A program made the translations under genes and the position numbers. The notes beneath the pieces are model-generated. The model was not told the DNA's origin and made no database searches. It was given only the letters and a program-made list of their open reading frames with translations. 64,000 bases of DNA from the IMG/VR virus record IMGVR_UViG_3300036792_000284, positions 60,280 through 124,279 of that record; one strand, given 5' to 3'. This stretch comes from a virus. How positions within the stretch are numbered: position 1 is the first letter of the stretch; every line of letters starts with the position of its first letter. Positions 1-64,000 of this stretch are shown here, in pieces.

Positions 1-463
1 GGTCAGCGTCCTGGTCGGTCCGCGGGGCGCTCAGGCCGTCCCAGCCGGCCCCGCCGCGGTTGTGCGCGCAGATGCACAGCGTGTTCTCGTCGTACCGCTC
101 CTGGGCCCACGCCGTGTAGGCCAGGACGTCGTCGGAGACGATGACGTCCTCCTCGCCGCACAGCACGAACCCGGGGCGGAAGTTGTCGAACAGCGTGTCG
201 ATCCCCTCGCCGAGCGCGCGGTGCATGCCGGGGCTGCCGTGGGCGGCGTCGCTGTCGAGGATGACGACGATGTTCCGCTCCAGCTTCTCCTCCGCCTCCC
301 GGATGACGTCCATCTGGTCGTCGTACCGGTGCGACCGGCCGAGCGCGACGGCGATCATCCGCAGGTCCCCGATCTCGGGCACGGCGGCCCAGGAGGACAG
401 CACCCGGCTCAGGTACTCAGGACGGCGGCACGCGGTGATGAGCAGGGCCGTGTCGGTCAGCAT
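1..463 (-). CDS. GT-A fold glycosyltransferase (partial, runs off window edge)
   Basis: Manual translation from ATG 463: MLTDTALLITACRRPEYLSRVLSSW...VLCGEEDVIVSDDVL (N-terminal strand plus DxD-like motif); not in ORF track because truncated. Confidence 0.65.
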   Translation of the reverse strand, partial: MLTDTALLITACRRPEYLSRVLSSWAAVPEIGDLRMIAVALGRSHRYDDQMDVIREAEEKLERNIVVILDSDAAHGSPGMHRALGEGIDTLFDNFRPGFVLCGEEDVIVSDDVLAYTAWAQERYDENTLCICAHNRGGAGWDGLSAPRTDQDAD

Positions 464-1272
464 GCGTTCTCCCTCGGACGGAACCAGATGGCGGGCGCCG
501 GGCCTTCCGGGCGCCGGCAGCGGTTAACCGGGTCCCAGGACTCCCAGATCCACTTCGGCCAGGTCTCGTCCGGGTCCACGTCGGTGGTGCCCGGGTACAC
601 CTCGCCGCCGGGGTTCACCCAGCCGTGCGCCCACATCTCGTACGCAATGCCCGGCTGAGTGCCGTCGCCGCAAATCTTCGGCACAGCCTCGGTATGGCTG
701 AACGACCGGACCTTGCGCCTAATCACGTCCGGGCCGCCGAGCCAACTGAGATGCCACCCGGCATGCTCGATCCGGGGGTAGCGCTCCCGAAGCTCGCGCA
801 CCGCGTTGAGGGAATGGACGGCGCCGCGGCGGGCCAGGGACGCCATCACCTGCCGGTTGCCGAGCCGGTCGACCGCGCCGTACAGCAGCTGCAGGTTGCA
901 CCCGAGAAACGGCTCCGGCTGGGCTTTCAGGGTCTCGTGGAAGAGCAGCTCGTCCACGTCGGCGACGATGACGACGTCATCCGGCGCCGAGCCCTCAAGC
1001 GCGCGCATGGCGAAGTCCCGCTGGTGGCGCTCCCGCACCCAGGGGTCGTTCGTCTCCGGCGGCTCGTTGTCCACCAGGTGGACGATGCGGTCGGCCCACG
1101 GCGCGAACCGCTCCTTGTTCTCCGCGTAGTACAGGGGCTTCGGCTGGCCGGTGAACGTCAGCGGGGCCTCCACCAGGATGTGCCGGTAGATGTCCGTGTC
1201 CTCGTACTCCCGCAGGTGGCACTCAAGGATGTCCAGCTCGTCGCGGATCATGAAGGTGTCCCACAGCTTCAC
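457..1272 (-). CDS. Glycosyltransferase family 17-like (GnT-III/MGAT3-like)
   Basis: GTG start overlaps upstream stop; KLWDTFMIRDELDILECHL, LVEAPLTFTGQPKPLYY, WVRERHQRD, IVADVDEL, GWHLSW, IRRKVRSFSH match GT17 motifs. Confidence 0.8.
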   Translation of the reverse strand: MKLWDTFMIRDELDILECHLREYEDTDIYRHILVEAPLTFTGQPKPLYYAENKERFAPWADRIVHLVDNEPPETNDPWVRERHQRDFAMRALEGSAPDDVVIVADVDELLFHETLKAQPEPFLGCNLQLLYGAVDRLGNRQVMASLARRGAVHSLNAVRELRERYPRIEHAGWHLSWLGGPDVIRRKVRSFSHTEAVPKICGDGTQPGIAYEMWAHGWVNPGGEVYPGTTDVDPDETWPKWIWESWDPVNRCRRPEGPAPAIWFRPRENAC

Positions 1273-1817
1273 AGGACGACCCACCACAGCTTGTTGAACT
1301 GGACGTTGATCCGGTCGTCGGTGAACTGCTCTCGGACCCCGGCCGCCACCGTCGGGAAGTCCCAGTCGTCGCCGGCGAAGATGGCGCCGGGCACCGCGCG
1401 CGGCAGCAGCGCGGCGAGGTTGTCCGACACCTCCTGCGTGGTGTGCGCGGCGTCCAGGTGCAGGAACCGGATCGGCTTGTCCCACAGCTCGGCGAACTTC
1501 CGCCAGCCCATCTTCCAGGTGATGACGTTGCCGGCAGTGCCCTCGGCGATGTTGGCCTGGAAGATCCCGTAGTTGTCCCGCTTGACCAGCTCGGGGTTGA
1601 TGCCGATACCGGCCGCGGCCGACTCCGGGCCGTCGCCCTCCCAGTGGTCGACCACGTGCAGGAACGCCGGCACGATGGCGTTGGCGAGGGGGACGGCCGA
1701 CCAGCCCTGCCAGGTGCCGACCTCCACGACCTCGCCGGGCAGGTGGCTGGTGGACTGAGCCAGCCCGGCCAGAACAGCGATCTGGGCCGGGCTCATCCAC
1801 TGCTCGTCGAAATGCAC
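1269..1817 (-). CDS. Class I SAM-dependent methyltransferase (Methyltransf_24-like)
   Basis: VVEVGTWQGWS motif I, HVVDHW, FLHLDAAH, GAIFAGDDW. Confidence 0.85.
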   Translation of the reverse strand: MHFDEQWMSPAQIAVLAGLAQSTSHLPGEVVEVGTWQGWSAVPLANAIVPAFLHVVDHWEGDGPESAAAGIGINPELVKRDNYGIFQANIAEGTAGNVITWKMGWRKFAELWDKPIRFLHLDAAHTTQEVSDNLAALLPRAVPGAIFAGDDWDFPTVAAGVREQFTDDRINVQFNKLWWVVL

Positions 1818-1819
1818 GA

Positions 1820-2053
1820 CTACCCGGCGTCCGCGAGGGCCTGGCGGACCAGGGCGTCCTTGGCGTCGACCAGCCGCTGCAGCCCGATGGTCAGCTGCGG
1901 CCCGTCGCCGAGGATTTCGAGCAGCTCGTCCCGCAGGTCGCGGAACATGTAGGCCACCGCAGCGGGCGCACCGGCCGGAAGGTTGGGGTTCGGCTCAAGC
2001 CACAGGGCCTTCTCCTGCGTGGCCCCGTGACGGCCGGTCAGGTCGGTACTCAT
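1820..2053 (-). CDS. Small helical-hairpin protein, possibly Acb2/Tad1-like
   Basis: ATG 2053 overlaps dnaX stop; LLEILGDGPQLTIGLQRLVDAKDALVRQAL resembles the widespread P.GPE.T.GLRKLLEAKD.VRA pattern. Confidence 0.5.
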   Translation of the reverse strand: MSTDLTGRHGATQEKALWLEPNPNLPAGAPAAVAYMFRDLRDELLEILGDGPQLTIGLQRLVDAKDALVRQALADAG

Positions 2054-3201
2054 GCGTGCTCCATGATGCTTTTCATCTCGGCGAGGGAGGCCGGGCCGGC
2101 CTGCTCCGGAGCGATCGGTGCCGGAGGTGGGCACAGACGGCGGCCGACCTCGGATATGGCCAGCGACAGGGCCGTCTCGCGGTCGTCCACCCGCACCTTG
2201 GTCTGCAGGTCCCACAGCACGTGCATCGCCGCCGACACCCGCCCCGCCCCGAGACGGCCGATAAGCTCCTGGCGGGCGGCGAGCGCCTGCCCCTGCGCGG
2301 CGACGTCTCCCCCGCAGGCCAGCACCAGCAGGTCCCGCAGGCACCGGACCAGCTCGCGGGTGACGTGCCCGGGGTCGCCGTGGGCCGACAGCGCCTCGTC
2401 CACCGCGGCGTACATGGCAGTGGCGTTGCCGTCGGCGGCGGCGGTCAGCAGCGCGGGTGCGAAGTCGGTCTCCCCGGTCAGCTCGCGCCACATCTCCAGG
2501 GAGCCGATGCCGACGCTGGCCACCTGGTCGAGCCGCACCACGGCGTCGCGCATCGCCCCGCCGCTCGCCTCGGCGATGGCGGTCAGCAGCGCGGGCTCGG
2601 TCGAGAATCCCTCGGCCTGGCAGATGTGCGCCAGCCGGTCGCGGATGACGGGCACCGTCAACGGGTCGAACCGGAACGGGCTGCAGCGGCTGCGCACCGG
2701 CCTCGGCACCTTCTCGAACTGCGTGGTGACCAGGATGAACACCACGCCCGGCGGCGGCTCCTCAAGGACCTTCAGGATGGACTCGAACGCGGCGTCGGAC
2801 AGGCCGTGCGCCTCATCGATGATGTAGACCTTGTACTTCCCGCCAACCGAGCCGTAGTAGGCCCGCTCGCGGATAGCGCGGATCTCCGCCACCGTGCCGT
2901 TGCTGGCCGCGTCCAGCTCCTCCACGTCCAGGCTGGTGCCGTCGTCCACCGCCCGGCAGCTCGTGCACGCGCAGCACGGCCACTCGGCCGCCTTGCCCGG
3001 CGGGGTCTCGCAGTTGAGTGCCTTGGCCACGATGCGAGCCATGGTCGTCTTGCCCGACCCCCACTTGCCGTAGAACAGCATCCCGCCGGGCACGGTCTGA
3101 CGCTTGCACATCAGGTACAGCAGCGCCACCGCCGGCCGCTGCCCGGCGACGTCGCCGAACATGGCCGGGCGGTACTTCTGGGCCAGTGCGCCCTCGCTCA
3201 T
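2050..3201 (-). CDS. dnaX: DNA polymerase III clamp loader subunit gamma/tau (gamma-length, 383 aa)
   Basis: KYRP.F.DVAGQ, Walker A GKWGSGKTT, Zn CCACTSC, ELDAASN, IIDEAH, LKVLEEPP, SRC. Confidence 0.95.
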   Translation of the reverse strand: MSEGALAQKYRPAMFGDVAGQRPAVALLYLMCKRQTVPGGMLFYGKWGSGKTTMARIVAKALNCETPPGKAAEWPCCACTSCRAVDDGTSLDVEELDAASNGTVAEIRAIRERAYYGSVGGKYKVYIIDEAHGLSDAAFESILKVLEEPPPGVVFILVTTQFEKVPRPVRSRCSPFRFDPLTVPVIRDRLAHICQAEGFSTEPALLTAIAEASGGAMRDAVVRLDQVASVGIGSLEMWRELTGETDFAPALLTAAADGNATAMYAAVDEALSAHGDPGHVTRELVRCLRDLLVLACGGDVAAQGQALAARQELIGRLGAGRVSAAMHVLWDLQTKVRVDDRETALSLAISEVGRRLCPPPAPIAPEQAGPASLAEMKSIMEHA

Positions 3202-3455
3202 TCAGGCCTCCTCGTGATGGTGGTGCCGAGAAACACCGGGGCCGCGGCGGCAGGCTCCCGGACTTCGACAGGCAGACCGGCCGCGCAGACCGGACCCGGC
3301 TGCACCGCGCGGCGGTGCCCGAACTCGGCGCCGCAGTCCTCATCGCTACAGGCGAAATAGACGACGTCGCCGTCCTGCTCGGGCTCTGCCACCCCGCCGC
3401 ACTGCGGGCAGCTGGCGCTCTTCTCGAAAAACGCGGGCTCAGGCGGCCTGGTCAA
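3198..3455 (-). CDS. Small Zn-ribbon protein
   Basis: CPQC...CSDEDC; stop overlaps dnaX start. Confidence 0.6.
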   Translation of the reverse strand: MTRPPEPAFFEKSASCPQCGGVAEPEQDGDVVYFACSDEDCGAEFGHRRAVQPGPVCAAGLPVEVREPAAAAPVFLGTTITRRPE

Positions 3456-3570
3456 CGGCCTGCTCTGGCTCCAGCTCGGCGGGCGCGGGGACCCGGGTGA
3501 ATCCAGGTCCCGCCCAGTTGTCGGTGTCGTCTGGCGCAGTCCCGAAAGGCTGGCCGTACTGGTGGGTCAT
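3439..3570 (-). CDS. Hypothetical 43-aa peptide
   Basis: ATGA overlap with radical SAM stop; MTHQYGQPFGTAPDD...; fills the gap. Confidence 0.35.
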   Translation of the reverse strand: MTHQYGQPFGTAPDDTDNWAGPGFTRVPAPAELEPEQAVDQAA

Positions 3571-6512
3571 TGTGCAGCCTGGGATATCCACAGGTCCCTC
3601 CACAGGGTGTGAAGATCGGGTACCTGTAATACGCCGACCCCCGCGAGCGCCGCGATTACCTTCCCTTCGGCTTCGTCAGCGCACCGCGGGCAGAACTGCC
3701 CGGGCCAGGGGACGTCCAGCAGGTTGGAGGGCACCGGGAGCCCGCACCCCTCGCAGGCCTGCGCGCCGCCGGAGAAGAACTCGCGCCGCCAGGCGGTGTA
3801 CCGGGCCGCCTCGATCGCGCTGGCCTTGCCCGTCAGCGCGGCGTAGGCCTGGTACGGCCCGAGGCTGCCGTGCAGCATCATGCGCAGCACCGTCCGCTGG
3901 CCGTCGCGGACCACCCAGAAGTCGGACACGTGCTCCTTGGCGTCGCCGGGCTTGGCGGTCGCTCCGGTGTAGAAGCTGTCCGCGCGAATCAGGACCGGCA
4001 CCTGCTCCGCCGCGTCCCACCACCGCAGCCGCCGGGCGAGCACCGCGGCGTCGTCGGCCACCTCCAGGTCCCACAGGCTCTGCGGGCGGGCCGGCAGCTT
4101 CGCCGCGGCCGGGAGCACCTGGTAGTTTCCGCCCCAGCGCAGCCACGGGTGCAGGTGGACGGCAGCTTTAATCAGGAACTCGCCGATGTCGCACTGGTCC
4201 GCCACGCGGGTCAGCCCGAACTCCACGTAGTCCGTCCCGGCGCTGCGCTCGCGGTACCCGGTGCCGCCGGAGGCCAGCCGCACCGACTGACTGGCGATGG
4301 CCGGGAACGGCTCCGCCTCCTGCCGCCGCGCGCGCTCGGCCATGGCCGGGGCTGCCCGGAAGGCGGCACGCCGGAAGGTGAACTCCAGCGACTCGTTGGT
4401 GACGAACCGGAACTTCTCCGGCCGCTCCACCCGCATCCGGACCACCTGCGCGACCGTGGAGTGGTCGAGCGGCTGCACCGGCTCGGCCGCCAGGTCGCGG
4501 TCCACGGCTTGGACGTAGGCTCGGCGCAGCTCCAGGTCCTTGCGGTCGCATGCCCCGCAGGCGGTGCCGCTGCACTGCTGGTCGCACCGCGGCACCCATT
4601 CGTTGCCGTGATACCCGCCGGTTATATCACTGTCATATGTCTCGGCGTCGGTGCCTTCCAGCAGCTCCACCATGTCGCGGTAAACCCGCCACATGAGGGA
4701 CTTCTTCACGCCGGTGTCGATCATCTCCCAACCGAGCAGGTCCTCGTAGAACCGCTCGCCGAAGATGTCGTCCAGCCCGTTGCGGAACCCGTGGCTGACC
4801 ATGGCGGCGTCCAGCCGCTCGCGCATGTCCTTCGGGAACCCGCCCCACGACGCGGTGCCGTAGCCCTCGATAACGTCCACGATGGCCTCGCCCGCGTCCC
4901 GGCTGGCCCGCTGGCACGCCTGGAAGAACGCCATCTTGGACGGCGACGCCTTGCTCCCGATCTTCACCCAGACCCGATGATGGACCATCAGCTCCTTGAA
5001 CGCCTCGGCCAGCATGTAGTCGGGCGGGGTGACGGCGAACCACTGCATCGGCGTCTGGGACTCGATCAGCAGCGGGGTCCAGGAGAAGATGATCTGCACG
5101 CCCTTGGCGGCCTCGCCGAACGAGTCGCGGATGTCGGCCAGCCGCTTGCCCAGGTCCACGACCCGCATCACGTCGGCGCGCTCCTCGCCCGGCCAGTTGC
5201 TGATGAAATACAGCTTGATCTTGCGGATGCCGGCCCGGATCGCCTGCGTGACCGCCTTGGCCACGTCGTCGTCAGAAGTGCCCTTGCCGGCCAGGTCGCG
5301 CATCAGCTGCGACCCGCCCTCTAGGCCGAAGGTGACGGACCTGGTGCCGGATACCTGCAGCAGCAGGGAGAAGTCGCCGTCGCTGGTGTAGTCGTCGATC
5401 CGCATGGACGACGCGTCCACCTTGTCGGTGACCTGTTCCAGCAGCGCCGCAATCAGTGCCTTCTTCCGGGTGTGCATCGGCGGGTCGGGGGCGACCAGGC
5501 TGATATCGACCGAACCCATGTTCCGGCGCCACTCCCGGGCGCGCGCCAGTGTGCGCTCTTCGCCCTCCTGGACATAGGGCTTGTTCACCCAGGAGATTTT
5601 GCAGAATGAGCACCAGGCCGGGCAGCCGCGGCCGATCTCGACATCCCCTGAGCCCATGCCCGGGTCGGAGAACAGCACCGGCGCCGACGTCATCAGGTTC
5701 GCCTGGCTGAGGTCGCGGACGCGCCGGGACCGGAAGCTCGTGCCGAGGCCGGGCAGCAGCGAACGGTAGCCCGCCACCATCTTGGTCGGCTCAGGCAGCC
5801 CGCGGTCCTCGTAGCGGTAGTCCACCGCGGTGAACCGCGGGAAGTACAGGTAATTAAACTCGCGGGCCAGTTTGGTATAACAAGACTCCCGCGCAGCGGT
5901 CCATGTTCCGTCCTGCTTAAACTGGGCGATCCGCTCGCACACCGCGGCAATGCCGGGGTTGCCCGGTTCGTCTTCGGCCTCGCCCAGCCACACGCAGTCG
6001 ACCACCGGAGCCATAAACTCCGGGGCGCACCAGGCCTGACCGCCGACCACGACCATCGGGTAATCCTCGGCGTGTCGCGTCCGGTCCTCCCAGCGCAGCG
6101 GGACGCCGCTCATGGTCAGGAACTTGCAGAAGTTCATGAACAGCACCGTGTAGCTGATGCTGGTGCCCACCACGTCGAAGTCGGCCATCTGGTGCCGCGA
6201 CTCGATGCCGAACACCGGCACCTGGGCCTTTTCCAGCAGATCCATGTCCCGCTGGGTGGCGGGCAGGTACCAGCGGTCGGCCAGGCAGTACGTCTCCGCC
6301 TTGTGGATCGCGTCGTACAGCGCCGGGACGGCCATGTTGCCGGCCGCCTGGCTGTAATCCCAGGACGCGGCCAGCAGCCAGCGCACCCGCGCCTCGTCCC
6401 ACGGGCGGCGGGCGGCGTTCGGCTCGGTGCCCAGCATCTGGGCCGGCCCGTCGAGCCGGTAGCTGTTCTCGTCCAGCCACCGGGCGATCGACTCAGGGCT
6501 CCGGCCGGGCAT
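3567..6512 (-). CDS. TIGR03960-type radical SAM protein fused to a DUF2344/TIGR03936-like domain and a C-terminal Zn ribbon
   Basis: FGIESRHQMADFDVVGTSISY, PMVVVGGQ, EIGRGCPAWCSFC (CxxxCxxC), SMRID, GLEGGSQLMRD, CSGTACGAC, then VRMRVERPEKFRFVTNESLEFTFRRAAFRA; CEGC/CPRC at the end. Confidence 0.85.
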   Translation of the reverse strand: MPGRSPESIARWLDENSYRLDGPAQMLGTEPNAARRPWDEARVRWLLAASWDYSQAAGNMAVPALYDAIHKAETYCLADRWYLPATQRDMDLLEKAQVPVFGIESRHQMADFDVVGTSISYTVLFMNFCKFLTMSGVPLRWEDRTRHAEDYPMVVVGGQAWCAPEFMAPVVDCVWLGEAEDEPGNPGIAAVCERIAQFKQDGTWTAARESCYTKLAREFNYLYFPRFTAVDYRYEDRGLPEPTKMVAGYRSLLPGLGTSFRSRRVRDLSQANLMTSAPVLFSDPGMGSGDVEIGRGCPAWCSFCKISWVNKPYVQEGEERTLARAREWRRNMGSVDISLVAPDPPMHTRKKALIAALLEQVTDKVDASSMRIDDYTSDGDFSLLLQVSGTRSVTFGLEGGSQLMRDLAGKGTSDDDVAKAVTQAIRAGIRKIKLYFISNWPGEERADVMRVVDLGKRLADIRDSFGEAAKGVQIIFSWTPLLIESQTPMQWFAVTPPDYMLAEAFKELMVHHRVWVKIGSKASPSKMAFFQACQRASRDAGEAIVDVIEGYGTASWGGFPKDMRERLDAAMVSHGFRNGLDDIFGERFYEDLLGWEMIDTGVKKSLMWRVYRDMVELLEGTDAETYDSDITGGYHGNEWVPRCDQQCSGTACGACDRKDLELRRAYVQAVDRDLAAEPVQPLDHSTVAQVVRMRVERPEKFRFVTNESLEFTFRRAAFRAAPAMAERARRQEAEPFPAIASQSVRLASGGTGYRERSAGTDYVEFGLTRVADQCDIGEFLIKAAVHLHPWLRWGGNYQVLPAAAKLPARPQSLWDLEVADDAAVLARRLRWWDAAEQVPVLIRADSFYTGATAKPGDAKEHVSDFWVVRDGQRTVLRMMLHGSLGPYQAYAALTGKASAIEAARYTAWRREFFSGGAQACEGCGLPVPSNLLDVPWPGQFCPRCADEAEGKVIAALAGVGVLQVPDLHTLWRDLWISQAAQ

Positions 6513-6982
6513 CAGCCAGTCCCGCCGGATTTCCGGAAAAGAGCTGCTACGACGGCAGGGTAGCTGTCGCCGGTCGCCTGGACCCAGGTTCGCATCTGGC
6601 AGTTCAGCGTGATGACCCAGCGCGGCACCTTGGCGACCGGCCCCCCGTCGGCGCGAACGGGAATCCTGTCGAACCCGTCCATGCGACGGCTCAGGCTAGC
6701 CCCCGGGATATCCGCGCTCCCGAACACCGTCAGCCCCGCCGGGCCGCGAAAACCGATGGTGACCCACTCCGGGGAGTCGATCCCGGCGGTGAACCGGGCC
6801 TCGTTGTGAGCACGCTGGTAATCCGTGTCCCCGTAATACCACAGCGGGCACCCGCTGCCACTCTCGTTGAAGACGACCCCGAGGCCTTCCTCAAAGGTGA
6901 ATGACCACGACGTGCGCTTCGGAGCCCCGGCGTGGTCGATGCGGTCCGCGACCCGGCGCAGCAGTGCGGCGACCCGTCTCAT
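6512..6982 (-). CDS. Hypothetical protein
   Basis: 156 aa ORF coupled to both neighbours. Confidence 0.6.
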   Translation of the reverse strand: MRRVAALLRRVADRIDHAGAPKRTSWSFTFEEGLGVVFNESGSGCPLWYYGDTDYQRAHNEARFTAGIDSPEWVTIGFRGPAGLTVFGSADIPGASLSRRMDGFDRIPVRADGGPVAKVPRWVITLNCQMRTWVQATGDSYPAVVAALFRKSGGTG

Positions 6983-7650
6983 TCAGCTTCTCCCTCGAAC
7001 GCCTGCGTTACCCCGCCCGGGCCGAGCGCGAAGCGGACCTGCATGTCGGCGTACTCGGCATAAACCGGATCGTGGGTAATCATAACGACCTGCATGTCGG
7101 CCCGGTCGGCGATCTCGCGCAGGAACCGGGCCAGCGGCTGGCGGTAGACCGCCGACACGTGCGCGAACGACTCGTCCAGGAAGATGATCTTCCGCGCGGT
7201 CGGCGTGAGCAGGATCATGACCAGCCGGAGGATGGCGCCGACCACCACGACCATGCCGCCGCCGCGGGCGTCCATCACCGGCGTCTCGGTCACCGTGCCG
7301 TTGTAGTCGGACCGGATGACCGGCTCCAGCGTCGCCTGCCCGCCACTCTCGCCGGGTACCAGGCGGAAGGACAGGCTCTCGCCGAAGATGGACTGCAGGG
7401 CCTGCGTCGCCAGCTCCTCGAACTGGGCCCGCGCGCTCTCCTGCGCCTCCTCGCCGATCGAGGTCAGCAGCGCGGCCACCTTGGCGTGAAGGTCTACCTG
7501 CGCCGCGAGGCGCTCGATCTCGGCCTCGGCGGCCTGACCTGCGGTGGCTACCTGCTGTGCGCGCCCGGCCTGGCGGTCCAGGTCCCGGCGGCGCTGGCGG
7601 ACCTCGGCGGCGAGCGCGGCGACGTCAGTCAAGGACGGACCCACTGCCAC
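6979..7650 (-). CDS. sbcC: SbcC/Rad50 C-terminal half (signature, Walker B, D-loop, H-loop)
   Basis: N-terminal coiled coil, DARGGG signature, IIFLDESFAHVS, VVMITHD; no Walker A. Confidence 0.85.
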   Translation of the reverse strand: MAVGPSLTDVAALAAEVRQRRRDLDRQAGRAQQVATAGQAAEAEIERLAAQVDLHAKVAALLTSIGEEAQESARAQFEELATQALQSIFGESLSFRLVPGESGGQATLEPVIRSDYNGTVTETPVMDARGGGMVVVVGAILRLVMILLTPTARKIIFLDESFAHVSAVYRQPLARFLREIADRADMQVVMITHDPVYAEYADMQVRFALGPGGVTQAFEGEAE

Positions 7651-7781
7651 TCGGCCAGGTCCCCGGAGCGGCGGGACAGCCAGTCAGCGAAGTCTGACGG
7701 CGTGTCGAACGTGACCTTCCGCTCCCCGTCGGTGACGGCAGCTCTCTCGCCGGTCCGGAACGCCTCGTTGGTGATACTCAT
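7629..7781 (-). CDS. Hypothetical 50-aa protein
   Basis: MSITNEAFRTGERAAVTDGERKVTFDTPSDFADWLSRR...; start abuts upstream stop. Confidence 0.45.
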   Translation of the reverse strand: MSITNEAFRTGERAAVTDGERKVTFDTPSDFADWLSRRSGDLAEWQWVRP

Positions 7782-8227
7782 CAGGAAACCGCCGGCTCCT
7801 TGAGCAGGTGCATCTCCGTGGCGCGGTCACGTGCCAGCTCCTCGGCGAACAAGACCGGCTTCCCGTGCAGCACCGCGTAGACGATCTCTCCGGCCGTGGA
7901 GTCGCCGAAATAGCCGTCAGCGCTAGACACGACGTACACGTAGTCGGCGAGGTCAATCTTGCGCTTGTGCAGCTCGTCGAGCGTGATCTTCTCCTGCGAG
8001 TCGTGGCCCACGCCCTCCCCGTGACCGTGCTCGGCCTTGGCGTGAGGGTAGAACCCGACAGACAGGACGATCTGGCCCTGCATGGTCAGCTCGTAGTTCG
8101 CCCGCTGGAATTCGTCGTAGAAGCGCGTGGAGCCGCACAGGCACACTATGCGCGGGCGCTCGCCGCCGAAGTCGCGGACTAGGGCGTGGTGCTCTTCGCA
8201 GTCACCTGAGTAGTGCGGGTAGCTCAT
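7781..8227 (-). CDS. Nucleoside deoxyribosyltransferase-like fold protein
   Basis: IVCLCGSTRF, LDELHKRKIDLADYVYVV, YFGDSTAGEIVYA...GKPV. Confidence 0.65.
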   Translation of the reverse strand: MSYPHYSGDCEEHHALVRDFGGERPRIVCLCGSTRFYDEFQRANYELTMQGQIVLSVGFYPHAKAEHGHGEGVGHDSQEKITLDELHKRKIDLADYVYVVSSADGYFGDSTAGEIVYAVLHGKPVLFAEELARDRATEMHLLKEPAVS

Positions 8228-9406
8228 TTACTTTCCTTCCTTGTAACCGACCAGGCGTGACACCATCTGCGTGCAGATGCCCGTCACCCCGGCCGCCTTG
8301 TCTTCCAGCAGCAGGTGCGGCAGCGCCTTGCCGCGAGGCTTCCCGAGCCTGAACTCGCAGAACGGGCCCGGGTGGGCCGACAGCATGGCGCCCAGGAACG
8401 CAGCGTTGACCACCAGCCCGTGGTGGCCGCCGTCCCACGTCGCGGCGATGACCTCCTCGGCCCCGTTGTTGGCGGCGTCGCGGGACATGACGGTCAGCAC
8501 CGGCTTCGCCCCGGTGCTGTCGGCGATGAGCGCCACGGCGGACGTGCTCGCGTCGGAGTTGATCCGCACCCGGCGCAGCGCCCCGGCCAGCTCCGCCTTG
8601 TCGACGCCCAGCAGCATGTCGTTGCCTGCTGCGAGCCGCAGGAACGTGCTGTCGACGTCCGGGAACGCGTGGTTCATCTTGAGCATGGCCAGCGTGACCA
8701 CGCCGACCCGGAACACCACGTACGACCCGGAGTCGGCCACCGCCACGTCGTCCACCGGGTTTTTCAGCAGCTTCAGCAGGTCGTCGAGCACGCCGCCGGG
8801 GATGCACAGCGGCACCGGAAACCCGGGAACCGGGCACTGGGCGAACTGGCTGCTGTCGGCCGCGCGGGCATACATGACGCCGCCCGCCTCGGCGATGCTC
8901 ACCTGCCGGGACGACGGGCGCCCGTCGTCCTTGCCGACCGCGTGCTTGACCGTGTTCAGCGCCGCGAGCAGCTTCTCACGGCTGACAGGGGCGAACTGCG
9001 CGCCGGACAGGTCGGGCAGTTCGGTGTACCCGTTCGGGCTGAACAACTTCAGCGACCAGGTAGCCGACCCCGCGGTCACCAGGGCAGTCATGCCTTTCAC
9101 CGACACGGTAACGTCGCCGTCCGGCGCCTCGCCCAGCATCGCCTCCAGCTTCCTGGCCGGCAGGAGGACCTCGCCCTCGCTCTGGGCGGTCACCGCCGGG
9201 GTCTCGGCGAAGACAGCCTGCCGCTGGTCGCTGGCGGCCAGCATCAGCCGGCCGGGGCCCACGGTGACCTTGAAGCACCCGTTCGCCGGCAGCGTCGGCG
9301 ACGACGGGACGGCGGGCAGCGCCCACTTGGCCAACTGGGCCAGGTGCCCCGTGCGGACCGTGAACTCAAAGGCGCCGTAGTCGGTGCCGCCCTGCACTTC
9401 GCTCAC
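8228..9406 (-). CDS. dnaN: DNA polymerase III beta sliding clamp
   Basis: 392 aa three-domain layout; LMLAASD, VLLPARKL, YTELPD, YARAADS, FPDV, LAGALRRV, VNAAFL. Confidence 0.9.
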   Translation of the reverse strand: MSEVQGGTDYGAFEFTVRTGHLAQLAKWALPAVPSSPTLPANGCFKVTVGPGRLMLAASDQRQAVFAETPAVTAQSEGEVLLPARKLEAMLGEAPDGDVTVSVKGMTALVTAGSATWSLKLFSPNGYTELPDLSGAQFAPVSREKLLAALNTVKHAVGKDDGRPSSRQVSIAEAGGVMYARAADSSQFAQCPVPGFPVPLCIPGGVLDDLLKLLKNPVDDVAVADSGSYVVFRVGVVTLAMLKMNHAFPDVDSTFLRLAAGNDMLLGVDKAELAGALRRVRINSDASTSAVALIADSTGAKPVLTVMSRDAANNGAEEVIAATWDGGHHGLVVNAAFLGAMLSAHPGPFCEFRLGKPRGKALPHLLLEDKAAGVTGICTQMVSRLVGYKEGK

Positions 9407-9654
9407 TGCGTGCCTCCTGCTATTGCGAGCAGCCGCCGAACCTCGGCCGCCTCGGCTTCCATTTGCTGCCTCAGGTCCGCGAGCATCGTGCGCGCGGCCT
9501 GCACGGTGGTTACGCCGAACTCGGCCTGCAGGTCACCGCGGGCCGCCTCGGCCCTTGCCTGTGCCTGCACCAGCCCGGCCTCCGCGAGCGCGTGCCGCTG
9601 CGCCGCGGCGGTTACCTCGCCGCGCAGCTTCGCTACCGTCTCCTCGATGCCCAT
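9403..9654 (-). CDS. Small coiled-coil protein
   Basis: MGIEETVAKLRGEV... heptad pattern; CGTAGTAG motif 5 nt upstream of ATG. Confidence 0.65.
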   Translation of the reverse strand: MGIEETVAKLRGEVTAAAQRHALAEAGLVQAQARAEAARGDLQAEFGVTTVQAARTMLADLRQQMEAEAAEVRRLLAIAGGTQ

Positions 9655-9662
9655 GACCGCTA

Positions 9663-10496
9663 CTACGCCGAGATCGCGGCGAGGGAGACCCGGCCGGGCC
9701 TGCGCTTGAACTTGGGGCAGACGCGCTGGACGTCGCACCAGGAGCAGCCCGCGTCATCCGCTTTTGGGGCGAGGCGGCCCGCCCAGATGTCGTGCGCCGT
9801 CTTGGTGATGCGGCTGGCCATCTGCCGCACCGCGGCGGCGTCCACCGTCACCGGGAGCACCGGCTGGGTGCACATCGGCTGGATGAGCCCGGTGATGACC
9901 GGGAGCTGCCCGTGCTCGGCCCGCACCGCCAGGGCGTAGAACGCCAGCTGGCCGAGCACCTTCTTGTAGTACTGGTCATCGCGGGTGGCCTTCAGGTCCC
10001 ACACCGCGTACCGGCCCTCCCCGTCGCGCACCTTCAGGTCCATCTCGCCGATGAGGGCAATCTCGCGCATCGACCCGTCGAAGTAGGGGACCGAGACGGG
10101 CACCTCGAACCGCACCGCGGGGTGGTAGTCAAACGGCAGCGCGTACTTGACCAGGATGGGCTCCAGGCGCACCACCAGGTCACGGCAGAACTGCAGGGTC
10201 TCCGCCTTGTCGTTGAGGCCCTTCCACCGGACGATGCCGTCCCCGGTGTCTTTGGCGATCTGCTCCGCCTCCTCGAACAGCAGATCAACCTGAGTGGCCA
10301 TCCACCCCGGCTCGGGGTTGTCCTGGTCCAGCCAGCGCCGCATGAGCAGGTCGACCACGTTGCCATGGAAGAAGTTGCGGATGTCCTGGTAAGGCGACCT
10401 GGCCTTACGCATCAGCGGATACTTGGCCGGGCACTCGTCGTGCGACCGCAGGTGCGACCAGGACAGACGCAACGGCGCGGCGCCAGAATCACTCAC
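9663..10496 (-). CDS. PD-(D/E)XK nuclease, AddB/Cas4-like Fe-S staple
   Basis: LSWS...CPAKY, HGNVV, FE, GEMDL, VWDLKA, QLAFYA, CSWCDVQRVC. Confidence 0.85.
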   Translation of the reverse strand: MSDSGAAPLRLSWSHLRSHDECPAKYPLMRKARSPYQDIRNFFHGNVVDLLMRRWLDQDNPEPGWMATQVDLLFEEAEQIAKDTGDGIVRWKGLNDKAETLQFCRDLVVRLEPILVKYALPFDYHPAVRFEVPVSVPYFDGSMREIALIGEMDLKVRDGEGRYAVWDLKATRDDQYYKKVLGQLAFYALAVRAEHGQLPVITGLIQPMCTQPVLPVTVDAAAVRQMASRITKTAHDIWAGRLAPKADDAGCSWCDVQRVCPKFKRRPGRVSLAAISA

Positions 10497-11005
10497 AGGC
10501 CGCCGCCCCGGTTGTCGAACGGCGCCTGCTGGAACTTGTGCGCGTCCTCCGGGTAGAACGGGTTGACCCCGAGCGCGGGCACGCCGGTGCGCTCGTAGAT
10601 TTCCGTGGCGACAGCCGGGTGGTCCTCGTAGAACAGCACCGGCTCGATGCCGACCGACCTCAGGAACTCAATGTAGCTGACCTTGATGTCCGCGTTCGTG
10701 GCGAGCGGGTCAGTCCGCAGCACCAGCGCGTCGAACGGAATCCGGTGCCGGTCCAGCCAGGCCCGCGTGACCTGCTCAGCCGACACCTCGCTGCCCGAGC
10801 AGATGTTCACCTGATGGTGCGGGTAGTGCAGCCGGGCCGCCGCCACGGCGCCGGGGATGGGCGTGTCGCCCATCCGGGCCGCGCAGTACTTGGCCCAGCT
10901 AGACGACGGGTCGGCTTTCGGCGACAGGTGCCAGCGGTGCCTCGTGTCCGCCAGGGTGGAATCCAGGTCGAACAGTACGGCGGTCTTGTGGTTCTCGCGG
11001 CTCAA
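10493..11005 (-). CDS. HAD-family phosphatase (polynucleotide kinase phosphatase-like)
   Basis: VLFDLDSTLAD motif I, ICSG, RTD...K, FYED; TTG start overlaps sbcD stop. Confidence 0.8.
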   Translation of the reverse strand: MSRENHKTAVLFDLDSTLADTRHRWHLSPKADPSSSWAKYCAARMGDTPIPGAVAAARLHYPHHQVNICSGSEVSAEQVTRAWLDRHRIPFDALVLRTDPLATNADIKVSYIEFLRSVGIEPVLFYEDHPAVATEIYERTGVPALGVNPFYPEDAHKFQQAPFDNRGGGL

Positions 11006-11985
11006 CTCGCGCTCCCTTGCTGCATTAGCAGTTTCTCGGCCAGGTCGGCCACGCCAGGGTCCAGCCTGCGCGCGTGAATGTGCTCGACCACGGCCTCCAC
11101 GTTCAGTACCGCCAGCGTCGCGGCGCCGATCCCGGCCACGAAGCCGTCCAGGCTCTGCCGCGCGGCGGCCTTCTCCTCGTGCTCGCGGAGCCGGAACACC
11201 TCGGCGGCCGGCTTCGCCTTCAGCGGCACGAACTCGAACGCGCGCTCCGGCGGGGCGTCGGTGTCCCAGATGGCGACCCCGACCTGACGGTTGAGGTTGT
11301 GCTCGTCCAGGCTGCCGCGGCTGAGCGCGCCGAAGTTGCAGAACGTCACCCCGCCGTGCCGCCAGACGCCGTGCGGCTCGTGGATGTGGCCGTACAGCAG
11401 GTAGCCGGTGCCGCCCATCGCGTCGGCCCACCAGGACGCCGGAGTGAACTCGGCGCCCTCGTAGCCCGGCTCTTTGCCGGGCGGGTAGATGGGCGCGTGG
11501 GTGACCAGCAGCGAGCAGCCGTAGGTCTCCATCCGCCAGTCTTCGCACACAGCGCGGACACGCTCGGCGGTCCACTCCTGCTGCCAGGGGACCCCGTACA
11601 GGTCCAGCCGGCTGTCCTCGTCCGGGCCGCCCCAGCCTTCCAGGCGCTGCGCGCCGGCCAGGTACAGCACCCCCAGCGGCTGGGTGGCCTCGATCGAATC
11701 GAGCCGGTCGTGCTGGATGTCGTGGTTGCCGGGCACGATGAACAGCGGGCACGGGTAGGCCTGGATGACCCGGATCAGGTCCTGCACCACACCGTGGTCG
11801 GTGCGCCCCGGCGCCTTATGGTGCAAGACGTCTCCGGCCCAGACAACGGCGGTGACCTCGCGCGCGCGGGCCACCTCCACCGTCTGCCAGAGCAGGTCCC
11901 GCAGGTCGGGCCAGTAGCTGGCGGTGCAGCTAGACGGCGGGCGGCTGGAAGCGTGAATGTCGTTAACGGCGAGGATTAGTCCCAC
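11002..11985 (-). CDS. sbcD: SbcD/Mre11 metallophosphoesterase nuclease
   Basis: NDIH, AGDVLH, VPGNHD, VTH, GHIH, NFGALSR. Confidence 0.9.
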   Translation of the reverse strand: MGLILAVNDIHASSRPPSSCTASYWPDLRDLLWQTVEVARAREVTAVVWAGDVLHHKAPGRTDHGVVQDLIRVIQAYPCPLFIVPGNHDIQHDRLDSIEATQPLGVLYLAGAQRLEGWGGPDEDSRLDLYGVPWQQEWTAERVRAVCEDWRMETYGCSLLVTHAPIYPPGKEPGYEGAEFTPASWWADAMGGTGYLLYGHIHEPHGVWRHGGVTFCNFGALSRGSLDEHNLNRQVGVAIWDTDAPPERAFEFVPLKAKPAAEVFRLREHEEKAAARQSLDGFVAGIGAATLAVLNVEAVVEHIHARRLDPGVADLAEKLLMQQGSAS

Positions 11986-12000
11986 GCCAGTTACTACGAC

Positions 12001-12942
12001 CTAGGCGATGAGGGCAGTCCAGGTAGCTCTCCCGACCACGCCGTCCTGCGCGAGCCCGGCGTGCCGCTGCACAGCCACCACCGCGGCCCTGGTGGCCGGC
12101 CCGAAGTTGCCGTCGGCGGCAATAGCCGTAACCGCGCCAAGGCCGTTCCACCGGCCGTAGCCGGCTACCTCGTTCTGCAGGCGGTGCACGTACCAGGCCG
12201 CCGGCGCGCCGCTGTCCTTCGAGCCGCTCTGCAGGGTAGGCAGGTTGTTCACGAGGGTCTCCGTCCAGTTGTCGACAGGTACCGGGGGAGCATCGCCGGC
12301 CCACGCCTGTAGCGCGGCCAGGTCCCCGTTGAAGTAGTCAGCGTCGCCGCCGCCGACCCCCGTGGCCCCGTTCTGCCAGAACGTCCAGGTCTTCCACGGC
12401 GCCGGGACGATAGGGGCCTGCTCGTAGTAGGCCAGGAACAGCGGGTAGCCCGCGCACGCCCCGAGCAGGTTCTGCGCCATGGAGACGTCGGTGTAGAGCA
12501 TCACCCGGTGCTGGGCGCCGACCAGGGCCTGCACCTCGTTCAGGAACGCCAGGGCGGCCGGGCCCACCGGGGCCGCCAGCGGGTCACCCCAGATCCCGCA
12601 GTGCGTGCGGTCCGGAGCGCGCTCGGTGCCGTAGACCTCCCGCCCGTCGTCCCCGGCCGTGATCTCCACGTCCGCGATGAAGACGTCCCCGGCGACGATG
12701 CCGCCGTTCTCTTTCACCGTGGCGATGAAGAACTGCGCCTGCGCCACCGGGTCGTCGGCCGGGTGGAAGAAGTGGTAGGCGCCGCGGACCTTGCCCTCGG
12801 CCCGGAGGTTGAACCAGTTCGCCTTGAACGTCGAGTCCGACCAGTCGGTGCCCTCGGTGACCTTGGCGAACCCGAAAGAGTCGCCTGCCCACCCGGATAC
12901 CCGCTGGAAACTGCTCCGGTCCTCGCCAATGACGTTGGTCAC
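12001..12942 (-). CDS. Endolysin: GH25 muramidase plus peptidoglycan-binding domain
   Basis: EDRSSFQ, FAKVTEGT, GAYHFFHP, IADVE, WTFWQ, DADYFNG; C-terminal PTLQSG...DGNFGPAT..AVVAVQ..GL..DGVVG..TW. Confidence 0.9.
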   Translation of the reverse strand: MTNVIGEDRSSFQRVSGWAGDSFGFAKVTEGTDWSDSTFKANWFNLRAEGKVRGAYHFFHPADDPVAQAQFFIATVKENGGIVAGDVFIADVEITAGDDGREVYGTERAPDRTHCGIWGDPLAAPVGPAALAFLNEVQALVGAQHRVMLYTDVSMAQNLLGACAGYPLFLAYYEQAPIVPAPWKTWTFWQNGATGVGGGDADYFNGDLAALQAWAGDAPPVPVDNWTETLVNNLPTLQSGSKDSGAPAAWYVHRLQNEVAGYGRWNGLGAVTAIAADGNFGPATRAAVVAVQRHAGLAQDGVVGRATWTALIA

Positions 12943-12987
12943 GCCGCTCTCCCGCCTGTCGCCTTGCAGCGCAGGGGGAATCGGCGG

Positions 12988-13968
12988 TTAGGCGACCTTC
13001 TGCCCGCAGGTGAAGCACTGGCCGGCGGCAGCCAGCGCGGCGTGGACGGCGGCCTCGGCCGCGTTCCCGTCCTGCACGGCACCGTCGGCCCGGGCGGCCT
13101 GCTCGGCCTGGTCGCGCTCGGCGCCCTGCAGCTGCGTGCCCAATTCTCGCAGCCGGGCTATCCGCGCTGCCAGGGCGTCCAGCCGCGCCAGCGACGGCGG
13201 GGCCTGGCGGGCGGCCTCGGCCCGGTTGTGCCCGGCCCGGGTCTCCAGCAGCTCCAGGCGGTCCGCCAGGGCCTCCAGCCGCTCCGCCTGCGCGGCCATC
13301 GCCTGCACCCGCCCCAGCGCCTCCTCGGCCGCGGCGGCGGCCTTGCGGCGGGCGCCCAGGCCGACGAACTGCTGTGCCTCGGCCAGCAGCGCGTCACGCC
13401 GGGTCCGGGCCCCGTCCAGGTCCCGGTCCAGTTGCTTGCGGCGGCGGTTCGCCTCGGCCGCCGCGCCGAAAACCAACGAAACGTTCGTCAAATCACCGAG
13501 GCGCCGCGCAATCTCTGTCCCGGGGGCGCTCAGCAGGTAGGGCGGGTCGAACTGCCGGGCGAAATTCAGCTTGTCCAGCCCGAGCAGCTCGGCCGCCTGC
13601 GGCGGCACCTGCCCGCCCAGCTTGGTGAACGTGCCGCCCGTCCAGCCGTAGCCGCCCGGCTGCGGAGTGGGCACTTCCTGCTGCACCTGGTACTCGTTCT
13701 TGCCGCGCGGCGAGTTCGACCGGGTGATACCGACGGCCCAGCCGCGCCCCCAGGTCGCCCCCAGGTCGCCTCCGGTCGCCACCGTGCACGAGTTCTCTCC
13801 GGCGGTGATGTAGGACGTCCCCTTGGCGTTGCGGGCCAGCAGCAGCGCGGCGCGGAACAGCGCGCTCTTGCCCGACCCGGTCGCCCCGGTGACGACGGTG
13901 ACCTTGCCCAGCGGGATGCGCAGCTTGCGCAGGCTCTGGAAGTTACTGACTTCGATGTGGCTCAGCAC
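12988..13968 (-). CDS. sbcC: SbcC/Rad50 N-terminal half ending at the zinc hook
   Basis: IEVSNFQS, VVTGATGSGKSALFRA, NFARQFDPPYL (Q-loop), coiled coil, ends CFTCGQKVA-stop. Confidence 0.85.
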   Translation of the reverse strand: MLSHIEVSNFQSLRKLRIPLGKVTVVTGATGSGKSALFRAALLLARNAKGTSYITAGENSCTVATGGDLGATWGRGWAVGITRSNSPRGKNEYQVQQEVPTPQPGGYGWTGGTFTKLGGQVPPQAAELLGLDKLNFARQFDPPYLLSAPGTEIARRLGDLTNVSLVFGAAAEANRRRKQLDRDLDGARTRRDALLAEAQQFVGLGARRKAAAAAEEALGRVQAMAAQAERLEALADRLELLETRAGHNRAEAARQAPPSLARLDALAARIARLRELGTQLQGAERDQAEQAARADGAVQDGNAAEAAVHAALAAAGQCFTCGQKVA

Positions 13969-14147
13969 TAGATTTCCGTTCTGAACGAGAAGCCGGGGTA
14001 GGGCGCCGCCCATATGTGGGCGCACGACCCGCAGGTCTGCAGGGCCGGCTCCGGGGCGTCGTCCTCGGGGTCCTCCGGCTCCAGCCAGGTGCCTTCCTGC
14101 TCGGTCCCGCACGGGGGGCAGGCGATGACGGCCACCAGCACGTTCAC
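13968..14147 (-). CDS. Small acidic Zn-finger protein
   Basis: CPPC...CGSC; stop overlaps sbcC start. Confidence 0.55.
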   Translation of the reverse strand: MNVLVAVIACPPCGTEQEGTWLEPEDPEDDAPEPALQTCGSCAHIWAAPYPGFSFRTEI

Positions 14148-14170
14148 TGTGCCCCTCTCTCGAAATGGTG

Positions 14171-14209
14171 CGGCGGGGCCCAGGGCGCTAAGCACCTGGC
14201 GCCCCGCCG
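14171..14209 (-). terminator. GC-rich stem-loop
   Basis: CGGCGGGGC/GCCCCGCCG arms in the intergenic gap. Confidence 0.5.
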
Positions 14210-14215
14210 GATCTG

Positions 14216-15385
14216 TCAGGAGGCCTCCGGGGCCTCCCAGTCCTTGTCGAGCAGCCGGCGGCAGCCGTTCGGCAGCTGGCCGCGGCACATGCCGCCGCCC
14301 TGGTGCACGATGTGGCCCGCCAGGTCGTGCAGGCTGCGCACCTCGCGCCAGGTCGCCCCGTCCAGGTTGGCCGCCTCGGCCGCCGCGTGGGCGAGGTCGT
14401 GCATCGTCGGCTCCCGCGGCTGGCCCTCCACCGCCGAGATGATCCGCAGCTTGAGGTCCTTGGCCACCGGGCGCTCGCGCCAGAGCTGGTCCAGCACCCG
14501 GCTGTAGTCGCCGTCCACCTCGGTCTCGGTGAGCACCTGCAGGCCCCGGAACGCGTCGTCCGGGCCGTCGAGGATCTCCTGTGCCGACTCGGCCGCCCAG
14601 CCGTACACGTCGTCGGGATTGCTGCCCCGGCGGTTGAACCCGCCGGCCGCGTGCTCCACGTCGGTGACCCCCGCCGTGGTGGCAAGCCGGAGCATGTAGC
14701 CGGACAGGATCGTCTGCTTGAGCCCGACCTGGCTGTTGGACACCTCGATGCCGTAGCACCAGGCGTCATCGTCGGTTCCCGTCCCGGTGACGACCTGCTG
14801 CACGGCCGGGACCACGACGCGGAAGCTGGTGTGCTCCCGGTCATGGAAGAACTTGTAGTCCACCAGCGCGCCGTCCGCGGCGGCATGGCCGAACTTCGCC
14901 CGGATCGAGAGCAGGACGATGTCCAGCAGCCGCACGTTGGAGAACGGGACGATCGTGGCCCGGCACTGGCCGACCGCCAGCGGAACCGGGGCGCCCGTTA
15001 CGCTCTCACCCTCGCCCGCGGTGAGCAGCTTCAGCTCGCTCTCGGCCAGCCCCTCGCGCAGCGCCCAGGTCACCAGGTCCGACAGCCGCTCGGGCGGGAT
15101 GAACTCCTGGTACCTCTGGTTGACCTTGGCGGTAGAGCCCAGTTGCCGGGCCGCCTGCCGGGTCATCTGGAACACCTGCCCGTCCGGCAGGGTCACCCAC
15201 ACCGGGGCAGCCTCGGTCATCTCGACCTCAGTCCAGCCCTTGCCGTAGACGACCTCGATGCCCTCGGTCCGCGTCCAGAACGTGGTGCCGTCGATGGGCT
15301 CGGTCTCTGCCAGCCGCCCCCTGGCCTCGCTCACGGTGAGCATGCCGACGGCTCCACCGTCGAACGGCACTGCGGTGTAATCCAC
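14216..15385 (-). CDS. DUF932-like protein
   Basis: IVPFSNVRLLD, GIEVSNSQVG...LRLATTAG pattern. Confidence 0.55.
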   Translation of the reverse strand: MDYTAVPFDGGAVGMLTVSEARGRLAETEPIDGTTFWTRTEGIEVVYGKGWTEVEMTEAAPVWVTLPDGQVFQMTRQAARQLGSTAKVNQRYQEFIPPERLSDLVTWALREGLAESELKLLTAGEGESVTGAPVPLAVGQCRATIVPFSNVRLLDIVLLSIRAKFGHAAADGALVDYKFFHDREHTSFRVVVPAVQQVVTGTGTDDDAWCYGIEVSNSQVGLKQTILSGYMLRLATTAGVTDVEHAAGGFNRRGSNPDDVYGWAAESAQEILDGPDDAFRGLQVLTETEVDGDYSRVLDQLWRERPVAKDLKLRIISAVEGQPREPTMHDLAHAAAEAANLDGATWREVRSLHDLAGHIVHQGGGMCRGQLPNGCRRLLDKDWEAPEAS

Positions 15386-15416
15386 GCCAGCCTCCTCGCG
15401 TAGTCCTGCCTACCTA

Positions 15417-16478
15417 CTACGTCCCGGCGAAAAGGTCGTCGTCGGCCGGGAGCTGCGTCAGCGCCGAAGCGGCCGGCTTGTCGGCCACGGGGATGTTGAG
15501 CTTGGACTCGATCTCCTTGGCCACGTCCGGGTTGGCCACCAGGTGCAGGCGGGTCTTCTCCTTGCCCTGGCCGAGTTGCTCGCCGCCGTAGGTGTACCAG
15601 GACCCGGCCTTGCGGACGACGCCCTGCTCCACGCCGAGGTCGATGATCTCTGCCGCCCGGGAAATGCCCTGGCCGTAGATGATGTCGAACTCGGCGGTCT
15701 TGAAGGGCGGCGACATCTTGTTCTTCACGACCTTGACCCGCGTGCGGTTGCCGTAGGGGTCGCCGCCGTCCTTCAGCGTCTCGATCCGCCGCACGTCCAG
15801 CCGCACCGACGCGTAGAACTTCAGCGCCTTGCCGCCGGTGGTGGTCTCGGGAGAGCCGAACATGATGCCGACCTTCTCCCGCAGCTGGTTGATGAAGATC
15901 ATGGTCGTCTTGGTGGTATTCAACGTGCCGGTGAGCTTGCGCAGCGCCTGGGACATCAGCCGGGCCTGCAGGCCGACGTGGCTGTCCCCCATCTCGCCCT
16001 CGATCTCAGCCCGCGGCACCAGGGCGGCCACCGAGTCGATGACCACGATGGCGATATCCCCGGAGCGGACCAGCATGTCCGCGATCTCCAGGGCCTGCTC
16101 GCCGGTGTCCGGCTGGGAAACCAGCAGGGCGTCGGTATCCACGCCGAGAATGGCCGCATACTCCGGGTCCAGCGCGTGCTCCGCGTCGATGAACGCGGCG
16201 ATGCCGCCGGCCTTCTGGGCTTCCGCCACCCCGTGCAGGGCGAGGGTTGTCTTGCCGCTGGACTCCGGGCCGTAGATTTCGACCACCCGGCCGCGGGGGT
16301 AGCCGCCGATGCCGAGGGCCGCGTTCAGGGTGATCGAGCCCGTGTCGAACACCTCGGTCGGGACGCGCGTCTCGTCGCCCAGGCGCATGAGAGCGCCCTT
16401 GCCGAACTGCCGCTCGATCTGCAGGAGTGTTGCCGCCAGCCCCGCGGGGCTGGGTGACTTGCTGGACACCTTAGGCAC
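15417..16478 (-). CDS. recA: Recombinase RecA
   Basis: [59 protein letters not shown]. Confidence 0.98.
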
Positions 16479-17058
16479 TGAGTGCCTCCTTCTTGAGCGC
16501 CGGCCAGGCGATAGCCGGGTGCGCCGGCTTGCCCTTCTTGGCCGGCACGATGTCGGTCAGCACGGCACGCTGGTCTGCCGGCATCTTCACCAGCGGGAAC
16601 CCAGCCCAGTCCGCGCCCATGGCGGCCAGGGTCAGCGCGTCAGCGGTGTCGTTGCCGGTGATCCCGGCGTCAGGGAACCTCTTGAGGGCGGCGATCAGGC
16701 AGTCCTCTTTGCTCGCGTTAGCCCGGCCGGTGATGAACTTGGCCCGCTGGAACGGGCTAATGACGACATACGGCACCTTGAGCTGCCACAGCCGGTGCGT
16801 GAGCACGCCGAACAGCCCGGCCAGGTCCAGCAGCGACCGGCCTTTAGCGCCCATGGCCAGCCCTTCCACAACCGCGAAGTCGCAGCTGGCAGCGGTGACT
16901 TCCACGTTGTCGAGCAGCCACTGCATGCGCTCGTGCCCGAGCCCGAGCCGTGCCCCCGGGCGCCACCTGTGCAGCTCCACCGCGGAGCCCGGATCGGAAC
17001 TAACCCGGGCTCCGCCGAAAGAGGTCAGCGACTGATCGAGACCTAGGACGGTGGTCAC
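16471..17058 (-). CDS. ruvC: RuvC-like Holliday junction resolvase
   Basis: [33 protein letters not shown]. Confidence 0.8.
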
Positions 17059-18272
17059 TGCAAGTCGTCGAGCCCGTTGAGGATGTCCTTGAACGACTGG
17101 GCACCGGGCGTGGCGCCGTTCGCGCCCACTGCGGCCGGGACCGGAGCCGCCGGGGTGTCGTCGCTGCCGAAGAGGTCGTCATTGGCGACAGGGGCCGGCG
17201 CCGGAGTTGCGACCGCCGCAGCCGGAGTGTCGTCGCTGCCGAAGAGGTCGTCATCGGCGACAGGGGCCGGCGCCGGGGCGGCTGTCCGCTCAGGCGAGGC
17301 GAACTCGTCCAGGTCGTCCAGCGGCCCAGGTCGGTCCGGGTCACCCAGCAGGTCGTCCAGGCCGCCGTCCAGGCTCAGGGCCTGCTCGCCGGTGGACAGG
17401 TAGCCGTTTCCGGTCTTGCTCGGCGCTGGGCTCTTGCCCCAGTTCACAGCCTGGTGCCAGCGCGCCTCCGCGTCGCGGATGTCCCGGTCTATCCAGTCCC
17501 GGGTCGACGTCCGGCCGCAGGCGGCCTGCAGCTGCTCCTCGGTCGGCCGGTTCTCCACGACGCCCCACAGGCCCTGGATGACCGCCTTGACCGCGCGGCC
17601 GGCGTCCGAGTCGTGGCGCCAGGCACTTGGCATCGGCCAAATCTTGTCGATCTTCTGGTAGCCGTTCTCATTGGAGACGCAGATGTCGCACATTTGCAGC
17701 TTGACCGCGGCAGCGTCCTCCAGGTTCAAGAGCGCCGCCATCTGGCGCCGGATGCCGTCCACCTGCTCCCAGGACCACTGGGAGAGAGCCCAGACGAAAA
17801 TCTCGGCGTTGGGCGGGTTCCGCAGCTTCCCGTCAGGCTCGCCCTTCTTCTGGGTCGCGTACCGGATGACCGGGACGGCGTACCGCTGCTGCGGCCTCAG
17901 GTCCCGGGCGTCCGCAATGCCGGCGTCGAGCATCCGCTTGACGCCCGCGCACGCCGGGCAGCCGTCGGCGTCCAGCTCCTGCGTCGCGATGACGTCCGGG
18001 TCCCCGAGGCAGATCGGGGCGCCGATAAAGCCGCCCTCTTCCATGTCAAAGACGAGCCTGACCGCGCCCCTGACCTTCTTCTCCACCTGCAGCGGCTTCC
18101 CGTCATCCGCGAAGACGGGCGCCTTGATGTTGTGCCTGAACTCCATCCAGGCATAGTCCTGGTTCGGAATCCAGAGCCGGTGGCCTTCGTGCCGCTCCAG
18201 CTTCAGTTGCTCGAACCTGTCGACCTGGTTGCCCTCGCGGAACGCGCCGGCAGCGAGCGATACTCTCGGCAT
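17055..18272 (-). CDS. gp32-like single-stranded DNA-binding protein
   Basis: H...ICLG...CPAC Zn site, QRYAVPVI, long acidic tail; lies between recombination and replication genes. Confidence 0.7.
   Translation of the reverse strand: MPRVSLAAGAFREGNQVDRFEQLKLERHEGHRLWIPNQDYAWMEFRHNIKAPVFADDGKPLQVEKKVRGAVRLVFDMEEGGFIGAPICLGDPDVIATQELDADGCPACAGVKRMLDAGIADARDLRPQQRYAVPVIRYATQKKGEPDGKLRNPPNAEIFVWALSQWSWEQVDGIRRQMAALLNLEDAAAVKLQMCDICVSNENGYQKIDKIWPMPSAWRHDSDAGRAVKAVIQGLWGVVENRPTEEQLQAACGRTSTRDWIDRDIRDAEARWHQAVNWGKSPAPSKTGNGYLSTGEQALSLDGGLDDLLGDPDRPGPLDDLDEFASPERTAAPAPAPVADDDLFGSDDTPAAAVATPAPAPVANDDLFGSDDTPAAPVPAAVGANGATPGAQSFKDILNGLDDLQ
17147..17276. repeat. 72-bp-period duplication in the SSB tail
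   Basis: Two copies encoding PAPAPVA(D/N)DDLFGSDDTPAA. Confidence 0.9.
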
Positions 18273-18327
18273 TTGCTGTCTCCTGACTTGTAGCCCTGCC
18301 CACTAATACGCCCGGCCGCCGACATTC

Positions 18328-18531
18328 CTAGTGATCAGACACGAGCCTGATTGCCTGCGTCTCGGGGTTGAACTCGATGCGGTCGACCTTGTACCACCAG
18401 CGCTCCACCGGGTCGGGGATCTGCAGTTCGCACGCCCCGAACTCGTTCTGGATGCGCTCGATCTCCTCGATGGCTTCCGTTGAATTCACGACCGTCCTTC
18501 CAACCAGCGAATTTGGCGGAGGGATCGTCAC
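18328..18531 (-). CDS. Hypothetical protein
   Basis: GTGA overlap; WWYKVDRIEFNPE. Confidence 0.55.
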   Translation of the reverse strand: MTIPPPNSLVGRTVVNSTEAIEEIERIQNEFGACELQIPDPVERWWYKVDRIEFNPETQAIRLVSDH

Positions 18532-19037
18532 GTCTCCAGGGACGACTTCCACGGGAAGTAGTGCTCCAGCGCGGTCAGCAGCTCGCGCCGGATGTCACGC
18601 AGGCCGAAGAACATGCCGTCCATGGCGTCCTCGGCCTCCTCCACCAGGTCCAGCACCCGCTCGGCGGCAAGCTGGGCACGGCGCTTCGGGGAGGCCTTCA
18701 CCCGGGCCAGCACCTCGCGGTCCCGGACGCTCTCGTACTCCCGGGTGACCGCACGGCCCGACAGCCGGGCCAGCTCCGTGTCGTACACCTCGTCAGCCTC
18801 GGCACGCAGCCGCCGGGCCGTGCGTTGCGCCTTGCGCTTGTACCCGGCCATCTCCCGCTTGAGTTCCTCGGCCCGGTCCAGCCGCGCGCGCAGGTCGTCG
18901 CGAAGGGCCTCGTGCACCTCCGACGGGTCCGCGTCCGCCGCGGGGACGTCGAAATCGCGCAGCCCGGCCATCTCCCGCAGTAGCACGGCGCACGCGTCCT
19001 CGATCGACTGCTCGCGGTCGTCGAGAACCTCGTTCAT
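18528..19037 (-). CDS. Helical protein, possible UvsY-like recombination mediator
   Basis: 169 aa all-helical, beside SSB/RecA; fold assignment is inference. Confidence 0.4.
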   Translation of the reverse strand: MNEVLDDREQSIEDACAVLLREMAGLRDFDVPAADADPSEVHEALRDDLRARLDRAEELKREMAGYKRKAQRTARRLRAEADEVYDTELARLSGRAVTREYESVRDREVLARVKASPKRRAQLAAERVLDLVEEAEDAMDGMFFGLRDIRRELLTALEHYFPWKSSLET

Positions 19038-19363
19038 TCGGCCGGTGCCGCTGCGGCCTCCGGCGGCACCGGCCGCGGGGCGTACTTGTCCAGCAGGTTT
19101 TCACGCGCGGCACGCGCCGCGCTCGCGGCAGCGGCGTGCTGCCCCCGCTGCTCGGGCTCTGCTTTAGCCAGCGAGAAGTGGACGAACCACTTCCCCTCGG
19201 CGTCCATGATCCGGCCCACGTCGGTGGTGGTCATACGCAGACGGACCTGCTCGGGGTCGGCCACGCCGCGCTCGAAGAGCATCCGGAGGATGTCCGTCTC
19301 CTGCACCGCGATGTCCCACTTGTTCTTGCCGTAGTCGGTAGCCCAGCCAATTCGGATTTCCAT
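19034..19363 (-). CDS. Hypothetical protein
   Basis: 109 aa; TGTAGTAA motif 5 nt upstream of ATG. Confidence 0.6.
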   Translation of the reverse strand: MEIRIGWATDYGKNKWDIAVQETDILRMLFERGVADPEQVRLRMTTTDVGRIMDAEGKWFVHFSLAKAEPEQRGQHAAAASAARAARENLLDKYAPRPVPPEAAAAPAE

Positions 19364-19371
19364 GCCTGTTA

Positions 19372-21837
19372 CTACAGCTCAGCGGCGGCGGTCAGCGCAG
19401 CGGCGTCAGCCACGTCGTAGTGCACCGCCGCGCCGCCGAGGATGACCGCGACGCGGGCCTCGTGGGCCGGCGTCAGCCCGCAGGTGAAGCCGACCGTGAG
19501 CGAGCCCTCCGGCAGCTGCAGCTCCACCGAATTCCCTCCGGGGAGGGACTTCATGAACCGGGCCAGTTCGGCCACCTGCTCGCGTGACGGGGCCTGCCGG
19601 AGCACGACGACCACCGCCCGGGGCGCCTCGGCCCCCGGCTCCGCAGGCGGCACGACCTTGCAGCGCGGGCACTTGTCCTTCTTGCCGAGCACGACCTGGC
19701 CGTCTTCGGTGTGGATGTCCTTCACCGAGCCCCAGGACCTGCCCAGGTGCCATTCGGCGACCATCTCCGGCCACGCCGCACCCGGCCCGGTGACCGGGTA
19801 GACGACCGCGGGCTGCAGCACGGCTATGACCGTCGCCGGCGGCACGTCCTCGCGCGCCTCGAACTCAAGCGCGTCGTGGACGTTCATGAACATGCGCACC
19901 CGGTCGTCCAGCCCGGCCGCCTGCAGGGCCTTCACCGCGCGGATCATGGAAATTTTGACGTACTCGCCGGTCGCCGGGCCCTGGATGACCGCGTTGCCCG
20001 CGGTGCGCTCCTCCGCGGCCCGTACTTTCGGGTTGTCGCTGCGAATGTCGTGCAAGGTGACGCGGCGCCCGAACTTGGTGATGACGTACCCGTCGCGCTT
20101 CGCCTTCGCGATGACCCGGCGCCGGAACGGCTGCATGTGCGGGTAGGCGGCCTGGTACTGCCGGTCCAGCTCCTGGGCCTCCTCCTCGCTGATGCCGAGC
20201 TGCTCGGCGAGCGCCCTGATGCCCTGGCCGTAGATGGCCGCGAAGTTCCTGGTCTTTCCCCGCTTGCGCGCCTCCTCGGTCACCTGCTCAACCGCGATCT
20301 GCAGCATCAGCGCGGCGGTGCGGCTGTGCACGTCCTCGCCCCGGGCGAACGATTCCAGCAGCGCCGTCTCGCCGGCCTCGGCTGCCATCACCCGCAGCTC
20401 GATCTGGCTGTAGTCGAACCCGATGACGTACCAGCCCAGCTCTGTCGGCTCGGGCAGGTCGGTGCAGCCTGCCTCCTCCAGCACGTGGTCCCACCACGGG
20501 CGGTAACCCGGCTCCGCCGCCACGATGGCGTCGCGGAAGTTGAAATCGAACGTCGTGCCGTCGCGCAGCTCGAAGTGGTACTTGCCCGGGCTCTGCTGGT
20601 AGTTGGGCGTCTCGCAGGAGAACCGGCCGGCGATGGTGCCGTGCTGCATCAGGGTCGGATGCGCCCGGCCGTCGGCGGCCCAGGAGTACTTGTCCTCGTA
20701 GATGCTCAGGAAGTTGGTGTGCAGCGTAGTCAGCCGGGCCCAGCCCATGTACTTCCGGACCACGGGGTAGTCCTTGGCCAGGCCGGGCAGCGCGTTCTTG
20801 GCGTCTACGCTGGGCTTCCCGCCGGGCGTCCGGTGCAGCACCGGCATGCCGCACTTGTTGTAGAGCAGGTCGGCGAACTGGGCACTGGAGTTGAAGTTGA
20901 AGTCCGGCGGCAGCATCTCGCCGGTAATCTCCCCGAAGTCCTCGACAATCTCCGCCAGCAGCCGGCCGGAGAACTCCTGCACCTCCGCCGCCTTGGCGCG
21001 CAGCAGGTTCCAGTCGTACCGGACCCCGTTGTCGGACATCGAGCAGACGATGGGCAGCGTGGCCATCTCTACCTTGTAGATGAACGCCTGCGGGCCGGCC
21101 ACCACCTTCGGCCAGCGGTCCAGGTGGTGGCGCAGCGCCCATACCGCGTCCTCGCACGCGTAGGCGATGACCTCCGGGTCAGTCGGGTCGAAGACGCCGA
21201 ACCGGACCGTCTTGCCCTCCTGCCGGGTCGGCACCCGGCCGAGCAGGCGGCCGAGCAGGCTGTCCGATCCGTTGATCAGCTCGCGCATCTTGTGGCCGTA
21301 GTTGTCGAACGTGGCCGCCTTGAGGCCGTGGCTCTTGTTCTTGCCCTCGGCGAAGCTCTCCAGCAGGCCGTCCGACCGGATCGGGTAGTACCCGTGCGCC
21401 TCGCGGACCTGCTTGCCGAACAGCGGGTGGTCCCACAGCAGCCGCAGGAACCACCGCGACAGCCAGCGCAGTTCAGCAGGCGCGCCCCACGGCACCCCGA
21501 GCGGCAGGCCCTGGTCGTCGGTCACGTGGAGCAGGGCCCACATCCAGGCCGCGACCGGCTTGTTATCGACGTTGGGGCCGGAGTCAAACGCCAGGGGGAT
21601 CATCCGGCCCCAGGCCAGGGAGTTGGTGAACTGGACGGAGACGACGTAGTTCTCCTCCGGATGCAGCGCGGCGCCCTCCCGGCTCTCCCCGTAGTAGCCG
21701 GTCTCGACGTCGAACCCGAACGGCAGCTTCGCGTCGGCGACCGCCTGCAGCCGGTCCCGGATCTCGTCCAGGTCAGTCAACAGGTCGTAGCTGGGCGCCG
21801 TCTCAGGGGCTTCAAGTACCGCAGCCGTCACAGCCAT
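19372..21837 (-). CDS. polA: Family A DNA polymerase (3'-5' exo plus pol) with extra C-terminal domain
   Basis: ExoI FDVET, ExoIII YACEDA, GTIAGRFS..PNYQ, motif A DYSQIELR, motif B RKRGKTRNFAAIYG, motif C VHDA; GAGGAGGAG SD. Confidence 0.95.
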   Translation of the reverse strand: MAVTAAVLEAPETAPSYDLLTDLDEIRDRLQAVADAKLPFGFDVETGYYGESREGAALHPEENYVVSVQFTNSLAWGRMIPLAFDSGPNVDNKPVAAWMWALLHVTDDQGLPLGVPWGAPAELRWLSRWFLRLLWDHPLFGKQVREAHGYYPIRSDGLLESFAEGKNKSHGLKAATFDNYGHKMRELINGSDSLLGRLLGRVPTRQEGKTVRFGVFDPTDPEVIAYACEDAVWALRHHLDRWPKVVAGPQAFIYKVEMATLPIVCSMSDNGVRYDWNLLRAKAAEVQEFSGRLLAEIVEDFGEITGEMLPPDFNFNSSAQFADLLYNKCGMPVLHRTPGGKPSVDAKNALPGLAKDYPVVRKYMGWARLTTLHTNFLSIYEDKYSWAADGRAHPTLMQHGTIAGRFSCETPNYQQSPGKYHFELRDGTTFDFNFRDAIVAAEPGYRPWWDHVLEEAGCTDLPEPTELGWYVIGFDYSQIELRVMAAEAGETALLESFARGEDVHSRTAALMLQIAVEQVTEEARKRGKTRNFAAIYGQGIRALAEQLGISEEEAQELDRQYQAAYPHMQPFRRRVIAKAKRDGYVITKFGRRVTLHDIRSDNPKVRAAEERTAGNAVIQGPATGEYVKISMIRAVKALQAAGLDDRVRMFMNVHDALEFEAREDVPPATVIAVLQPAVVYPVTGPGAAWPEMVAEWHLGRSWGSVKDIHTEDGQVVLGKKDKCPRCKVVPPAEPGAEAPRAVVVVLRQAPSREQVAELARFMKSLPGGNSVELQLPEGSLTVGFTCGLTPAHEARVAVILGGAAVHYDVADAAALTAAAEL

Positions 21838-21886
21838 CTCCTCCTCGGGGGAACAAGCACCGCATAGCCGTATACGGCAGTCCCGC

Positions 21887-22825
21887 TCACCAGCCCGCGA
21901 CCAGGGACTCCGCCACGCCGTCGCGGGCGCCGGACCGCCAGGCAGAATCTGCCTGCGCCAGCCGCTGGCGGCAGCGGCGCACGCGGTCGGCGTCGTAGCT
22001 CCGGGCGTACCGGGCCACCTGGCTGGCCACGAACCGGCTGACGTCCTGGCCGGCTACCGCCTCGTGCAGCGAGAGCCCGGCCCGCAGTCCCGCGCCGACC
22101 TGCTCGACGGCGGCCAGCCGCACGGTCAGCAGGCCGATGACCGCGCCCAGCTCGCCGGGCCCGACCCGGCCGGCCGCCGCCATCGCCGCCCGCCTGCTCC
22201 CGGCCATCAGGTGGTCAGCCAGCTCGCCGCCGGGCTCGGCCGGGCAGGTCACCGCGGCCGAGGGAGCCACCGGCTTCAGCCCGGCCAGCCGGGCCTGCTC
22301 GCACGCCTGCCAGGCCCGCTCCAGGCTCCCGCAGCGGGCCAGCACGTCATGCGCGAAGCCGGCCGACGCGCCCGGCCACCAGGAGGCGACCAGGGCCACC
22401 CGGTCCTCCAGTTTCGACGGCTCGCAGCACCGGATCATCTGGCCCGACTTCGCGGACTTCAGCGTGACCAGGTGCGGGGCGAGCGCCCCGTCCTCCTGCG
22501 CGAAGTCACCGTCGCCGGAGACGAACACCACGTAGGCGGTCGCCAGGGCCTCCTCCCCGGTAAGCAGGTCCATGTCGGAGGTGTTCTTCAGCTTCTCCGC
22601 GCCGTAGACCACGGCCCTCCGGCCGCCGCCCGGCGGGACCGACAGCAGGTGGTTCCAGATGTCCTGCTCGGGGACGTCCCCGGCGAACAGCGCCACGCAC
22701 TGGTCCGCCGCCGCGCCCTCACGGTGCGCGGCCACCACGTCCCGCACGAGCACCGGCTCGGGGCCGCACACCCACGTGACCCGGCGGACAGGCCTGCTCC
22801 GGCTCCACTGCAAATACGTAGCCAT
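21887..22825 (-). CDS. holA: DNA polymerase III delta subunit-like
   Basis: WVCGPEPVLV, LLSVPP..RRAVV..AE, C-terminal RFVASQVARYARSY....LAQADSAWRSG...ESLV. Confidence 0.75.
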   Translation of the reverse strand: MATYLQWSRSRPVRRVTWVCGPEPVLVRDVVAAHREGAAADQCVALFAGDVPEQDIWNHLLSVPPGGGRRAVVYGAEKLKNTSDMDLLTGEEALATAYVVFVSGDGDFAQEDGALAPHLVTLKSAKSGQMIRCCEPSKLEDRVALVASWWPGASAGFAHDVLARCGSLERAWQACEQARLAGLKPVAPSAAVTCPAEPGGELADHLMAGSRRAAMAAAGRVGPGELGAVIGLLTVRLAAVEQVGAGLRAGLSLHEAVAGQDVSRFVASQVARYARSYDADRVRRCRQRLAQADSAWRSGARDGVAESLVAGW

Positions 22826-22830
22826 GCCTT

Positions 22831-23316
22831 CTAATGCGTGCGAGGGCGCAGCATCCCCGTCTGAGCGGCCAGCTGGCGGATCATCTCGGGCGAGTAGCGG
22901 CCTCCTTCGGCCAGCTGCATGCGCTGGGTCGCCTGGCCGGCCCCGGCCAGCTCCTCCGCAATCTGCATCTCGAACCGCAGGCGTGCCAGCATCGCCCACC
23001 GCGGCCCCTCCGGGCCGGCGAACGACGAGATCGAGTCGATGAGACTGTTGATCCGGGCATGCACCAGGTAGAGCGGGTCCGGGGAGGTGCCCTGCCGGGC
23101 CAGCTCCTCGAACCTCGCCTGGTTGGCGGCTACCGCCTGCTCGAACTGCGCCTGCAGCACGTCCAGGGAGGGCATCACCGCGGGCTGGGCCACCTGACCC
23201 TGCTGGACGTTAGGGCCCGGCTGGAAACTGCCCGCCGGGTGCTGCGGCGGGGGCGTGCTGTCGCCGGGCTGCACGCGGCGGGTCTTGCGGGGCTGGCCGT
23301 TGGGCTGCGAGGTCAC
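22831..23316 (-). CDS. Hypothetical protein (Q/P-rich N-terminus, helical C-terminus)
   Basis: 161 aa ORF in operon. Confidence 0.6.
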   Translation of the reverse strand: MTSQPNGQPRKTRRVQPGDSTPPPQHPAGSFQPGPNVQQGQVAQPAVMPSLDVLQAQFEQAVAANQARFEELARQGTSPDPLYLVHARINSLIDSISSFAGPEGPRWAMLARLRFEMQIAEELAGAGQATQRMQLAEGGRYSPEMIRQLAAQTGMLRPRTH

Positions 23317-23365
23317 GGGGGCTCCTTACGACGGGGGCGCAGTAACGCCTCAATCGCCCCGCCAA

Positions 23366-24025
23366 TCACTCCTGGCAGAAAACCCGGTCCAGCGCTACCA
23401 CCGCGCCGAGGCGGGCGCCGGGGTAGCGGGCCAGCTCGGCCAGCAACCGCAGCGCCTGGTCCCGGCTGACACCCGGCGCGAAGTCCGGGTCGAACACCTG
23501 CCACCGGCCGGTGGCGGCCTCAGCCGCCCACGCCGACAGGAGCCGGGCGTGGGCGGGCAGCCAGGTCCGGGCGGTCTGAGCAAGCAGGCCCGGCCGCCTC
23601 GCGCGTGCTGCCTTGATGGCCGCGCCGACGGCGGTCACGTCCTTCGGGTCCGGCTGCTCGACCTCCTGCGCCTGCCCGAGCACTAGCGTGCGGCATCGGG
23701 ACAGCACGGTCGGCAGCGGGCGCCGCTCCGCGGCGAGGATGAACCGGGTGTCCGCCGACGGCTTTTCCAGGACCTTCAGGAGCATGTTCTGCACCTGGGC
23801 ACTCGCGTTCGCCAGGTTCAGCGCGATGATCCGGAGCCCCCGCAGCGGGGCCATCCCCGCCTCGGCCCAGACCTCCCGGGCAGCGGCGGCGTCCAGCTCC
23901 CACCGGAACGCCCAGCCGTGGTCGGTGCACGCCTGGAACACCAGGGCCGCGGCGCCGGGGCCGACCACCAGGGTGGCCGGAGGCAGCTCGCCCGCCAACG
24001 CGGCGCGTACCTGCTCAGGAGTCAC
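23366..24025 (-). CDS. holB: DNA polymerase III delta-prime-like subunit
   Basis: NMLLKVLEKP...FILAA...LPTVLSRC; no Walker A lysine. Confidence 0.8.
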   Translation of the reverse strand: MTPEQVRAALAGELPPATLVVGPGAAALVFQACTDHGWAFRWELDAAAAREVWAEAGMAPLRGLRIIALNLANASAQVQNMLLKVLEKPSADTRFILAAERRPLPTVLSRCRTLVLGQAQEVEQPDPKDVTAVGAAIKAARARRPGLLAQTARTWLPAHARLLSAWAAEAATGRWQVFDPDFAPGVSRDQALRLLAELARYPGARLGAVVALDRVFCQE

Positions 24026-24458
24026 GCTTCCCCACCTCGATCCAGACGTCATACTCGGTCCCGATCCAGTCCATGCTGGTGTACTTCTCTACGTGCAGGT
24101 CCACCGTGACCGGGCCCCGCCAGCCGTAGGTAAACCAGCCACCGCGGTCAGTGCCGTTGACCTCGACGCTCCCGTAGCGGAGGCCGAGCACGTAGCCGGG
24201 GTAGACCTCGAACTCGCCGGTCAGCAGGTCCTGGCCGTCCGGGCACAGGTCATCGACACCGGCCGGGCACTTGCGGCAGTGCAACCACGTCCCGTCGTCC
24301 GGGTCGATGTGCAGGTACCAGTCGTGGCCGGGGCACCGGTTGACGAACAGCGCCCGCCAGGCCTCGCCCTCCAGGTCGGGCCCGTACCGCCAGAGGCGGT
24401 CGTGCTCGGCGACTTCCTCGTCCGACAGGATGCGCCACTCCAGCTTCGCGGCCTTCAT
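24015..24458 (-). CDS. Hypothetical protein with Cys/His motifs
   Basis: CPGH...HCRKC; 147 aa. Confidence 0.6.
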   Translation of the reverse strand: MKAAKLEWRILSDEEVAEHDRLWRYGPDLEGEAWRALFVNRCPGHDWYLHIDPDDGTWLHCRKCPAGVDDLCPDGQDLLTGEFEVYPGYVLGLRYGSVEVNGTDRGGWFTYGWRGPVTVDLHVEKYTSMDWIGTEYDVWIEVGKRDS

Positions 24459-25651
24459 GCCGCCGCCAGCAGCCGGACCGCCTCCAGGGCAGCCTCCACC
24501 TTGTCCCCGTCAAACCCGGACAGCCGGGTGATGACCGACTCCAGCTCCGCCCACAGGGCTGCGCTGGGGGTCTCGGTCACAGCCTCAACCACAGGCTCGG
24601 CCACAGGAGCGTCCGCAGGGACGTCTTCGACCAGGCGCTCCAGGCCGTAGATCAGGGCCTGCTTGACCCGGCCGAAGTGCCCCTCGGCGTGCCGGCGGGG
24701 CGGCACGCGCAGGTGCGGGTACTGCTGCATGACCGCCTCGGCGAACCCGAGGTACCAGGTCTTGCCCGCCCCGGCCAGCCGGTGCCCGGCGTCCTTGAAC
24801 GCCGGCAGCACCCGGTTGCCGCGCGAGTTCTTCAGCGCGGTCGCCGCCGCGCGGACCTCGTCCAGCGACAGCAGCAGCCCGCCCAGCTCGACGCCGCCGG
24901 AGGCCATGGCGCGCAGCTCCTCGAACCAGGCCGCCGTCTCCGGCTCGCACGCGGTCATCGGCACGAAGTCGGGCACGACAGGCGCGGGCGCCGGGGCCTC
25001 GACGGGCCGGTGGCTGGTGACCTCGCGCAGCGTGTCTTTCAGCTCGGCGAACCACGCCTCGGCCTCCTCCGCGCTCATGCCGAACTGGCGGCGCACCGCG
25101 GCAGCCGAAACGCTCTTGCCGTCGGCGGACCGCTCCGCCAGCGCGTCGAACAGGGGAAGGACGGGCAGGCCGCTGGGGCCCGGGTCGCGGGCCGCCAGCT
25201 CCTCACGCAGCCAGTCCATCGCGTCGCTGCCGGCCAGTGACGGGTACTCGTCACTGGTGCCCAGGTAGTCGACTACGCGGGTGCTCTGCGCGCCGCCCTC
25301 CTCGTGCGCGCCGGCCGCGTTGTCCAGCACCAGCAGCTCGCGCCCGTTGCGGCGGGTGAGCGTCTCGCGCAGGCCGCGGCAGTACAGCGGCACCTTGGCC
25401 ATGATGAACGCCTTGAACCGCACCGGCTGGCCGGTGTAGTCGCTGATGCGGCCTGACTCGTACTGAGCCATCGCATCGTTTTTCACGAACTGCTGAAAGA
25501 TGTACTGCAGCCCGTCGTCTACGTCCTCGCGGCGCGCGGCGGGACCCAGGTGCCGCCACACGATCCGCCTGATTTCGTCGCCGTACTCCAGGAACAAGTC
25601 CCCGTAATCTGTCGGCGCGGTGAATGCAGCAGCCGAACACGAAGAAGCCAC
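24455..25651 (-). CDS. Sigma-70 region-2-like protein with unusual C-terminal extension
   Basis: LFLEYGDEIRRIVWRHLG...EDVDD.LQYIF...Y......FKAFI pattern; GGGAG SD; own TTGACG-17-TACTCT promoter. Confidence 0.55.
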   Translation of the reverse strand: MASSCSAAAFTAPTDYGDLFLEYGDEIRRIVWRHLGPAARREDVDDGLQYIFQQFVKNDAMAQYESGRISDYTGQPVRFKAFIMAKVPLYCRGLRETLTRRNGRELLVLDNAAGAHEEGGAQSTRVVDYLGTSDEYPSLAGSDAMDWLREELAARDPGPSGLPVLPLFDALAERSADGKSVSAAAVRRQFGMSAEEAEAWFAELKDTLREVTSHRPVEAPAPAPVVPDFVPMTACEPETAAWFEELRAMASGGVELGGLLLSLDEVRAAATALKNSRGNRVLPAFKDAGHRLAGAGKTWYLGFAEAVMQQYPHLRVPPRRHAEGHFGRVKQALIYGLERLVEDVPADAPVAEPVVEAVTETPSAALWAELESVITRLSGFDGDKVEAALEAVRLLAAA

Positions 25652-25689
25652 AAAGAACTCCCCACGAAACCTAACCTCACCAGTAGGTC

Positions 25690-25720
25690 GAGAGTAGTCC
25701 TCTGCTTAACTCCCGTCAAG
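25690..25720 (-). promoter_or_regulatory. Promoter with degenerate operator palindrome
   Basis: Minus strand CTTGACGGGAGTTAAG then TACTCT at 17-nt spacing. Confidence 0.65.
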
Positions 25721-25748
25721 TTGATCTACGGATAATCCGGCAGAAGGG

Positions 25749-26063
25749 CTACCACACCGCGGCATACTGCTCGCGGGCCTTCTGCAGGGAGCCGGTGCCG
25801 ACCGTGATCCGCGAGCCAGGGACATCCGATGAGCCCGTCTCGTCGGTCTCCTGCAGCAGCACGCCGCGCCGGCCGAGGTTGGTGCTCAGCAGCGAACGGA
25901 ACGCCGCACCGTCTGGATTATCAGGAAGCTGGACCGGCAGCTCGAACCGGCCGCGGTCGAACGTCACGGTCACGCCGTCCTGCTGCACGGTGCCGGACAC
26001 CTCCTCGGCCACGCGCCACTTCCGGCCGCTGAACAGCTCGTCCCACATGCCGGTCGTGCTCAC
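25749..26063 (-). CDS. Hypothetical protein
   Basis: 104 aa ORF in operon. Confidence 0.6.
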   Translation of the reverse strand: MSTTGMWDELFSGRKWRVAEEVSGTVQQDGVTVTFDRGRFELPVQLPDNPDGAAFRSLLSTNLGRRGVLLQETDETGSSDVPGSRITVGTGSLQKAREQYAAVW

Positions 26064-26333
26064 CTAGTCCTCCAGCGGGTCCTTTACCTGGAACCGGGCG
26101 ACAGACGCCGCCCTGCGGCCCTGGGTATCGGCGATCCGGAGTTTGAGGTCGGCCTCGTGCTCAGCCGGGCGGTCATCGCGGCGCCAGCGCTGGTACTCCT
26201 CAGCGGCGCCGAGCGCGGCGGCGGGGTCCTTCTGGTACAGCGCCGCCCAGTCCGCGCACATAATCACATGCAGGACGATCGGCTTCAGTTCGCCGGTCTT
26301 CCGGCAGCCCGCACAGCGCCCCTGCTCCCTCAT
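26064..26333 (-). CDS. Hypothetical protein with Cys/His motif
   Basis: CAGC...H..C; CGTAGCAG 5 nt upstream of ATG. Confidence 0.55.
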   Translation of the reverse strand: MREQGRCAGCRKTGELKPIVLHVIMCADWAALYQKDPAAALGAAEEYQRWRRDDRPAEHEADLKLRIADTQGRRAASVARFQVKDPLED

Positions 26334-26348
26334 GCCTGCTGCTACGCC

Positions 26349-26585
26349 TTACCCGAGAAGGAAGGCGAGCGTCCCGGCCCGCGCGCGCCGTTCCTGCTCT
26401 CCGTCGATGTGCCTGCACAGGCCGTCGGAGCGCGCCTGGTAGCGGAAACCGCGGCAGCTGCACATCCAGGTGCCGTCGGCGAGCCGGCTGACCCGGTAGA
26501 TGAGTTCCGGGTCGCGGGCGGAGGGCACCTCGGCCTCGAACGCCGTCTCCGGTGCCCCCGGGTCCGCGGAGACGGAAACCCTCAT
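26349..26585 (-). CDS. SWIM zinc-finger protein
   Basis: WMCSCRGF......CRHI. Confidence 0.75.
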   Translation of the reverse strand: MRVSVSADPGAPETAFEAEVPSARDPELIYRVSRLADGTWMCSCRGFRYQARSDGLCRHIDGEQERRARAGTLAFLLG

Positions 26586-26872
26586 GTGAGGGCTTCTGCC
26601 ACGACAGTGAACGAGCCGGTCAGCTCCGGCGCCGGGCCGGGCACGTACGCCACCTGCCCGCTGCCTGCTTCTCCCGTGAAGTGGCCGAGCAGCCCGGGCA
26701 CGGTGACGTTGACGACCGGCGGCACCGCCGCGCGCTCGATGTCCGCGCGGTGCACCACATTCAGGCAGTGCCTCGCGGTCACCCGGTCCGGCCAGTTGTC
26801 CTGCACGTGGTCGAACGCCGGGGCCGCGTCGTCAGGCGGCCACGGCACGCTCGTGTCCAGAGGATGGGACAT
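26582..26872 (-). CDS. Hypothetical protein
   Basis: 96 aa, overlaps downstream start. Confidence 0.5.
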   Translation of the reverse strand: MSHPLDTSVPWPPDDAAPAFDHVQDNWPDRVTARHCLNVVHRADIERAAVPPVVNVTVPGLLGHFTGEAGSGQVAYVPGPAPELTGSFTVVAEALT

Positions 26873-26881
26873 GCCCGCACC

Positions 26882-27169
26882 TTACCTGGCAGCAACCTCG
26901 GCGTCCGGCTGCTCGTCATACCCGGCCGCCGCGCGCTGGGTCTTGACCAGTTCCGCCACTTCCTTGGTGCTCACCACGTAGAGCGCCGGACGCCCACCCG
27001 CCCCGCGGATTTTGTGGATCGTCTTCCACTTGCCTTCCTTCTTCATCTGGAAGAGCCTCTGCCTCGTCGCGGACAGGTCCTCCCCGGCCGCGGGCAGGGA
27101 CACCCAGCCTTCCAGCTCCGGAACGTCGTCATCGAAGTCGTCCGGCACCCGCACATTACTTGAAGCCAT
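26882..27169 (-). CDS. Helix-turn-helix DNA-binding protein (excisionase/MerR-like)
   Basis: WVSLPAAGEDLSATRQRLFQMKKEG; GAGGG SD. Confidence 0.65.
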   Translation of the reverse strand: MASSNVRVPDDFDDDVPELEGWVSLPAAGEDLSATRQRLFQMKKEGKWKTIHKIRGAGGRPALYVVSTKEVAELVKTQRAAAGYDEQPDAEVAAR

Positions 27170-27223
27170 CAGTCGCCCTCCGTCTGCCCGTCAGGGCATA
27201 AGTTTCCTGTCTCCAAGACACAG

Positions 27224-27239
27224 CTTAACCTGAGTTAAG
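27224..27239. promoter_or_regulatory. Variant operator palindrome CTTAAC-N4-GTTAAG
   Basis: Perfect 6-4-6 palindrome upstream of the HTH gene. Confidence 0.6.
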
Positions 27240-27779
27240 TCACTTTGCCAAGTGCGGGTTCAGGACGCGCCTCATAGCCACCTTGCACCCCGTCAGCCAC
27301 TTGTCGCAGTCCTCCTCCGTCTGCACCCTGGGCAGCAGGCCGAGGCACTGCGACAGCTTCCCCGCCACGGCAGCGTCGTACTGCCGGGTCCGCCAGTCCG
27401 GGCAGTACGTCTCGCACCAGGTGCGCAGGGCTGTGGCCAGGTCGTCCCGGGCCGGCTCCGGGCGCCGCGAGGCATCCACCCACAGGCGCCCGTAGTCGTC
27501 GACCTCGTAGCCGATCCGCTTCAGCGCCGCACGGGCGGCGTCCTCCGGCTCCATCTGCCATTTCTCGGCCAGCAGGGTCACGGTGGTGAAGTAGCGCTGC
27601 TCGCCGAAGCACCACCCGTGGTCGGAGTACACGCGCAGCGCGTCCCGCTCTTCGCACGCCGGGCAGGTCGCCTTCATGCCGCGCTCGCGCGCCGCGTCGG
27701 GCAGCTTCACCCACTGCAGCGCCAGGGTGAACGCAACCTGCTCGTTGGCGGTGGCAACGGCCGACTTCGGGCGCTGCAT
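27240..27779 (-). CDS. Primase-type zinc-binding domain protein lacking TOPRIM
   Basis: CPACEERDALRVYSDHGWCF, LLAEKWQMEPEDAAR; coupled to dnaB. Confidence 0.6.
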   Translation of the reverse strand: MQRPKSAVATANEQVAFTLALQWVKLPDAARERGMKATCPACEERDALRVYSDHGWCFGEQRYFTTVTLLAEKWQMEPEDAARAALKRIGYEVDDYGRLWVDASRRPEPARDDLATALRTWCETYCPDWRTRQYDAAVAGKLSQCLGLLPRVQTEEDCDKWLTGCKVAMRRVLNPHLAK

Positions 27780-29239
27780 CAGAGGTCCAGGTCGGGATAG
27801 TCCTCCGCCGCCACGTCGTCCCGGTCGGAAAAGTGGCTGTTGGCGAAGTCGGCGGTCAGCGGGAACTTCGCGCCCCGGGGCCCGTCGCGGTACTTCAGCA
27901 CCTTCGCCGTCAGCGCGACGGCCCGGCCGTGGGATTCGTCTTCCCCGGCGGCCATGAGGCCCAGCACCATGCCCGGGGTCCGGCCGGCCTCGATCGTCTC
28001 CGACAGGTCTTCCAGCCGGTACTCGCCGCTGCTGCGCATCGAGCCGATGCCCTCTTTGTTGACCTGCCACGGCGAGATGACCGGCACGCCCCGGCCGTGC
28101 AGGAACGACTGAGCCCAGCGCTGCGTCCCCTTGAGGATGCCGCCCTGGCTCTCGTTCAGCCGGGAGTCCCGCGTCCGCCTCTCCGGGTCAAGCAGTTGCA
28201 GGTAGTCGATGATGACCAGGTCCGGAGCTACCTGGCGCGAGATCGCGGCGGCGCGCGCGGTCAGCACCGACAGCGTGCACGTCTCGGGCATCTGCACGAC
28301 GTGCAGCATCCCGTAGCCGCCGTTTTTCAGGTCGTCGACCACGGCGGCCAGCGCGCGCTCCCCCTCCTCGCCCAGGCGGCCCGACCGGATGAGGCGGGTG
28401 TCGAGGCCGCGCGGCAGGCCGAACTTCGGGTGCCGCGAGTGCCGGGCCACCAGCTTGATCCGCACCGCGTTGCGGTGCTGCTCGGTGGTGAAGATGACAA
28501 CGTTCTTGCCCTGGTTCACCGCGTTGTGCCAGGCACACTGCACGCACAGGCTCGACTTGCCGGCGGTCATGGCCGCGGCGACGAGCCCCAGCTCCCCGTT
28601 GCCGATGCCGCCGTCCAGGTGGTCGTCCAGCGTAGGGATGCCGAACTCGATGCCGGGCACCCGCCCGGACTTCCGCTGCTCTTTCACCGCCGCGTAGACG
28701 GCCAGGATGTCGTCGCCCTCGGCCCGGACGTCGCCCTCCGGGCTGTCCTGGGCGCCGCCGGCGCGCTCGGCGACGGCGAACGCGGCCACCACGTACGCAC
28801 GTGCCTCGGCGTGCCCGACAAGGGGTTCTCCGGTGTGCTCGTCGCGCACCTCCTCGCCCGGCCGCGGGTTCATGATCCGCATGGCGACCGCCATCGCGTC
28901 GCCGGTGGCACGCTCGGCCGCCAAGTCGCGCAGCTGGGCGACCGAGTGAAGGAACTCGTGCCGCTCGGGGGCCGCCGCGGCCAGCGCATCGTAGGCCTCG
29001 CCGAACATCTGCACGGTGCCCGGCTTCTTGCCGCGCAGCAGGTCCCCGAGCGCGGCCCGGGTCATGATGCCCTCGTTGGCGTCGGCGTAGCGGATCAGCA
29101 GGAGGAAGAGCCGCTGCTGCACCGTGTCGGTGAAGTGCTCCGGGCCCAGCCGGGACGCCGCGTAGTCCAGCGCCCGCGTGGACCCGCCGGCGGCCACGAC
29201 CGCCGACAGCACGGTCTTGCCGTGAGCTACCGCGTCCAT
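27779..29239 (-). CDS. dnaB: Replicative DNA helicase
   Basis: LGPEHF, GIEFGIPTLD, GELGLVAAAMTAGKS, FTTEQ, IIDYLQLL, PVISPWQVNK, KVLKYRDGP. Confidence 0.9.
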   Translation of the reverse strand: MDAVAHGKTVLSAVVAAGGSTRALDYAASRLGPEHFTDTVQQRLFLLLIRYADANEGIMTRAALGDLLRGKKPGTVQMFGEAYDALAAAAPERHEFLHSVAQLRDLAAERATGDAMAVAMRIMNPRPGEEVRDEHTGEPLVGHAEARAYVVAAFAVAERAGGAQDSPEGDVRAEGDDILAVYAAVKEQRKSGRVPGIEFGIPTLDDHLDGGIGNGELGLVAAAMTAGKSSLCVQCAWHNAVNQGKNVVIFTTEQHRNAVRIKLVARHSRHPKFGLPRGLDTRLIRSGRLGEEGERALAAVVDDLKNGGYGMLHVVQMPETCTLSVLTARAAAISRQVAPDLVIIDYLQLLDPERRTRDSRLNESQGGILKGTQRWAQSFLHGRGVPVISPWQVNKEGIGSMRSSGEYRLEDLSETIEAGRTPGMVLGLMAAGEDESHGRAVALTAKVLKYRDGPRGAKFPLTADFANSHFSDRDDVAAEDYPDLDL

Positions 29240-29908
29240 CTACGCCGCCTCCGCGCTCAGGTAGGCCGCCGCGTGCGCGGCCACGTAGGCGGTCATGTAA
29301 CCGGGCGCGGCCTCCATCAGCATCTCGCGCGGTACGTACCGGGCCACGTCCATCAGCTCACGGGCCCGCCCGATGGGGGCGACATGCCCGGCCAGCGACA
29401 TCACCGTGCCGGGCACCCAGTGCCCGGCCTTGCTGGCCCGCATGGTGTGGTCCCGGTGCCGCATCGGCGGGATGGCCAGCCCGTTGCCGGCCTCGAACCC
29501 GCGGTGGCGGTACAGCTCGTAGCCGAAAGTCCACGCGCACAGCCAGGTGGGGTCCAGCAGCGGCGAGCCCTCCACGTTCTCGATGACGTAGGGCACGCCC
29601 GCCTCGATGAGCCGGGGCCGCATCGGGGTGATGAGGTCCGGGTACTCCAGGTTGAGTCCCGGGCGGCAGCGGAGCATCTTGCTCCACCGCTGGCACGGGG
29701 CGCCGAGGTGCACGAAGTCGTACGCGCGCAGCTCCTCGATGCTCACCGTCAGCATGTCCCGGCACTGGAACTCGCCCGGGTAGTACTCGCCGACGTCCGG
29801 GTTGTTGTCGACGCCGGTCATCTTGAATCCGGCCTTGATGTAGCCGTCTGTGGAAATGCCTACCCCGGAGCCGAGGTCCAGGCCCCGCCAGCCCGCCCAG
29901 ACGGCCAT
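29240..29908 (-). CDS. DNA (cytosine-5) methyltransferase
   Basis: LDLGSG, GAPCQ catalytic PC, YVIENV, RHR.FE. Confidence 0.85.
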   Translation of the reverse strand: MAVWAGWRGLDLGSGVGISTDGYIKAGFKMTGVDNNPDVGEYYPGEFQCRDMLTVSIEELRAYDFVHLGAPCQRWSKMLRCRPGLNLEYPDLITPMRPRLIEAGVPYVIENVEGSPLLDPTWLCAWTFGYELYRHRGFEAGNGLAIPPMRHRDHTMRASKAGHWVPGTVMSLAGHVAPIGRARELMDVARYVPREMLMEAAPGYMTAYVAAHAAAYLSAEAA

Positions 29909-30450
29909 AACTCCGCCTGGCGGAAGGCCCTGACGTCCTGGCCAGGCTCGAACGCAACCTGGTTACCGGCGATTCCGGTTAGAAGGATCTTCATGCCTAC
30001 TGCTACGTCCGGGATGCCGGCCACCGTCTCGTACCTGATGACGGTCTCGGTGCTCGCGACGCGGAACGCCTGACCGCCGACGGCCACCATGTCGTCTTTC
30101 TCCACCATGTCGGCCCGGCAGTTAGTCCACTGCCGGCCGTGCCGGTCCAGGTCGAACCGCGGGCGCCGAAACGGCGGGGGGATGACCCGGCGGGTGGCGG
30201 GCATCTTCGGCAGGTGCTCGCCGTCGAACGTGGTGCGCCGGGCCGCCTCGGCCGGGCTAATGGCCACCAGGTCCTCGGCGTGCACCGGAGACGTGGCAGC
30301 GGCAGTCTGGGCGGCGACCTGCTCCAGGGCGGCGCCGCTCATGAACGCCTCCATGGGCGGCGCCGGGCGCTTGCCTGCGTAGAAGGCGTCTACGTCACGC
30401 CCGAGAGACTCGGGGATCTCCAGAATGTGGCCCGGCTTGTCGTCGCTCAC
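29860..30450 (-). CDS. Hypothetical protein
   Basis: GTG 30450; C-terminal beta-rich domain. Confidence 0.55.
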   Translation of the reverse strand: MSDDKPGHILEIPESLGRDVDAFYAGKRPAPPMEAFMSGAALEQVAAQTAAATSPVHAEDLVAISPAEAARRTTFDGEHLPKMPATRRVIPPPFRRPRFDLDRHGRQWTNCRADMVEKDDMVAVGGQAFRVASTETVIRYETVAGIPDVAVGMKILLTGIAGNQVAFEPGQDVRAFRQAELWPSGRAGGAWTSAPG

Positions 30451-30865
30451 TGCTCGCCCTCCCGTGGTCGGCTGCACGATCGGCGGCGAGGACGACGCGG
30501 CCCTTCCGGGTGCGGACGACCAGCCCGCACCCGGAGCACTTCCCCTTTTTCCAGATCCATGCGAACCGGCCGGCCGCAGACAGCACCTTATTGCCGTCGC
30601 AGTCCCAATGCGGGAAATACGGGCCAAAAGGACCTATCCGCCCGCAGTAACACACCCGGTACTCCGGGCTCAGCTCGTAACACCCGTGCAGCGTGATGCC
30701 GATGCTGGCGCCGTGCTCGGCCGGGCACTCGTGCCGCACCACCCGCCAGAACGGCAGCACGTACTCGTCAGGCGGGCTGGCCTCGTTCAGGAGATCGAGC
30801 GCCGCCTGCCGGGCCTCGCGGAACGCGCGCCCGGCCTGCTTCTCAGCCGACGTGAGCGCCGTCAA
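30395..30865 (-). CDS. Cys-rich hypothetical protein
   Basis: 156 aa, several CxC/CxxC motifs. Confidence 0.55.
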   Translation of the reverse strand: MTALTSAEKQAGRAFREARQAALDLLNEASPPDEYVLPFWRVVRHECPAEHGASIGITLHGCYELSPEYRVCYCGRIGPFGPYFPHWDCDGNKVLSAAGRFAWIWKKGKCSGCGLVVRTRKGRVVLAADRAADHGRASSERRQAGPHSGDPRVSRA

Positions 30866-31173
30866 AGGGGACGCTGCATCTCTGCCAGCAGCTCAGCGTC
30901 AACCGGCCCCTCCAGAACCTCGCCACCGTAGTGCCGGCTGCGCGCATTGGCCTCGGCGAACGTCATAGCGAACTGGTAGTACGCCTCGCGCGGCTGGTCC
31001 GCCATAACGTGCTCTACAGTCTCACGCGCGCTCTTGCGGGCATCATTCGCAGCCTTTTCGGCGAAGTACTCAACCACCTCGTCCGGGGTCCCGTCCCAGC
31101 ACACCCACGTGTCGGAGTAACTGCTGAAAACTGCCAGCTTGCCATCCGGCTGCTTAATCACCTGGTAGGCCAT
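30862..31173 (-). CDS. Hypothetical protein
   Basis: 103 aa, coupled. Confidence 0.6.
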   Translation of the reverse strand: MAYQVIKQPDGKLAVFSSYSDTWVCWDGTPDEVVEYFAEKAANDARKSARETVEHVMADQPREAYYQFAMTFAEANARSRHYGGEVLEGPVDAELLAEMQRPL

Positions 31174-31865
31174 AAGGCCACCACCTTCACCATCGCCTCG
31201 TGTATCTCCAAGACCGCCCCCTGGTGGAGCCGGGCGGCCTCGTCAGTTGATACGCCGGCGTAGCTGGCCAGCTCGGCCAAGGGCATCCCGTGGTAGAAGT
31301 GCAGCGCCAGCACGACCCGGGCCGCCTCCCCGAGACGTCGCACGACGCCGGACACCGCGGCCAGCACCTCCGACACCACCGCCTGGCCCTCCACGTCGTC
31401 CTCGCCGGCGACGTCGTGCGGCTCGGCGTCGATGCTCACCGGGCGGGCGGCCACCGCGGCCAGGGTGTCGCGCACCTCGGCGAGGCTCAGCCCGCTCGCC
31501 TTCGCCAGCTGGGCCTCGGTCAGCCCCCGGTCCTGCCCGGCCTCCCGCAGCGCCTTCACCTTGCCCCGGGCGCTGCGCGTCACCCAGTCCTGGGACCGCA
31601 GGTGGTCCAGGATCGAGCCGCGCATGCGCCGGGTGCAGTAGACGCGGAAGTACTCGAACCGCTCCGGGTCGTAGCCGTGCTCGGCGCAGAACACCGGCCA
31701 GCGGTGCGCGGCGGCGGCCAGCCCGGACAGCGCCAGCGCCTCCAGCTCGTCCATCTCCAGCGCGTGCGGGGCCCGCTGCCACACCCGGTAGGCCTCGGCG
31801 CGAGCGGACGGCACAATCTCCGTCGTCATCTCGGCAATCTTCGCCTTGAAAGCAGCGTCATCCAT
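31158..31865 (-). CDS. FliA/WhiG-family RNA polymerase sigma factor
   Basis: ALSGL.AA...YDPER..F.VY..RRMRGSILDHLRSQDWVTRS; region 4 RVVLALHFYHGMPLAELA. Confidence 0.85.
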   Translation of the reverse strand: MDDAAFKAKIAEMTTEIVPSARAEAYRVWQRAPHALEMDELEALALSGLAAAAHRWPVFCAEHGYDPERFEYFRVYCTRRMRGSILDHLRSQDWVTRSARGKVKALREAGQDRGLTEAQLAKASGLSLAEVRDTLAAVAARPVSIDAEPHDVAGEDDVEGQAVVSEVLAAVSGVVRRLGEAARVVLALHFYHGMPLAELASYAGVSTDEAARLHQGAVLEIHEAMVKVVALWPTR

Positions 31866-32019
31866 CCTGCTCGACCTCCTGGCGGGCCGGGCGGATAACC
31901 TCGTCCGCCATCACCAGGGGGATGCCGCAGTAGTTCGCGACCTGTTCGTCTGTCCAGTCACCGTGCACTCGCAGCACTTTTTTGGCAGCGAGGAACCACT
32001 CAACTCTTGAGGAGGCCAT
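31858..32019 (-). CDS. Small HTH-like protein
   Basis: WTDEQVANYCGIPLVMADEVI; GTGA overlap with sigma gene. Confidence 0.5.
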   Translation of the reverse strand: MASSRVEWFLAAKKVLRVHGDWTDEQVANYCGIPLVMADEVIRPARQEVEQDG

Positions 32020-32086
32020 GCCCGCGTGATCGTCACGCATCACCAGACTGCGCGAGGCCGCGGTGATGACGGCGCAATCAGGCCTA

Positions 32087-32119
32087 GGGCCCCGGGAAAG
32101 GAGGCATAACCCGGGGCCC
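32087..32119. terminator. Stem-loop
   Basis: Perfect 10-bp arms GGGCCCCGGG/CCCGGGGCCC. Confidence 0.6.
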
Positions 32120-32174
32120 GCCAGACCATGGCAAGAACCACGGTACCCGCGCAAACGGCGGGAAACTATCTCAG

Positions 32175-33887
32175 CTAGGACGGCTCGGCGTCGAGCTTGC
32201 CGGTGGCGACCAGGCGCATCAGCTGCCACGGGCTCAGCGAGGTGAACATGCCCTCCTCCTCGTCCCACACCACCTCGGCCATCGCCGCCTCGCGCCGCAG
32301 CATCGGCAGGAACGCCTCCTCCACCGTGTTGCGGGCCAGCAGGTGGTGGAAGTACACGCTCGGGTACGGGCTGCCCTGGCGGGCCACCCGGCCCGCCAGC
32401 TGCGTCATCCGGGCCGGGTTGGGGATGGTGTCGGCGGCGATGAGGTGCCGGGCCACCTGCAGGTTGAGGCTGGCCTCGATGGTGGTGGTGCCGACCAGCA
32501 CCCGGCAGGCCGGGTCCTCGCGGAACCGCTCCAGCCGGCGGCGGCGCTCCCGCTTGTCGGTCTCCCCCGACCACATCAGCACGTGGTCGATGCCCGCGTC
32601 CTGCAGCCGGGCCGACATGGCCGCTACGTTCTGCTTGAAGTAGATGAAGCAGACCGCCTTCTCCTCCGACAGGTCGCCGGTGATCCGGTCCATCGCCCAG
32701 TCCAGCTTCACCGAGTCGTCGGCGTCCGCGCCGGAGTCGAGGGCGGCGAGGCCGCTGCAAATCTGCCGGGCACGGGTGAACGCCGCGCCGGCCTCGGCCG
32801 TGGAGACCCGCGCGCCGGCGTCGCTCAGCCGCCGCAGGATGCCCCTGCTCAGCTCCGCGTAGCGGGCCCGCTGCTTCGGGCTCAGGTCCAGGAACACCGG
32901 GTCGTAGACGACCTGGGGCATCTCCACGTCGTCCACGTCGGCTGCGCCGCGGCGCAGCACCAGCGGCCAGATCGCCTCGCGGAACTCCCTGACCAGCCGG
33001 GGGTTGGCGACGATGCCGGCGTCCACCGCGACGCGCTTGCGCATCCGGGTGCGGCCCGTCTTGTCCTGCGGGTCCTTGACGACGATCCACTTCATCGCCT
33101 GGGCGACGTACCGCGACTTCACCCGCTCGATCGTGCCGAGCCGGTACCGGCCGCCGACCGGCTCCAGGAACGACCACAGCTCTTCCAGCCGCTTCTGCAG
33201 CGGGGTGGCGTGCAGCCCGTGCACCCGGGAGCACTTGGCGGCCAGCCGGTTGACGGCCCGGGCCGTCTCGGTGGTGTGGTTGCGCATCGGGTCGATGTCG
33301 TCGTAGATCAAGATGCCGACCGGGAAGCGGTCGAGCAGGTCCACGTCGCCCTCGCGCTGCATCTTCTTGCCGTGCGCGCCGCCCAGCGTGCGGTCGCCGA
33401 CGACCGCGATCTCCCAGTTGCCCATGTAGCCGCGGGTGCGCTGGTTCCTGTCGCCGTCGGCCACGTAGAACGAGATGCCGGGCAGCACGCGCTTCAGCTC
33501 GTTGCCCCACGGGTCCCAGGTGGCGGCCGACTTGCAGACGATGACCGCCCGGTTGTGCAGGCCCAGCTCCCCGGTCTCCTTGCACATCGCGAGCAGGAGC
33601 AGGGCCGTGGCCGTCTTGCCCAGCCCGACGGCGTCGGTCAGCAGGCCCGGCAGCCCCAGGTACATCCAGGCCGCCCCCACCCGCTGGTGCTTGCGCGGCT
33701 TGATGCCGCACCGGCGGCAGAAGATGAGCAGGTCGGGCGCGTGCTCCGCGCACGGCTCGCTGTTGAACCATTTCAGGTCCGGCCAGTCGTCGATGTCCGG
33801 CAGCCCCCTGATCCGGGCGGCGGCAGCGGCGCGGACGGCGCGGGACAGCCGGGCGGCGTCGGGCAGGTCAGTATCGAGCAGGGCCAC
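32175..33887 (-). CDS. SNF2-family helicase
   Basis: LLTDAVGLGKT, IYDDID, HATPLQKRLEELWS, VLRR, SVKL, SLNLQVA, QLAGRVARQG. Confidence 0.9.
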   Translation of the reverse strand: MALLDTDLPDAARLSRAVRAAAAARIRGLPDIDDWPDLKWFNSEPCAEHAPDLLIFCRRCGIKPRKHQRVGAAWMYLGLPGLLTDAVGLGKTATALLLLAMCKETGELGLHNRAVIVCKSAATWDPWGNELKRVLPGISFYVADGDRNQRTRGYMGNWEIAVVGDRTLGGAHGKKMQREGDVDLLDRFPVGILIYDDIDPMRNHTTETARAVNRLAAKCSRVHGLHATPLQKRLEELWSFLEPVGGRYRLGTIERVKSRYVAQAMKWIVVKDPQDKTGRTRMRKRVAVDAGIVANPRLVREFREAIWPLVLRRGAADVDDVEMPQVVYDPVFLDLSPKQRARYAELSRGILRRLSDAGARVSTAEAGAAFTRARQICSGLAALDSGADADDSVKLDWAMDRITGDLSEEKAVCFIYFKQNVAAMSARLQDAGIDHVLMWSGETDKRERRRRLERFREDPACRVLVGTTTIEASLNLQVARHLIAADTIPNPARMTQLAGRVARQGSPYPSVYFHHLLARNTVEEAFLPMLRREAAMAEVVWDEEEGMFTSLSPWQLMRLVATGKLDAEPS

Positions 33888-33894
33888 GCCTCTA

Positions 33895-34134
33895 CTACGC
33901 CCGGCGGCGCCACCAGCGCCGCGCGACCAGGAGCCTGGTCTGGTCGTCGGTCAGGTCCCGGATGGCGCCGGTCTGCCGCCGGGTGAGGCCCACGATCTGG
34001 GTGGTCTGCTCGGCAGTCTGCCGGTCCACGTGCCGCTTCACGTGGCGGACGCCCAGCCAGACCGACACCGCGATGCCCGGCCAGGACACGATGATGCCCG
34101 AGAGGGTCAGCTCCCAGAAGGTAAAACCGTCCAC
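33895..34134 (-). CDS. Single-TM membrane protein (holin-like possible)
   Basis: N-terminal hydrophobic helix, basic C-terminus. Confidence 0.55.
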   Translation of the reverse strand: MDGFTFWELTLSGIIVSWPGIAVSVWLGVRHVKRHVDRQTAEQTTQIVGLTRRQTGAIRDLTDDQTRLLVARRWWRRRA

Positions 34135-34138
34135 GTAG

Positions 34139-34495
34139 CTAGCTCACCCGCGGAGGCGCAGCGGCGTGCTCGTGCCCCGTCGCATGCTTGTAGAGGTCGG
34201 CCATAATCTGGTGGGCGGCCTCGACGGCCCTCCTGCGCTTGCGGTCCTGCCGGACCAGGTGCAGCGTCCCGCCCGCGGCGATGCACGCCCCGATGTCACT
34301 GGTCACGTTCGTGTAGTTGCCGCCGATAAGCTCGGCCGACTGCGGCACGTGCACCCCGGCCAGCGGCAGGACGATGAGGTAGGCGCCCAGGGCCAGCAGC
34401 CACAGCACGTGCACGCGGCTGGACAGCGCGCGCGGGATGTAGGACAGGGCCTTGTCGAGCCGGCTTTCCGGCTCGGCCAGTTCAGGGGCGCTCAC
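34139..34495 (-). CDS. Two-TM membrane protein
   Basis: VHVLWLLALGAYLIVLPLAGV and IGACIAAGGTL. Confidence 0.6.
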   Translation of the reverse strand: MSAPELAEPESRLDKALSYIPRALSSRVHVLWLLALGAYLIVLPLAGVHVPQSAELIGGNYTNVTSDIGACIAAGGTLHLVRQDRKRRRAVEAAHQIMADLYKHATGHEHAAAPPRVS

Positions 34496-34511
34496 GGCGG
34501 GGCAATCGTCA

Positions 34512-34826
34512 CTAGCACCCGGGCCCGGCCATGTACTCGCGGTGCAGCCGCCCGATAAGTTCGCGGTGCGGCCTCCTCCCGCACAGGTCCGGGTGGTGGT
34601 GCCGGCAGAGCCGGAACGTGCCCCCCGCGGCCGGGAAGCGGCCGATCCGCAGGCACTTCCACGAGTCGTGGCAGGTGTGCCGGAGGTACCAGGTCACCGT
34701 GAACACGGTGAGCCCGACGAAGAACGACCCGGACACCCCCGACCAGAAGTCGTAGGGCACCCAGACGCCGTACGGGGCTCCGTAGTCGCACCCGAAAAAG
34801 TGGACGAGCCAGTGGACGAGGGCCAC
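34512..34826 (-). CDS. Membrane protein with His/Cys-rich tail
   Basis: FWSGVSGSFFVGLTVFTVTWY; HTCH, CRHHH. Confidence 0.55.
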   Translation of the reverse strand: MALVHWLVHFFGCDYGAPYGVWVPYDFWSGVSGSFFVGLTVFTVTWYLRHTCHDSWKCLRIGRFPAAGGTFRLCRHHHPDLCGRRPHRELIGRLHREYMAGPGC

Positions 34827-34839
34827 GGCGTGGCAATCG

Positions 34840-35268
34840 TCACCCGGTGACGATGCCGGCGGCCACGCACAGGCCCGCTGCCGCCGCGGTGATGCCGTAC
34901 GACAGTGCCCACGCCCGCCAGCCGCTGTCCGCCCTTATCACAGCGACGACAGCGCACAGAGCGGCTGCGGCGAGGCCACTCGCAAGAAGAGCCGTGCGTC
35001 CCGCTGCAACAGCGAACGGAAGCGCAACAAGGACGGACCCGACAGTGGTGGCGAGTCCGCAAACTGCAGCCCCGCCGAGACCGTCACCGGGATCGGACTG
35101 GTAGCGGCCGGACGCCATGCCGGGGAACGCCGCCAGGCCGCCGGACAGCCCGGCCAGCCACACGGCCAGGTGGGGCTGGTGCGCGATGTAAAGGGCGAGA
35201 GACAGCCCGATGCCGGTCGTCGTCCCGTCGGCCAGCCCCATGATCGCAGCGGCACGGGGGACCTTCAC
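34840..35268 (-). CDS. VIT1/CCC1-like membrane protein, minimal form
   Basis: IMGLADGTTT, AGLSGGLAAFPGMASGRY, five hydrophobic segments. Confidence 0.65.
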   Translation of the reverse strand: MKVPRAAAIMGLADGTTTGIGLSLALYIAHQPHLAVWLAGLSGGLAAFPGMASGRYQSDPGDGLGGAAVCGLATTVGSVLVALPFAVAAGRTALLASGLAAAALCAVVAVIRADSGWRAWALSYGITAAAAGLCVAAGIVTG

Positions 35269-35546
35269 TCGCCGGCGACGCCGAACACGCCCCGGATGCT
35301 GGCCAGCAGCTTGCTCAGCTCGGCCTCCAGCGCGGCGACCGCCTCGGGCCCGTACTTCGCCACGAGGGCGAGGATGTCGGCCTTGGAGGTGCCGAGAACG
35401 CTGAGGACCTTGTCTTCGGCGGCCTTGGCCTCGGCGAGCAGCGTCCTGGCCTCGGTCAGCGCCGCTCCGTCGATCTTCGCGACCTCGGCTTCCACGTCGT
35501 GGAGAACCTTCTCGACAGCGCCTTCAAGGTTAGTGAACAGGGACAT
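35265..35546 (-). CDS. Amphipathic helical protein
   Basis: 93 aa; GGAGG SD. Confidence 0.65.
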   Translation of the reverse strand: MSLFTNLEGAVEKVLHDVEAEVAKIDGAALTEARTLLAEAKAAEDKVLSVLGTSKADILALVAKYGPEAVAALEAELSKLLASIRGVFGVAGE

Positions 35547-35581
35547 GGGGGCCTCCTTTGCTCCGGCGGGAGAATCGGCCC

Positions 35582-36325
35582 TCAGGCCGCCTGGCCGCCA
35601 GCCGCCAGCACGTCGGCGTCCCAGACCTGCACGCCCGCCCGGTAACTGCCCGCGGCGGTCAGCTCGGCGACCGCCCCGTTCTCGGTGAACGCCTGCCCGG
35701 CGTCCACGTGGTTGGCCGGGCGGGCGTACCGGCCGGGTGCTGCAGGGGCGAAAACCTCCCGGCAGGCGGGCGAGGCAAACCGGCAGGCGCCCGTCCCGCA
35801 GGCCGTCTCGGCGTCACACGTGAACTTGCCCGCCGCGGCCCCGCAGGCGGCCACAGCGCGGGTCACGGCGGCCCGGACGGAGGACCGGACCCCCGCGGCG
35901 TACGCGCGCTCACGCAGGCTCACCGCCTCGCGGGCGATGGCCACCGCGTACCGCTCGTCGTCGCGGAACGCCGCCAGGGCCGCAGCGACCTCCGCCGCGC
36001 GGGCACCGGCCAGCGCCTGCATAACGCTTTCAATGAAAGCGTTCTTGGTGACGTGCCGGCCGGCGGCCCCGGCCCGGCCGGTCTTCGGCGCCCGGCGCGC
36101 GGCGGTGATGTACGGTGATGCGGCGGCGAAGTAATCGCACCCGGCCAGCCGGTGCCCGGCGGCGCGCAGCACCGGCGCGATGGCCGACGTGCGGCTGGCG
36201 GCGAGGATGTCCACCGCCCGCAGGCCCTCGGCGTAGGTCACGCGGGTCCCGCCGACGGCAATTTCCCGCGCTGACAACGATGGCCAGGGGTTCCTGAGGT
36301 TGGAATACTGCAGTTCGTCAGGCAC
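35582..36325 (-). CDS. Hypothetical Ala-rich protein with Cys cluster
   Basis: 247 aa ORF. Confidence 0.55.
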   Translation of the reverse strand: MPDELQYSNLRNPWPSLSAREIAVGGTRVTYAEGLRAVDILAASRTSAIAPVLRAAGHRLAGCDYFAAASPYITAARRAPKTGRAGAAGRHVTKNAFIESVMQALAGARAAEVAAALAAFRDDERYAVAIAREAVSLRERAYAAGVRSSVRAAVTRAVAACGAAAGKFTCDAETACGTGACRFASPACREVFAPAAPGRYARPANHVDAGQAFTENGAVAELTAAGSYRAGVQVWDADVLAAGGQAA

Positions 36326-36329
36326 ACTG

Positions 36330-36680
36330 GACTCGCATGCGATAAACGGCGCGCCAGGTGCGGTGGCGCTTGCATCGACATGACAGGGACCCCGTCCGGT
36401 TCCCCGCTACCAGCCTCACCAGTCGGCAGCCAGTCCGGGCGGGGTCCCTACTAATCTCCGCCCGAAAGGCCCAGCACGGCGCGCTCGCGGGAACACGCAA
36501 GGCCAGCCGTCGACCGCGGAAAGCGGGACTGGCTGGCCTCATTGGTGCCTCCTGCAGCATACGCGGAGGCAGGCCGGGGGCGCCTGTCCTCCGCCGGTAG
36601 ATCGCCGGTGCGGACTGGGCCTCTCGGGCTCTGCCGCTGAGATTAGGCCCTGCGGCAGAGCCCGTCAATATCACTGGGCT
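36330..36680. ncRNA. Candidate structured non-coding RNA or leader
   Basis: About 350 nt with no credible ORF and several long hairpins; no known family recognised. Confidence 0.3.
36626..36663. terminator. Stem-loop downstream of the VirD4 operon
   Basis: Perfect 12-bp arms GGGCTCTGCCGC/GCGGCAGAGCCC. Confidence 0.65.
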
Positions 36681-36681
36681 A

Positions 36682-37296
36682 CTAGGACCTCGTGCGGCTC
36701 GCGCGCTTGGGAGCGGGCTTGCGGACGCGGGTCTTGTCGGCCACGGTCCCGAACCCGTGCACCCCCCTCGCCGGGACCGGCACCCGGGTCCTGGCGGCCA
36801 TGGCGGTGTTCCCGGCAGTGCGCTTGCCGAAGTTCCAGCCGTGCGGGCCACGGCGGCTGCGCAGCCGCGACGGAACGGACCTGACCAGGGCGGCAGCGGC
36901 CTTGGCCCGGCCCGCGAGCCAGACGGCGCTCTGCTTGGTCTTCCTGCGGGCCGTCTCGGCCGCCTGGGACCGCGCCGCCGCGGTCTGGATGCGCTTCTGC
37001 ATCTGGTGGACGATCTCGCGCACGAGCTGCTGCTGCACGCGCAGGTCGCGCGACTCCAGCAGTTGCCGCAGCAGGGACCGGGACTCCGGGCCGAGGACGA
37101 CGCGCTGCCCGGCGGCCATCCGGTCGGTGTCACCGGGCAGGCTGGCCGCGCGGTCGTGCAGGTTGACGGCGGAGTCGATCTGCCGCACGTGGGCGGCCAG
37201 GACGCTGGCCCGCTTCGGCAGGAACCGGGGCTTCAGCAGTTGCTTGACCAGGTGCCGGGCGTGCCTCGGCAGCCGGCGGCGGTGGGGGTGGTCCAT
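36682..37296 (-). CDS. Highly basic hypothetical protein
   Basis: 204 aa, R/K-rich; GAGGAG SD; follows VirD4. Confidence 0.6.
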   Translation of the reverse strand: MDHPHRRRLPRHARHLVKQLLKPRFLPKRASVLAAHVRQIDSAVNLHDRAASLPGDTDRMAAGQRVVLGPESRSLLRQLLESRDLRVQQQLVREIVHQMQKRIQTAAARSQAAETARRKTKQSAVWLAGRAKAAAALVRSVPSRLRSRRGPHGWNFGKRTAGNTAMAARTRVPVPARGVHGFGTVADKTRVRKPAPKRASRTRS

Positions 37297-37300
37297 TCAG

Positions 37301-39007
37301 TCACTCCTCAGTAGTGTCTTGCGGGGCGGCCGGGGGGCCGTCCACGATGGTGACCGGGCGGTAGCCCGGGTGGTTCCACACCGGCCTGATCCTGACCTGC
37401 ACCGGCTTGCAGTTGCGGTGCATCACCAGGGCGTGCATGTCCTGCAGCAGCCGCAGCCGCTCGGGCGGGTAGACGCGCTCCGGGCGCCGGGCCTTGCCGC
37501 GGCCCTCGCGCTCCCAGGTCTCGCGCTCGCCGCAGACGACCGACACGCGCTCCAGCTCTCCCGGGCTGGTCATGCCGCCCGCGAAGACCTTGGTGGAGAA
37601 CAGCGTCATGATGGTCTCCTGGTCCTCCGCGCCGCCCCACGCCGACAGCTGGGACAGCGCCTGCAGGCCCGCGATGACCGTGATGTTGTAGCCGGCGGTG
37701 ACCGCGCACCAGCGCTTGAAGTCGATCCGCGCGGTGGTCGCCGCCTCGTCGGCCGCGATGGTCAGCGGGACCGGCAGCCGGCCGCCGCTCTGCTCGGCCA
37801 GGACCCGGGCCTGCTCCATGAACTCGCTCACGAACGCGGAGAAGAACGGGGTGAGCGAGCCGTAGGCGCGCTCGGAGCCGATCAGGTAGACCGTGCCGGG
37901 CCGCTCGGCGCGCAGGAACGCGGGGATGTCCAGCCCCCCGCCCGGCTCCGGGCAGGCCACGGCGGACAGCACCCGGGAGTTCAGCCAGCCGAGCGCGGCC
38001 TTCGCCGAGGCGACGGCGCTGTTCAGCAGCTCCGGGCCCTCGTCGATCATCGCTTCGAGGGCGTCCGCCCAGCCGGGCGCGGCCTTTTCCCCGCGCAGCG
38101 CCTTGGCCAGCCGCTCGTCATCGGGGCAGCGGACCCAGGCCAGCACGTCCAGCATGCTGGCGCCGGTGAGGGCGGCGGCGTGCAGCACCCACTGCAGCAG
38201 CTCGGTACCGCGCTGCTCGTGCCAGACGTCCTTGCCGGAGCTGTCGCGCGGGGAGGCCTGCATGAAGTCGCCGGCCCGGCGGATCGCCACCTCGGAGTCC
38301 GCGCAGCCGGCGACCGGGGACCACGCGAAGTTGGTGCCGGGCCCGTAGCCGTCGGCGTCGAGCACCAGCACCTCGCCGCGGTCCTCGCGGGCCAGGACGG
38401 TGTGCCGGTACTGGTCGCCGCGCGAGGAGGTGGCGAGCACCGTGCCGGGCGCCTCCAGCACCGCGGTGGAGATCCAGGCCGTCTTAATGGACTGCGGGAC
38501 GCCGGCAACCAGGATGGTCTCCGCGCGGGAGACCGCCACCCGCTGCGCGGGCCGGTGCACCGTGGTGCCCAGCGCGATAGCGGCCTGCTGCGCAGGCAGG
38601 GCCGGGGCCAGCCGGGCCATCTTCTTCACCGCGGCCGACGGGGACAGCGCCCGGCGCACGTCGAACGGGGTGGCCTCGCCCTGGTACTTGCGCCGCCTGC
38701 GGCGGGCCGCCCGGCCGCCGGCGAAGTGCCACGTCAGGCCCTCCGACGCGCGCTGGACGCCGTGCGCCAGGCACGCGCCGACGACGAGCAGGTCCAGGTC
38801 GACCGGAACCTTGGCGGCGACGCAGACGACGGCGCCTGCACCGGAGGCCAGCGCGTAGCCGCCGCCGAACCGGATGAGCCCGCGCCCGGCGGCGACCAGG
38901 TGCTCCGCCAGCACCGGGTCGCGCGGCACCAGCTTGCCCGGCCGCGCCGGGGCGTCGCTCTTGAGGTCGGGGCCGGAGACCACCGTCATCCGGCTCAGCA
39001 CGGTCAC
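37301..39007 (-). CDS. VirD4/TraG-like type IV coupling protein
   Basis: N-terminal hydrophobic segment, GVPQSIKT (degenerate Walker A), VLATSSRGD, VLVLD, WSPVAGC, TVYLIG, IAADEAAT, GLQALSQL..WG, KVFAGG. Confidence 0.85.
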   Translation of the reverse strand: MTVLSRMTVVSGPDLKSDAPARPGKLVPRDPVLAEHLVAAGRGLIRFGGGYALASGAGAVVCVAAKVPVDLDLLVVGACLAHGVQRASEGLTWHFAGGRAARRRRRKYQGEATPFDVRRALSPSAAVKKMARLAPALPAQQAAIALGTTVHRPAQRVAVSRAETILVAGVPQSIKTAWISTAVLEAPGTVLATSSRGDQYRHTVLAREDRGEVLVLDADGYGPGTNFAWSPVAGCADSEVAIRRAGDFMQASPRDSSGKDVWHEQRGTELLQWVLHAAALTGASMLDVLAWVRCPDDERLAKALRGEKAAPGWADALEAMIDEGPELLNSAVASAKAALGWLNSRVLSAVACPEPGGGLDIPAFLRAERPGTVYLIGSERAYGSLTPFFSAFVSEFMEQARVLAEQSGGRLPVPLTIAADEAATTARIDFKRWCAVTAGYNITVIAGLQALSQLSAWGGAEDQETIMTLFSTKVFAGGMTSPGELERVSVVCGERETWEREGRGKARRPERVYPPERLRLLQDMHALVMHRNCKPVQVRIRPVWNHPGYRPVTIVDGPPAAPQDTTEE

Positions 39008-39174
39008 CGGGACCGCCGGGTGCGCTGCGCGCGGTTCCGGCGGTGGGCCCGGCCGCGGTCGTCGTCGGGGACGCCCCAGAACTCCTGGTGCCGCTGAAGG
39101 CGCTGAGCGGCCAGCCGCTGGGCGCGGTTACGGTTGCCTGCCTCGCGCGAGCGCTCTTCGCGGTTGTCTGCCAT
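39004..39174 (-). CDS. Arg-rich 56-aa peptide
   Basis: MADNREERSRE...; GGGAGAGGCAC leader; GTGA overlap with VirD4. Confidence 0.55.
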   Translation of the reverse strand: MADNREERSREAGNRNRAQRLAAQRLQRHQEFWGVPDDDRGRAHRRNRAQRTRRSR

Positions 39175-39238
39175 GTGCCTCTCCCAGACTTGGATGTCAC
39201 TTGACCCAAGTCTAGGGAGTTACTTGACAAGAGTCAAG

Positions 39239-39652
39239 TCAGAGAGTGCTATTTCCTGCCGGCTCGCGGTCCGCCGGGGCAGCGACCGCCTGCAGCAGCA
39301 GTACCTGGGAGGTTCCGACGGTCACCGGGTGCCCGGTCTGCGTCACGTGGTCGCCGGCCCGCGCCCCCTGGTCGCTCAGCGCCTCCGGCGTGGTGTCCTC
39401 CACGACCTCGGAGAACCCGCAGCCCTGGCACTCGGTGACCGAGGGCAGCCGCGTGAACGTCCGCCGCACGTTCTGCTTGCGGGCGCGCCAGGAGACCACC
39501 CAGTCCGGCAGGTGCTCCGGGCAGAACGCCTCGGAGCCGTCCCGGCGGTGGAACCAGCCTGCGTCTTTCGCCCGGATCGAGGCGAACTTGTCGCCCGGGT
39601 GCGTCACGGTGCAGCCGTTGGCGCTGCAGCGGACCGGGGGGACACGGCTCAT
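39239..39652 (-). CDS. Hypothetical Zn-binding protein
   Basis: CSANGC, FCPEH, CQGC. Confidence 0.6.
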   Translation of the reverse strand: MSRVPPVRCSANGCTVTHPGDKFASIRAKDAGWFHRRDGSEAFCPEHLPDWVVSWRARKQNVRRTFTRLPSVTECQGCGFSEVVEDTTPEALSDQGARAGDHVTQTGHPVTVGTSQVLLLQAVAAPADREPAGNSTL

Positions 39653-39969
39653 TTCGGCGGCTTCCGCCGCGGCACGTCGACCATGTGCCACTCCATGACC
39701 GCCGGCTTGCCTTTCACGTCCTCAACCCACCGGCCGTAGGAGTGCTCGGCGCAGTGGTACCACGGGACGCGGCGCTTGATGCCGTGCATCACCGCGATGA
39801 CGGCAGGCTGCCCGCAGGCGTGCTTCATGTCGCCGCCGCGCCAGCGGCACGGCTTGCCGTCCGGGGCCGGGGCCCAGTCGTGCGGGTCGGCGGGGACCGC
39901 CTCCCACCGGGTGCCCGGCTCAGGGTCGTGCGGCGGGGCGGGGCGGGCGAACGCGGTTCCGTTACTCAA
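39649..39969 (-). CDS. Hypothetical protein
   Basis: AGGAGG SD; CRW...HACG...YHCAEH. Confidence 0.6.
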   Translation of the reverse strand: MSNGTAFARPAPPHDPEPGTRWEAVPADPHDWAPAPDGKPCRWRGGDMKHACGQPAVIAVMHGIKRRVPWYHCAEHSYGRWVEDVKGKPAVMEWHMVDVPRRKPPK

Positions 39970-39995
39970 GTTTCCTCCTGTTGCTTGACTGAAGT

Positions 39996-40385
39996 CTAGC
40001 GAGGACGTTTCCCCTCGTCAACAGCGGCCTCCCGGCCGACCACCGCCAGCTTCAGCCGCTCCAGCGGCACGCCGCAGCGCGGGCAGCTCAGCTGCTCCCC
40101 GCCCGGCACGTCGTCCCACCACGCCGTCCCGCCGTGCTCACCGCACCGCTCGCAGTGCAGCAGCGTGAACACCTCGCGCCGGCCGGCCACGCGGCGGGCC
40201 TTCTCCGTCTCCGCGCACGCCTTCGCCGACATGGCGGTCAGGTGGTCGTGCACGCAGGACCAGACCGGCGCGATGTCCGGCTTCCAGCGCAGCGCCCCGC
40301 GGTAGGCTGCCGTGCCGCGCCTGATGTGCACGTAGCCGGCGCGCAGGTCCTTCGGGTCGCGGGCCGGGGGCGGTCCGCCGGTCAC
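39996..40385 (-). CDS. Zn-ribbon protein
   Basis: CERC...CPRC. Confidence 0.6.
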   Translation of the reverse strand: MTGGPPPARDPKDLRAGYVHIRRGTAAYRGALRWKPDIAPVWSCVHDHLTAMSAKACAETEKARRVAGRREVFTLLHCERCGEHGGTAWWDDVPGGEQLSCPRCGVPLERLKLAVVGREAAVDEGKRPR

Positions 40386-40699
40386 GACAGCCGGTCCGGG
40401 AACAAGGCGGACTCGATGGCAGCCCGGCGGCCGAGCACGGCCGGCCAGTTCGGCGCCTGGATGGAGCCGGACGTTCCCCGGGTGAGCATCTGGCCGTTCC
40501 TGGCCGCCTGCTGGTCGCCGCCGGAGTAGTCGATGCGGACGCAGGTCATCCCCCCGCCCGGCAGATGCACCCGGCGCCACTCGTACAGGCCCTGGCTGTC
40601 GCCGTAGGCGAGTTCGCCGGCGGGAGTCTCCGCGAACCACTTGGCGCCGCTGCGCTTGAACACCAGCGGCACCGAGCGGGACAGGATGTCGTCAGCCAC
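40382..40699 (-). CDS. Hypothetical protein
   Basis: GTG start; coupled. Confidence 0.55.
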   Translation of the reverse strand: MADDILSRSVPLVFKRSGAKWFAETPAGELAYGDSQGLYEWRRVHLPGGGMTCVRIDYSGGDQQAARNGQMLTRGTSGSIQAPNWPAVLGRRAAIESALFPDRLS

Positions 40700-40901
40700 G
40701 GGGCACCACGGCGGCCACTGCTGCCTGCAGCAGGTCGATAACGTGCTGCAGGGCGGCCTGGTCCGCGGAGTAGCCGGCGTACCCGGGCCTGCCGGCCAGC
40801 TCCGCCTTGACGCCGGCCAGGTAGCCGCAGACCCCCAGGGGGTGCAGCTCTTCTGGCCGCTTCCGCAGCGGCTCCCTGTCATACCCCGGCCCCATGCCCA
40901 T
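40692..40901 (-). CDS. Hypothetical protein
   Basis: Preceded by conserved leader and promoter. Confidence 0.6.
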   Translation of the reverse strand: MGMGPGYDREPLRKRPEELHPLGVCGYLAGVKAELAGRPGYAGYSADQAALQHVIDLLQAAVAAVVPRG

Positions 40902-40983
40902 GTGTGCCTGCCCTTCGCCTTGAAGACGAGACTGCCCCGCCAGATGAAAGCATAGCGGGGCAGTTTACTTGAGTCAAGTAACT

Positions 40984-41223
40984 CTAGGGGAAGGCGGGGG
41001 CACTGGCCCTGCAGTAGATGCCGTGTATCAGGGCGTCGGCGTCCCCGCCGAGGCGGGTCACCTCCGCCTTCAGCTCGGCGGCCACCGCCAGGGCGCCGGC
41101 GTACGTCAGGCCCGGGGCCTCGGCGGCCTGCTCCAGCACCTCGCCGTACATGCCGGCCTCGTAGGCGGTCAGGCCGGCCAGCGCGGTCAGCAGGGCCTCG
41201 GATGTCTTCAGGCGCGGAGCCAC
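40984..41223 (-). CDS. Hypothetical protein
   Basis: GGGAGG SD, GTG start. Confidence 0.55.
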   Translation of the reverse strand: MAPRLKTSEALLTALAGLTAYEAGMYGEVLEQAAEAPGLTYAGALAVAAELKAEVTRLGGDADALIHGIYCRASAPAFP

Positions 41224-41347
41224 GGGTACCTCCCGGTGTCGTCCGGATCGAGGGGACAGCCGGCCCGGCGGCCAGGGAGGCAAATCAAGCGACTCGATTT
41301 GTTAACCCTCAACCCTGGCCAAAGACAAGCTTTTATACGCCTAACGC

Positions 41348-41617
41348 TCATGATGTTGATCCGTCATCCATCAGCACGTCCCAGGAGCTGGCCCCCGCGG
41401 GCGCCGGCAGGCCTTCCCCGGCCAGCCGCAGTGCCGTCTCCGCGACCAGCCGCAGCGCCGCGGTGAGCGACGCAGAGCCCTGCTGGCCTGCGGAAAGGCG
41501 CATCTCCAGGCCCTCTCTCAGCAACTGGGACATGGGCACGCCCTCAGCCGCCGCGGCCTTGCGGAGACGCTCGTCGGTCTCCGGGTCGAGGTGCAGGAGG
41601 TACCCGCCTTTGCCCAT
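41348..41617 (-). CDS. Ribbon-helix-helix (CopG/Arc-like) DNA-binding protein
   Basis: YLLHLDPETDERLRKAAAAEGVPMSQLLREGLE. Confidence 0.75.
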   Translation of the reverse strand: MGKGGYLLHLDPETDERLRKAAAAEGVPMSQLLREGLEMRLSAGQQGSASLTAALRLVAETALRLAGEGLPAPAGASSWDVLMDDGSTS

Positions 41618-41675
41618 GGCACCAAGCTAGCAGGGGTGCTATATATATGCAAGCTAGCTATCACCCCTATATAAC

Positions 41676-42182
41676 TTATGACTCTGCGTTGCCCGGCCGC
41701 CACGACATGGCGTCAATCCACGGGTAAGTATCAACTTCCGCTTGAGACTCCGGCAAGGTACGCCCGAGGTGATCTGGAATCAGTCCCGGAAGATTCTGCC
41801 CAGATTCTTCACCGCAGAACAAGGCCAGTGTTTCTGGCGGCAGGTACCCGCTCACCTCGACGGTGCGCCCGGCCAGCCCCCCGACGAACTCCGCCGCGTC
41901 CTCGATGTCGCGGGCCTGTTCGTCGGCGAACCGGAAGGAGAACCCGCTTACCTCCACCCTGACAGGTCCGGAGCGCTGCCCGAACTGGGTCATGTGCAAG
42001 ACGGCCCTGGAGGCTGTAACCGGGACCGGGTCCTCAGGCGAGCTGCACACGCAGCCGAAGCGGATCTCCGGAACCATGGCATCAGGCGAGCCGCACGGGC
42101 ACCACACGGCGCCGACATGGCCCGGAGGGACAGTCATCCGGTTGCCGCAGGCGGGGCAGGCGTAGTCGGCGGTGGGGGCCAC
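41676..42182 (-). CDS. Hypothetical protein with N-terminal Zn ribbon
   Basis: CPACG...WCPCG. Confidence 0.55.
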   Translation of the reverse strand: MAPTADYACPACGNRMTVPPGHVGAVWCPCGSPDAMVPEIRFGCVCSSPEDPVPVTASRAVLHMTQFGQRSGPVRVEVSGFSFRFADEQARDIEDAAEFVGGLAGRTVEVSGYLPPETLALFCGEESGQNLPGLIPDHLGRTLPESQAEVDTYPWIDAMSWRPGNAES

Positions 42183-42211
42183 GGCTCAAGCCTAGACAGG
42201 CGGGCGGGCGA

Positions 42212-42247
42212 GGGCGGCGCCTTAATGAGCACCGAACGGCGCCGCCC
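42212..42247. terminator. Stem-loop
   Basis: Perfect 10-bp arms GGGCGGCGCC/GGCGCCGCCC. Confidence 0.55.
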
Positions 42248-42419
42248 TCGCTATATCCCGCGCGGTGGGCGCCGCCTGGTCGAAGGGCGGCACGCGGGGG
42301 AGCAGAAACCGAGGCTCCGTTTGCGGCGGCGTGCCTCCAGGCCCTGCGCGGCCCACGCTAGCAGGGCAGCTGCGCTGCGCGCAGGCGGAAAAGATTTATC
42401 AGTCGCGGGCGGACTACCA

Positions 42420-42513
42420 GCCGCGGCGGTCCGGTGGAACGGGACTCCGGATATATATGTCCCCGGCCGTTCGGCGGGACCCGGATATATATAAATTTGC
42501 CGCGGCGGTCCGG
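42420..42513. repeat. Nested direct repeats around ATATATAT boxes (origin or terminus candidate)
   Basis: GCCGCGGCGGTCCGG at 42420 and 42499; GGGAC(T)CCGGATATATAT at 42441 and 42476. Confidence 0.7.
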
Positions 42514-42643
42514 CACACACCTAAGCACCCGCGGAGGCGAGCCTCTGACCTACCCGGATGGGACCCGGACGACGCGGCCCCGCCGCGCGCGGGCCCGCCA
42601 GCATGCCGGCGGGGCGCCCCGGGCGAGGCGCCCCGCCCGCGGG

Positions 42644-42886
42644 CTAGGCCCTGGCCTCCCGCACTATGGCTTTGCACATCCACGGCATCCCGTGACCGTC
42701 CGCGTCCACATAGAGCAAGTCACACGCCCCGTAGCGCGCGCCCACGCTGGCCTCCCGCACTATGGCCAGGGCCTCACTGTCGTTAGGCGCCCCGGTAACC
42801 AGCGTTACCAGGTCATCCCCCGTCATGGCTTCACGCGCGCGCGAGTCACCCGCGCGCGCCGCTGCTAGCTTCTGCTGTGCTGTCAT
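42644..42886 (-). CDS. Leaderless hypothetical protein
   Basis: ATG 6 nt after -10 TACGAT. Confidence 0.6.
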   Translation of the reverse strand: MTAQQKLAAARAGDSRAREAMTGDDLVTLVTGAPNDSEALAIVREASVGARYGACDLLYVDADGHGMPWMCKAIVREARA

Positions 42887-42947
42887 AGGCCCATCGTAGG
42901 CGCGTGGCTTGACTCTGGTCAAGTGCCTACCCTACGGTGGGCCCATG
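42884..42947. promoter_or_regulatory. Symmetric bidirectional promoter
   Basis: One palindrome supplies both -35 boxes; TACGAT (minus) and TACGGT (plus), each 18 nt from -35 and 6 nt from an ATG. Confidence 0.8.
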
Positions 42948-43178
42948 ACTAAAGCACAAGCGCGCCGCATGGCTGCAGCAAACGCACGCCTGATGGGCCC
43001 TAGGGTGCCGGGTGGCACGTACCGCAGCGCGTGGAGCGACGAGACGTACACGGTAGAGGCCATGTGGTGCACCGTCGGCGACGCGTGGCCATGGGTACGC
43101 ATACGTACCGCAGCTGGCGAGGTACGCCAGCACTGTACGCCATGGGACGCGCGCGACATCGTGGTTAACCTCCCCTAG
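42945..43178 (+). CDS. Leaderless hypothetical protein (only convincing plus-strand gene)
   Basis: ATG 6 nt after -10 TACGGT; followed by a hairpin. Confidence 0.65.
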   Translation: MTKAQARRMAAANARLMGPRVPGGTYRSAWSDETYTVEAMWCTVGDAWPWVRIRTAAGEVRQHCTPWDARDIVVNLP

Positions 43179-43192
43179 CCGAGCAACGCCCA

Positions 43193-43224
43193 TAGGGCCC
43201 GCACCGATGTCGGTGCGGGCCCTA
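43193..43224. terminator. Perfect 15-bp inverted repeat
   Basis: TAGGGCCCGCACCGA-TG-TCGGTGCGGGCCCTA. Confidence 0.65.
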
Positions 43225-43230
43225 TTCATG

Positions 43231-43302
43231 CCTGGAGGCCTGGAGGCCTGGAGGCCTGGAGGCCTGGAGGCCTGGAGGCCTGGAGGCCTGGAGGCCTGGA
43301 GG
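43231..43302. repeat. Tandem repeat (CCTGGAGG)x9
   Basis: 72 nt counted directly; stray copies near 43337-43353 and 43879. Confidence 0.97.
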
Positions 43303-43309
43303 CATGGCT

Positions 43310-43339
43310 AGGGCCCGCTAGGACGTCCTAGCGGGCCCT
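43310..43339. repeat. Perfect 30-bp palindrome
   Basis: AGGGCCCGCTAGGACGTCCTAGCGGGCCCT. Confidence 0.9.
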
Positions 43340-43354
43340 GGAGGCGCCTGGAGG

Positions 43355-43762
43355 CTACGGAGCGATGCGCGCCACGCGGTAGCCGTAGTCAGTGAGCTTG
43401 ACCGTAAGCGCGTCGCCGACTACGCGCGCCGTCCGGCCGGAGTCTGCCTCGCTCACGATGCGCTGTACCTCGCCAGCGGTCCGGCCTAGGGCCCGCAGCA
43501 TGAGGGTTAGCGGTCCGTAGGCATACCACGTGTGGTGAACGTTGCTGGCGCCGGCGGTACCGCAGCGGTACGCGCTAACCCGCTTACCATCGATGTCTGC
43601 CTCATAGCAGACCTGCCATTCTTCAGCGTCATGCTGCAGCGTGGCGAGGTACGCCTCCACGCTAGTCGCCGGCATCGTGCGGACGTCGACATCGCGTGCT
43701 GTCTCGCCCGGTATCCATGACCGTACGGTTACCTCTGACTCTAGAACTAGGGTGCCGCTCAT
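43355..43762 (-). CDS. Hypothetical early protein
   Basis: Conserved leader and promoter. Confidence 0.65.
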   Translation of the reverse strand: MSGTLVLESEVTVRSWIPGETARDVDVRTMPATSVEAYLATLQHDAEEWQVCYEADIDGKRVSAYRCGTAGASNVHHTWYAYGPLTLMLRALGRTAGEVQRIVSEADSGRTARVVGDALTVKLTDYGYRVARIAP

Positions 43763-43898
43763 TGGGTGCCTGCTCTCCGTTGCTCGGAATGATGAAACCA
43801 GCATAGGCATATGGCTTGACTCTGGTCAAGACACGCCTATGCCCGGTAGGGGTTACCTACCGGGCGAGGCGCACGGGCCCTGGAGGCCTGGAGGGTGC

Positions 43899-44195
43899 CT
43901 ACATCACGTCAAGCGGGATGTGCCTCCACGCGTTCGCGCGCTCTGCCGCAGCCTCCCCGGGGAACGTGTCCCCTTCCGGTACCGCGTAGGCGTGCGCGTG
44001 GATGTCCGCCGCGGGAATGGTGCCCAGAGGGTTTACGACGTCCGCGGCGATGCGCGCCGCGTGCTCTTCCGACACGATGCCCTGCACACGGGAGTCTAGG
44101 TAAAACGTGGGCGTGCCGCGGGACCCCTCCCACGTGACGCCGTGACGGTCGGTTTCATGAGTGAGCACTCGCACGTGTACGGCGTAGAGGGTCAT
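43899..44195 (-). CDS. Hypothetical early protein
   Basis: ATGA overlap. Confidence 0.6.
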   Translation of the reverse strand: MTLYAVHVRVLTHETDRHGVTWEGSRGTPTFYLDSRVQGIVSEEHAARIAADVVNPLGTIPAADIHAHAYAVPEGDTFPGEAAAERANAWRHIPLDVM

Positions 44196-44380
44196 GACTG
44201 GTCATCCCCTGCAAGCAGGTAGGCGCCGGCAGGAACACCGAACGCGATGCGGAGGATCTGCGCGTGCGGCGCGAACATGTCCGCCAGACAGTAGGAGTCG
44301 CTCATTTCGTCAAGCGCTGCTGCTAGTACCTCGCTCACCCGCGCGCGGTCTGCGGGTGTGAATTCCTGCCTGTCTTCCAT
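44192..44380 (-). CDS. Hypothetical early protein
   Basis: Leader variant AAAGGCAGGTACG. Confidence 0.6.
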   Translation of the reverse strand: MEDRQEFTPADRARVSEVLAAALDEMSDSYCLADMFAPHAQILRIAFGVPAGAYLLAGDDQS

Positions 44381-44444
44381 CGTACCTGCCTTTGTTCGTC
44401 GGTAACCCCACCGTACGCCCATGGCTTGACTCTGGTCAAGCGTG

Positions 44445-44980
44445 GCTACGGTCCGTCGGCGAGGCGCGGTCTAGGGTGCTAGCGCTAGCAAGCATGCTGC
44501 TAGCGGGCATATTTGGCTGTTTTTCACAGTGTGTAACCAGAGTCGGGTACCCGGCCCGTGGGCACTTGAGACTTTGATATACGGAGAGTGAGAATTTGGG
44601 TGCTTGCAAGCCCTGCAGCTACCTGCCTAGCGGCTACGGGGCGCCTCGCCGACGGGTAGGGACCCGTTAGGCGGCTACAGGCCTAACGGTCCGGAGAGCG
44701 ACGCTGCGCGGTTTAGGTACGGGTACGCGCGGTAGGGCCTGTTATGCGCTCTCCGTTGCTCTGCGGACCGTATGGGAGGGTATACGGCGAGGCTTGCAGA
44801 TACGGATTTCCCGCCGTCCGCCATTACCGCCTACCCGCATCACCGTAACCAGGCACACAAGCGAGGCGCCCCGCGGTAACCTGCCCGCGGGGCGCCTCGG
44901 AAGATGGAACGTGCCTACCGTAACCCCGCATCACAGTGACCAGCGGGCAGGTTACCGCGGGGTCGCTCGGTTCGGGGTCG
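44445..44980. ncRNA. Candidate structured non-coding region
   Basis: About 530 nt with no credible ORF and multiple hairpins. Confidence 0.3.
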
Positions 44981-45310
44981 CTAGACGGTATAGATCCAAC
45001 GGACAACTAGGTCGGAGTCACTGCTGGCCGCGTAGGCCCCATCGGCGATCCTCTCAGCCGGCGCCGCGCGCGTGAAAAGGTGCAGCGCGTTGGCTAGCGA
45101 GTAGTCGTTAACCGTTGCCTGGGGCACCCAGTGAAAGACACCGTAGAGGCCAGTCTCTGTGTAGAACGCGCCTCCGCAGTAACCGCAGCGCTTACGGGTA
45201 GGCTTCCCGCTCCCCTCTGTGTGACTGCCCGCTATGGTGCCCGCGGAGATGCAGCGGTAGCGGGTAGCGCGTCCCGCGGGCACCTTTGCGGGTAGCTGTA
45301 CCTCGCTCAT
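44981..45310 (-). CDS. Hypothetical protein with Cys motifs
   Basis: YRC...H...RCGYCG. Confidence 0.6.
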   Translation of the reverse strand: MSEVQLPAKVPAGRATRYRCISAGTIAGSHTEGSGKPTRKRCGYCGGAFYTETGLYGVFHWVPQATVNDYSLANALHLFTRAAPAERIADGAYAASSDSDLVVRWIYTV

Positions 45311-45708
45311 GACTGCCTCTGCCCCGTCCTACGGCCGGTAACTACCCGCTCCATGCCGATAGCGTGCTCGAATGCGGTATCCGGGGCACCCCCGCCGCTT
45401 GTGGTGCACGTAGACAGGCGCGCCTCGCCGTCAAGTACGGTCACGATGTAGGACACGTGGTCCCCTGTTACCGGATTCGGTACGGCGATATGCAGAGCCT
45501 GGTTATCCGCATCCCAATAGAACGCCGGCGGGACGTCCGCGCGCGACGCCATGGCCGTCAGCTGGGCGCCTAGGCTTTCAAGCGCTGCAGCGATGCTTGT
45601 TCCTCTGCCCTGCAGACTGCCCGCGGTTGCCGTGTGCTCGGACGTTCGCTGCCATCCCGCCCGGCCTGTCTGCGCGGGAACTTTCGCGTAACGCTGTACC
45701 TCGCTCAT
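45307..45708 (-). CDS. Hypothetical protein
   Basis: ATGA overlap; MSEVQRYAKVPA. Confidence 0.55.
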   Translation of the reverse strand: MSEVQRYAKVPAQTGRAGWQRTSEHTATAGSLQGRGTSIAAALESLGAQLTAMASRADVPPAFYWDADNQALHIAVPNPVTGDHVSYIVTVLDGEARLSTCTTSGGGAPDTAFEHAIGMERVVTGRRTGQRQS

Positions 45709-46091
45709 GACTGGCCGCGCGCTAGGCCTAGCAGGTATGCACGCGTGTCCGCGGCCAGGGCCAGCGCTTCCGGCGTGCCCGCGATGCACGCGCCTGCAGT
45801 GCAGTACGTGTGCGGGTGCTCTTCTGGTCCGCACGGGTCGTTTACGGTGCTTGCGCAGTAGTAGTAACCCGCGCGCGCTTGGTCACAGTGACGGGCCCGC
45901 GTGGCTGCCTTAGTCACGGCGTCGCCATCGTGTTCCGTGAACTTGATGCCGTTAGCCGCGCATGCGTTGCGGTAGGCGAGGCTCTGCGCCTCGGTTAGGA
46001 CACGGTCCGGGAATGGTCCCCGCGGCGTGGAGGCGCGCGGCGTGCTCTCCATGATGCCCGCGTCATGTTCCGGGTAGTACGCGTCGCTCAT
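45705..46091 (-). CDS. Hypothetical Cys/His-containing protein
   Basis: Conserved leader and promoter. Confidence 0.6.
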   Translation of the reverse strand: MSDAYYPEHDAGIMESTPRASTPRGPFPDRVLTEAQSLAYRNACAANGIKFTEHDGDAVTKAATRARHCDQARAGYYYCASTVNDPCGPEEHPHTYCTAGACIAGTPEALALAADTRAYLLGLARGQS

Positions 46092-46185
46092 TGGGTGCCT
46101 GCCTTTGCTCGGTTGCTGTTGCCTGCAGCGTACGCGTATGGCTTGACTCTGGTCAAGCGTGGCTAGCTGCCTGGCACACGGCAGC

Positions 46186-46231
46186 AAAAAAGCGGGCCCG
46201 TTCATCTTTCATCAATGAACGGGCCCGCTTT
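46186..46231 (-). terminator. Intrinsic terminator
   Basis: 17-bp arms AAAGCGGGCCCGTTCAT/ATGAACGGGCCCGCTTT with a T-tract on the minus strand. Confidence 0.85.
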
Positions 46232-46259
46232 CGCGTCTGCTGTCACAGCGTACCGCGTG

Positions 46260-46616
46260 CTAGTGCCTGCCGTACCGGGCCCGCGGGTTACCGACGTGGC
46301 TTGATTCTTGTGCGAACCGTGCCGCGTCGATACCGCTCATGCCGTGCATGAGCAAGGCAGCGAGCAAGCGCGCCGCACCCTCCGCGCGCTCCCGCACGCC
46401 GGCGAGGCGTTCGCGCGCGACGATGGCGCGCGCCTCTGCGGGGCTAATGCCGGCCTCGCACCACTCGCACATGAGATCCGGACCGCTCCCGCCCACGTAC
46501 CGGCCGTGGCCGCAGTAGCCGCCGTAGTCGCGGAACTCAGGGTCGTTTGAGTCGTCGCGGTCGTCCGCCATCCCGCCCGGTCCGTACACGTCCGAATAGG
46601 TCGCGTAGTCGCTCAT
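46260..46616 (-). CDS. Hypothetical protein
   Basis: Conserved leader; YCGHG...CEWC. Confidence 0.6.
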   Translation of the reverse strand: MSDYATYSDVYGPGGMADDRDDSNDPEFRDYGGYCGHGRYVGGSGPDLMCEWCEAGISPAEARAIVARERLAGVRERAEGAARLLAALLMHGMSGIDAARFAQESSHVGNPRARYGRH

Positions 46617-46822
46617 TTGGTGCCTGCCTTTGCTGCGGTCCGGACGTGCTTGATAGTTGCCATGATGGCCGCGCGGGAGGGTGCCGCGCAGTTGGCGCCG
46701 GCCCATGCCTCTAGGCCGTCCGCCTCTGCCAGCAGGTCAAGCGCGCGCCGCGTTGCGCCGGCATGCGCGGCTGTTTTGGCTAGCGCAACTACCGCCGCCG
46801 TCCTGTCGTTGCGAAACTGCAT
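46613..46822 (-). CDS. Hypothetical Ala-rich protein
   Basis: Conserved leader. Confidence 0.55.
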   Translation of the reverse strand: MQFRNDRTAAVVALAKTAAHAGATRRALDLLAEADGLEAWAGANCAAPSRAAIMATIKHVRTAAKAGTK

Positions 46823-46850
46823 TGTGCCTGCCCTTTTCTAGGTTGTCGTT

Positions 46851-47006
46851 TTACAGCTCGTGGCCGCACATCGGGACCGCGCAACAGCCGCACGGCGGGA
46901 TTACCGCCCGCGCGCACGGGCCGACGGGATGCCCTAGCGGGTAGAGGTACAGCTCCGGCGCAACGTGCGCGCCGATGATGACAGGTGGAGTCTGCAGCTG
47001 AGTCAC
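46851..47006 (-). CDS. Small Cys-rich peptide
   Basis: AAGGAGG SD; PCGCCAVPMC. Confidence 0.5.
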   Translation of the reverse strand: MTQLQTPPVIIGAHVAPELYLYPLGHPVGPCARAVIPPCGCCAVPMCGHEL

Positions 47007-47072
47007 GGGAACCTCCTTAGCCGGTTGCCTACGGCCAGCATACGCATATGGCTTGACTCTGGTCAAGACACA

Positions 47073-47104
47073 GCTAGCCCGCGGGGACCTGCCCGCGGGC
47101 TAGC
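47073..47104 (-). terminator. Stem-loop just upstream of a promoter palindrome
   Basis: 13-bp arms GCTAGCCCGCGGG/CCCGCGGGCTAGC. Confidence 0.7.
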
Positions 47105-47126
47105 GAATTTTCACAGAATTGGACGG

Positions 47127-47324
47127 TTAGAAGCCTCGCCACGGCGCGGTAGCCGGCCAGGTCCAAACAGCCTCGCCGGCCCGGTAGGCGCGCAGCGCGC
47201 TAGCCTGCCTCTCTACCTCCGCGGCGCGGTTGTGCAGCTGCAGGTCCCCGCGCGCGTCCGCGGCGGATACCTCGCCGTTGACAATGGCCAGGGCGATGCG
47301 CTCGGCGTGCTCGGCATGGGTCAT
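47127..47324 (-). CDS. Hypothetical protein
   Basis: 65 aa. Confidence 0.5.
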   Translation of the reverse strand: MTHAEHAERIALAIVNGEVSAADARGDLQLHNRAAEVERQASALRAYRAGEAVWTWPATAPWRGF

Positions 47325-47331
47325 GATGCCG

Positions 47332-47532
47332 TCACCTGCAGCTTTCGGCGTAGTACCGCTTGACCGTCCGAGGGTCGCGGAGGCAGGCACGGGCGATTTC
47401 AGCCCACGGCGCCCCGTTGTCTCTGGCCGCGCGGATAGCCGCAACTAGGCGCGGTTTCATCGCTGCGCGCATCCCATCGTGAGCGTAGACACGTCCGGCC
47501 GCGCGCAGCGTGCTCCACTCTTCATCGGTCAT
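47332..47532 (-). CDS. Small HTH protein
   Basis: LVAAIRAARDNGAPWAEIARACLRDPRTVKRYY. Confidence 0.65.
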   Translation of the reverse strand: MTDEEWSTLRAAGRVYAHDGMRAAMKPRLVAAIRAARDNGAPWAEIARACLRDPRTVKRYYAESCR

Positions 47533-47780
47533 GACGTGCCCGCGGCGATGAAAGCGCGGAGCGCGCGCTCGGCCTGCTGCAGCGTGGCGTATGTGCCGCA
47601 CGCGGCCGGGTGACGTATGCGCATCCCCGGGACCGTGGCCGCCGTGGGGTCGCATGAGTACAGGTACAGGCCGGCGCCCGGTCCGTCCCATTGCACGTGC
47701 ATTGCGTCAGTGCCCGGCAACGGGCCCCAATAGGTGACGCCGAACGCCACAGGGTGGCGCGGCGGTAGCTGAGTCTGCAT
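47529..47780 (-). CDS. Hypothetical protein
   Basis: Conserved leader and promoter. Confidence 0.6.
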   Translation of the reverse strand: MQTQLPPRHPVAFGVTYWGPLPGTDAMHVQWDGPGAGLYLYSCDPTAATVPGMRIRHPAACGTYATLQQAERALRAFIAAGTS

Positions 47781-47845
47781 AGGGTGCCTGCCCTTCTAGG
47801 TTGCTCACAGCGTACGCGTATGGCTTGACTCTGGTCAAGACATGA

Positions 47846-47882
47846 ACTAGCCCCGGTAGCGGGCGAGGCTACCGGGGCTAGT
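47846..47882 (-). terminator. Stem-loop just upstream of a promoter palindrome
   Basis: 15-bp arms ACTAGCCCCGGTAGC/GCTACCGGGGCTAGT. Confidence 0.7.
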
Positions 47883-47892
47883 CCGACGGAGG

Positions 47893-48078
47893 TTAGCGGT
47901 TGGCGCGGCGGGAGGCGCGCGACGCCTTGCGCGACGCCTTGCGCCGACGCGATGCCTGCCAGGTCCGCGGCTCACGCTGCCAGACAGGCGAGGCAGCAAG
48001 CGTGCTGACACTCGCGGGGGACATATCCGCAATGGGCATGCTCACAGTGTTGAGACACATAACCCTGTTAGTTTCCAT
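47893..48078 (-). CDS. Leaderless peptide with Arg-rich tail
   Basis: ATG 7 nt after TATGCT; ASRR repeats. Confidence 0.4.
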   Translation of the reverse strand: METNRVMCLNTVSMPIADMSPASVSTLAASPVWQREPRTWQASRRRKASRKASRASRRANR

Positions 48079-48167
48079 ACCCGCCAGCATAGGTGAGCGC
48101 TTGACTTGAGTCAACACAGCGAGGCACCTCGGGGGATACCTCCCGGGGCGCCTCGCTGCCTGGCAGG

Positions 48168-49238
48168 CTAGACCGTGACCAGCTTACGGTCTAGCACCCT
48201 GGCCAGGACGTCAAGCGCGTTCGCGTCCTCGCCCGCGGTCTTGCCGGTCACCATGTTGAGGAGGTTGCGCTCCATGCGACCCCCGCCGGCGCCGGCCGCG
48301 CCGGTAACCTTGCGCTGCCAGGTCCGGTACGTGTTGTCAAGCTGCAGCACGCCGAACGCGGTTCCCGCCCACGGCTTCACCTTGGGGTCGTGGTTCCACA
48401 TCGCCTCGAACGTGTCGCGGACCTTAACCGCGTTCGTGTACTTGATTCCGCCCGTGCTGCTCTTGGGGTCGCGCGGGGGAACCGGCGCCATCTCGTCAAG
48501 CCACGCCGTGAAGTCTTTCGACGTGACATCGATCGCCTGCAGGTCCGCGGCGGCGTGGGCGAAGTCGTCGCCGGCCTGGTACACCAGCCCTAGCGCGTTG
48601 CGCACCTCGGAGATACGCCCCGCCGAATTGCGCGAGTGCTTCACCTTGAGTTTTGTAAGCGCGCTGCCGAGTGCCGCAGACAGCGTGTTGTCGCAAACGA
48701 CACCCTCCACGCCAGTTGCGTACGTGCTCGCCAGCGAACCGTCGACGGAGGTAGCCGCGACGATGTACGGCGCGAATCCGTACCCGCCCACTTCCAGCCC
48801 GCTTCCCGCTAGCTTCGCTTGCAGGAATGCGACTCCGCGCTTACGGAGCAGGCCGACGGACGCGACGCCCAGTTCTCCGCGCGACGTGTCGAGAATGGCC
48901 GCGATCTGGTCCGCGGTCCACTTCTGGTACCCGTGCACCTGGTAGCCGCTCTTGAACACGCCGAGAATGTCACCCGTGTCAGGGGTGACGATGGCCTGTC
49001 GCTCCGGGTCCTCCGTCACCTGGCGGTTGCCGTCGGCATCCTCGAACTGCGCGAAGATTTTAGCCGAGACGAAAGGCACGTCCAGAATGCGGCGCACCTC
49101 CGCCTCCGGTACGGGCCCGTCAAAGTGTGACCCGTCGGTCATGTACTCGCCCGACGCCGCCCACCAGGCCGGCCCGCGCTCGTCGGTGTACCCGATGCGG
49201 ATATTTGCCTGTAGCCATTCGAGAGATTCGCGGCTCAT
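48168..49238 (-). CDS. DUF932 family phage/plasmid protein (TIGR03299-like)
   Basis: GDILGVFKSGYQVH, ATSVDGS......VVCDNTL..AL, KVKHSRNS, GTAFG. Confidence 0.85.
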   Translation of the reverse strand: MSRESLEWLQANIRIGYTDERGPAWWAASGEYMTDGSHFDGPVPEAEVRRILDVPFVSAKIFAQFEDADGNRQVTEDPERQAIVTPDTGDILGVFKSGYQVHGYQKWTADQIAAILDTSRGELGVASVGLLRKRGVAFLQAKLAGSGLEVGGYGFAPYIVAATSVDGSLASTYATGVEGVVCDNTLSAALGSALTKLKVKHSRNSAGRISEVRNALGLVYQAGDDFAHAAADLQAIDVTSKDFTAWLDEMAPVPPRDPKSSTGGIKYTNAVKVRDTFEAMWNHDPKVKPWAGTAFGVLQLDNTYRTWQRKVTGAAGAGGGRMERNLLNMVTGKTAGEDANALDVLARVLDRKLVTV

Positions 49239-49313
49239 TGGGTGCCTGCCCTTCCGTCCGCCCGGGGTGCCCCGGGCTCTTAACTACAGTTAAGCCTAGC
49301 TGAGCTGTATCTG

Positions 49314-50693
49314 TCAAGTACTTGCAGAGACAGATCCGTCAGGATTGCGCACGGGCGCGACCAGGTAAGCGACGCGCGTACGGTCCGCGCGCTCGAATCC
49401 GGCTACCTCCATGCCCGGGGTCGACGCCTCGCGCCAGGTGAGCACCTGCCCGGCGTCGTGCAGGACCGCGGCGCGCGCGTCGGCGCGCGTGGCGTAGCGG
49501 GTCCCTAGATCCTGCGGGGCGTGCATCTCCCGCGTCCCGTACGGCTGCACACGGCGCGACACGCGAAACGGGCCGGGGTCGCGTGTAATGGCAGGCATGG
49601 CCGCAATAACGGCGATCTGCGACTCTGCAGTATCCGGCGCCCCTGCAGGCGTAGCCGGAGGCAGGGCGGCCGGGCAGTCGGAGCACTGCGCCGGCGTGCC
49701 GCGCCGCGAAGGATGCCGGCATGCCCCGCTAGCGGCAGCCATGCGCGCGCGCAGCGATCCGGGGTCGGGCTCCGACCCCGGATCGCCCGTGGCCGCCTGC
49801 AGTCGCTCGGCGCGCTGGTCACTCGCGGCTACAAATTCCGCGTGCGTGGCGGGCCCGCTACCCGTGATGATGTAGCGCAACGGCTCAGCATCACTGATAT
49901 TCGATTTATGCCGAGTTATCAGGCGCACGCGTTCGTCGTCCTTGGCCAGCTGGATAACGAACGCTAGCCGTACCGAGTTAAGCAGGCCCGCACTGCCGGC
50001 CACCTTGCCGTCTTTGGTCAGGTGGTGCAGCACCGCTAGCGCCACGTTCGCGCGGCGTGCGAACCTGCCGAGCGCAACCATGGTGCGCGTCGCGCCCTGC
50101 CTGCTGTCGATCGTGTAACCGTCGGATAGCACCGCAGACAGTGAGTCGGCAACGACCAATGCAACCGGGGGCCCGCCGATGGCGTTTAGTTTCTTGATTT
50201 CCGTCAGGATGGCCGGGCAGTCTTTCGGCAAGGTGACGGGGGAGTCGTCGCGCCACACACTCAGATCGTGAATGTAGCGGACGGCGCCCGCCTCGCCGGC
50301 CAGTTCGGGGTCTAGCCCGAACTCAGCGACCGCTACGGCGATAGCCGCGCGAAAGCGGGGCGCCAAATCCTCGAATTGGTCGTCTTCGCCCGGGCCGGAG
50401 ATCCACACCACGCGGCCGGGGTCGCGCCTGATGGCCTGGTCCTCGTTGGCGAACGGCAAACCGAGCACGACGCGCGCGGCATGCGCGCAAAACAACATGC
50501 CCTTACCCGTCCCGCCGGCTGCCACGTAAACCGTAACGGACCCTACCGGGATGTAATCCGGCTGCAGCCAGCGCCGCTCAATGTACGGAATATGCGAGTA
50601 GGAAACGGCCGCTAGGTCGTCCCCGTCCTCCGGGGGGTCCAGCAGGAGATCAGGGGAGGCGTAGACGAGACGCTCCTCCGTCGGTTGTGTCAT
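49314..50693 (-). CDS. AAA_25 (RecA-like, RepA-type helicase) ATPase
   Basis: WLQPDYIPVGSVTVYVAAGGTGKG, GED, VVADSL, VLHHLTK, GSAGL.NSVR. Confidence 0.8.
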   Translation of the reverse strand: MTQPTEERLVYASPDLLLDPPEDGDDLAAVSYSHIPYIERRWLQPDYIPVGSVTVYVAAGGTGKGMLFCAHAARVVLGLPFANEDQAIRRDPGRVVWISGPGEDDQFEDLAPRFRAAIAVAVAEFGLDPELAGEAGAVRYIHDLSVWRDDSPVTLPKDCPAILTEIKKLNAIGGPPVALVVADSLSAVLSDGYTIDSRQGATRTMVALGRFARRANVALAVLHHLTKDGKVAGSAGLLNSVRLAFVIQLAKDDERVRLITRHKSNISDAEPLRYIITGSGPATHAEFVAASDQRAERLQAATGDPGSEPDPGSLRARMAAASGACRHPSRRGTPAQCSDCPAALPPATPAGAPDTAESQIAVIAAMPAITRDPGPFRVSRRVQPYGTREMHAPQDLGTRYATRADARAAVLHDAGQVLTWREASTPGMEVAGFERADRTRVAYLVAPVRNPDGSVSAST

Positions 50694-50772
50694 GATGCCT
50701 CACCTGTATGTGTTGGGTTGATGGATAGCTAGCCAGGGCATCCCGGGCACGGGAGCGCGTCGCGCTGTGAAC

Positions 50773-51369
50773 TTACCCGGTTGCCTTGACTCTGGTCAAG
50801 CGCGAAACCTCCGCGCTTAGTGACATGTGGTTGTGAAACTCTGCCTGGCCGGGAGGCAGCAGGAGGTCACCCGCGCGCAGCAGCACGGCCATAGGCGCCC
50901 CGGTGGCGATGTAGAGCGCGGCGGCGTCGGTCGGCGCCCCGGCTAGCTGGTCTGTCAGCTCGTGCGCCTGGACGTCTAGCAGGTGCGCAGCGCAATACAG
51001 GCGCCCGCGGTGCGCGCTCTCGGCGTCGCGGTGGCAGCTGTCACAGGTCCCGATCGCGACGCGCAGCGCTTCAACCGGCATCGTCTTGCGCTTGCGGTAC
51101 TCGTCAAAGACCGTAGCCACGCGCGAGAGCCGACGGTTAGCCTCGCCGGCTGCTTTCTTGATGGCGACGTCACGCCGCAGCACTTCGGCATCGAACTTGC
51201 CGCGCCACATGACCAGCATCCCGTAGTCCGCCGACGCGTCGGCGATGTGCCGCTCGAACTCGCGCCGGCTCTCCGCGTTGCCGCGCTCCATCCACTGCCG
51301 CTCGCACCGTGCGAGGAACGCGGCCAGCTCGGCCCGCTCCGCGTCGTTGTCGAGTGAGTCTCTGCTCAC
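50773..51369 (-). CDS. Hypothetical protein with Zn finger
   Basis: CDSCH...YCAAH; promoter palindrome embedded in the last codons. Confidence 0.6.
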   Translation of the reverse strand: MSRDSLDNDAERAELAAFLARCERQWMERGNAESRREFERHIADASADYGMLVMWRGKFDAEVLRRDVAIKKAAGEANRRLSRVATVFDEYRKRKTMPVEALRVAIGTCDSCHRDAESAHRGRLYCAAHLLDVQAHELTDQLAGAPTDAAALYIATGAPMAVLLRAGDLLLPPGQAEFHNHMSLSAEVSRLTRVKATG

Positions 51370-51527
51370 TACTTCCACCCCTCCCGCTCCGCTTGCGCGC
51401 GGACGTCGGCCGGCGTGCGGAGATCGACCTTCGGCGCGTGGTCGAACATGGCCTCGAACTGCTCTTGTGAGTGCAGCATCCCTTCCGGGGTGTTGCTCAC
51501 CTGCCCGGTAACGGTCGCGGTGCTCAT
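51369..51527 (-). CDS. Hypothetical peptide
   Basis: Conserved leader and promoter. Confidence 0.6.
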   Translation of the reverse strand: MSTATVTGQVSNTPEGMLHSQEQFEAMFDHAPKVDLRTPADVRAQAEREGWK

Positions 51528-51590
51528 TGGGTGCCTGCCCTTCGGTTGTGCTTGACTCAAGACTAAGCGATGCCTTGACTTGAGTCAAGC

Positions 51591-51815
51591 CTATGACCAG
51601 GCGAACGCGGCCAGAGCTGCAGCGATGCGCGCGGCGTTCGCCGTTTCGTCGTGGTCGTGCGCCTCGGCCAGCCGGCGCGCTACGTGCTTAGCGGAGGTGT
51701 ACTCGCTCACATAGGAGCAGTTCGGCGAGGTGCACCGGACGAAAAACCCATACGCGTCGAGCACCACCTCACAGTTAGCGGTGGTGATGACCACGGTTGC
51801 CGTTGCCGTGCTCAT
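51591..51815 (-). CDS. Hypothetical protein with C2H2-like motif
   Basis: CTSPNC...AEAH. Confidence 0.55.
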   Translation of the reverse strand: MSTATATVVITTANCEVVLDAYGFFVRCTSPNCSYVSEYTSAKHVARRLAEAHDHDETANAARIAAALAAFAWS

Positions 51816-52033
51816 GACGCGCTTACCGCCTCTTGCTCAGCAGCCCACGCGCGCAGCTCGCCCGGCAGGGCGCGCGCCTCGCCGTCGTCGTACACGGGGT
51901 CTGCCTCGCAATGGCCGGCAACTTCGCGGGCCGCGCGTGGCCGGTCTGCCGGCGCCGCGCACATCAGATCGGACGCGCAGCCCGCGTGACCGTCATCCTC
52001 TAGCCACATGGCCAGCTGGTGGATAGTCATCAT
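51812..52033 (-). CDS. Hypothetical protein
   Basis: ATGA overlaps. Confidence 0.5.
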   Translation of the reverse strand: MMTIHQLAMWLEDDGHAGCASDLMCAAPADRPRAAREVAGHCEADPVYDDGEARALPGELRAWAAEQEAVSAS

Positions 52034-52503
52034 GACGTCGCTACCGCCTTGGCCGCGTCGGGGTTGTCCGCCCACGCCTGCGCGTCAGGGAATGCGGACA
52101 GGGGGATAGAGCCGGCCGACGATCGGCGCTGTACCGCGGTGTACGCCTCGCCGTCGACCAGGTACCACGCCTCGCCGTCCTTGCCCGCGAACATCACGCC
52201 GGCCATGCCCGCGGGTACGCCTTCCTTCCAGTCGCCGAACGCGGAGCGCGCGAACATCTCGCCCGCGGCCATCGATGCCTTGCGCGCGTCGTCCTGCGCT
52301 TGGCTCTGCGCGGCTCCGTCGCGGCACCTGTCGCCGTGCACCCCGCGCAGCCCGCCCAGCCGCGCATAGCACGGCGAGCACAACGCCGGCGCCGGGCAGT
52401 AGGGAAGCCCGCTCACCTTGTACGCACAGGGGCGCTTGACCGCACCCGGAGAGCTGCAGGCGTCGCATACCAGCCCGCCGCCTCTTGCGTAGCAGTAACC
52501 CAT
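52030..52503 (-). CDS. Cys-rich hypothetical protein
   Basis: CDAC, YCPAPALCSPC; conserved leader. Confidence 0.6.
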   Translation of the reverse strand: MGYCYARGGGLVCDACSSPGAVKRPCAYKVSGLPYCPAPALCSPCYARLGGLRGVHGDRCRDGAAQSQAQDDARKASMAAGEMFARSAFGDWKEGVPAGMAGVMFAGKDGEAWYLVDGEAYTAVQRRSSAGSIPLSAFPDAQAWADNPDAAKAVATS

Positions 52504-52573
52504 GATCCGTGCCTGCCTTTCGTTGCCTGACTTGTGACCAGCCTAAGGCATGGCTTGACTTGAGTCAAGCAAA

Positions 52574-52611
52574 GAGCTAGCCCGCTCCGCGGTCACGGAG
52601 CGGGCTAGCTC
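52574..52611 (-). terminator. Stem-loop just upstream of a promoter palindrome
   Basis: 16-bp arms GAGCTAGCCCGCTCCG/CGGAGCGGGCTAGCTC. Confidence 0.7.
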
Positions 52612-52624
52612 AGGGGGGTACAGC

Positions 52625-52816
52625 TCAGCCAGGCAGGAACCGCGTACCTACCTGCTCAGGCTGGTAAGCGGGGTCCGGGTCTGTCCCGATCCTCACCCCG
52701 CCAGCCGAGACGATCCGCCTGAAACGCTTACGCGCGTCGGCTAGCGCCTGCTCAGGGGTCACCCACCCGCCCAGCTCGCTGCGCCAGACGTAGCCTGCCG
52801 GCCATTCGAAAGCCAT
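52625..52816 (-). CDS. Hypothetical protein
   Basis: GGGGAG SD. Confidence 0.55.
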   Translation of the reverse strand: MAFEWPAGYVWRSELGGWVTPEQALADARKRFRRIVSAGGVRIGTDPDPAYQPEQVGTRFLPG

Positions 52817-52828
52817 GACTCCCCTACC

Positions 52829-53596
52829 TCAGCTCAGCGAAGCGGAGACGTACCGCTCAGCCTCTGCCCGCTCGCGCTCGGCGCGCGCCGCGTCGTCGCG
52901 CGTCTTGAACGTGCGGTCATTCGGCTCCCCCGGCCCGCTGCCCTCCGCGCACACGATGCGCCATTTGCTGTCGGCGTAGTTGCGGCTCACGCAGCCGCAC
53001 GCCCCGGAGGCGTACCGGACATTGGTCACGTACCAGCCGCCGTGACGCCACGGGGCATAGCTCGGGGTCCAGGTGTCCCCCCGGGCCTTGCGCTGCGCTG
53101 CGTCTTTGTACCCCAGGGTGCGGCACTCGTCCAGCGTGGCCGCGAACATGTCGTTTAGCATGCCCTCGAAGTACTCCCGGCCGCCTCCCCGCTTGCCGGT
53201 GAGGATGTAATGCCAGGAGATCGACTCAAACGCTACGTGCATCAGCGCGGGCCGGCCCTTGAACGTGGTAGGCCGTGACTTGACCGCCAGCCATTCGTCG
53301 GAGCATTCGCCCTGCTGGATGAAGCACAGCACCTGGCCGCTGCCGTCCTCCAGCGCGAACGCGGAACCGTTTGAGTAGTTGCCGAACGACAGCCAGCGCC
53401 GCAGCTCGTCACGCGAGGCGCACATGCGCACCTTGGCGCCCTCGAAAGGCGGGTCGTACGCGTCGCGAATCCAGGTGTTACGGGCGGCCACCTCGTCCCA
53501 CAGCGCGGCCAGCTGCGGCGGGACCGGCCGCGGGTCGGTCAGGGGGAGGCTGAACAGCTCTTCCCAGTTCTCAGTTTCGGTAGTGCTCGTCTTCAC
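52829..53596 (-). CDS. Hypothetical protein
   Basis: 255 aa; conserved leader and promoter. Confidence 0.65.
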   Translation of the reverse strand: MKTSTTETENWEELFSLPLTDPRPVPPQLAALWDEVAARNTWIRDAYDPPFEGAKVRMCASRDELRRWLSFGNYSNGSAFALEDGSGQVLCFIQQGECSDEWLAVKSRPTTFKGRPALMHVAFESISWHYILTGKRGGGREYFEGMLNDMFAATLDECRTLGYKDAAQRKARGDTWTPSYAPWRHGGWYVTNVRYASGACGCVSRNYADSKWRIVCAEGSGPGEPNDRTFKTRDDAARAERERAEAERYVSASLS

Positions 53597-53722
53597 GGGG
53601 TGCCTGCCCTTCGCTCGGTTGCCTGCAGCGCCAGCCTAAGGCATGGCTTGACTCAAGTCAAGCATTCCACGCACAGCGGGTGAGCCGTCGGAACCGCGCC
53701 CGCTACGCGTGGAATGCCCGCC

Positions 53723-54112
53723 TCATGCCGGGATTTCCTCGCCGGCCCGGCGCATGTCTTCCGGCATGCTGTGGCAGATGCGGGCGGGGCTGCCAGTGAA
53801 GCAGCAGTGACCGTCATGCAGCCGGACGGGATAGCGCCAGCACTGGCACCGCTCGCCCGCGTCTTCCACGATGGCGGGCTCCAGCTGCGGCAGCCGCTGC
53901 AGCCAGGCCATGAGCGCCAGCTCACGCCGGCGCCGCACGTCGGCGGCCCGCCTCCGGTCCTGGCCGGGCTGCGCCTCGCCGCTCGGCTCGATCGTGACCG
54001 TGCCGTCGGGCTGCACGGCTCCCGTCACCCACCCGGGCAGGAACCGGGTCCACCATTCCTGGCTGCGCGGGAAGTCCGGCGCGTCGATCTTGCCCTGGTC
54101 AATGGTGATCAT
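53723..54112 (-). CDS. Hypothetical protein
   Basis: ATGA overlap; Cys/His C-terminus. Confidence 0.55.
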   Translation of the reverse strand: MITIDQGKIDAPDFPRSQEWWTRFLPGWVTGAVQPDGTVTIEPSGEAQPGQDRRRAADVRRRRELALMAWLQRLPQLEPAIVEDAGERCQCWRYPVRLHDGHCCFTGSPARICHSMPEDMRRAGEEIPA

Positions 54113-54321
54113 GCCGCGCCGCCGACCAGCCAGCCGCGGCTGTCCCACGTGCGCCCGCACGGGCACGGGTAGGTCTCCCCGCTGGCGTAGTCAACCCCGT
54201 CGACCGAGGCGCCGCACGGGCACTGGAACCGGCCTAGCGCCGACTGGCCGGCCGGCGCGGACGGGTCACGCAGCCATGCGAGTTTGGCTGTGCTGGTGGT
54301 TACGCTTAGCTTGCTGCTCAT
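54109..54321 (-). CDS. Zn-ribbon protein
   Basis: CPCG...CPCG; conserved leader. Confidence 0.6.
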   Translation of the reverse strand: MSSKLSVTTSTAKLAWLRDPSAPAGQSALGRFQCPCGASVDGVDYASGETYPCPCGRTWDSRGWLVGGAA

Positions 54322-54357
54322 CGTGTGCCTGCCTTTGCTCGGTTGCCTGCAGCCAGC

Positions 54358-54630
54358 CTAGGGCATGGCTTGACTTGAGTCAAGAGATGGCGGGCTGCCG
54401 GCTCCCGGCCGCAGCAGGGCCAGCGCCTGCCGCTCGAACTCCCCGCAGGCCGCCGTGCCTGCTCCCAGCGTGCGCGCGTAGCGCACCAGCCCCGCCGCGG
54501 CCTCCTCCCGGGACACCACCCGCGCGCAGTCGTTTTCGACGTCATACACCACGCGCGGGCCGGGGCACCCGGCAGCGGCGAACACAGGGTCGTGACCTTC
54601 CCCGTAACGGTCGCAGCAGACGGGGGTCAT
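54358..54630 (-). CDS. Hypothetical protein
   Basis: ATGA overlap. Confidence 0.5.
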   Translation of the reverse strand: MTPVCCDRYGEGHDPVFAAAGCPGPRVVYDVENDCARVVSREEAAAGLVRYARTLGAGTAACGEFERQALALLRPGAGSPPSLDSSQAMP

Positions 54631-55142
54631 TCCGTCCACCCCGCGGCCAGCCAGGGGCGCCACGCGCCGGCGGGAGTGCCGGGCTCGTGGGCCGGACTGT
54701 CCGGCTCGGCGTCGAGGTAAGCCCCGGTGTACGGGTCCCCCCCGCCCCAGAACGCGTCCGAGACCACGGCGCCCCGGGGGTGGACGATATGCCACTCGCC
54801 GGAAAAATCCGGCGCGTACGGCCCGTGGCCGCCGCGCTCCATACTGTCCGCCGCGCGGCGCAGCTCGGCCGCGATTTCCGCGCAGGTGAGCACCTGGCCG
54901 GCCTCGCCCGGGCGGACACTCACCGTGAAGGTATACACGGGGACGTTCTCCGCGGCCTCGCGGCCGGACGTCACCCGCTCGGGCGGCGGCGTGCGCAGCG
55001 TTTCCGCCAGTTTCGGCATGTCCGGGGTGTCGTCGTCGCCGGCGTCTCCCCAGTCGGCCGGGGTCACCTCGAAGTAGTCTTCCCCGTCCGGGTCCTCGTC
55101 TGTCTCGTGCGTGTGCGTCCGACTCTCCGGCCAGTCGTTCAT
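54627..55142 (-). CDS. Acidic hypothetical protein
   Basis: Leader variant GAAGGGCGGGCACC. Confidence 0.6.
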   Translation of the reverse strand: MNDWPESRTHTHETDEDPDGEDYFEVTPADWGDAGDDDTPDMPKLAETLRTPPPERVTSGREAAENVPVYTFTVSVRPGEAGQVLTCAEIAAELRRAADSMERGGHGPYAPDFSGEWHIVHPRGAVVSDAFWGGGDPYTGAYLDAEPDSPAHEPGTPAGAWRPWLAAGWTE

Positions 55143-55221
55143 CAGGTGCCCGCCCTTCGGTTGTCTCGGTTGCCTGCTTGCAGGGTAGTGCATGGCTTGA
55201 CTTGAGTCAAGAAACGAAAGC

Positions 55222-55689
55222 TTACCCCTTGACTAGCACCGCGAAGCTGTTGATGCCCACCCGCACCCCGTTCGTCCGCTTGCCTTTCGGCAGCAGGGCG
55301 GAGATGCGCCCGGTGGCTTCGGCCTGCTGCGGCTTAGCCTCCGGCACCAGCCGCGCATCCTCGTACTCGTGCCAGGTGCCTGAACGGTCGGCCCGGTAGA
55401 GGATCACCCGGGCGAAGCGGGTCACCTTGTCTACGGAGGTAAGCGAGCGGTACCCGTCTGCCAGCCAGCCGGCGATGCGCGCATCCATCTCGCGCTGGCG
55501 GTACAGCCCTTGAAGGAGGTAGATGGCAGTGTCCTCACGCTCACCCGCGATACCGGGGATCTTGCCCTTGAAAAAAGCGTTGTACGGGAATCCCTCGGCT
55601 TTGATGGCCTCCGCACGCAGCTGGGTGAACTCAGACAGCCATTCGGCCACCTGCTCTAGATCGTTGTAGTCCTTATTCCAGGTAAACAT
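55222..55689 (-). CDS. Hypothetical protein
   Basis: Conserved leader. Confidence 0.65.
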   Translation of the reverse strand: MFTWNKDYNDLEQVAEWLSEFTQLRAEAIKAEGFPYNAFFKGKIPGIAGEREDTAIYLLQGLYRQREMDARIAGWLADGYRSLTSVDKVTRFARVILYRADRSGTWHEYEDARLVPEAKPQQAEATGRISALLPKGKRTNGVRVGINSFAVLVKG

Positions 55690-55716
55690 AGGTGCCTGCC
55701 CTTCGGTTGACTGCTC

Positions 55717-56205
55717 TTACTCGCTCAGAAAGGCCGCGAGCTGGCCGGGTGTGAGGATGTGGGCCCATGGCACGGGCGCATAGTCCCGCGAGAGCATCGC
55801 CAGCCGCGCCGACATCGACACCGTGACCCGCGTGCCGTCCACGGCCACCAGACCGTGAGCACGCAGCCAGCCCGACGCGGCCGGCGGAATCGAGTTGACG
55901 TAGCCGGCCTTAATGCGCCCCGTCTCAGGCTGAAGCTCGGCCGGCCGGATACCGATCAGCCGCAGGTCATTGCGCACAGTGGCCGTAATGCTCCCTGCAT
56001 GGCGGAAAGGCCGGTAGACAACCCAGTGGCGCCCCTTGCCGGGCACCTCGCGAGAGATGTTCGCGCCGCCGTCCGGCGTGACCTCCACCTGGTAGCCGCG
56101 CCTGGCCGCAGTGACCAGAGAGCGCATGACGTCCGCGTCGGAGCCGGCGCCTTCGGAAACTGTCCCGTCGGTGCTGGTAACGGTCATGAAGTAGGAGAAA
56201 TCCAC
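55717..56205 (-). CDS. Hypothetical protein
   Basis: Conserved leader and promoter. Confidence 0.6.
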   Translation of the reverse strand: MDFSYFMTVTSTDGTVSEGAGSDADVMRSLVTAARRGYQVEVTPDGGANISREVPGKGRHWVVYRPFRHAGSITATVRNDLRLIGIRPAELQPETGRIKAGYVNSIPPAASGWLRAHGLVAVDGTRVTVSMSARLAMLSRDYAPVPWAHILTPGQLAAFLSE

Positions 56206-56271
56206 GGGATGCCTGCCTTCCGGTTGTCTAAGCATCACCGTAATGCATGGCTTGACTTGAGTCAAGAAACA

Positions 56272-56306
56272 AGTTAGCCCGCCCCGGGGTGCGAGGCGGG
56301 CTAACT
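56272..56306 (-). terminator. Stem-loop
   Basis: 12-bp arms AGTTAGCCCGCC/GGCGGGCTAACT. Confidence 0.7.
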
Positions 56307-56327
56307 GACAGGGGTTGAGGTGCCGGG

Positions 56328-56411
56328 CTACTTGCTCGGCTTGGCGTGCTTCGGGTCGTAGTCGGGGTTGCCGGGCTTCTCTTCGCCCTCGTGGCTACCG
56401 CGTCCGTTCAT
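56328..56411 (-). CDS. 27-aa micropeptide in its own cassette
   Basis: MNGRGSHEGEEKPGNPDYDPKHAKPSK; own promoter, leader and terminator. Confidence 0.55.
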   Translation of the reverse strand: MNGRGSHEGEEKPGNPDYDPKHAKPSK

Positions 56412-56444
56412 TGGTGCCTGCCCTTCCGTTTGGTTGACTGCAGT

Positions 56445-56693
56445 CTAGTTGCTTGTCTTGACTGGTGTCAAGCACCAGGCGGTACGCATGTACCTGCAGA
56501 ACCGCCTCCGGTTGGCCCGCGTGCGCAGTTGCCACGCGATGACCCCGCCGATGACCAGGACTAGCGCCATCTCGTCTAGCGGGCCCGGAATGGCCAGGCA
56601 GGCGCCGAACACGACCGCCAGCCACTTGGGGAGACGGGCGAACCGCCACAGCGCGACCGCCAGGCGCCGCACGCGCCTAACCGCGGTGCTCAT
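56445..56693 (-). CDS. Small membrane protein (YkvA/DUF1232-like motif)
   Basis: LAIPGPLDEMALVLVIGGVI. Confidence 0.55.
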   Translation of the reverse strand: MSTAVRRVRRLAVALWRFARLPKWLAVVFGACLAIPGPLDEMALVLVIGGVIAWQLRTRANRRRFCRYMRTAWCLTPVKTSN

Positions 56694-57208
56694 GAGGACA
56701 CCTTCGCCCCGTGACCCAGGCGCACGCCTAGCTCCCCCGTCTCGTCCTGCCCCCAGCGCTTGAACAGGTCGCGCGGCTCTGCCTGCAGCACGCGGATACC
56801 GGCGATGCGCTCGATCGCGGGCAGGTGCCGGGCGTTCACCAGGTAGTAGCACCCGCGCGGCGTGCCGCCCTTCGGCCAGGAACCGAACTCCGGCCCAGGC
56901 CCGTACTCGTCAGCGGCGCTGCGGAACACCTGCCGCAGCCGGTCACGGCTCCGGTGGGAGGTGGTCGAGATCCAGACGTGCGGCTCGTTGTCGTTCAGCA
57001 GCTTCGACAGAACCGTCTGGTCGTCGCTGTGCACGGCCTCGCGCACGTCCGCGGCGTCCGCCACCACCGCAGCCCGGCCGACAGCCAGGCGCCACGCGGC
57101 GACCTCGCGCTGCGCCTCTGCCTCGGTCATGATGCGCGATCCAAGGACCTTGCCGCCGCGGAACTGGCGGACCGCGTAGAACTTCCCGTCGCTCGTGTGC
57201 TCGCTCAT
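56690..57208 (-). CDS. Hypothetical protein
   Basis: Conserved leader and promoter. Confidence 0.6.
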   Translation of the reverse strand: MSEHTSDGKFYAVRQFRGGKVLGSRIMTEAEAQREVAAWRLAVGRAAVVADAADVREAVHSDDQTVLSKLLNDNEPHVWISTTSHRSRDRLRQVFRSAADEYGPGPEFGSWPKGGTPRGCYYLVNARHLPAIERIAGIRVLQAEPRDLFKRWGQDETGELGVRLGHGAKVSS

Positions 57209-57278
57209 TGGGTGCCTGCCCTTCGGTTGTGCCTGTGCGCCCAGCGTATGTGATGGCTTGACTTGAGTCAAGCACAAA

Positions 57279-57311
57279 CTAGCCCGCCCCGTGTGTAGCG
57301 GAGCGGGCTAG
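57279..57311 (-). terminator. Stem-loop
   Basis: CTAGCCCGC/GCGGGCTAG arms. Confidence 0.6.
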
Positions 57312-57353
57312 CTGGCTTGCCGGCGGTCTACTCGTCGTCTGCGGTCCAGTCGG

Positions 57354-57590
57354 TCATGATGCCTCCAGCTCAATGCGGAACTTGTAGCCGGACTCGTGCA
57401 CCAGCTCGGTGCCGAGCGCAGCCGTGTGCAGCCGCCCGGCGAAGTCGTTGGCGTCCTTTTTCGTCGTGACGCCGTTGTCGGTCAGCACGTAGAACGCGGC
57501 GGTAGCCGCCTTGCGCGTCGTCGGGAACGGGCGCTGAGTCTTCTCCTGCCCTTGCGGAGTCACGCGGACTAGCTGATACGTGGATGCCAT
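57354..57590 (-). CDS. Hypothetical protein
   Basis: Conserved leader. Confidence 0.6.
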   Translation of the reverse strand: MASTYQLVRVTPQGQEKTQRPFPTTRKAATAAFYVLTDNGVTTKKDANDFAGRLHTAALGTELVHESGYKFRIELEAS

Positions 57591-57650
57591 GTGCCTGCCC
57601 TTCCTAATGAGCGAGGCGGCCAGCTGGCTTAGCTGGCCGCCTCTGTGCTG

Positions 57651-57830
57651 CTAGTAGCGCCCGGTCCGCACGTCGGTGCGCGCCTGGTGACGCTCGCGGC
57701 GCCGGGCGCGGCGCTTGATCTCGGCCCGCTCGCCGCGGTCCCACTTGAGTGCCTGCTTGCCCGGCCCGAACGCGTCGACCTCGGACCCGTTGCGCGGCTC
57801 GCGCCGCATCGGCTGAATGCTGCTGTGCAT
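57651..57830 (-). CDS. Arg-rich 59-aa protein
   Basis: MHSSIQPMRREP...EIKRRARRRERHQAR; leader and promoter. Confidence 0.6.
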   Translation of the reverse strand: MHSSIQPMRREPRNGSEVDAFGPGKQALKWDRGERAEIKRRARRRERHQARTDVRTGRY

Positions 57831-57893
57831 AGGTGCCTGCCCTGTGGAGTTGGGTTCCTACAAGGCCAAGCTTAGGTGATGTCTTGACTGGAG

Positions 57894-58307
57894 TCAAGTA
57901 CCAAGGCGCCTGACTCCGCGCGCCGTGTCGAACCGCCGGCCGCACGCATCTATGGCAAGGCAGAACGTGTCGCCCGAGCGGCCGGTCCGCGCGCACTCCT
58001 CGCACAGGTCCGCGTCGCACTGGGCGCACGTCAGGTGGACCGTCGGCCCGCCGCAGCCTGCGCACGGCGCCAGGACAGCCGGGCCGGGCCGCCGCACTAC
58101 GTCGGCCAGTTTGCGCCTGCCCTTGCGCAGTACGGCCTCGCGCTCCTCGAAGCGCATGGCCAGGTAGTCCTCTTCGCTCACCCCGGCCGCCTCGCGCAGC
58201 TCGCGCGCGTAGGCGGCGCGGGCAGCCACCGACCGCACCGCGCCCTCGTACATGCGCAGCGCCGCGTCAGCCCGCGTGCGCGCCAGGTCCGGGTCAGGGG
58301 TGCTCAT
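57894..58307 (-). CDS. Zn-finger protein
   Basis: CAGC, CAQC, LCEEC. Confidence 0.6.
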   Translation of the reverse strand: MSTPDPDLARTRADAALRMYEGAVRSVAARAAYARELREAAGVSEEDYLAMRFEEREAVLRKGRRKLADVVRRPGPAVLAPCAGCGGPTVHLTCAQCDADLCEECARTGRSGDTFCLAIDACGRRFDTARGVRRLGT

Positions 58308-58528
58308 GTCCCGAACTCCGGGTCGGTCCGCCGGAACATCTCGCGGGTCAGCGCGTCCTGCATACGCCTCAAGTCTGACAGCGCGCGCTCGTTGCTCTGC
58401 TCCCACGCCGCGCGCTGCTGCTGCACGGCCAGGTCTTGCCGGCGCCGGATCTCCGGGGTGCTCAGCGTCTTGAACAGCTCGGCTGCCTCGCGGTCGGTCT
58501 CGTCTGTCCAGTGTGCCTCGCCGCTCAC
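58304..58528 (-). CDS. Small coiled-coil protein
   Basis: Coupled overlaps. Confidence 0.55.
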   Translation of the reverse strand: MSGEAHWTDETDREAAELFKTLSTPEIRRRQDLAVQQQRAAWEQSNERALSDLRRMQDALTREMFRRTDPEFGT

Positions 58529-58749
58529 GGCTGGCCTCCGTCGATGAACGCAAGCCGCTCCGTGCCCGCCTCGGTCAGCGCCAGGCAGCCGGACCACTCC
58601 TCGTCGGTCTTCACCAGGCCGGCCTTCACCAGCCGGCCGAGCGCCGCCTTGCCCTTGCCGACGGAAACCGCCGTCTCCGGGCGCGGATGGGCGTTGTAGC
58701 CGACGTAGCGGAGCACCGCGTCGTCGCGCAGCTCGGCGAGGGTCATCAT
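58525..58749 (-). CDS. Winged-helix-like protein
   Basis: ALGRLVKAGLV...LALTEAG.ERL. Confidence 0.65.
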   Translation of the reverse strand: MMTLAELRDDAVLRYVGYNAHPRPETAVSVGKGKAALGRLVKAGLVKTDEEWSGCLALTEAGTERLAFIDGGQP

Positions 58750-58946
58750 GCCTCCCACGGGCGTGTCTTGCCCTGCAGCGCCAGCCACGCCGCGCGCATG
58801 AGCGGGGTCATGACGCGCCAGGACGGGCGCTTGCGCCCCTCGACCGCGGTCCGGATGACCTCGGTCACCAGGGCGCGCTCCTGGTCGTCTGCGATGCTGC
58901 CAGCGAGGCCCCGCGCCCACGTGAGCGCCTCAGCGGACGGCGTCAC
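58746..58946 (-). CDS. Hypothetical protein
   Basis: Coupled overlaps. Confidence 0.5.
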   Translation of the reverse strand: MTPSAEALTWARGLAGSIADDQERALVTEVIRTAVEGRKRPSWRVMTPLMRAAWLALQGKTRPWEA

Positions 58947-59272
58947 CGGCTTACCTTCGCCAGTTCGGCGCGCACCTGGTCAGCGACCTTGGCGGGAACG
59001 GGCTTGTCCGTCTCGATCCACATCAGGTCCATGGCCACGGCCGGGCTGCCGTTGATGAGAGTAGCCAGCTCCAGGTTGGTCAGCCCCAGGTGCTGCGCGC
59101 CCTCCCACATCAGCCGCGGGCTGACCGCGCCGAGCAGAAGCTGAGCATTACCCTCCAGGAAGCCGGCCATAGCCGCCGCGTCGTCGCAGTTGCGGATGTT
59201 GCCGTGCTCTCGCTGCAGCGCAGCCGCGTACGCGGTGCCCTGGTCTCTCTTGCTGATCTTCGCTTGCGCCAT
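58943..59272 (-). CDS. Hypothetical protein
   Basis: Conserved leader and promoter. Confidence 0.6.
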   Translation of the reverse strand: MAQAKISKRDQGTAYAAALQREHGNIRNCDDAAAMAGFLEGNAQLLLGAVSPRLMWEGAQHLGLTNLELATLINGSPAVAMDLMWIETDKPVPAKVADQVRAELAKVSR

Positions 59273-59313
59273 CGGGTGCCTGCCCTCGGGTCGGTTTCGC
59301 TTACAGGTGCAGC

Positions 59314-59601
59314 CTATGCGTCATCTTGACTTGAGTCAAGTAGTAACCTGCCCGCCTTCAGGCACGCCCTGCCCTGGCCGGTCAGCTTGTAGCTCGTCTG
59401 CTTGGGCAGGGACACGACGCGGACCAGGCCAAGCCTCTTCAGCATGCGGGCACAGATCACGGCACGCTGCCGGCTAACGCCCGCCTCCTGCGCTACGTCC
59501 AGCGGAGTAACCGTGTACTGGCGGTCGATCGCAGCCGGCACCTTGCGTTCTGTCTCAGTCAGCACGCCCCAGGTCGCCGCGCTGTCATCGAACCCGGTCA
59601 C
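59314..59601 (-). CDS. MarR-like winged-helix DNA-binding protein
   Basis: LTETERKV, TPLDVAQEAGVSRQ...LKRLGLV...YKLTGQG. Confidence 0.75.
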   Translation of the reverse strand: MTGFDDSAATWGVLTETERKVPAAIDRQYTVTPLDVAQEAGVSRQRAVICARMLKRLGLVRVVSLPKQTSYKLTGQGRACLKAGRLLLDSSQDDA

Positions 59602-59873
59602 GGCGCTGCCACCGTCGGCTGTGTCTTCGCCTGCTCAGTGGTCAGCCACTCGCCGCGGTGCCCGCTGTCGTCGCCGTGCCGGTCCATCCGCAGCCAGCGG
59701 TCGGAGACCAGGCCGTGCACGACCCACATCTCGAACTCCTCCAGTGTCATGCCGGTGAACTCAAGCAGCGGGCCTTTATAGGGCGGGAGACCGTTCGCGC
59801 CCACCTGCGCTCGCGCGTAGCTGTTGAGCATGCGGCGGATCTTCCGGTCTGCGTCGTTGTCGTACACCCACAT
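59598..59873 (-). CDS. Hypothetical protein
   Basis: Coupled overlaps. Confidence 0.55.
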   Translation of the reverse strand: MWVYDNDADRKIRRMLNSYARAQVGANGLPPYKGPLLEFTGMTLEEFEMWVVHGLVSDRWLRMDRHGDDSGHRGEWLTTEQAKTQPTVAAP

Positions 59874-60265
59874 CAGCGCTGCCTGTTTCCCTTCCGGGCG
59901 TACCTCGCCAGCATGTCCGCCGACCCGGCCACGTGCGCTCCGTCGGCGAGCATCGCCTCGATGTCGTGGTCGCCTGTGGCGAGGCCGGCCAGGTCGGTAC
60001 CGCGCAGCGCGTTGGTGCCGATGACCAGGTGCGGGCGGACGATGATCTCGCCCACGATGAAATGGTGAGTCCACCTCGGCTCGTACACGCCGCGGACATG
60101 GTGGCCGCTGTCGTAGGTGAGCGGGTTGTCCTGGCCGCGGGTCATGCTCGCGCCGACGAAACTCACCATCCCCGGCCCCTGGTCCTGCACGTAGAGCCAC
60201 GCGGGCACGTGCCGCGCGTCCGGCCCGTACATCACCCGGGTCATGTCGCCGTAAATCTCATCCAT
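59873..60265 (-). CDS. Hypothetical protein
   Basis: Leader and promoter. Confidence 0.6.
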   Translation of the reverse strand: MDEIYGDMTRVMYGPDARHVPAWLYVQDQGPGMVSFVGASMTRGQDNPLTYDSGHHVRGVYEPRWTHHFIVGEIIVRPHLVIGTNALRGTDLAGLATGDHDIEAMLADGAHVAGSADMLARYARKGNRQR

Positions 60266-60326
60266 GGGCCTGCCCTTCCTCGGTTACAGGCCAAGCGTAC
60301 CTGTTGGCTTGACTCGGGTCAAGCAC

Positions 60327-60590
60327 TCAGATCGTGTTGCCGCTGTTGACGCTCACCGCGATGGCGGCCACCTGGGCGCCGGCGTGGCCGGCCAGCTGCA
60401 GCATCACGCCGTAGAGCGACGACAGGCAGGGCTGGCAGATGCGCGGTAGCTTTGCCTGGCCGCCCGGGGTGACCACCGGGACGTGCAGCCCGGGCGATCC
60501 GTCGTCGCCGCACAGCGCGCATTTGGTGCCGGGGAACATCAGCACCTGCGTCCGCCGGTCAGGCGCGCTCACGTGGCCCAGCCCTTCCAC
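60327..60590 (-). CDS. Zn-finger protein (start may be near 60572)
   Basis: CALC...ICQPC. Confidence 0.55.
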   Translation of the reverse strand: MEGLGHVSAPDRRTQVLMFPGTKCALCGDDGSPGLHVPVVTPGGQAKLPRICQPCLSSLYGVMLQLAGHAGAQVAAIAVSVNSGNTI

Positions 60591-60880
60591 GGCGTGTCGA
60601 TGTTCAGCGCGCGGGCACCCCGCAGCAGGATGGCCGAGCGCTCCGGACTGAACGCCGGCAGGCTCAGGTAGGCGAGAAAATCCGTCCGGGCCGCCTTGAG
60701 CAGGTGCCAGAGCCCGGTCAGGTGCGCCGCGTCGCGCTCGTCCTGGTCGGACATCACCCAGTCGCGGGAGGTCTCCCCGCTGGCCTTGCGCAGCAACTGT
60801 GCGAGCATCACCCGGTCATCGGGCTGCGCGGTCCGCAGCTCTATCCACAGCGTGTCCGGCTCGGCCTCTACGTCACACAT
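60569..60880 (-). CDS. Hypothetical protein
   Basis: GAGGAG SD; CGTAGTAG motif upstream. Confidence 0.55.
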   Translation of the reverse strand: MCDVEAEPDTLWIELRTAQPDDRVMLAQLLRKASGETSRDWVMSDQDERDAAHLTGLWHLLKAARTDFLAYLSLPAFSPERSAILLRGARALNIDTPWKGWAT

Positions 60881-60946
60881 ACGTGCCTGGCTCCTCACAG
60901 AGTTGAACCGGGGACCACCGCAGCCCCCGGTTCTTCCTACTACGGA

Positions 60947-61528
60947 TCAATCCTGCACTTCGGGGACAACGTGGTAATAACCGCCCTCGAACAGCGCGAC
61001 CGCCTGCGCCACGCGCGCGTCGTCCAGGGCGCGGATGTGCGCGTCGATGTTGCTCACGGTCGGCCGCCGCAGCACCCGGCCCGCTGCCCCGTCGGTAACC
61101 TCCAGCACGATGCACTGCGAGGCGTCGACCACCACGGCCAGGTCTGGGGACAGGTCCTGGCGGAAGATGTCCGGCTCACGGTCGGCCGGCGCCGGGTCGG
61201 CCGCCTCCGGGCCCTCGCCGAGCGCATTGCGCAGGCAGGCGTAGAGCGAGGCCACCTCGCCGTCGCGCGCCGCCCGCGGAAACCGCTCGCGCAGCCGGTC
61301 CCCGATCTGTCGCAGCTGCAGCCGTGCCTCCTCCAGGTCTGAGCGGTGCTCCTCGTACTCGAAGACGCTCGCGAGGCGTGCCATGGCTACCTCCGCCGTG
61401 TCCGCGCTGTCGACCTCGTAGCCGTCCACGAACATCTCGTAGAGGCTGTCCGCGCGCTGCTCTACCGCGTACCGCGGGGCGGCGTCCAGTGTCCAGCGCC
61501 GCCCCTGCCGCGTCCAGTTGTAGGTCAC
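60947..61528 (-). CDS. Hypothetical protein
   Basis: GTGA overlap. Confidence 0.55.
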   Translation of the reverse strand: MTYNWTRQGRRWTLDAAPRYAVEQRADSLYEMFVDGYEVDSADTAEVAMARLASVFEYEEHRSDLEEARLQLRQIGDRLRERFPRAARDGEVASLYACLRNALGEGPEAADPAPADREPDIFRQDLSPDLAVVVDASQCIVLEVTDGAAGRVLRRPTVSNIDAHIRALDDARVAQAVALFEGGYYHVVPEVQD

Positions 61529-61767
61529 CGCGTGCCCCGCAGCTCCCGGGCCTTGGCCCGCAGCAGGTCGGCCAGGGCGTCGCAGTCGTCGGCGTCCAGG
61601 TAGGCGTGCTTGCTGGTGGTGACCGCGGTCGAGTCGACCGTGAGCTTGGCCAGGTCGCCGATCTCGGCCGAGCGGACCGCCACGCCGACCTCGTCTTCGG
61701 TAAGGATGTCGGCCACCTTGGCCAGGTCGCCGCCCCACTCGTCTCGCATTCCGGGTGTAACTCGCAT
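61525..61767 (-). CDS. Hypothetical protein
   Basis: Conserved leader and promoter. Confidence 0.6.
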   Translation of the reverse strand: MRVTPGMRDEWGGDLAKVADILTEDEVGVAVRSAEIGDLAKLTVDSTAVTTSKHAYLDADDCDALADLLRAKARELRGTR

Positions 61768-61842
61768 CGGGTGCCTGCCCTTCGCTCGGTTGCTTACAAG
61801 CCCAGTCTACACCCATAGCTTGACTTGAGTCAAGACATAGAA

Positions 61843-61877
61843 CGACCCCGGAGCCGGCGGTATTGGCTCCGGGGTCG
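61843..61877 (-). terminator. Stem-loop
   Basis: 13-bp arms CGACCCCGGAGCC/GGCTCCGGGGTCG. Confidence 0.7.
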
Positions 61878-61888
61878 CGTCCCAGGGG

Positions 61889-62389
61889 TCAGCCGCGCAG
61901 TGCGGCCGGCTCGGCAACCGGCTGGCTGGCGGGCAGGGTGACGTCGTAGCAGCGGTTCGTGACATCGAACTTCACCGTCACGTCGCCGTTGGCGATGCGC
62001 ACGGTTGCGGCTATGCCCTCCATGCCCTCCGCGGCCCTCGCCGCGCGCATCAGCGCGTCGGCCAGGCTGGCCGCCAGGTGCGCGGACGTCAGCAGGGTGA
62101 ACGCCCGCGCGTTCGTCAGCCGGTAGTAGGTCGTCGTCTCGGCCGCCGGCTCCGGGGTCCCGTGCCAGCCGCCCACGAGGGCCAGGCCCTTGCGCAGGTG
62201 CTTGCAGAACAGGTCGTCTACGGTGAGGCCGGGCGTGCCCGCCAGGAGCTGTGCCCGGCGGTAGCGGAAGTCCTTGCACGGGCAGTAGGGGAGCTGCACG
62301 TGGTAGACCTCGGCCGGGTCGGACTCGGAACAGACCACTACCGCGGTCGGGAGGACTGCCATGTCCTGGGGTGTCTTGCCTGCTGGCAT
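61889..62389 (-). CDS. SWIM zinc-finger protein
   Basis: YHV...YCPCKDF...FCKHL; leader and promoter. Confidence 0.75.
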   Translation of the reverse strand: MPAGKTPQDMAVLPTAVVVCSESDPAEVYHVQLPYCPCKDFRYRRAQLLAGTPGLTVDDLFCKHLRKGLALVGGWHGTPEPAAETTTYYRLTNARAFTLLTSAHLAASLADALMRAARAAEGMEGIAATVRIANGDVTVKFDVTNRCYDVTLPASQPVAEPAALRG

Positions 62390-62485
62390 AGGGTGCCTGC
62401 CCTTCGGTCGGGATTAACCTGCGTAGGCTTCCAGCATACCAGGTTGCTTGACTCGGGTCAAGACTGGCGGCTCTAGGGAAAGCAA

Positions 62486-62517
62486 AGAGGCCAGAGCGTG
62501 GGGTCACTCTGGCCTCT
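62486..62517 (-). terminator. Stem-loop
   Basis: 11-bp arms AGAGGCCAGAG/CTCTGGCCTCT. Confidence 0.65.
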
Positions 62518-62602
62518 CTCTGGGGATGCTGGGGCGCCGGGGAAAACGCCCCTGAATGGGTTGAGTGGTGCTCCTCCATTATCACGCATAAACGGATTTT
62601 CA

Positions 62603-62953
62603 CTAGCCATTTCCGGACAAGAGCCTGTCCATCGGCTCCGCCTGATGGGCGAACGTGGGGGACAGCGGGCAGCGGTCGGTGTACGCGTCGTCGCGCCACC
62701 ACAGCAGCCCGTCCTCCTGCCGCTCCCAGCCGCCCCCGGCGTCCGGCCGGTACTCCCACAGCCTCCCCGCGCCGTCGATCTGGACCCGTGCCCAGCAGTA
62801 CCGGCAGCGCAGCTCGGTCGGGTCCGGCTCGCCGGCCATCGCCTCGCACGGCTGGCAGCCAGTCGCGTGCACCCACATCTGCCAAGGCGGCTGCCAGAAG
62901 ATTGTCCGGCGGTGGGCCAGGCAGCTGGCCGTCAGGCAGTAGCTCACTTCCAC
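62603..62953 (-). CDS. Cys-rich hypothetical protein
   Basis: CLAH, CQPC, CRYC. Confidence 0.55.
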   Translation of the reverse strand: MEVSYCLTASCLAHRRTIFWQPPWQMWVHATGCQPCEAMAGEPDPTELRCRYCWARVQIDGAGRLWEYRPDAGGGWERQEDGLLWWRDDAYTDRCPLSPTFAHQAEPMDRLLSGNG

Positions 62954-63096
62954 GGCCAGAACAGGAGGACGGTGGCGACGACAGACAGCACCACCACAGC
63001 CGGGAAGGTGACCAGCAGCGGCTTATGCGGCGCCCATAGCCTGATCGTCAGCCCGGCCACCCAGATGACGGCGCCGTACCAGCGGGCCAGCTTCAC
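62944..63096 (-). CDS. Small two-TM membrane peptide
   Basis: Manual translation VKLARWYGAVIWVAGLTIRLW...AVVVLSVVATVLLFWPWK. Confidence 0.55.
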   Translation of the reverse strand: MKLARWYGAVIWVAGLTIRLWAPHKPLLVTFPAVVVLSVVATVLLFWPWK

Positions 63097-63467
63097 CGCG
63101 TCTCCAGCCAGCCCGCCGGCCACCAGGACGCGTAGCCGTCGTCCAGGGCCACGAACACGTAAGGCCCATCGTTACCGATGAACCAGGGCACCAGGCCCGG
63201 CGTCGGCTGCCACTTGACGAAGCTCTCCGGCTCGCCTGCAGCCACTACGCCCGGCTGGCCCCGGCGCCAGTACACCCGTGGCCCCAGCCACACCTGTGTA
63301 CCGAACGGGAACCGCTGCTCTAGCTCGGGCAGCAGGTCGCAGACCTCGAACGGCAGGCCCGGCAGCAGCTCATCCAGCTCAGCGGCGAAAGAGGCTGCCT
63401 CCTCCCGCGTGAACCCGGCCGACATGCTCCGCGGCTCGCGCCGGGTCACGGCGTAGGTCCCGCTCAT
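63093..63467 (-). CDS. Hypothetical protein
   Basis: ATGA overlap. Confidence 0.55.
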   Translation of the reverse strand: MSGTYAVTRREPRSMSAGFTREEAASFAAELDELLPGLPFEVCDLLPELEQRFPFGTQVWLGPRVYWRRGQPGVVAAGEPESFVKWQPTPGLVPWFIGNDGPYVFVALDDGYASWWPAGWLETR

Positions 63468-63787
63468 GCGCCCGCCTCCCGGTGCTTGTCGACCGCGGCG
63501 CTCATGCCGTTGATCAGGTCTTCTACCTGCCGAGCATCCCTGCCCTTCATGGAGTCCCGCTGCCGGGACAGCTTGCTGCCGTCCACGTTGCGGTAGTCCC
63601 ACAGTTCATGCGGGTCGATCCGGCCCGCCAGCCGGCGCGGGAACGGGAGGACGAACACGAACCCGGCAATGATCCGGGGCCGGTCAGCGCGGCTGACCTC
63701 GTACATCACCAGGCCGCGCTCTAGCTGGTCCAGCCCCTCCGCCTTGGTCACCGCGTACGCCTGGACAACAGGCGCGGTCCTGCTCAC
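63464..63787 (-). CDS. Hypothetical protein
   Basis: GTGA overlap. Confidence 0.55.
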   Translation of the reverse strand: MSRTAPVVQAYAVTKAEGLDQLERGLVMYEVSRADRPRIIAGFVFVLPFPRRLAGRIDPHELWDYRNVDGSKLSRQRDSMKGRDARQVEDLINGMSAAVDKHREAGA

Positions 63788-64000
63788 GCCAGCTCCCCGG
63801 CGTCCCCGTGGCAGATGACGCAGCGCTCGCCGTAGAAGCACCCGCCGTCCGGACAGGCGGCCTTGTGCGCCGCCGCGCCGGCCGCGCGCCAGTCGTCGCC
63901 GGCGGCCAGGTCGGGCCGGGCCTCCTGCCAGAGCGCGAACGCGTCGTCTACGTGGCAGTCGAACAGGGTGATGCCCCACTGCGCGATGTGGCGCACCCAG
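63784..64000 (-). CDS. Hypothetical protein (partial at window edge)
   Basis: Open frame ...HKAACPDGGCFYGERCVICHG. Confidence 0.5.
   Translation of the reverse strand, partial: WVRHIAQWGITLFDCHVDDAFALWQEARPDLAAGDDWRAAGAAAHKAACPDGGCFYGERCVICHGDAGELA

Follow-up and report, generated by a model that had tools for sequence, protein, structure and literature searches.

Genes of the replication module

The window, a 64,000-nucleotide stretch of viral DNA, belongs to an uncultured phage whose 124,279-bp record (IMGVR_UViG_3300036792_000284) is 82% complete; the phage genome is about 150 kb and has a high GC content (70%). Its closest cultured relative, a distant one, is Microbacterium phage Magritte (OR553905). 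For comparison, we used Magritte and a set of 13 related records from IMG/VR; of these, 10 have a completeness of at least 96% and 2 carry terminal repeats. An earlier note, made from the sequence alone, had listed DnaX, DnaN, HolA-like and HolB-like proteins and a family A polymerase in the window, and all five were confirmed, each as one uninterrupted minus-strand reading frame, at the positions given here along with the other features of the module:

2050..3201, minus strand: DnaX, gamma-length clamp-loader ATPase, 383 aa (TIGR02397, PF13177, PF22608, PF12169)
2053..2133, minus strand: C-terminal linker and terminal peptide of DnaX, candidate tau-like tether (alignment of 14 DnaX proteins and Magritte)
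8228..9406, minus strand: DnaN, divergent three-domain beta sliding clamp, 392 aa (PF00712, TIGR00663, PHROG 947)
17055..18272, minus strand: SSB-like protein, 405 aa, syntenic homolog of Magritte gp72
19372..21837, minus strand: PolA, family A DNA polymerase, 821 aa (PF00476, E = 7.4e-75; Klenow alignment)
19375..19635, minus strand: C-terminal domain of PolA (aa about 735-821) behind a variable linker; predicted fold similar to the tau-binding domain of Pol III alpha
21887..22825, minus strand: delta (HolA-like), 312 aa counted from Met59 of a longer ORF (structural match)
22831..23316, minus strand: small ORF, 161 aa, between the delta-prime and delta genes
23366..24052, minus strand: delta-prime-like (HolB-like) protein, 228 aa, or 219 aa from a GTG at 24025 (NCBIfam, profile-PDB and hhalign comparisons)
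27235..27714, minus strand: small primase homolog, 159 aa (tblastn with Magritte gp59)
27779..29239, minus strand: DnaB-type replicative helicase, 486 aa (PF03796)

The polymerase gene starts 49 nt past the delta gene, in agreement with the placement directly downstream of holA given in the note. The order delta-prime, delta, PolA, SSB-like is conserved; in Magritte and in most of the related loci that were inspected, PolA is directly preceded by the genes for delta and delta-prime. That the family A enzyme is the only polymerase, as the note had it for the window, is borne out and extends to the whole record, where PolA is a single-copy gene. Neither a family C nor a family B polymerase was found: profile searches with PF07733 and PF00136, which addressed the possibility raised in the note that a dnaE gene lies elsewhere in the genome, gave no match in the 124,279-bp record or in Magritte, and PF07733 gave none in the 13 related IMG/VR records. 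Each of the 15 related genomes (counting the window's phage and Magritte) encodes one PolA, a DnaX and a delta-prime-like protein, and no DnaE. DnaX is accompanied by a second, weak DnaX-like gene in all 14 relatives, and DnaN homologs are present in 13 of the 14 related records, the sole exception being a 51%-complete fragment.

The DnaB-type helicase (PF03796, E = 2.3e-15) shares 41% identity with Magritte gp51, and the small primase homolog was recognized by tblastn similarity to Magritte gp59, annotated as DNA primase (32% identity, E = 3e-18). The SSB-like gene lies downstream of PolA and is kept in the relatives; its product has no Pfam match and is related to Magritte gp72, annotated as a single-stranded DNA binding protein (tblastn, 26% identity, E = 7e-16). 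The 161-aa ORF, whose product is Pro/Gln-rich at the N-terminus and helical at the C-terminus, has no Pfam, NCBIfam or PHROG match and is restricted to the closer relatives (blastp matches in 7 of 13 related loci). Genes for RecA, a RuvC-like protein and a PD-(D/E)XK nuclease are located in the same module as the clamp and loader genes.

The beta clamp and the clamp loader

DnaN matched PF00712 (E = 2.7e-12) and PHROG 947, "processivity factor" (E = 4.5e-38). Its residues 14-354 aligned with positions 2-341 of the 367 in TIGR00663 (E = 3.4e-18), at a score of 65.7 bits, below the equivalog cut-off of 137.65. By this homology over three domains, DnaN is a full-length, divergent beta clamp.

DnaX passes the TIGR02397 cut-off (289.6 bits against 250), matches PF13177 (E = 1.6e-32) and contains a Walker A motif (GSGKTT), a Walker B motif (DEAH), an SRC arginine finger (R172) and a four-Cys zinc module; GSGKTT, DEAH and SRC do not vary among 14 homologs. 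The chain stops about 40 residues past domain III and lacks tau domains IV and V, so that it would be unable to hold a host alpha subunit as tau does. It ends in a Pro-rich linker (aa 357-369) followed by a conserved 14-residue peptide (aa 370-383) with the pattern [RK]-x-S-[LI]-x-[DE]-[MIL]; in the alignment of 14 DnaX proteins and Magritte, the linker is variable and the peptide is kept. Magritte DnaX aligns to TIGR02397 as two segments that leave profile positions 62-85 uncovered, and the two IMG/VR relatives with the same split have no zinc module.

The delta subunit was identified by structure. Its AlphaFold2 model (pLDDT 91.6) has the three-domain delta fold, and the best PDB matches in a Foldseek search were Bacillus subtilis delta (3zh9, E = 2.6e-10) and Escherichia coli delta (8giy_A, 3glh_A and 1jr3_D), with E-values of 2.6e-10 to 1.5e-8 and TM-scores of 0.56-0.68 over these structures. 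At the sequence level, there is no Pfam match, and the only hit was to TIGR01128 (E = 3e-6, below the cut-off). This delta family has 93 metagenomic homologs at 40-67% identity.

The delta-prime-like protein, which has about 100 residues fewer than its E. coli counterpart, hit the NCBIfam delta-prime models below their cut-offs (E = 4e-10 to 4e-9). Its family profile matched E. coli gamma/tau in the PDB more strongly (1.6e-20) than delta-prime (5e-13), and aligned with gp18 of Streptococcus phage Dp-1, which has been named HolB (PMC4840434), at 97.3% in hhalign (E = 2.3e-11). The P-loop is degenerate and has no Lys, the Walker B acidic pair is missing, and the SRC arginine (R119) is invariant. 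As judged from these motifs, the protein appears to be an ATPase-dead loader subunit that has kept the SRC arginine.

The polymerase and its C-terminal domain

PolA has motif A (DYSQIELR) and motif B (K..NF..YG), both conserved in 14 homologs, and the 3'-5' exonuclease motifs (D-x-E and Y-x-x-x-D) in the form FDVETGY and YACEDA, which are likewise conserved in the alignment. Motif C is HDA rather than HDE in 13 of 14 PolAs: the aspartate is retained and Ala656 aligns with Klenow Glu883, so that one of the usual metal ligands is absent. The 5' nuclease domain was missing according to Pfam, motif reading and the alignment of 14 homologs; thus, this is not an Okazaki-processing enzyme of the Pol I type. 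A search of PolA for a canonical clamp-binding motif (QL[SD]LF or QLxLxL) returned none.

Following a variable linker, all 14 PolAs contain a C-terminal domain whose predicted structure (core pLDDT about 95-98) resembles the tau-binding region of Pol III alpha. For each of two independent aligners, the best matches were Pol III alpha proteins of two species, aligned in this region. With Foldseek, ranks 1-6, 8 and 11 were all Pol III alpha (best E = 7e-3). The two leading matches among the 48,161 chains of the VIA wide search were Taq alpha residues 1127-1205 (rmsd 3.3 over 71 aa), at a Z-score of 7.5 that is within the range reachable by a common small alpha/beta fold, and E. coli alpha residues 1076-1160 (Z-score = 5.7, rmsd 3.2 over 74 aa); the next chain had a Z-score of 4.2. 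The likeness is structural only: no Pfam family was hit at E <= 1 by any of 13 members, the domain profile retrieved no PDB sequence at E <= 10, and tblastn gave no match in phages. The tau contact of alpha has been mapped to residues 1097-1128 (PMC11869525), and the alpha-binding site of tau to its extreme, unstructured C-terminus (PMC1888804), which the linker and terminal peptide of DnaX recall and to which they could be analogous in binding a polymerase.

Every one of the 15 genomes whose PolA carries the C-terminal domain also has this terminal peptide in DnaX. Dp-1 and phage Lu11 lack the peptide, and DnaX of a Nodularia phage has a different C-terminal domain; likewise, the PolA domain is not found in Dp-1 or the Nodularia phage, and Lu11 PolA has a different C-terminal extension. 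Because the comparison is between one clade and three outgroups, this co-occurrence is not phylogenetically independent. We tentatively propose that the tau-binding end domain of an unrelated enzyme, the family C replicase, came to a family A polymerase by acquisition or arose there by convergence, and that the C-terminal peptide of DnaX serves as a minimal tau, such that the polymerase-loader tether of Pol III might have been rebuilt around PolA by a peptide-domain contact alone; we hold this evolutionary scenario with less than even confidence.

The same two elements could be read in another way, with the PolA domain being a clamp-binding module that inserts its tail into the cleft of beta, and the DnaX tail binding DnaB, primase or the SSB-like protein. 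The extreme C-terminus of PolA in the relatives, L-x-x-G-[LM]-x-L, resembles hexapeptide clamp motifs, of which QLVLGL of Pol IV is an example. Furthermore, E. coli tau also binds DnaB (PMC11470591). However, the resemblance to a clamp-binding motif is loose, and the tail is degenerate in PolA of the window (ALTAAAEL, with Ala in place of the Gly-Leu of the relatives); moreover, the fold match is to the tau-binding part of alpha, not to its internal clamp motif. We therefore consider a clamp-binding role of this domain quite improbable.

It is still less probable, to the point of being very unlikely, that the host Pol III core is brought to phage DNA by the phage-encoded clamp and loader, leaving PolA with gap filling and repair only. 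Every bacterial cell has a DnaE, and the beta clamp and gamma complex ordinarily work with family C polymerases, but the absence from DnaX of tau domains IV and V, the binders of alpha and DnaB, and the absence from PolA of the 5' nuclease expected in a gap-filling Pol I both argue against such an arrangement, as does the presence of the alpha-like docking domain on PolA itself. In addition, the phage has genes of its own for DnaB, primase and an SSB-like protein, a sign of autonomy.

The proposed replisome and its known relatives

Taken as a whole, the data are best explained by a replisome in which PolA is the replicase and works with the phage beta clamp and a gamma/delta/delta-prime loader, with DnaX as a minimal tau, and we consider this arrangement probable. 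The gamma-length DnaX, an active AAA+ ATPase by its motifs, would combine with the ATPase-dead delta-prime-like protein and delta into a clamp loader that puts the phage's own beta clamp onto primed DNA. PolA would substitute for Pol III alpha because it has proofreading motifs, lacks the 5' nuclease and is the only polymerase of the lineage. Finally, the alpha-like domain would be the site at which the DnaX tail holds PolA, and the clamp would supply processivity; given the end domain of PolA and the linker and peptide of DnaX, a minimal-tau role of DnaX seems the most likely design. The beta clamp has been reported to stimulate E. coli Pol I (PMC3201878). The PolA-based, beta-clamp-driven replisome put forward in the note is thus well supported by gene content and its conservation across the 15 genomes; its description as an undescribed system did not hold, as detailed below.

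Alternatively, the clamp and loader could mainly serve late transcription, recombination, repair or DNA modification, with PolA being intrinsically processive. Clamps are toolbelts, and mobile platforms for late transcription have precedents in T4 gp45 and in Mu MuC with host beta. The lack of a canonical clamp-binding motif in PolA and the proximity of the RecA, RuvC-like and nuclease genes are compatible with such roles, and there is a documented case of a phage that employs beta in late transcription (PMC12867686). Against this, the loader genes delta and delta-prime adjoin PolA in most related loci as noted above, the best structural match of the PolA domain is the loader-docking domain of alpha, and Pfam revealed no other processivity device, for instance a UDG-like domain. 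On balance, we regard roles mainly outside replication as unlikely.

A PolA that uses a homolog of Pol III beta was proposed by Kazlauskas and Venclovas in 2011 for phages Ma-LMM01 and RSL1, where the family A polymerase is likely to be processive through the phage beta loaded by a phage gamma homolog (PMC3201878). Of the loader, only gamma was described in these phages, and the functional identity of the loader and its coupling to PolA were left open, whereas the present phage also encodes delta, a delta-prime-like protein and a PolA with a docking-like domain. Sets without DnaE are also present in Lu11 and a Nodularia phage (PolA, DnaN and DnaX) and in Streptococcus phage Dp-1 (NC_015274; also MS1), which encodes DnaN (gp10), DnaX (gp17, 33% identical to that of the window), two further proteins annotated as loader subunits (gp18 and gp19) and a single PolA. 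The window's phage carries the Dp-1-type module of PolA, DnaN, DnaX and two further loader subunits, without a family C polymerase. The delta profile of its clade did not detect Dp-1 gp19. Dp-1 differs in that PolA stops right after the polymerase domain and DnaX at domain III, so that the alpha-like domain and the tail peptide are both missing, and also in its 56 kb genome, low-GC Firmicute host and usual HDE form of motif C. Given the PolA and clamp/loader sets of Ma-LMM01, RSL1, Dp-1, Lu11 and the Nodularia phage, the rule invoked in the note, by which family C polymerases are the normal clients of beta and the gamma complex, is too strict.

The proposed replisome resembles the E. coli and Thermus Pol III holoenzymes in having beta, DnaX, delta and a candidate delta-prime, in a polymerase that ends in a domain of the alpha fold, and in a loader subunit with a flexible C-terminus by which the polymerase could be held, as it is by tau. 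The differences are the family A polymerase with proofreading in the same chain and a DnaX that has only a linker and a short peptide in place of folded domains IV-V. Phages T7 (gp5-thioredoxin) and T4 (gp43-gp45-gp44/62) likewise pair a replicase with an accessory processivity factor, which in T4 is a clamp with an AAA+ loader; T7, however, relies on host thioredoxin without a clamp, and T4 combines a family B polymerase with a PCNA-like trimeric clamp and an RFC-like loader.

Thus, the gene set is already known from cultured phages, and what looks new, on the basis of the structural models, is an end domain of PolA shaped like the clamp-loader-docking tail of alpha. The gene set adds a new, deep actinophage lineage to the design of Dp-1, Lu11, the Nodularia phages, RSL1 and Ma-LMM01, and our literature search found no reconstituted replicase consisting of PolA and a beta clamp of this kind. 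With its apparently full gamma/delta/delta-prime complement, alpha-like docking domain and candidate mini-tau peptide, the clade offers a concrete, testable answer to the 2011 question of the loader and its coupling. If the tether is real, a docking module would be common to non-homologous polymerase families, and the system would be a very small model of polymerase-loader coupling.

Magritte has the same gene set and order, the PolA C-terminal domain, the DnaX tail peptide and no DnaE, with identities to the window's phage that are low: 37% for DnaX (gp4), 28-30% for DnaN (gp247) and 35% for PolA (gp69), upstream of which lie gp62 and gp67. As Magritte was cultured on Microbacterium foliorum, the five proteins should be expressible and the tether directly testable. 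All four clamp and loader genes of Magritte are labelled "ASCE ATPase" in GenBank, which makes the system invisible to keyword surveys.

Clamp and clamp loader genes of the window and its relatives

The five genes in which the earlier note recognized a sliding clamp, a clamp loader, and a family A polymerase are all present, each on the minus strand:

2050-3201, minus strand: DnaX (TIGR02397, 289.6 bits against a cut-off of 250)
8228-9406, minus strand: DnaN (TIGR00663, aligned over residues 14-354; PHROG 947, 4.5e-38)
19372-21837, minus strand: PolA (PF00476, 7.4e-75)
21887-22825, minus strand: HolA-like ORF (delta)
23366-24025, minus strand: HolB-like ORF (delta-prime-like)

The IMG/VR record, of which the window covers bases 60280-124279, is 124,279 bp long, with a CheckV completeness of 82%; the GC content of the window is about 70%, and almost every window gene is on the minus strand. 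Microbacterium phage Magritte (OR553905; 133 kb) is the nearest cultured relative, with identities of 35% for PolA (gp69), 37% for DnaX, and 28-30% for DnaN. An alignment-based scan of IMG/VR with the delta protein retrieved the loci of 13 related records (64-152 kb), 10 of which are at least 96% complete and 2 of which have terminal repeats; the scan with a single delta sequence produced no matches.

DnaX contains the Walker A and Walker B motifs, the SRC arginine, and a four-Cys module. Two relatives (loci L044 and L045, from records G010 and G009, respectively) encode DnaX without this zinc module, through a deletion of about 20 residues; both the tail peptide at the C-terminus and the ATPase motifs remain in place. 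The TIGR02397 match of Magritte DnaX is split as it is in these relatives, into positions 3-61 and 86-352, suggesting that Magritte DnaX has the same deletion. Judging by its sequence, the window DnaN is a full-length yet divergent clamp.

The HolA-like ORF showed no Pfam match. Its AlphaFold2 model, built from 42 homologs (pLDDT 91.6), has solved delta subunits as top PDB matches, namely, that of Bacillus subtilis (3zh9, E = 2.6e-10) and Escherichia coli delta in 8giy, 3glh, and 1jr3. The HolB-like ORF lacks the P-loop lysine and the Walker B acids, and its SRC arginine is invariant. This protein matches delta-prime models with scores below their cut-offs, its family profile matches both E. 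coli gamma/tau and delta-prime, and it matches gp18 of Streptococcus phage Dp-1, published as HolB (PMC4840434), with a probability of 97.3%. Dp-1 gp19 was not detected with the delta profile in hhalign (probability 0.1), which says little because delta subunits are very divergent.

A PD-(D/E)XK (Cas4-like) nuclease gene (9663-10496, minus strand) adjoins dnaN; in Dp-1, gp11 comes after gp10, the DnaN. This pairing in the window and Dp-1 hints at an old shared module. In the GenBank record of Magritte, the homologs of DnaX (gp4), delta-prime (gp62), delta (gp67), and DnaN (gp247) are all labeled “ASCE ATPase.” The label does not fit DnaN, a protein without ATPase activity, and keyword searches consequently miss the clamp system.

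PolA as the sole polymerase found and its phage precedents

The claim that PolA is the only polymerase, with no dnaE elsewhere in the genome, withstood the searches: neither PF07733 (DnaE) nor PF00136 (PolB) matched anything in the whole 124,279-bp record or in Magritte, PF07733 had no match in any of the 13 related records, and the record, its relatives, and Magritte each encode one PolA. A dnaE gene could in principle reside in the 18% of the genome that the record lacks; this explanation was rejected because the 10 near-complete relatives and Magritte all lack DnaE. Each genome encodes a single DnaX together with a further gene that matches DnaX weakly, the delta-prime-like one, and DnaN is present in every relative except for one 51%-complete fragment. 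The gene order delta-prime, delta, PolA, SSB-like is conserved, with genes for DnaB helicase and a small primase upstream.

Motif C of the window PolA is HDA (residues 653-656, window positions 19870-19881), with alanine at the position of Klenow Glu883. HDA is found in 13 of the 14 related PolAs and HDE in a single relative, so that one of the usual metal-binding carboxylates is absent across a clade that is well conserved in other respects; in Pseudomonas phage Lu11, motif C is HDS. A close metagenomic PolA homolog (P0252, 1172 aa) contains homing-endonuclease domains (PF05204, PF14528), the sequence signature of what may be an intein within the polymerase.

The earlier interpretation, a PolA-based replisome driven by the beta clamp, is right in substance, but its presentation as an undescribed system is not. 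Kazlauskas and Venclovas (2011) reported PolA together with homologs of PolIII-beta and PolIII-gamma in phages Ma-LMM01 and RSL1, proposed that beta serves PolA, and left the composition of the loader open (PMC3201878). The same paper recalls the stimulation of E. coli Pol I by beta, and bacterial PolA2 enzymes with a clamp-binding motif were described in a 2026 survey (PMC12926913). Like the window, Dp-1 encodes DnaN, DnaX, two further annotated loader genes, and PolA, and no DnaE (GenBank record and PMC4840434); Lu11 and a Nodularia phage likewise encode PolA, DnaN, and DnaX, and no DnaE. The arrangement itself is known; the lineage that carries it here is new and deep. What this lineage adds is a probable docking domain in PolA and a candidate mini-tau peptide in DnaX, both of which can be tested in Magritte.

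The C-terminal domain of PolA and the tail of DnaX

The search for a canonical clamp-binding motif in PolA found none. QxxLxF-type candidates in PolA, DnaX, delta, and delta-prime were rejected because they fall within folded segments and lack conservation. The N-terminal end of PolA, with its conserved PSYDLL or NYG, was considered as a docking peptide but looks rather as if it opens the exonuclease domain.

In all 14 aligned PolAs, the polymerase domain is followed by a variable linker and then by a conserved domain roughly 90 residues long (about 735-821 in the window PolA). In the relatives, this domain terminates in L-x-x-G-[LM]-x-L; the C-terminal tail of the window PolA itself is degenerate. 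A word-based homolog search with the C-terminal region yielded only 9 proteins, so the fold was modeled from a 13-row alignment, with a core pLDDT of about 95-98. In a Foldseek search with this model, ranks 1-6, 8, and 11 were all Pol III alpha. An aligner independent of Foldseek ranked Taq and E. coli alpha first and second among 48,161 chains, the next match having Z 4.2: E. coli alpha residues 1076-1160 gave Z 5.7 and Taq alpha residues 1127-1205 gave Z 7.5, a value that is suggestive but not conclusive when the domain is a small alpha/beta one. The matched region of alpha binds tau (PMC11869525). No sequence link of the domain to DnaE was detected by Pfam (E up to 1), by a profile search against PDB (E up to 10), or by tblastn against phages. 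The modeled fold points to a probable docking domain. In Dp-1 and the Nodularia phage, unlike in the window, PolA stops at the polymerase domain, whereas Lu11 PolA has a helical extension that by sequence looks unrelated.

DnaX proteins of this clade are gamma-length and, accordingly, lack the folded domains IV-V of tau. All 14, as well as Magritte DnaX, finish with a variable Pro-rich linker and, at the very C-terminus, a conserved peptide with the pattern [RK]-x-S-[LI]-x-[DE]-[MIL]. Because the alpha-binding site of E. coli tau is its extreme, unstructured C-terminus (PMC1888804), this architecture suggests, by analogy, that the DnaX tail is a candidate minimal tau, in which the leashed peptide would hold the alpha-like domain of PolA. 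The tail is absent from Dp-1 and Lu11 DnaX, and Nodularia phage DnaX has a different C-terminal domain; with one clade set against three outgroups, the co-occurrence of tail and domain is weak. A three-chain complex prediction (DnaN, DnaX 350-383, and PolA 725-821 as partner) gave a median score of 0.42; the controls fell to 0.00-0.01 when the partner was replaced but stayed at 0.38 when DnaN was replaced, so that the prediction missed its mark and is neither support nor counter-evidence for binding.

Other genes in the window

Between DnaX and DnaN lies a gene for a 981-aa radical SAM protein (3567-6512, minus strand) that matches PF19864 at its N-terminus as well as PF04055 and, weakly, a B12-binding domain. 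Upstream of delta-prime, a conserved 398-aa protein (24455-25651, minus strand) matches no family and has an N-terminus that appears sigma-like by eye only; a 235-aa protein (31158-31865, minus strand) shows weak matches to sigma-70 regions 2 and 4. The window also encodes a glycosyltransferase family 17-like protein (457-1800, minus strand; PF04724, 4.8e-19), a DUF932 protein (48168-49238, minus strand; 5.9e-29), and a 568-aa coupling-protein-like protein with TraG/TraD and TrwB-type domains (37301-39007, minus strand; PF12696, 7.5e-13), which is unusual for a phage.

Follow-up and report, generated by a model that had tools for sequence, protein, structure and literature searches.

We have found that the family A DNA polymerase (PolA) encoded by a phage of the IMG/VR collection ends in a small domain that resembles the tau-binding C-terminal domain (CTD) of the alpha subunit of bacterial Pol III. 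The stretch of DNA analyzed, from here on the window, has 64,000 nucleotides and makes up the right-hand half of a 124,279 bp phage record with a G+C content of ca. 70%. DNA polymerases of family A have no relation to those of family C. What we describe here is a docking domain of family C placed on a family A polymerase, in genomes that have the accessory set of Pol III and are without Pol III alpha. From the evidence presented below on fold, sequence profiles, gene content and co-variation we infer both the binding and the partner, i.e., the tail of PolA is probably an alpha-CTD-like domain that docks the polymerase on the DnaX complex of the phage itself.

The first-pass annotation of this DNA had described a polymerase that, after motif C and a linker, continues into an additional tail. 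The minus-strand ORF of 821 residues matches the sequence quoted at that time exactly, with the tail running up to the stop codon; the coordinates then assigned to the tail (19372-19680) correspond to residues 720-821 plus the stop, and KKDKCPRCKVVPPAEP to residues 719-734. The Pfam match places the polymerase in family A, motif C reads NVHDALEFE in the translation, and the conserved polymerase block stops near residue 705 (Table 1). It is followed by a hairpin in which H709, C723, R725 and C726 are near-invariant (alignment of 20 homologues) and by a proline-rich linker that varies among homologues from ~10 to ~55 residues, beyond which lies the C-terminal domain of 85 residues. Regarding the N-terminal region, which may be 3'-5' exonuclease-like judging from the motif given in the table, one homologue (P0047) matches PF01612.

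Table 1. Features of the window discussed in the text, ordered by position
Feature	Position	Strand	Basis or remark
DnaX, gamma-length, 383 aa	2050..3201	minus	TIGR02397 positions 3-343 of 355, E 1.4e-87
Linker CPPPAPIAPEQAGP and conserved terminal peptide ASLAEMKSIMEHA of DnaX	2053..2133	minus	Proposed docking site for the PolA domain (putative binding)
Beta sliding clamp (DnaN)	8228..9406	minus	PF00712 E 2.7e-12
Family A DNA polymerase gene, 821 aa and stop	19372..21837	minus	ORF; Pfam DNA_pol_A (PF00476) E 7e-75; NCBIfam PolA models
PolA C-terminal domain, aa 736-821	19375..19632	minus	AF2, Foldseek, VIA, hhalign; resembles the tau-binding domain of Pol III alpha
PolA extreme C-terminal peptide, family consensus SVDxxxLxxGLxL-COOH	19375..19416	minus	Conserved in 26 varied members of the family
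Hairpin with CxxC (aa 709-726) and proline-rich linker (aa 727-735)	19633..19722	minus	Alignment of 20 homologues
Polymerase domain, aa 294-705, motif C aa 652-660	19723..20958	minus	Pfam aa 294-665; conserved block on to WHLGRSWGSVKDI
PolA N-terminal region, aa 1-293	20959..21837	minus	Putative 3'-5' exonuclease-like motif FGFDVETGY, read in translation
HolA-like delta subunit of the clamp loader, immediately upstream of PolA	21887..22825	minus	AF2 and Foldseek
Clamp-loader delta'-like subunit	23366..24052	minus	PF13177 E 1.8e-7; phrog_5846 'clamp loader'
DnaB-type replicative helicase	27779..29239	minus	PF03796 E 2.3e-15

The tail was compared with the known proteins by several routes. A search limited to residues 700-821 found 21 proteins that match it at 40-58% identity, and every one of them is a PolA. 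The alignment of the near clade (A2) has 18 invariant columns, and its profile was used in an exhaustive HMMER search against 1.84 billion representative proteins, which returned 105 clusters (E<=1e-3); in nearly all of them the domain is located at the extreme C-terminus. The members of at least 300 residues that could be typed by Pfam are all PolAs or C-terminal fragments of PolA, save P0068, which has no Pfam match, and P0105, a repeat protein; the mid-size matches are also PolA fragments. DnaE is absent from the matches of this profile among the 1.84 billion representatives at the same threshold. Since the typed members are PolAs and DnaE does not appear among the matches, the tail is, judged by these alignments, a conserved domain family specific to PolA. 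Several of the polymerases that bear it also have LAGLIDADG inteins or N-terminal extensions. The 19 long profile matches, among which DnaE had been suspected, turned out to be such PolAs with inteins or N-terminal extensions, except for the one repeat protein. Two genomes flagged as unpublished (G006 and G023) were excluded from all the sequence sets; they were counted in two tallies alone, and none of our claims depends on them.

As references for the tau-binding CTD of Pol III alpha we have used residues 1079-1160 in Escherichia coli (5FKU and 5FKV), the limits given for this domain in PMC4703070, and residues ~1125-1220 in Thermus aquaticus (2HPI, 3E0D and 4IQJ). An AF2 model of the tail built on A2 (mean pLDDT 81) has the order beta-alpha-beta-beta-alpha-beta, with a terminal helix of lower confidence; the fold order is identical to that of the alpha CTD. 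In the Foldseek comparison of the last ~100 residues that the first-pass annotation had pointed to, the CTDs of Pol III alpha were indeed the top matches. The best six hits in the PDB were all T. aquaticus alpha (2hpi, 3e0d and 4iqj), with probabilities between 0.66 and 1.0, identities of 21-26% and a best E-value of only 5e-3, and E. coli alpha (5fku and 5fkv) was also in the list. The same search against BFVD gave no significant match. When the model was aligned with VIA, residues 1125-1218 of T. aquaticus alpha gave Z values of 7.6, 7.6 and 7.4 (rmsd 3.2-4.5 A over 68-77 aligned residues), and residues 1075-1160 of E. coli alpha gave 5.5 and 5.1, and the next fold after the alpha CTDs fell to 4.4-4.7, the value for KaiB being 4.7. 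A search independent of Foldseek over 48,161 representative PDB chains reached Z>=5 solely for T. aquaticus alpha (7.4) and E. coli alpha (5.5), the chain at rank 50 being already at 2.9.

These structural scores are moderate, all below Z 8 and with a Foldseek E-value of 5e-3, and ferredoxin-like folds such as this one are common. Both facts would suit a convergence, the tail being then an ordinary ferredoxin-like domain without relation to DnaE and with a role apart from the clamp loader, and so would the lack of DnaE matches in HMMER. In further searches, phmmer and profile hmmsearch against the PDB sequences did not return DnaE (best match CsoZ, E 0.59), and neither Pfam nor NCBIfam matched the tail alone. 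PF20914 (DNA_pol_IIIA_C) did not match the tail at E<=1 either; this says little because the model is narrow, matching only E. coli among 14 control genomes. The E. coli DnaE CTD used as query against the phage collection and the protein database returned solely enterobacterial sequences. Against convergence, every other ferredoxin-like chain scores about 3 Z units less than the alpha CTDs, and the domain occupies the same position, the extreme C-terminus of a replicative polymerase, in genomes that have the other accessory proteins of Pol III. The third argument comes from the profile comparison that follows; taking all of it together, we regard convergence as very improbable.

The phage RecA is 77-78% identical to actinobacterial RecA, so a likely actinobacterial host is indicated, and through this RecA similarity we reached the 36 actinobacterial genomes from which a set of DnaE1 proteins was taken. 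Their C-termini have the DnaE pattern (L..L...HPG...V.L followed by LLG) that the first-pass annotation had cited. In hhalign, 123 phage tails compared with these 36 C-termini scored 34.4, with a probability of 86% and a P value of 5e-6; the reversed template reached 11.5 and 30 column-shuffled templates did not exceed 12.4. The profile comparison proposed together with the original idea was thus positive, and the alignment is in register over helix 1, the PG turn, strands 2 and 3 and the LG motif, which is the argument against convergence announced above. Identity to the host-type DnaE1 CTDs is 15-19%. As a reciprocal comparison, an HMM made from the DnaE1 CTDs alone was run over 53 full-length PolAs, and in 46 of them the top match fell in the C-terminal 100 residues, against 11% expected, a result that is supportive only, the rows being related. 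No link was found by hhalign between the tail and 43 enterobacterial CTDs (1%), whereas the actinobacterial and enterobacterial DnaE CTDs, taken as a yardstick, link to each other at 97.5% (P 5e-12). For this reason the phage domain is a divergent branch, nearest to the actinobacterial and Thermus-type CTDs. The chimera of PolA and Pol III alpha that had been proposed is thus supported by the fold match and by the profile match to the alpha CTDs. It is the last domain alone that has been transferred onto PolA, without the OB domain; what we see is a transferred domain and not a DnaE.

The genes that accompany this polymerase are those of a bacterial-type replisome. DnaE is absent from the whole phage record, which also encodes RecA and a RuvC-like resolvase. 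The genes for delta' and delta immediately precede that of PolA and have the same orientation. The ORF that we identify as delta had no match in Pfam or PHROG; its AF2 model (pLDDT 91.5) had as top Foldseek matches the delta subunits of Bacillus subtilis (3zh9, E 3.5e-9) and E. coli (8giy_A and 1jr3_D). With delta identified by its fold alongside DnaX and delta', the clamp loader of the phage is complete. Similar gene contents appear in the relatives. The tail domain is present in 22 of 27 clade relatives (IMG/VR, from 34 loci), a DnaE was found in one of the 22 relatives' records searched, and both DnaX and DnaN are in 17/17 of the records that are at least 90% complete.

The host would offer a different partner. 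If the tail mimics host DnaE1 and binds host tau, PolA would be plugged into the clamp loader and helicase of the host, in competition with its Pol III. In the profile comparison the tail comes closest precisely to the DnaE1 CTDs of the phylum that the RecA similarity points to as host, and the phage DnaX is without tau domains IV-V, all of which agrees with such a scheme. On the other hand, DnaX, delta, delta' and a clamp are all encoded by this phage and by its relatives, and the 15-19% identity to the host-type CTDs is low for a mimic. The invariant residues that are the tail's own (R, LPG.N, CGL.P..E and Y) are kept across phages of different hosts, among them Microbacterium phage Magritte, and the loss of the tail of the phage DnaX tracks the loss of the PolA tail domain, as detailed next. 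We therefore consider host tau an improbable partner.

The first-pass annotation had cautioned that the phage DnaX is of gamma length and seems to lack tau domain V, leaving host tau or another protein as partner. The first part stands: the protein, of 383 residues, has ~27 residues after domain III and tau domains IV-V are missing, and the host tau proteins have 552-1207 residues with long linkers and a DnaX_C domain. PF12170 did not match the phage DnaX, a miss without weight since the model is narrow. The second part has to be amended, as the phage DnaX retains a conserved C-terminal peptide that could be the partner. After domain III comes a Pro-rich linker and then this terminal peptide, for which the consensus is AS-[VL]-[DE]-[FE]-[MI]-[RK]-x-x-[LM]-G-x-x in 88 phage-type DnaX proteins of 377-395 residues. 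The DnaX of Magritte ends in LSLAEMQRG, and in more distant relatives the protein terminates in ISLADM, LTLAQM, LSLDEM and similar motifs. The possibility that the phage peptide copies the conserved peptide at the end of host tau (such as ..LIVRELGATVVEE) was considered and found no support, the resemblance not being beyond chance: when 39 host tau proteins were scanned with a PSSM of the phage peptide, the top match lay at the C-terminus in only two (P 0.41), and with the scan limited to the tau extension the figure was 8/37 against 5.8 for shuffled matrices.

The distribution of this peptide follows that of the PolA domain. In five relatives PolA has 675-689 residues and stops right after the polymerase domain, and the tail domain was found nowhere in their records (positive control 5/5). 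These five short PolAs fall into two clades that lie within the domain-bearing PolAs, and two losses of the domain are thereby implied. All the domain-bearing phages with a known DnaX (17/17) have the linker and the peptide; the region extends 53-62 residues after the LWDL motif in 16 of them, the other one (G054) having the tail and no LWDL motif. In three of the five domain-lacking relatives DnaX ends at or just past domain III (33, 35 and 44 residues), and in the other two the peptide is retained. The losses of the peptide fall in two separate clades and, among the relatives, are found only in lineages whose PolA is without the domain. A simple count of peptide against domain gives P ~0.007, with only two independent losses underlying the count. 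The pattern suggests that the DnaX peptide and the PolA domain may be coupled, and since the peptide is lost only where PolA has no domain (among the relatives) we propose it as the docking partner. The globular C-domains of tau in E. coli and T. aquaticus are unrelated to each other (PMC4703070), so the partner element is evolutionarily plastic. As a separate observation, a single low-GC phage (G047), considered as a negative case, has a DnaX and a PolA without the tail domain.

The mechanism that we propose would be as follows. The alpha-CTD-like domain, tethered to the family A polymerase by the flexible proline-rich linker, would most probably hold PolA to the DnaX complex that the phage itself encodes; as in bacteria, the polymerase would then form one holoenzyme with the clamp loader and the clamp, the likeliest contact on DnaX being its short conserved C-terminal peptide. 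A more specific version, that a holoenzyme has been rebuilt on a family A polymerase from the alpha CTD on PolA and a 'mini-tau' DnaX with a polymerase-binding peptide of ~13 residues on a short linker, is a serious possibility that we advance tentatively.

It could also be that the tail, whether homologous to the alpha CTD or alike in fold, binds some other partner in the replisome, such as DnaB, primase, an SSB-like protein or, via the terminal SVD...L..GLxL peptide, the clamp, in a manner similar to the contacts of T7 or T4 polymerases with helicase or clamp. That extreme C-terminal peptide is conserved throughout the family and was modelled by AF2 with low confidence (pLDDT ~60), as is common in docking peptides, and E. 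coli alpha has a clamp-motif-like sequence at its very end. Besides, the two relatives without the PolA domain that retain the DnaX peptide indicate that the latter may have another role. The terminal PolA peptide is, however, a poor fit to the clamp motifs QL[SD]LF and QLxLxL, and we judge this alternative unlikely, preferring docking on DnaX.

Compared with the CTD of Pol III alpha, the phage domain is the same in several respects: the alpha CTDs are clearly ahead of all other folds in the structural comparison, the L..L...PG..V.L and LG motifs lie within the profile match, and it forms the extreme C-terminus of a replicative polymerase whose genome also encodes a clamp and its loader. The differences are also clear. 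The phage domain sits on a polymerase of family A and not of family C, a Pro-rich linker replaces the OB domain, its sequence is beyond the reach of HMMER and PF20914, it has invariants of its own and an added conserved terminal peptide, and its presumptive partner is a DnaX without tau domains IV-V. Other phages solve the coupling differently. The polymerases of T7 (gp5) and of T4 and RB69 (gp43) couple to helicase or clamp via short tails or inserted loops; T7 uses host thioredoxin, T4 a PCNA-like clamp, and their add-ons are peptides or loops unrelated to DnaE. In these systems as in the one described here the polymerase owes, or in our case would owe, processivity and coupling to a small added part with an accessory protein as its partner. 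Unlike them, our phage has a folded domain of bacterial Pol III, a beta clamp of the bacterial type and a DnaX loader.

We have found no paper on a fusion of PolA and an alpha CTD. The data suggest that the architecture of the replisome, the tether between polymerase, clamp loader and clamp, may persist when one catalytic engine is exchanged for another. If the 'mini-tau' version is correct, the link between polymerase and clamp loader would be a portable module, independent of the polymerase family, and the connector formed by the PolA domain and the DnaX peptide would be the smallest known. The phage proteins also offer a small and tractable system for work on the way in which tau holds a polymerase.

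A relative that is cultured on a laboratory host, Microbacterium phage Magritte, makes the idea directly testable. Its gp69 (OR553905.1) is a PolA of 888 residues, only 35% identical to the one studied here, with the domain at residues 806-881 (E 8e-21). The surroundings are syntenic, two ATPase genes being found upstream of PolA and those for SSB and RecA downstream. The tail domain is at present annotated merely within 'DNA polymerase I', and gp69 of Magritte carries this annotation only.

The extreme C-terminus of the PolA tail, the domain that resembles the tau-binding domain of Pol III alpha (DnaE), ends as SVDxxxLxxG[LIM]x[LF]-COOH, and this ending is conserved across the domain family even at 26–35% identity (alignment A3, 26 diverse members). 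The terminal peptide, modeled with low confidence, might serve to dock the clamp or another partner; its fit to the classic clamp motifs is poor. A second conserved element is found upstream of the linker (see table), with a CxxC and a nearly invariant His, that may form a hairpin or contribute one half of a metal site. It is missing from the more distant family members P0021 and P0022.

Features and their coordinates
Feature	Position	Remarks
Conserved segment HxEDGQxVLGKKDKCxRC, PolA aa 709-726	window 19660-19713	between polymerase domain and linker
Extreme C-terminal peptide of PolA, aa 808-821	window 19375-19416	
RecA C-terminus	window 15420-15446	ends ..ADDDLFAGT
405-aa ORF	window 17055-18272	occupies the place of SSB in Magritte, a cultured Microbacterium phage
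Tandem repeats in the acidic tail of the 405-aa protein	window about 17058-17330	
DnaE-type Pol III alpha of the related phage G071	C1:99166-99975	open frame 1233 aa, E 1e-89

In many of the tail-bearing PolA homologues, LAGLIDADG-type inteins within the polymerase domain bring the length to 1090–1480 aa (P0017, P0047, P0077, P0082, P0095, P0108 and P0125). Other relatives (P0058, P0061 and P0104) have instead about 300–600 aa added at the N-terminus, extensions that gave no Pfam match. The hairpin, linker and domain are all absent from the PolA of five close relatives belonging to two clades (G062, G063, G066, G067 and G069). Both DnaX and DnaN are kept in four of them; the record of G066, which is 89% complete, yielded no DnaN. 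A full DnaE-type Pol III alpha was detected together with a domain-bearing PolA in only one of the 22 records searched, the 129 kb IMG/VR record G071.

In the related phages G049 and G066 the DnaX genes (loci L231 and L233/L234) have open frames of 884–1477 and 723 aa and match the DnaX model TIGR02397 in two pieces, which suggests that they are interrupted by inteins or insertions. The length of actinobacterial tau (loci L142–L180) varies widely, from 552 to 1207 aa. Most of these proteins have a short conserved C-terminal peptide, hydrophobic-x-x-x-[LF]-G-[AG]-x-[VI]-[VI]-E-E, preceded by long Pro/Ala-rich linkers; the peptide is probably the polymerase-binding tip.

Motifs of the DDLF type are found in two other phage proteins, at the end of RecA and in the 405-aa protein, whose acidic tail has two tandem ..DDLFGSDDTPAA.. 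repeats. In this they are similar to the peptides of SSB tips or to those that bind the clamp, and the two proteins may have a docking site in common.

Follow-up and report, generated by a model that had tools for sequence, protein, structure and literature searches.

A VirD4/TraG-like coupling protein encoded in an apparently early three-gene unit of large soil actinophages

Introduction

Coupling proteins (T4CP) are defined by what they link, namely DNA bound by a relaxase and a type IV secretion channel. Members of the family include TrwB of plasmid R388 (PDB 1E9R/1E9S/1GKI) and, in Helicobacter pylori, Cagbeta/VirD4 (PDB 8DOL). Both have a membrane segment at the N terminus, a RecA-like nucleotide-binding domain with an all-alpha insert, a Walker B motif and the motif GLQxxSQL. 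Cagbeta has, in addition, a small helical regulator, CagZ.

Conjugation-type genes have been noticed in a phage before. The large lytic Bacillus phage 0305phi8-36 carries a 'DNA translocation operon' in which orf200 encodes a MobC-like relaxase and orf201 a VirD4-like/AAA_10 ATPase (Pathria et al. 2012, PMC3357382). The orf201 product matches AAA_10 and has no transmembrane segment, its gene adjoins relaxase-like and VirB6-like genes, and the operon can be deleted with no growth defect in the laboratory (PMC3357382). In Streptomyces plasmids and AICEs, TraB, an FtsK/SpoIIIE-like protein, is a lone membrane-anchored ring ATPase that moves DNA between and within hyphae with no type IV secretion system (T4SS) (PMC3429521).

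Here, we describe a T4CP gene found in a 64,000-nucleotide stretch of DNA (the window) from an uncultured soil phage. An examination of the letters of the window alone (the sequence-only reading) had drawn attention to this gene and proposed that it belonged to a phage-plasmid with transfer functions, that its product was a translocase acting on phage DNA, or that it was a dominant-negative decoy.

Results

The phage and its relatives

The window is part of a 124-kb contig from a ~150-kb phage of high-GC actinobacteria. The contig is 82% complete, which leaves ~27 kb unseen, and encodes a terminase, portal, protease, major head protein, tape measure and tail fibre, and is that of a real tailed phage. 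The genes are all encoded on the same strand, in the typical order early, replication, virion, and the phage has its own replisome. In four relatives (146–152 kb, 97–100% complete) the T4CP unit and its flanks are syntenic. One near-complete relative has direct terminal repeats, and the contigs of the phage and its relatives are permuted relative to one another. The clade comprises large (~150-kb), high-GC soil actinophages that are apparently virulent. When the window T4CP and a clade-B protein were used as queries in megablast and tblastn searches of cultured phages (INPHARED), no match was found, and no T4CP homologue was present in PHROGs. The stretch was found in sequencing runs of the probable source soil metagenome only, and the runs listed included no RNA run.

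Genes for conjugation, partition and integration were sought with Pfam models only. Neither the contig nor the four relatives contained a match to VirB4 (PF03135), AAA_10 (PF12846), Relaxase (PF03432) or TrwC (PF08751), and FtsK_SpoIIIE, ParA-type AAA_31, Phage_integrase and Resolvase were likewise absent from all five genomes. The lack of a relaxase and VirB4, first reported for the window, therefore extends to the 124-kb contig and the four relatives, and a search for a complete T4SS with a relaxase nearby found none.

The three-gene unit and its transcription signals

The unit lies on the minus strand and contains, in order, a promoter, a 56-aa Arg-rich ORF, the gene for the 568-aa T4CP, the gene for a 204-aa basic protein (p204) and a hairpin. 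The sequence-only reading had recognized the three genes and the VirD4/TraG-like character of the second, and both points were confirmed by the ORFs present and by the Pfam matches described below. It had also recorded a double-operator promoter, and the sequence TTGACT-17-TAGACT was indeed found at positions 39209..39237. This sigma-70-type promoter has 9 of 12 consensus matches and is conserved in the related loci L002–L005; three promoter-like sites were seen in the 8-kb region, where 0.2 were expected. A perfect palindrome, CTTGAC-N4-GTCAAG (39223..39238, minus strand), overlaps the -35 hexamer, and a second copy with one mismatch (39200–39215, minus strand) covers the -10 box and +1.

The palindrome is not confined to this unit. 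There are 25 such sites in the window (0.07 expected), all but one of them within 39200–62462, and the promoter of the unit is the most downstream, and so the last, of ~24 palindrome-bearing early promoters. Like them, it has the palindrome over a TTGACN -35 hexamer, with TAnnnT 17–18 nt downstream on the same strand, and the start codon is preceded by a conserved leader. Rather than being peculiar to the T4CP unit, the promoter is one member of an early regulon that extends across the genome. The earlier description of a T4CP that sits in a phage behind an early-class promoter was correct.

The leader of the transcript contains an inverted repeat, AGACTTGG-N12-CCAAGTCT (39213–39186, minus strand), which includes the second copy of the palindrome and would form a 5' leader hairpin (predicted RNA fold -17.7 kcal/mol, z -2.7). 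The relatives have ACTCGG...CCGAGT at this position, which amounts to one compensated pair. The 56-aa ORF follows (39004..39174, minus strand) and its TGA overlaps the GTG start of the T4CP gene (GTGA), which indicates translational coupling. This ORF is kept in L002, L003 and L005. Both proposed partners of the T4CP are basic, as had been stated (pI 11.95 for the 56-aa product and 12.0 for p204), but the part of the claim that concerns the 56-aa product holds less well, as the ORF has only 10 codons in L004, where the overlap with the T4CP start is nevertheless retained.

The T4CP gene occupies 37301..39007 and the p204 gene, which starts 4 nt past the T4CP stop codon, occupies 36682..37296, both on the minus strand. 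A GC-rich hairpin of 12–13 bp (36626..36663, minus strand; -34.3 kcal/mol, z -3.5) was found 19 nt past the p204 stop codon. It is in the same place in all four relatives, with covarying differences in the stem and conserved flanks, and probably terminates the unit or marks its 3' end. A search of positions 34000–42000 against Rfam gave nothing near a gathering score. The unit adjoins replication genes and several small membrane proteins, and a further protein encoded nearby, p247 (35582–36325), had no family or ESM Atlas match.

Family and fold of the 568-aa protein

In Pfam, the 568-aa protein matched TraG-D_C (PF12696) at 7.5e-13 (48.9 bits, cut-off 22) and TrwB_AAD_bind (PF10412) at 21.7 bits (cut-off 20.5). 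A profile of the family, for which 339 homologues were found, matched TrwB at 2.9e-13 in an alignment that covered the all-alpha domain, Walker B and the GLQxxSQL motif. There was also a partial match to the NCBIfam VirD4-like CD1115 model (1.2e-9, under the equivalog cut-off). An AlphaFold2 model (pLDDT 90.4, pTM 0.83) was closest in Foldseek to Cagbeta (8e-18) and TrwB (2e-16, target-normalised TM-score 0.70), with HerA translocases next. Helices 238–351 of the model align to the all-alpha domain of TrwB, and the modelled fold is a RecA-like nucleotide-binding domain with an inserted all-alpha domain, as in TrwB. It is nearly certain that the protein belongs to the VirD4/TraG/TrwB family.

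An N-terminal helical hairpin (residues 32–96; 38720..38914, minus strand) is a predicted membrane anchor, on the basis of hydropathy and the AlphaFold2 model. Helices are predicted at residues 32–65 and 70–96, and a hydrophobic core at 51–84 is followed by RAARRRRRK. Counted against the membrane reading were the moderate hydrophobicity of this segment (maximum Kyte-Doolittle value 1.88) and a model confidence there of 70–81. At the other end, the protein has a lineage-specific acidic tail, ...TTEE.

The phage protein shares family, fold, Walker B, the GLQxxSQL motif and the predicted N-terminal segment with TrwB and Cagbeta. Unlike them, it is borne by an apparently virulent phage that has no relaxase, VirB4 or channel genes, and it has no Gly before the Walker A Lys. 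With no linked relaxase or VirB4, membership of the family by structure does not imply a coupling role.

A variant Walker A motif that is conserved

The Walker A motif reads GVPQSIKT (residues 169–176; 38480..38503, minus strand) and Walker B, LTIAADEAAT, includes Asp420-Glu421 (37745..37750, minus strand); the sequence-only reading had given the same Walker A letters and an intact Walker B. The variant Walker A lies between a strand (164–168) and a helix (175–185). It retains the Lys-Thr pair and the strand-loop-helix placement, with Ile in the position of the Gly that normally precedes the Lys. Among 112 homologues, K175, D420, E421 and Q453 are invariant and residue 176 is nearly always Thr or Ser. 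The Gly before the Lys is missing in most of the 112, including the copies in actinobacterial integrative elements, and is replaced by Ile, Leu or Val; NTPase activity is thus not assured.

In the tree, canonical GK[ST] forms are found on basal branches, while the 52 clade-A sequences form one clade (support 100), indicating that the variant P-loop persisted through long divergence. The variant is therefore the norm for the lineage. Decay or pseudogenisation was considered as an explanation for it and rejected, as the P-loop type is conserved across the lineage. Orthologues of the T4CP are intact in all four relatives, and this conservation points to a gene that is probably functional rather than decayed.

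Homologues in plasmids, integrative elements and a second phage lineage

The nearest cellular relatives share ~30% identity over ~70% of the protein and are found in modules on plasmids and integrative elements in which a DUF2637 protein accompanies the T4CP. Homologues of the T4CP were detected by tblastn in 542 actinobacterial plasmid records, and a genome scan with an alignment of the cellular subset identified 40 loci in MAGs, mostly actinobacterial. Modules of a DUF2637 protein, the T4CP and a ~200-aa Cys/Trp protein were found on two Streptomyces plasmids (NZ_CP108823.1 and NZ_CP043961.1), with a MobF relaxase present and VirB4 not annotated. They were also found in AICE-like islands in Streptosporangiaceae MAGs together with a Prim-Pol and a tyrosine integrase. 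A VirB4-type gene was neither annotated nor detected beside the cellular modules.

The T4CPs of the AICE-like islands have the same P-loop type as the phage protein, [AS]PPR[TM]hKT (where h is a hydrophobic residue). In contrast to the cellular modules, the phage gene lacks both flanking partners, their places being taken by the 56-aa leader ORF and an unrelated p204, and it has no linked relaxase, Prim-Pol or integrase. The proteins also end in different tail motifs, TEE in the phage protein and PW[NST] in the modules. The only DUF2637-like matches in the relatives of the phage were weak (15–25 bits) and 40–54 kb from the T4CP gene. As they were weak and had no BLAST similarity to the DUF2637 proteins linked to T4CPs, they were rejected as partners. 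A second phage lineage has a T4CP alongside a TcpA/FtsK-like ATPase and a DUF2637 protein; the source record of one of its loci, L007, has a phage portal match.

The basic protein p204

The p204 protein contains 46 Arg and Lys residues. Its structure has a conserved helical core (residues ~30–110), a long 65-residue helix (85–149) and a disordered Arg-rich tail. It is a clade-restricted coiled-coil orphan, with only 32 representative clusters among 1.84 billion proteins. It had no match in Pfam, PHROG or PADLOC, no usable match in the ESM Atlas and no structural match in the PDB at E <= 0.001 (Foldseek), and the sole NCBIfam match was to MmpA (0.0044, 15.7 bits), far under the cut-off. In hhalign comparisons, p204 was unrelated to the ~200-aa partner in the cellular modules and to the ORF that follows the T4CP gene in clade B. 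Prediction of a complex between residues 95–568 of the T4CP and residues 1–155 of p204 gave scores of 0.00, 0.55 and 0.00 in three runs that had no controls. The proximity of a ~200-aa helical protein recalls the pairing of Cagbeta with CagZ, and this parallel is an analogy only, since p204 has no detectable fold match in the PDB.

Discussion

As the phage has no other conjugation genes, the DNA-transfer motor probably serves some purpose yet to be found. The reading that we favour, with a probability of about 0.4, is that the T4CP is a membrane-anchored DNA translocase or dock that is independent of a T4SS. In this proposal, the last promoter of the early regulon would drive the unit at an early stage. 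The T4CP would assemble into a ring that is anchored in the membrane, driven by NTP and able to dock or move DNA with no type IV secretion channel. By analogy with TraM and TraD, p204 may be its nucleic-acid-binding adaptor. The substrate would most likely be the phage's own DNA, either moved across the membrane or a hyphal cross-wall, or pulled in when the genome enters. A translocase acting on phage DNA was also, of the three alternatives in the sequence-only reading, the one most compatible with the evidence.

Several findings count for a role in DNA transfer. The relatives at ~30% identity are in modules with a MobF relaxase or with a Prim-Pol and an integrase, and in the second phage lineage a TcpA/FtsK-like ATPase and a DUF2637 protein lie beside the T4CP. 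The pI of 12, long helix and disordered Arg-rich tail of p204, and the acidic ...TTEE tail of the T4CP, also point in this direction. Counted against it were the missing flanking partners of the plasmid and integrative-element modules, the lack of relationship between p204 and their ~200-aa protein, the lack of any known oriT, clt or relaxase in the phage, and the dispensability of the 0305phi8-36 operon in the laboratory. TraB is a working model for the action of a lone translocase in this host group, but the phage T4CP is from a different superfamily branch, there is no FtsK_SpoIIIE domain in the phage genomes, and neither clt-like repeats nor a wHTH recognition domain were identified for the phage. 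In 0305phi8-36, as here, a large lytic phage has a conjugation-type ATPase of unknown use that is proposed to move DNA. The T4CP described here differs from orf201 in that it is of the TraG-D_C/TrwB type, has a predicted membrane hairpin and is not accompanied by a relaxase, and AAA_10 is absent from the five genomes. In the most specific form of the proposal, large virulent actinophages would use a secretion-system-independent T4CP motor, with p204 as DNA adaptor, to move phage DNA through membranes or hyphal cross-walls, either for virion-free spread between compartments or cells or for genome entry completed by a phage motor. This would be a conjugation-like step in the life cycle of a lytic phage and is at this stage rather improbable.

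Other roles have to be weighed against the translocase or dock. The T4CP, whether active as an ATPase or not, might titrate or block DNA transfer by resident plasmids or integrative elements, or exclude superinfecting DNA at the membrane, which would protect the resources of the infected cell or prevent the escape of competing elements. Hosts of this kind commonly carry homologous modules, as the 542 plasmid records and 40 MAG loci attest, and a phage T4CP without its normal partners could enter into mixed complexes or compete with theirs; the location of the gene among the early genes, in the part of the genome given to host takeover, and the non-canonical P-loop would also fit. The decoy in the sequence-only reading was argued from a degenerate Walker A, and this argument fails because the variant runs through the lineage, with the Lys, the Asp-Glu pair and Gln453 invariant. 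Since the cellular clade has the variant as well, it cannot be put down to an inactivation specific to the phage, and the conservation of the catalytic residues is what an active enzyme would show. With only ~30% identity to the cellular proteins and a different tail motif, co-assembly or mimicry of a partner is unlikely, and there were no PADLOC or PHROG matches. Interference is an unlikely role. We regard a role that does not involve DNA as similarly doubtful. Canonical T4CPs are established to recruit protein substrates too, and a ring ATPase could move or unfold proteins, or could hold the replicating genome, for instance, at the membrane as a scaffold or anchor with no translocation at all. 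The position of the unit beside replication genes and several small membrane proteins would suit such a role, and hydrolysis might be slow or regulated given the altered P-loop. On the other side, the closest relatives are all in DNA-transfer contexts, the unit includes no protease or secretion partner, and the partner that it does include is strongly basic and of a nucleic-acid-binding type.

The remaining explanation, in which the T4CP serves a transfer apparatus whose genes are in another part of the element, would make the contig a phage-plasmid or the edge of an ICE. In its favour are the ~27 kb that are unseen and the weak DUF2637-like genes of the relatives, which are in the part that matches the missing stretch. 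The four relatives are 97–100% complete, however, and when searched whole they contained no match to the Pfam models for transfer, partition or integration genes; the one-strand layout, the early-replication-virion gene order and the phage's own replisome also speak against it. With no Pfam match to a relaxase, VirB4, ParA or integrase in the five genomes, an ICE boundary is largely ruled out, and a phage-plasmid with transfer functions is argued against by the same absences and those of a serine recombinase and FtsK. This explanation is accordingly very improbable indeed.

An intact coupling protein is a conserved and apparently early gene across a whole clade of abundant soil phages that have no relaxase or secretion channel. 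The entry or spread of large phages in mycelial hosts is poorly understood, and a motor that acts on phage DNA would bear on it. A motor directed against plasmids would instead add a new form to the conflicts of phages with mobile elements. The unit, with three genes, is small, well delimited and directly testable. Beyond phages, the lack of a VirB4-type gene beside the relatives on small Streptomyces plasmids and integrative elements suggests that this actinobacterial branch of the T4CP family may act, like TraB, with no classical T4SS. Phages have recruited the branch at least once, and the second phage lineage kept its T4CP together with further DNA-transfer genes.

The coupling protein and its unit

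The three ORFs predicted from the sequence alone were all found, in the predicted places, on the minus strand: a leader ORF (56 aa, pI 11.95; 39174..39004), a 568-aa protein (39007..37301) and the basic protein p204 (204 aa, pI 12.0, 46 Arg+Lys; 37296..36682). In the leader ORF, the TGA stop shares bases with the GTG at which the 568-aa protein gene begins (GTGA), and 4 nt separate the end of that gene from the start of p204.

The largest of the three products, at 568 aa, is a coupling protein (T4CP). Its VirD4/TraG-like identity, proposed in the sequence-only reading, was borne out by Pfam, by a profile match to TrwB and by the predicted fold. Matches above the curated cut-off were obtained to TraG-D_C (7.5e-13) and TrwB_AAD_bind, and a profile of 26 homologues recovered both Cagbeta and TrwB of R388, the latter at 2.9e-13 in an alignment spanning the all-alpha domain, Walker B and the GLQxxSQL motif. 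With 112 homologues as input, AlphaFold2 gave a model (mean pLDDT 90.4, pTM 0.83) whose top structural matches were Cagbeta (8e-18) and TrwB (2e-16, target-normalised TM-score 0.70), with HerA-type translocases ranked after them. The N-terminus of the model consists of two long helices (residues 32–65 and 70–96), within which the only hydrophobic stretch (51–84) falls, followed by RAARRRRRK, a predicted layout as expected of a membrane hairpin.

The Walker A position reads GVPQSIKT (residues 169–176) and is flanked in the model by a strand and a helix, as in a P-loop. Most of the 112 homologues have [AG][PV]P[QR][ST]-hydrophobic-K-[TS] here; K175, D420, E421 and Q453 are invariant across them, and K175 is always followed by T or S. 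In a FastTree phylogeny of these sequences, with midpoint rooting for drawing only, the 52 proteins nearest to the window's T4CP (clade A) formed one clade with support of 100, nested among more distant forms, and the basal branches carry canonical ...GK[ST] loops. The glycine-less loop also marks a separate clade from cellular integrative elements. By these comparisons the variant is old and maintained, and it does not point to recent inactivation. The unusual Walker A and intact Walker B were thus correctly seen in the sequence-only reading, but the argument from Walker A to a dominant-negative decoy is unsound, the variant being kept lineage-wide. The T4CP is structurally complete and under purifying selection.

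Among the C-termini of proteins P0001–P0120, about half of clade A end in ...TEE-COOH, a second T4CP lineage (clade B) carries ...SW(H/Q)... and the integrative-element clade ends in ...PW[NST]-COOH. Terminal motifs that differ by lineage in this way are what one would expect if the tails bind partners; they are reminiscent, by analogy only, of TraD, the tail of which binds TraM.

Genome context and viral relatives

The source contig (124,279 bp, IMG/VR virus, 82% complete by CheckV) is a phage. The window, its right-hand 64 kb, has a G+C content of about 70% and carries essentially all of its codon-biased ORFs on the minus strand. Its replication genes code for DnaB, an SNF2-like helicase, a clamp loader and a family A polymerase. 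Virion genes lie in the other half of the contig: those for the portal, the large terminase subunit, the major head protein and the head maturation protease, for a tail fibre, and for a tape-measure-like protein of 2074 aa that has a transglycosylase domain. A plain ICE boundary, named earlier as a refuting scenario, does not apply to a contig with both virion and replication genes.

Eleven viral loci with T4CP relatives came up in a scan of IMG/VR; four are from genomes of 146–152 kb that are 97–100% complete, one with direct terminal repeats. In this neighbourhood these four correspond to the window gene by gene, in the order upstream small genes, leader ORF, T4CP, p204, p247 (35582–36325 in the window), p93, (p142) and SNF2 helicase. 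The T4CP orthologues are intact in all four, at 55–65% identity and with a divergence rate resembling that of the helicase. A sixth clade member was found via p247, on a contig that stops short of the T4CP position, and at least 55 database proteins share at least 50% identity with the window's T4CP, several of them on contigs of 140–152 kb.

Two further observations were made in this region. In one relative (L003, 14540–17317) the SNF2-like helicase gene matches that of the window as two pieces about 0.9 kb apart, which suggests an insertion (an intein or a homing-endonuclease gene). At 34840–35268 (minus strand) the window encodes a protein of 142 aa that has a number of hydrophobic segments and weak VIT1 and holin matches and is 84–87% identical in three relatives, well above its neighbours, yet absent from the fourth.

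p204 was present in all four relatives, whereas the 56-aa ORF was kept in three and is a 10-codon ORF in the fourth, so that only one of the two basic partners originally proposed is constant. The 10-codon version still has the leader and the ATG, and its stop still overlaps the next start. What stays constant in the leader ORF is that it is translationally coupled to the GTG, rather than the protein that it encodes. The p204 family is very narrow: one search yielded 33 proteins and a second, among 1.84 billion proteins, 32 representative clusters, all of 104–250 aa. Its conserved core, at about residues 30–110, includes ...GPETRSLLRQLLxSRDLRVQQQLVREI..., and the protein has one 65-residue helix (85–149) and a tail of RTR-like repeats that is disordered. 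Searches of Pfam, PHROG, PADLOC, PDB (Foldseek) and the ESM Atlas gave neither a family nor a fold match. p204 would be a nucleic-acid-binding, probably oligomeric, partner. The T4CP sits in a unit with clear limits, next to a basic partner that is specific to the clade.

Promoter and terminal hairpin

The unit is preceded by a TTGACT-17-TAGACT promoter (39237–39209), in an 8-kb region with three promoter-like sites against 0.2 expected. The palindrome CTTGAC-N4-GTCAAG, allowing one mismatch, occurs 25 times in the window (0.07 expected), with 24 of the sites between 39200 and 62462. At least 13 belong to TTGACN-17/18-TAnnnT promoters that have a common leader after them, and the promoter of the T4CP unit is the last of the series. 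From promoter class and position, the unit would be an early gene. All four relatives keep the promoter, with the palindrome at -35 and a TAGACT or TAAACT -10 box.

A second palindrome copy with one mismatch, which few of the promoters have, lies over the -10 box and +1 (39200–39215), making 'double operator' a fair description. This copy sits inside the inverted repeat AGACTTGG-N12-CCAAGTCT, where the relatives have ACTCGG...CCGAGT, one compensated pair, and a hairpin in the 5' RNA would fit the arrangement equally well.

At the other end, a G+C-rich hairpin of 12–13 bp (36626–36663; -34.3 kcal/mol, z -3.5) begins 19 nt past the p204 stop. The order TGATATTGACG, hairpin of 12–16 bp, GAGCCCGAGAGGCCCAGTCCGCACCCGGCG was found in five of five genomes. 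Because the stem letters differ from genome to genome while position and flanks are kept, a structural role is supported, either as a terminator or as an element of the 3' end, and flanks this constant suggest that it is more than a terminator alone. Ahead of p247, the 356-nt gap also contains a second strong RNA structure (36380–36465, minus strand; -46.3 kcal/mol, z -3.4), with no Rfam match, and a short ORF at about 36551 behind a tag-like leader, GGAGGCACCA-ATG.

Relatives on plasmids, islands and other phages

The contig and its four near-complete relatives were searched in six frames and, with most controls behaving as expected, gave no match to CagE_TrbE_VirB, AAA_10, Relaxase, TrwC, FtsK_SpoIIIE, ParA-type AAA_31, Phage_integrase or Resolvase. 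The absence of relaxase and VirB4 noted for the window therefore extends, for these models, to all five genomes. Since none of the eight conjugation, partition and integration models matched, a phage-plasmid with transfer functions is out, and the gene content argues for virulent phages in this clade, not phage-plasmids or ICEs. These apparently virulent phages carry a T4CP without the machinery that T4CPs normally serve.

T4CP homologues of about 30% identity were found by tblastn in 542 actinobacterial plasmid records, led by Streptomyces, Rhodococcus and Arthrobacter. Two Streptomyces plasmids of 34–35 kb (NZ_CP108823.1 and NZ_CP043961.1) encode a DUF2637 membrane protein, the T4CP and a protein of about 200 aa, with a MobF relaxase a few genes away; no VirB4 is annotated on either. 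In 40 MAG loci, mostly from Streptosporangiaceae or other actinobacteria, homologues of the same two proteins flank the T4CP, in a setting of a GntR or XRE regulator, Prim-Pol and tyrosine integrase that identifies them as AICE-like islands; neither relaxase nor VirB4 was among the conserved neighbours scanned. This actinobacterial trio of DUF2637-like protein, T4CP and Cys/Trp-rich protein of about 200 aa (L016–L053, L012 and the two plasmid loci, L060 and L066) may be a T4SS-less transfer module.

In contrast to the cellular modules, both usual neighbours are gone from beside the phage gene in the window's clade. Weak DUF2637-like matches (15–25 bits) were found in all four near-complete relatives, 40–54 kb upstream of the T4CP in the direction of transcription, in the region equivalent to the approximately 27 kb missing from the contig; these genes are unrelated by BLAST to the T4CP-linked DUF2637 proteins. 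A second viral lineage, at 37–47% identity (L007 3463–10999, L009 9929–18030, L010 and L011), combines the T4CP with a TcpA/FtsK-like ATPase of about 640 aa that resembles PDB 6O1W (2.6e-6) and a clear DUF2637 membrane protein, together a small conjugation-like gene set. The L007 contig is a phage, as its source record matches a phage portal family. The T4CP had no match among INPHARED cultured phages and no PHROG family, and the literature searched contained no description of an actinophage with a TraG/TrwB-type T4CP.

Possible role

We infer that the T4CP is a membrane-located ring that works on DNA and is driven by NTP. A real DNA-handling role is favoured over a decoy because all the T4CP relatives sit in DNA-transfer contexts and because the second phage lineage keeps three genes of DNA-transfer type together. 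The substrate could be phage DNA, handled as the genome enters the cell or as it spreads through hyphal compartments, or alternatively competing DNA. The unit is conserved, compact and testable, and a translocase is a plausible reading of it. For Bacillus phage 0305phi8-36 a comparable proposal has been made about its VirD4-like/AAA_10 gene, deletion of which gave no laboratory phenotype (PMC3357382), and TraB provides a precedent for a lone ring ATPase able to move DNA in actinobacterial hosts (PMC3429521).
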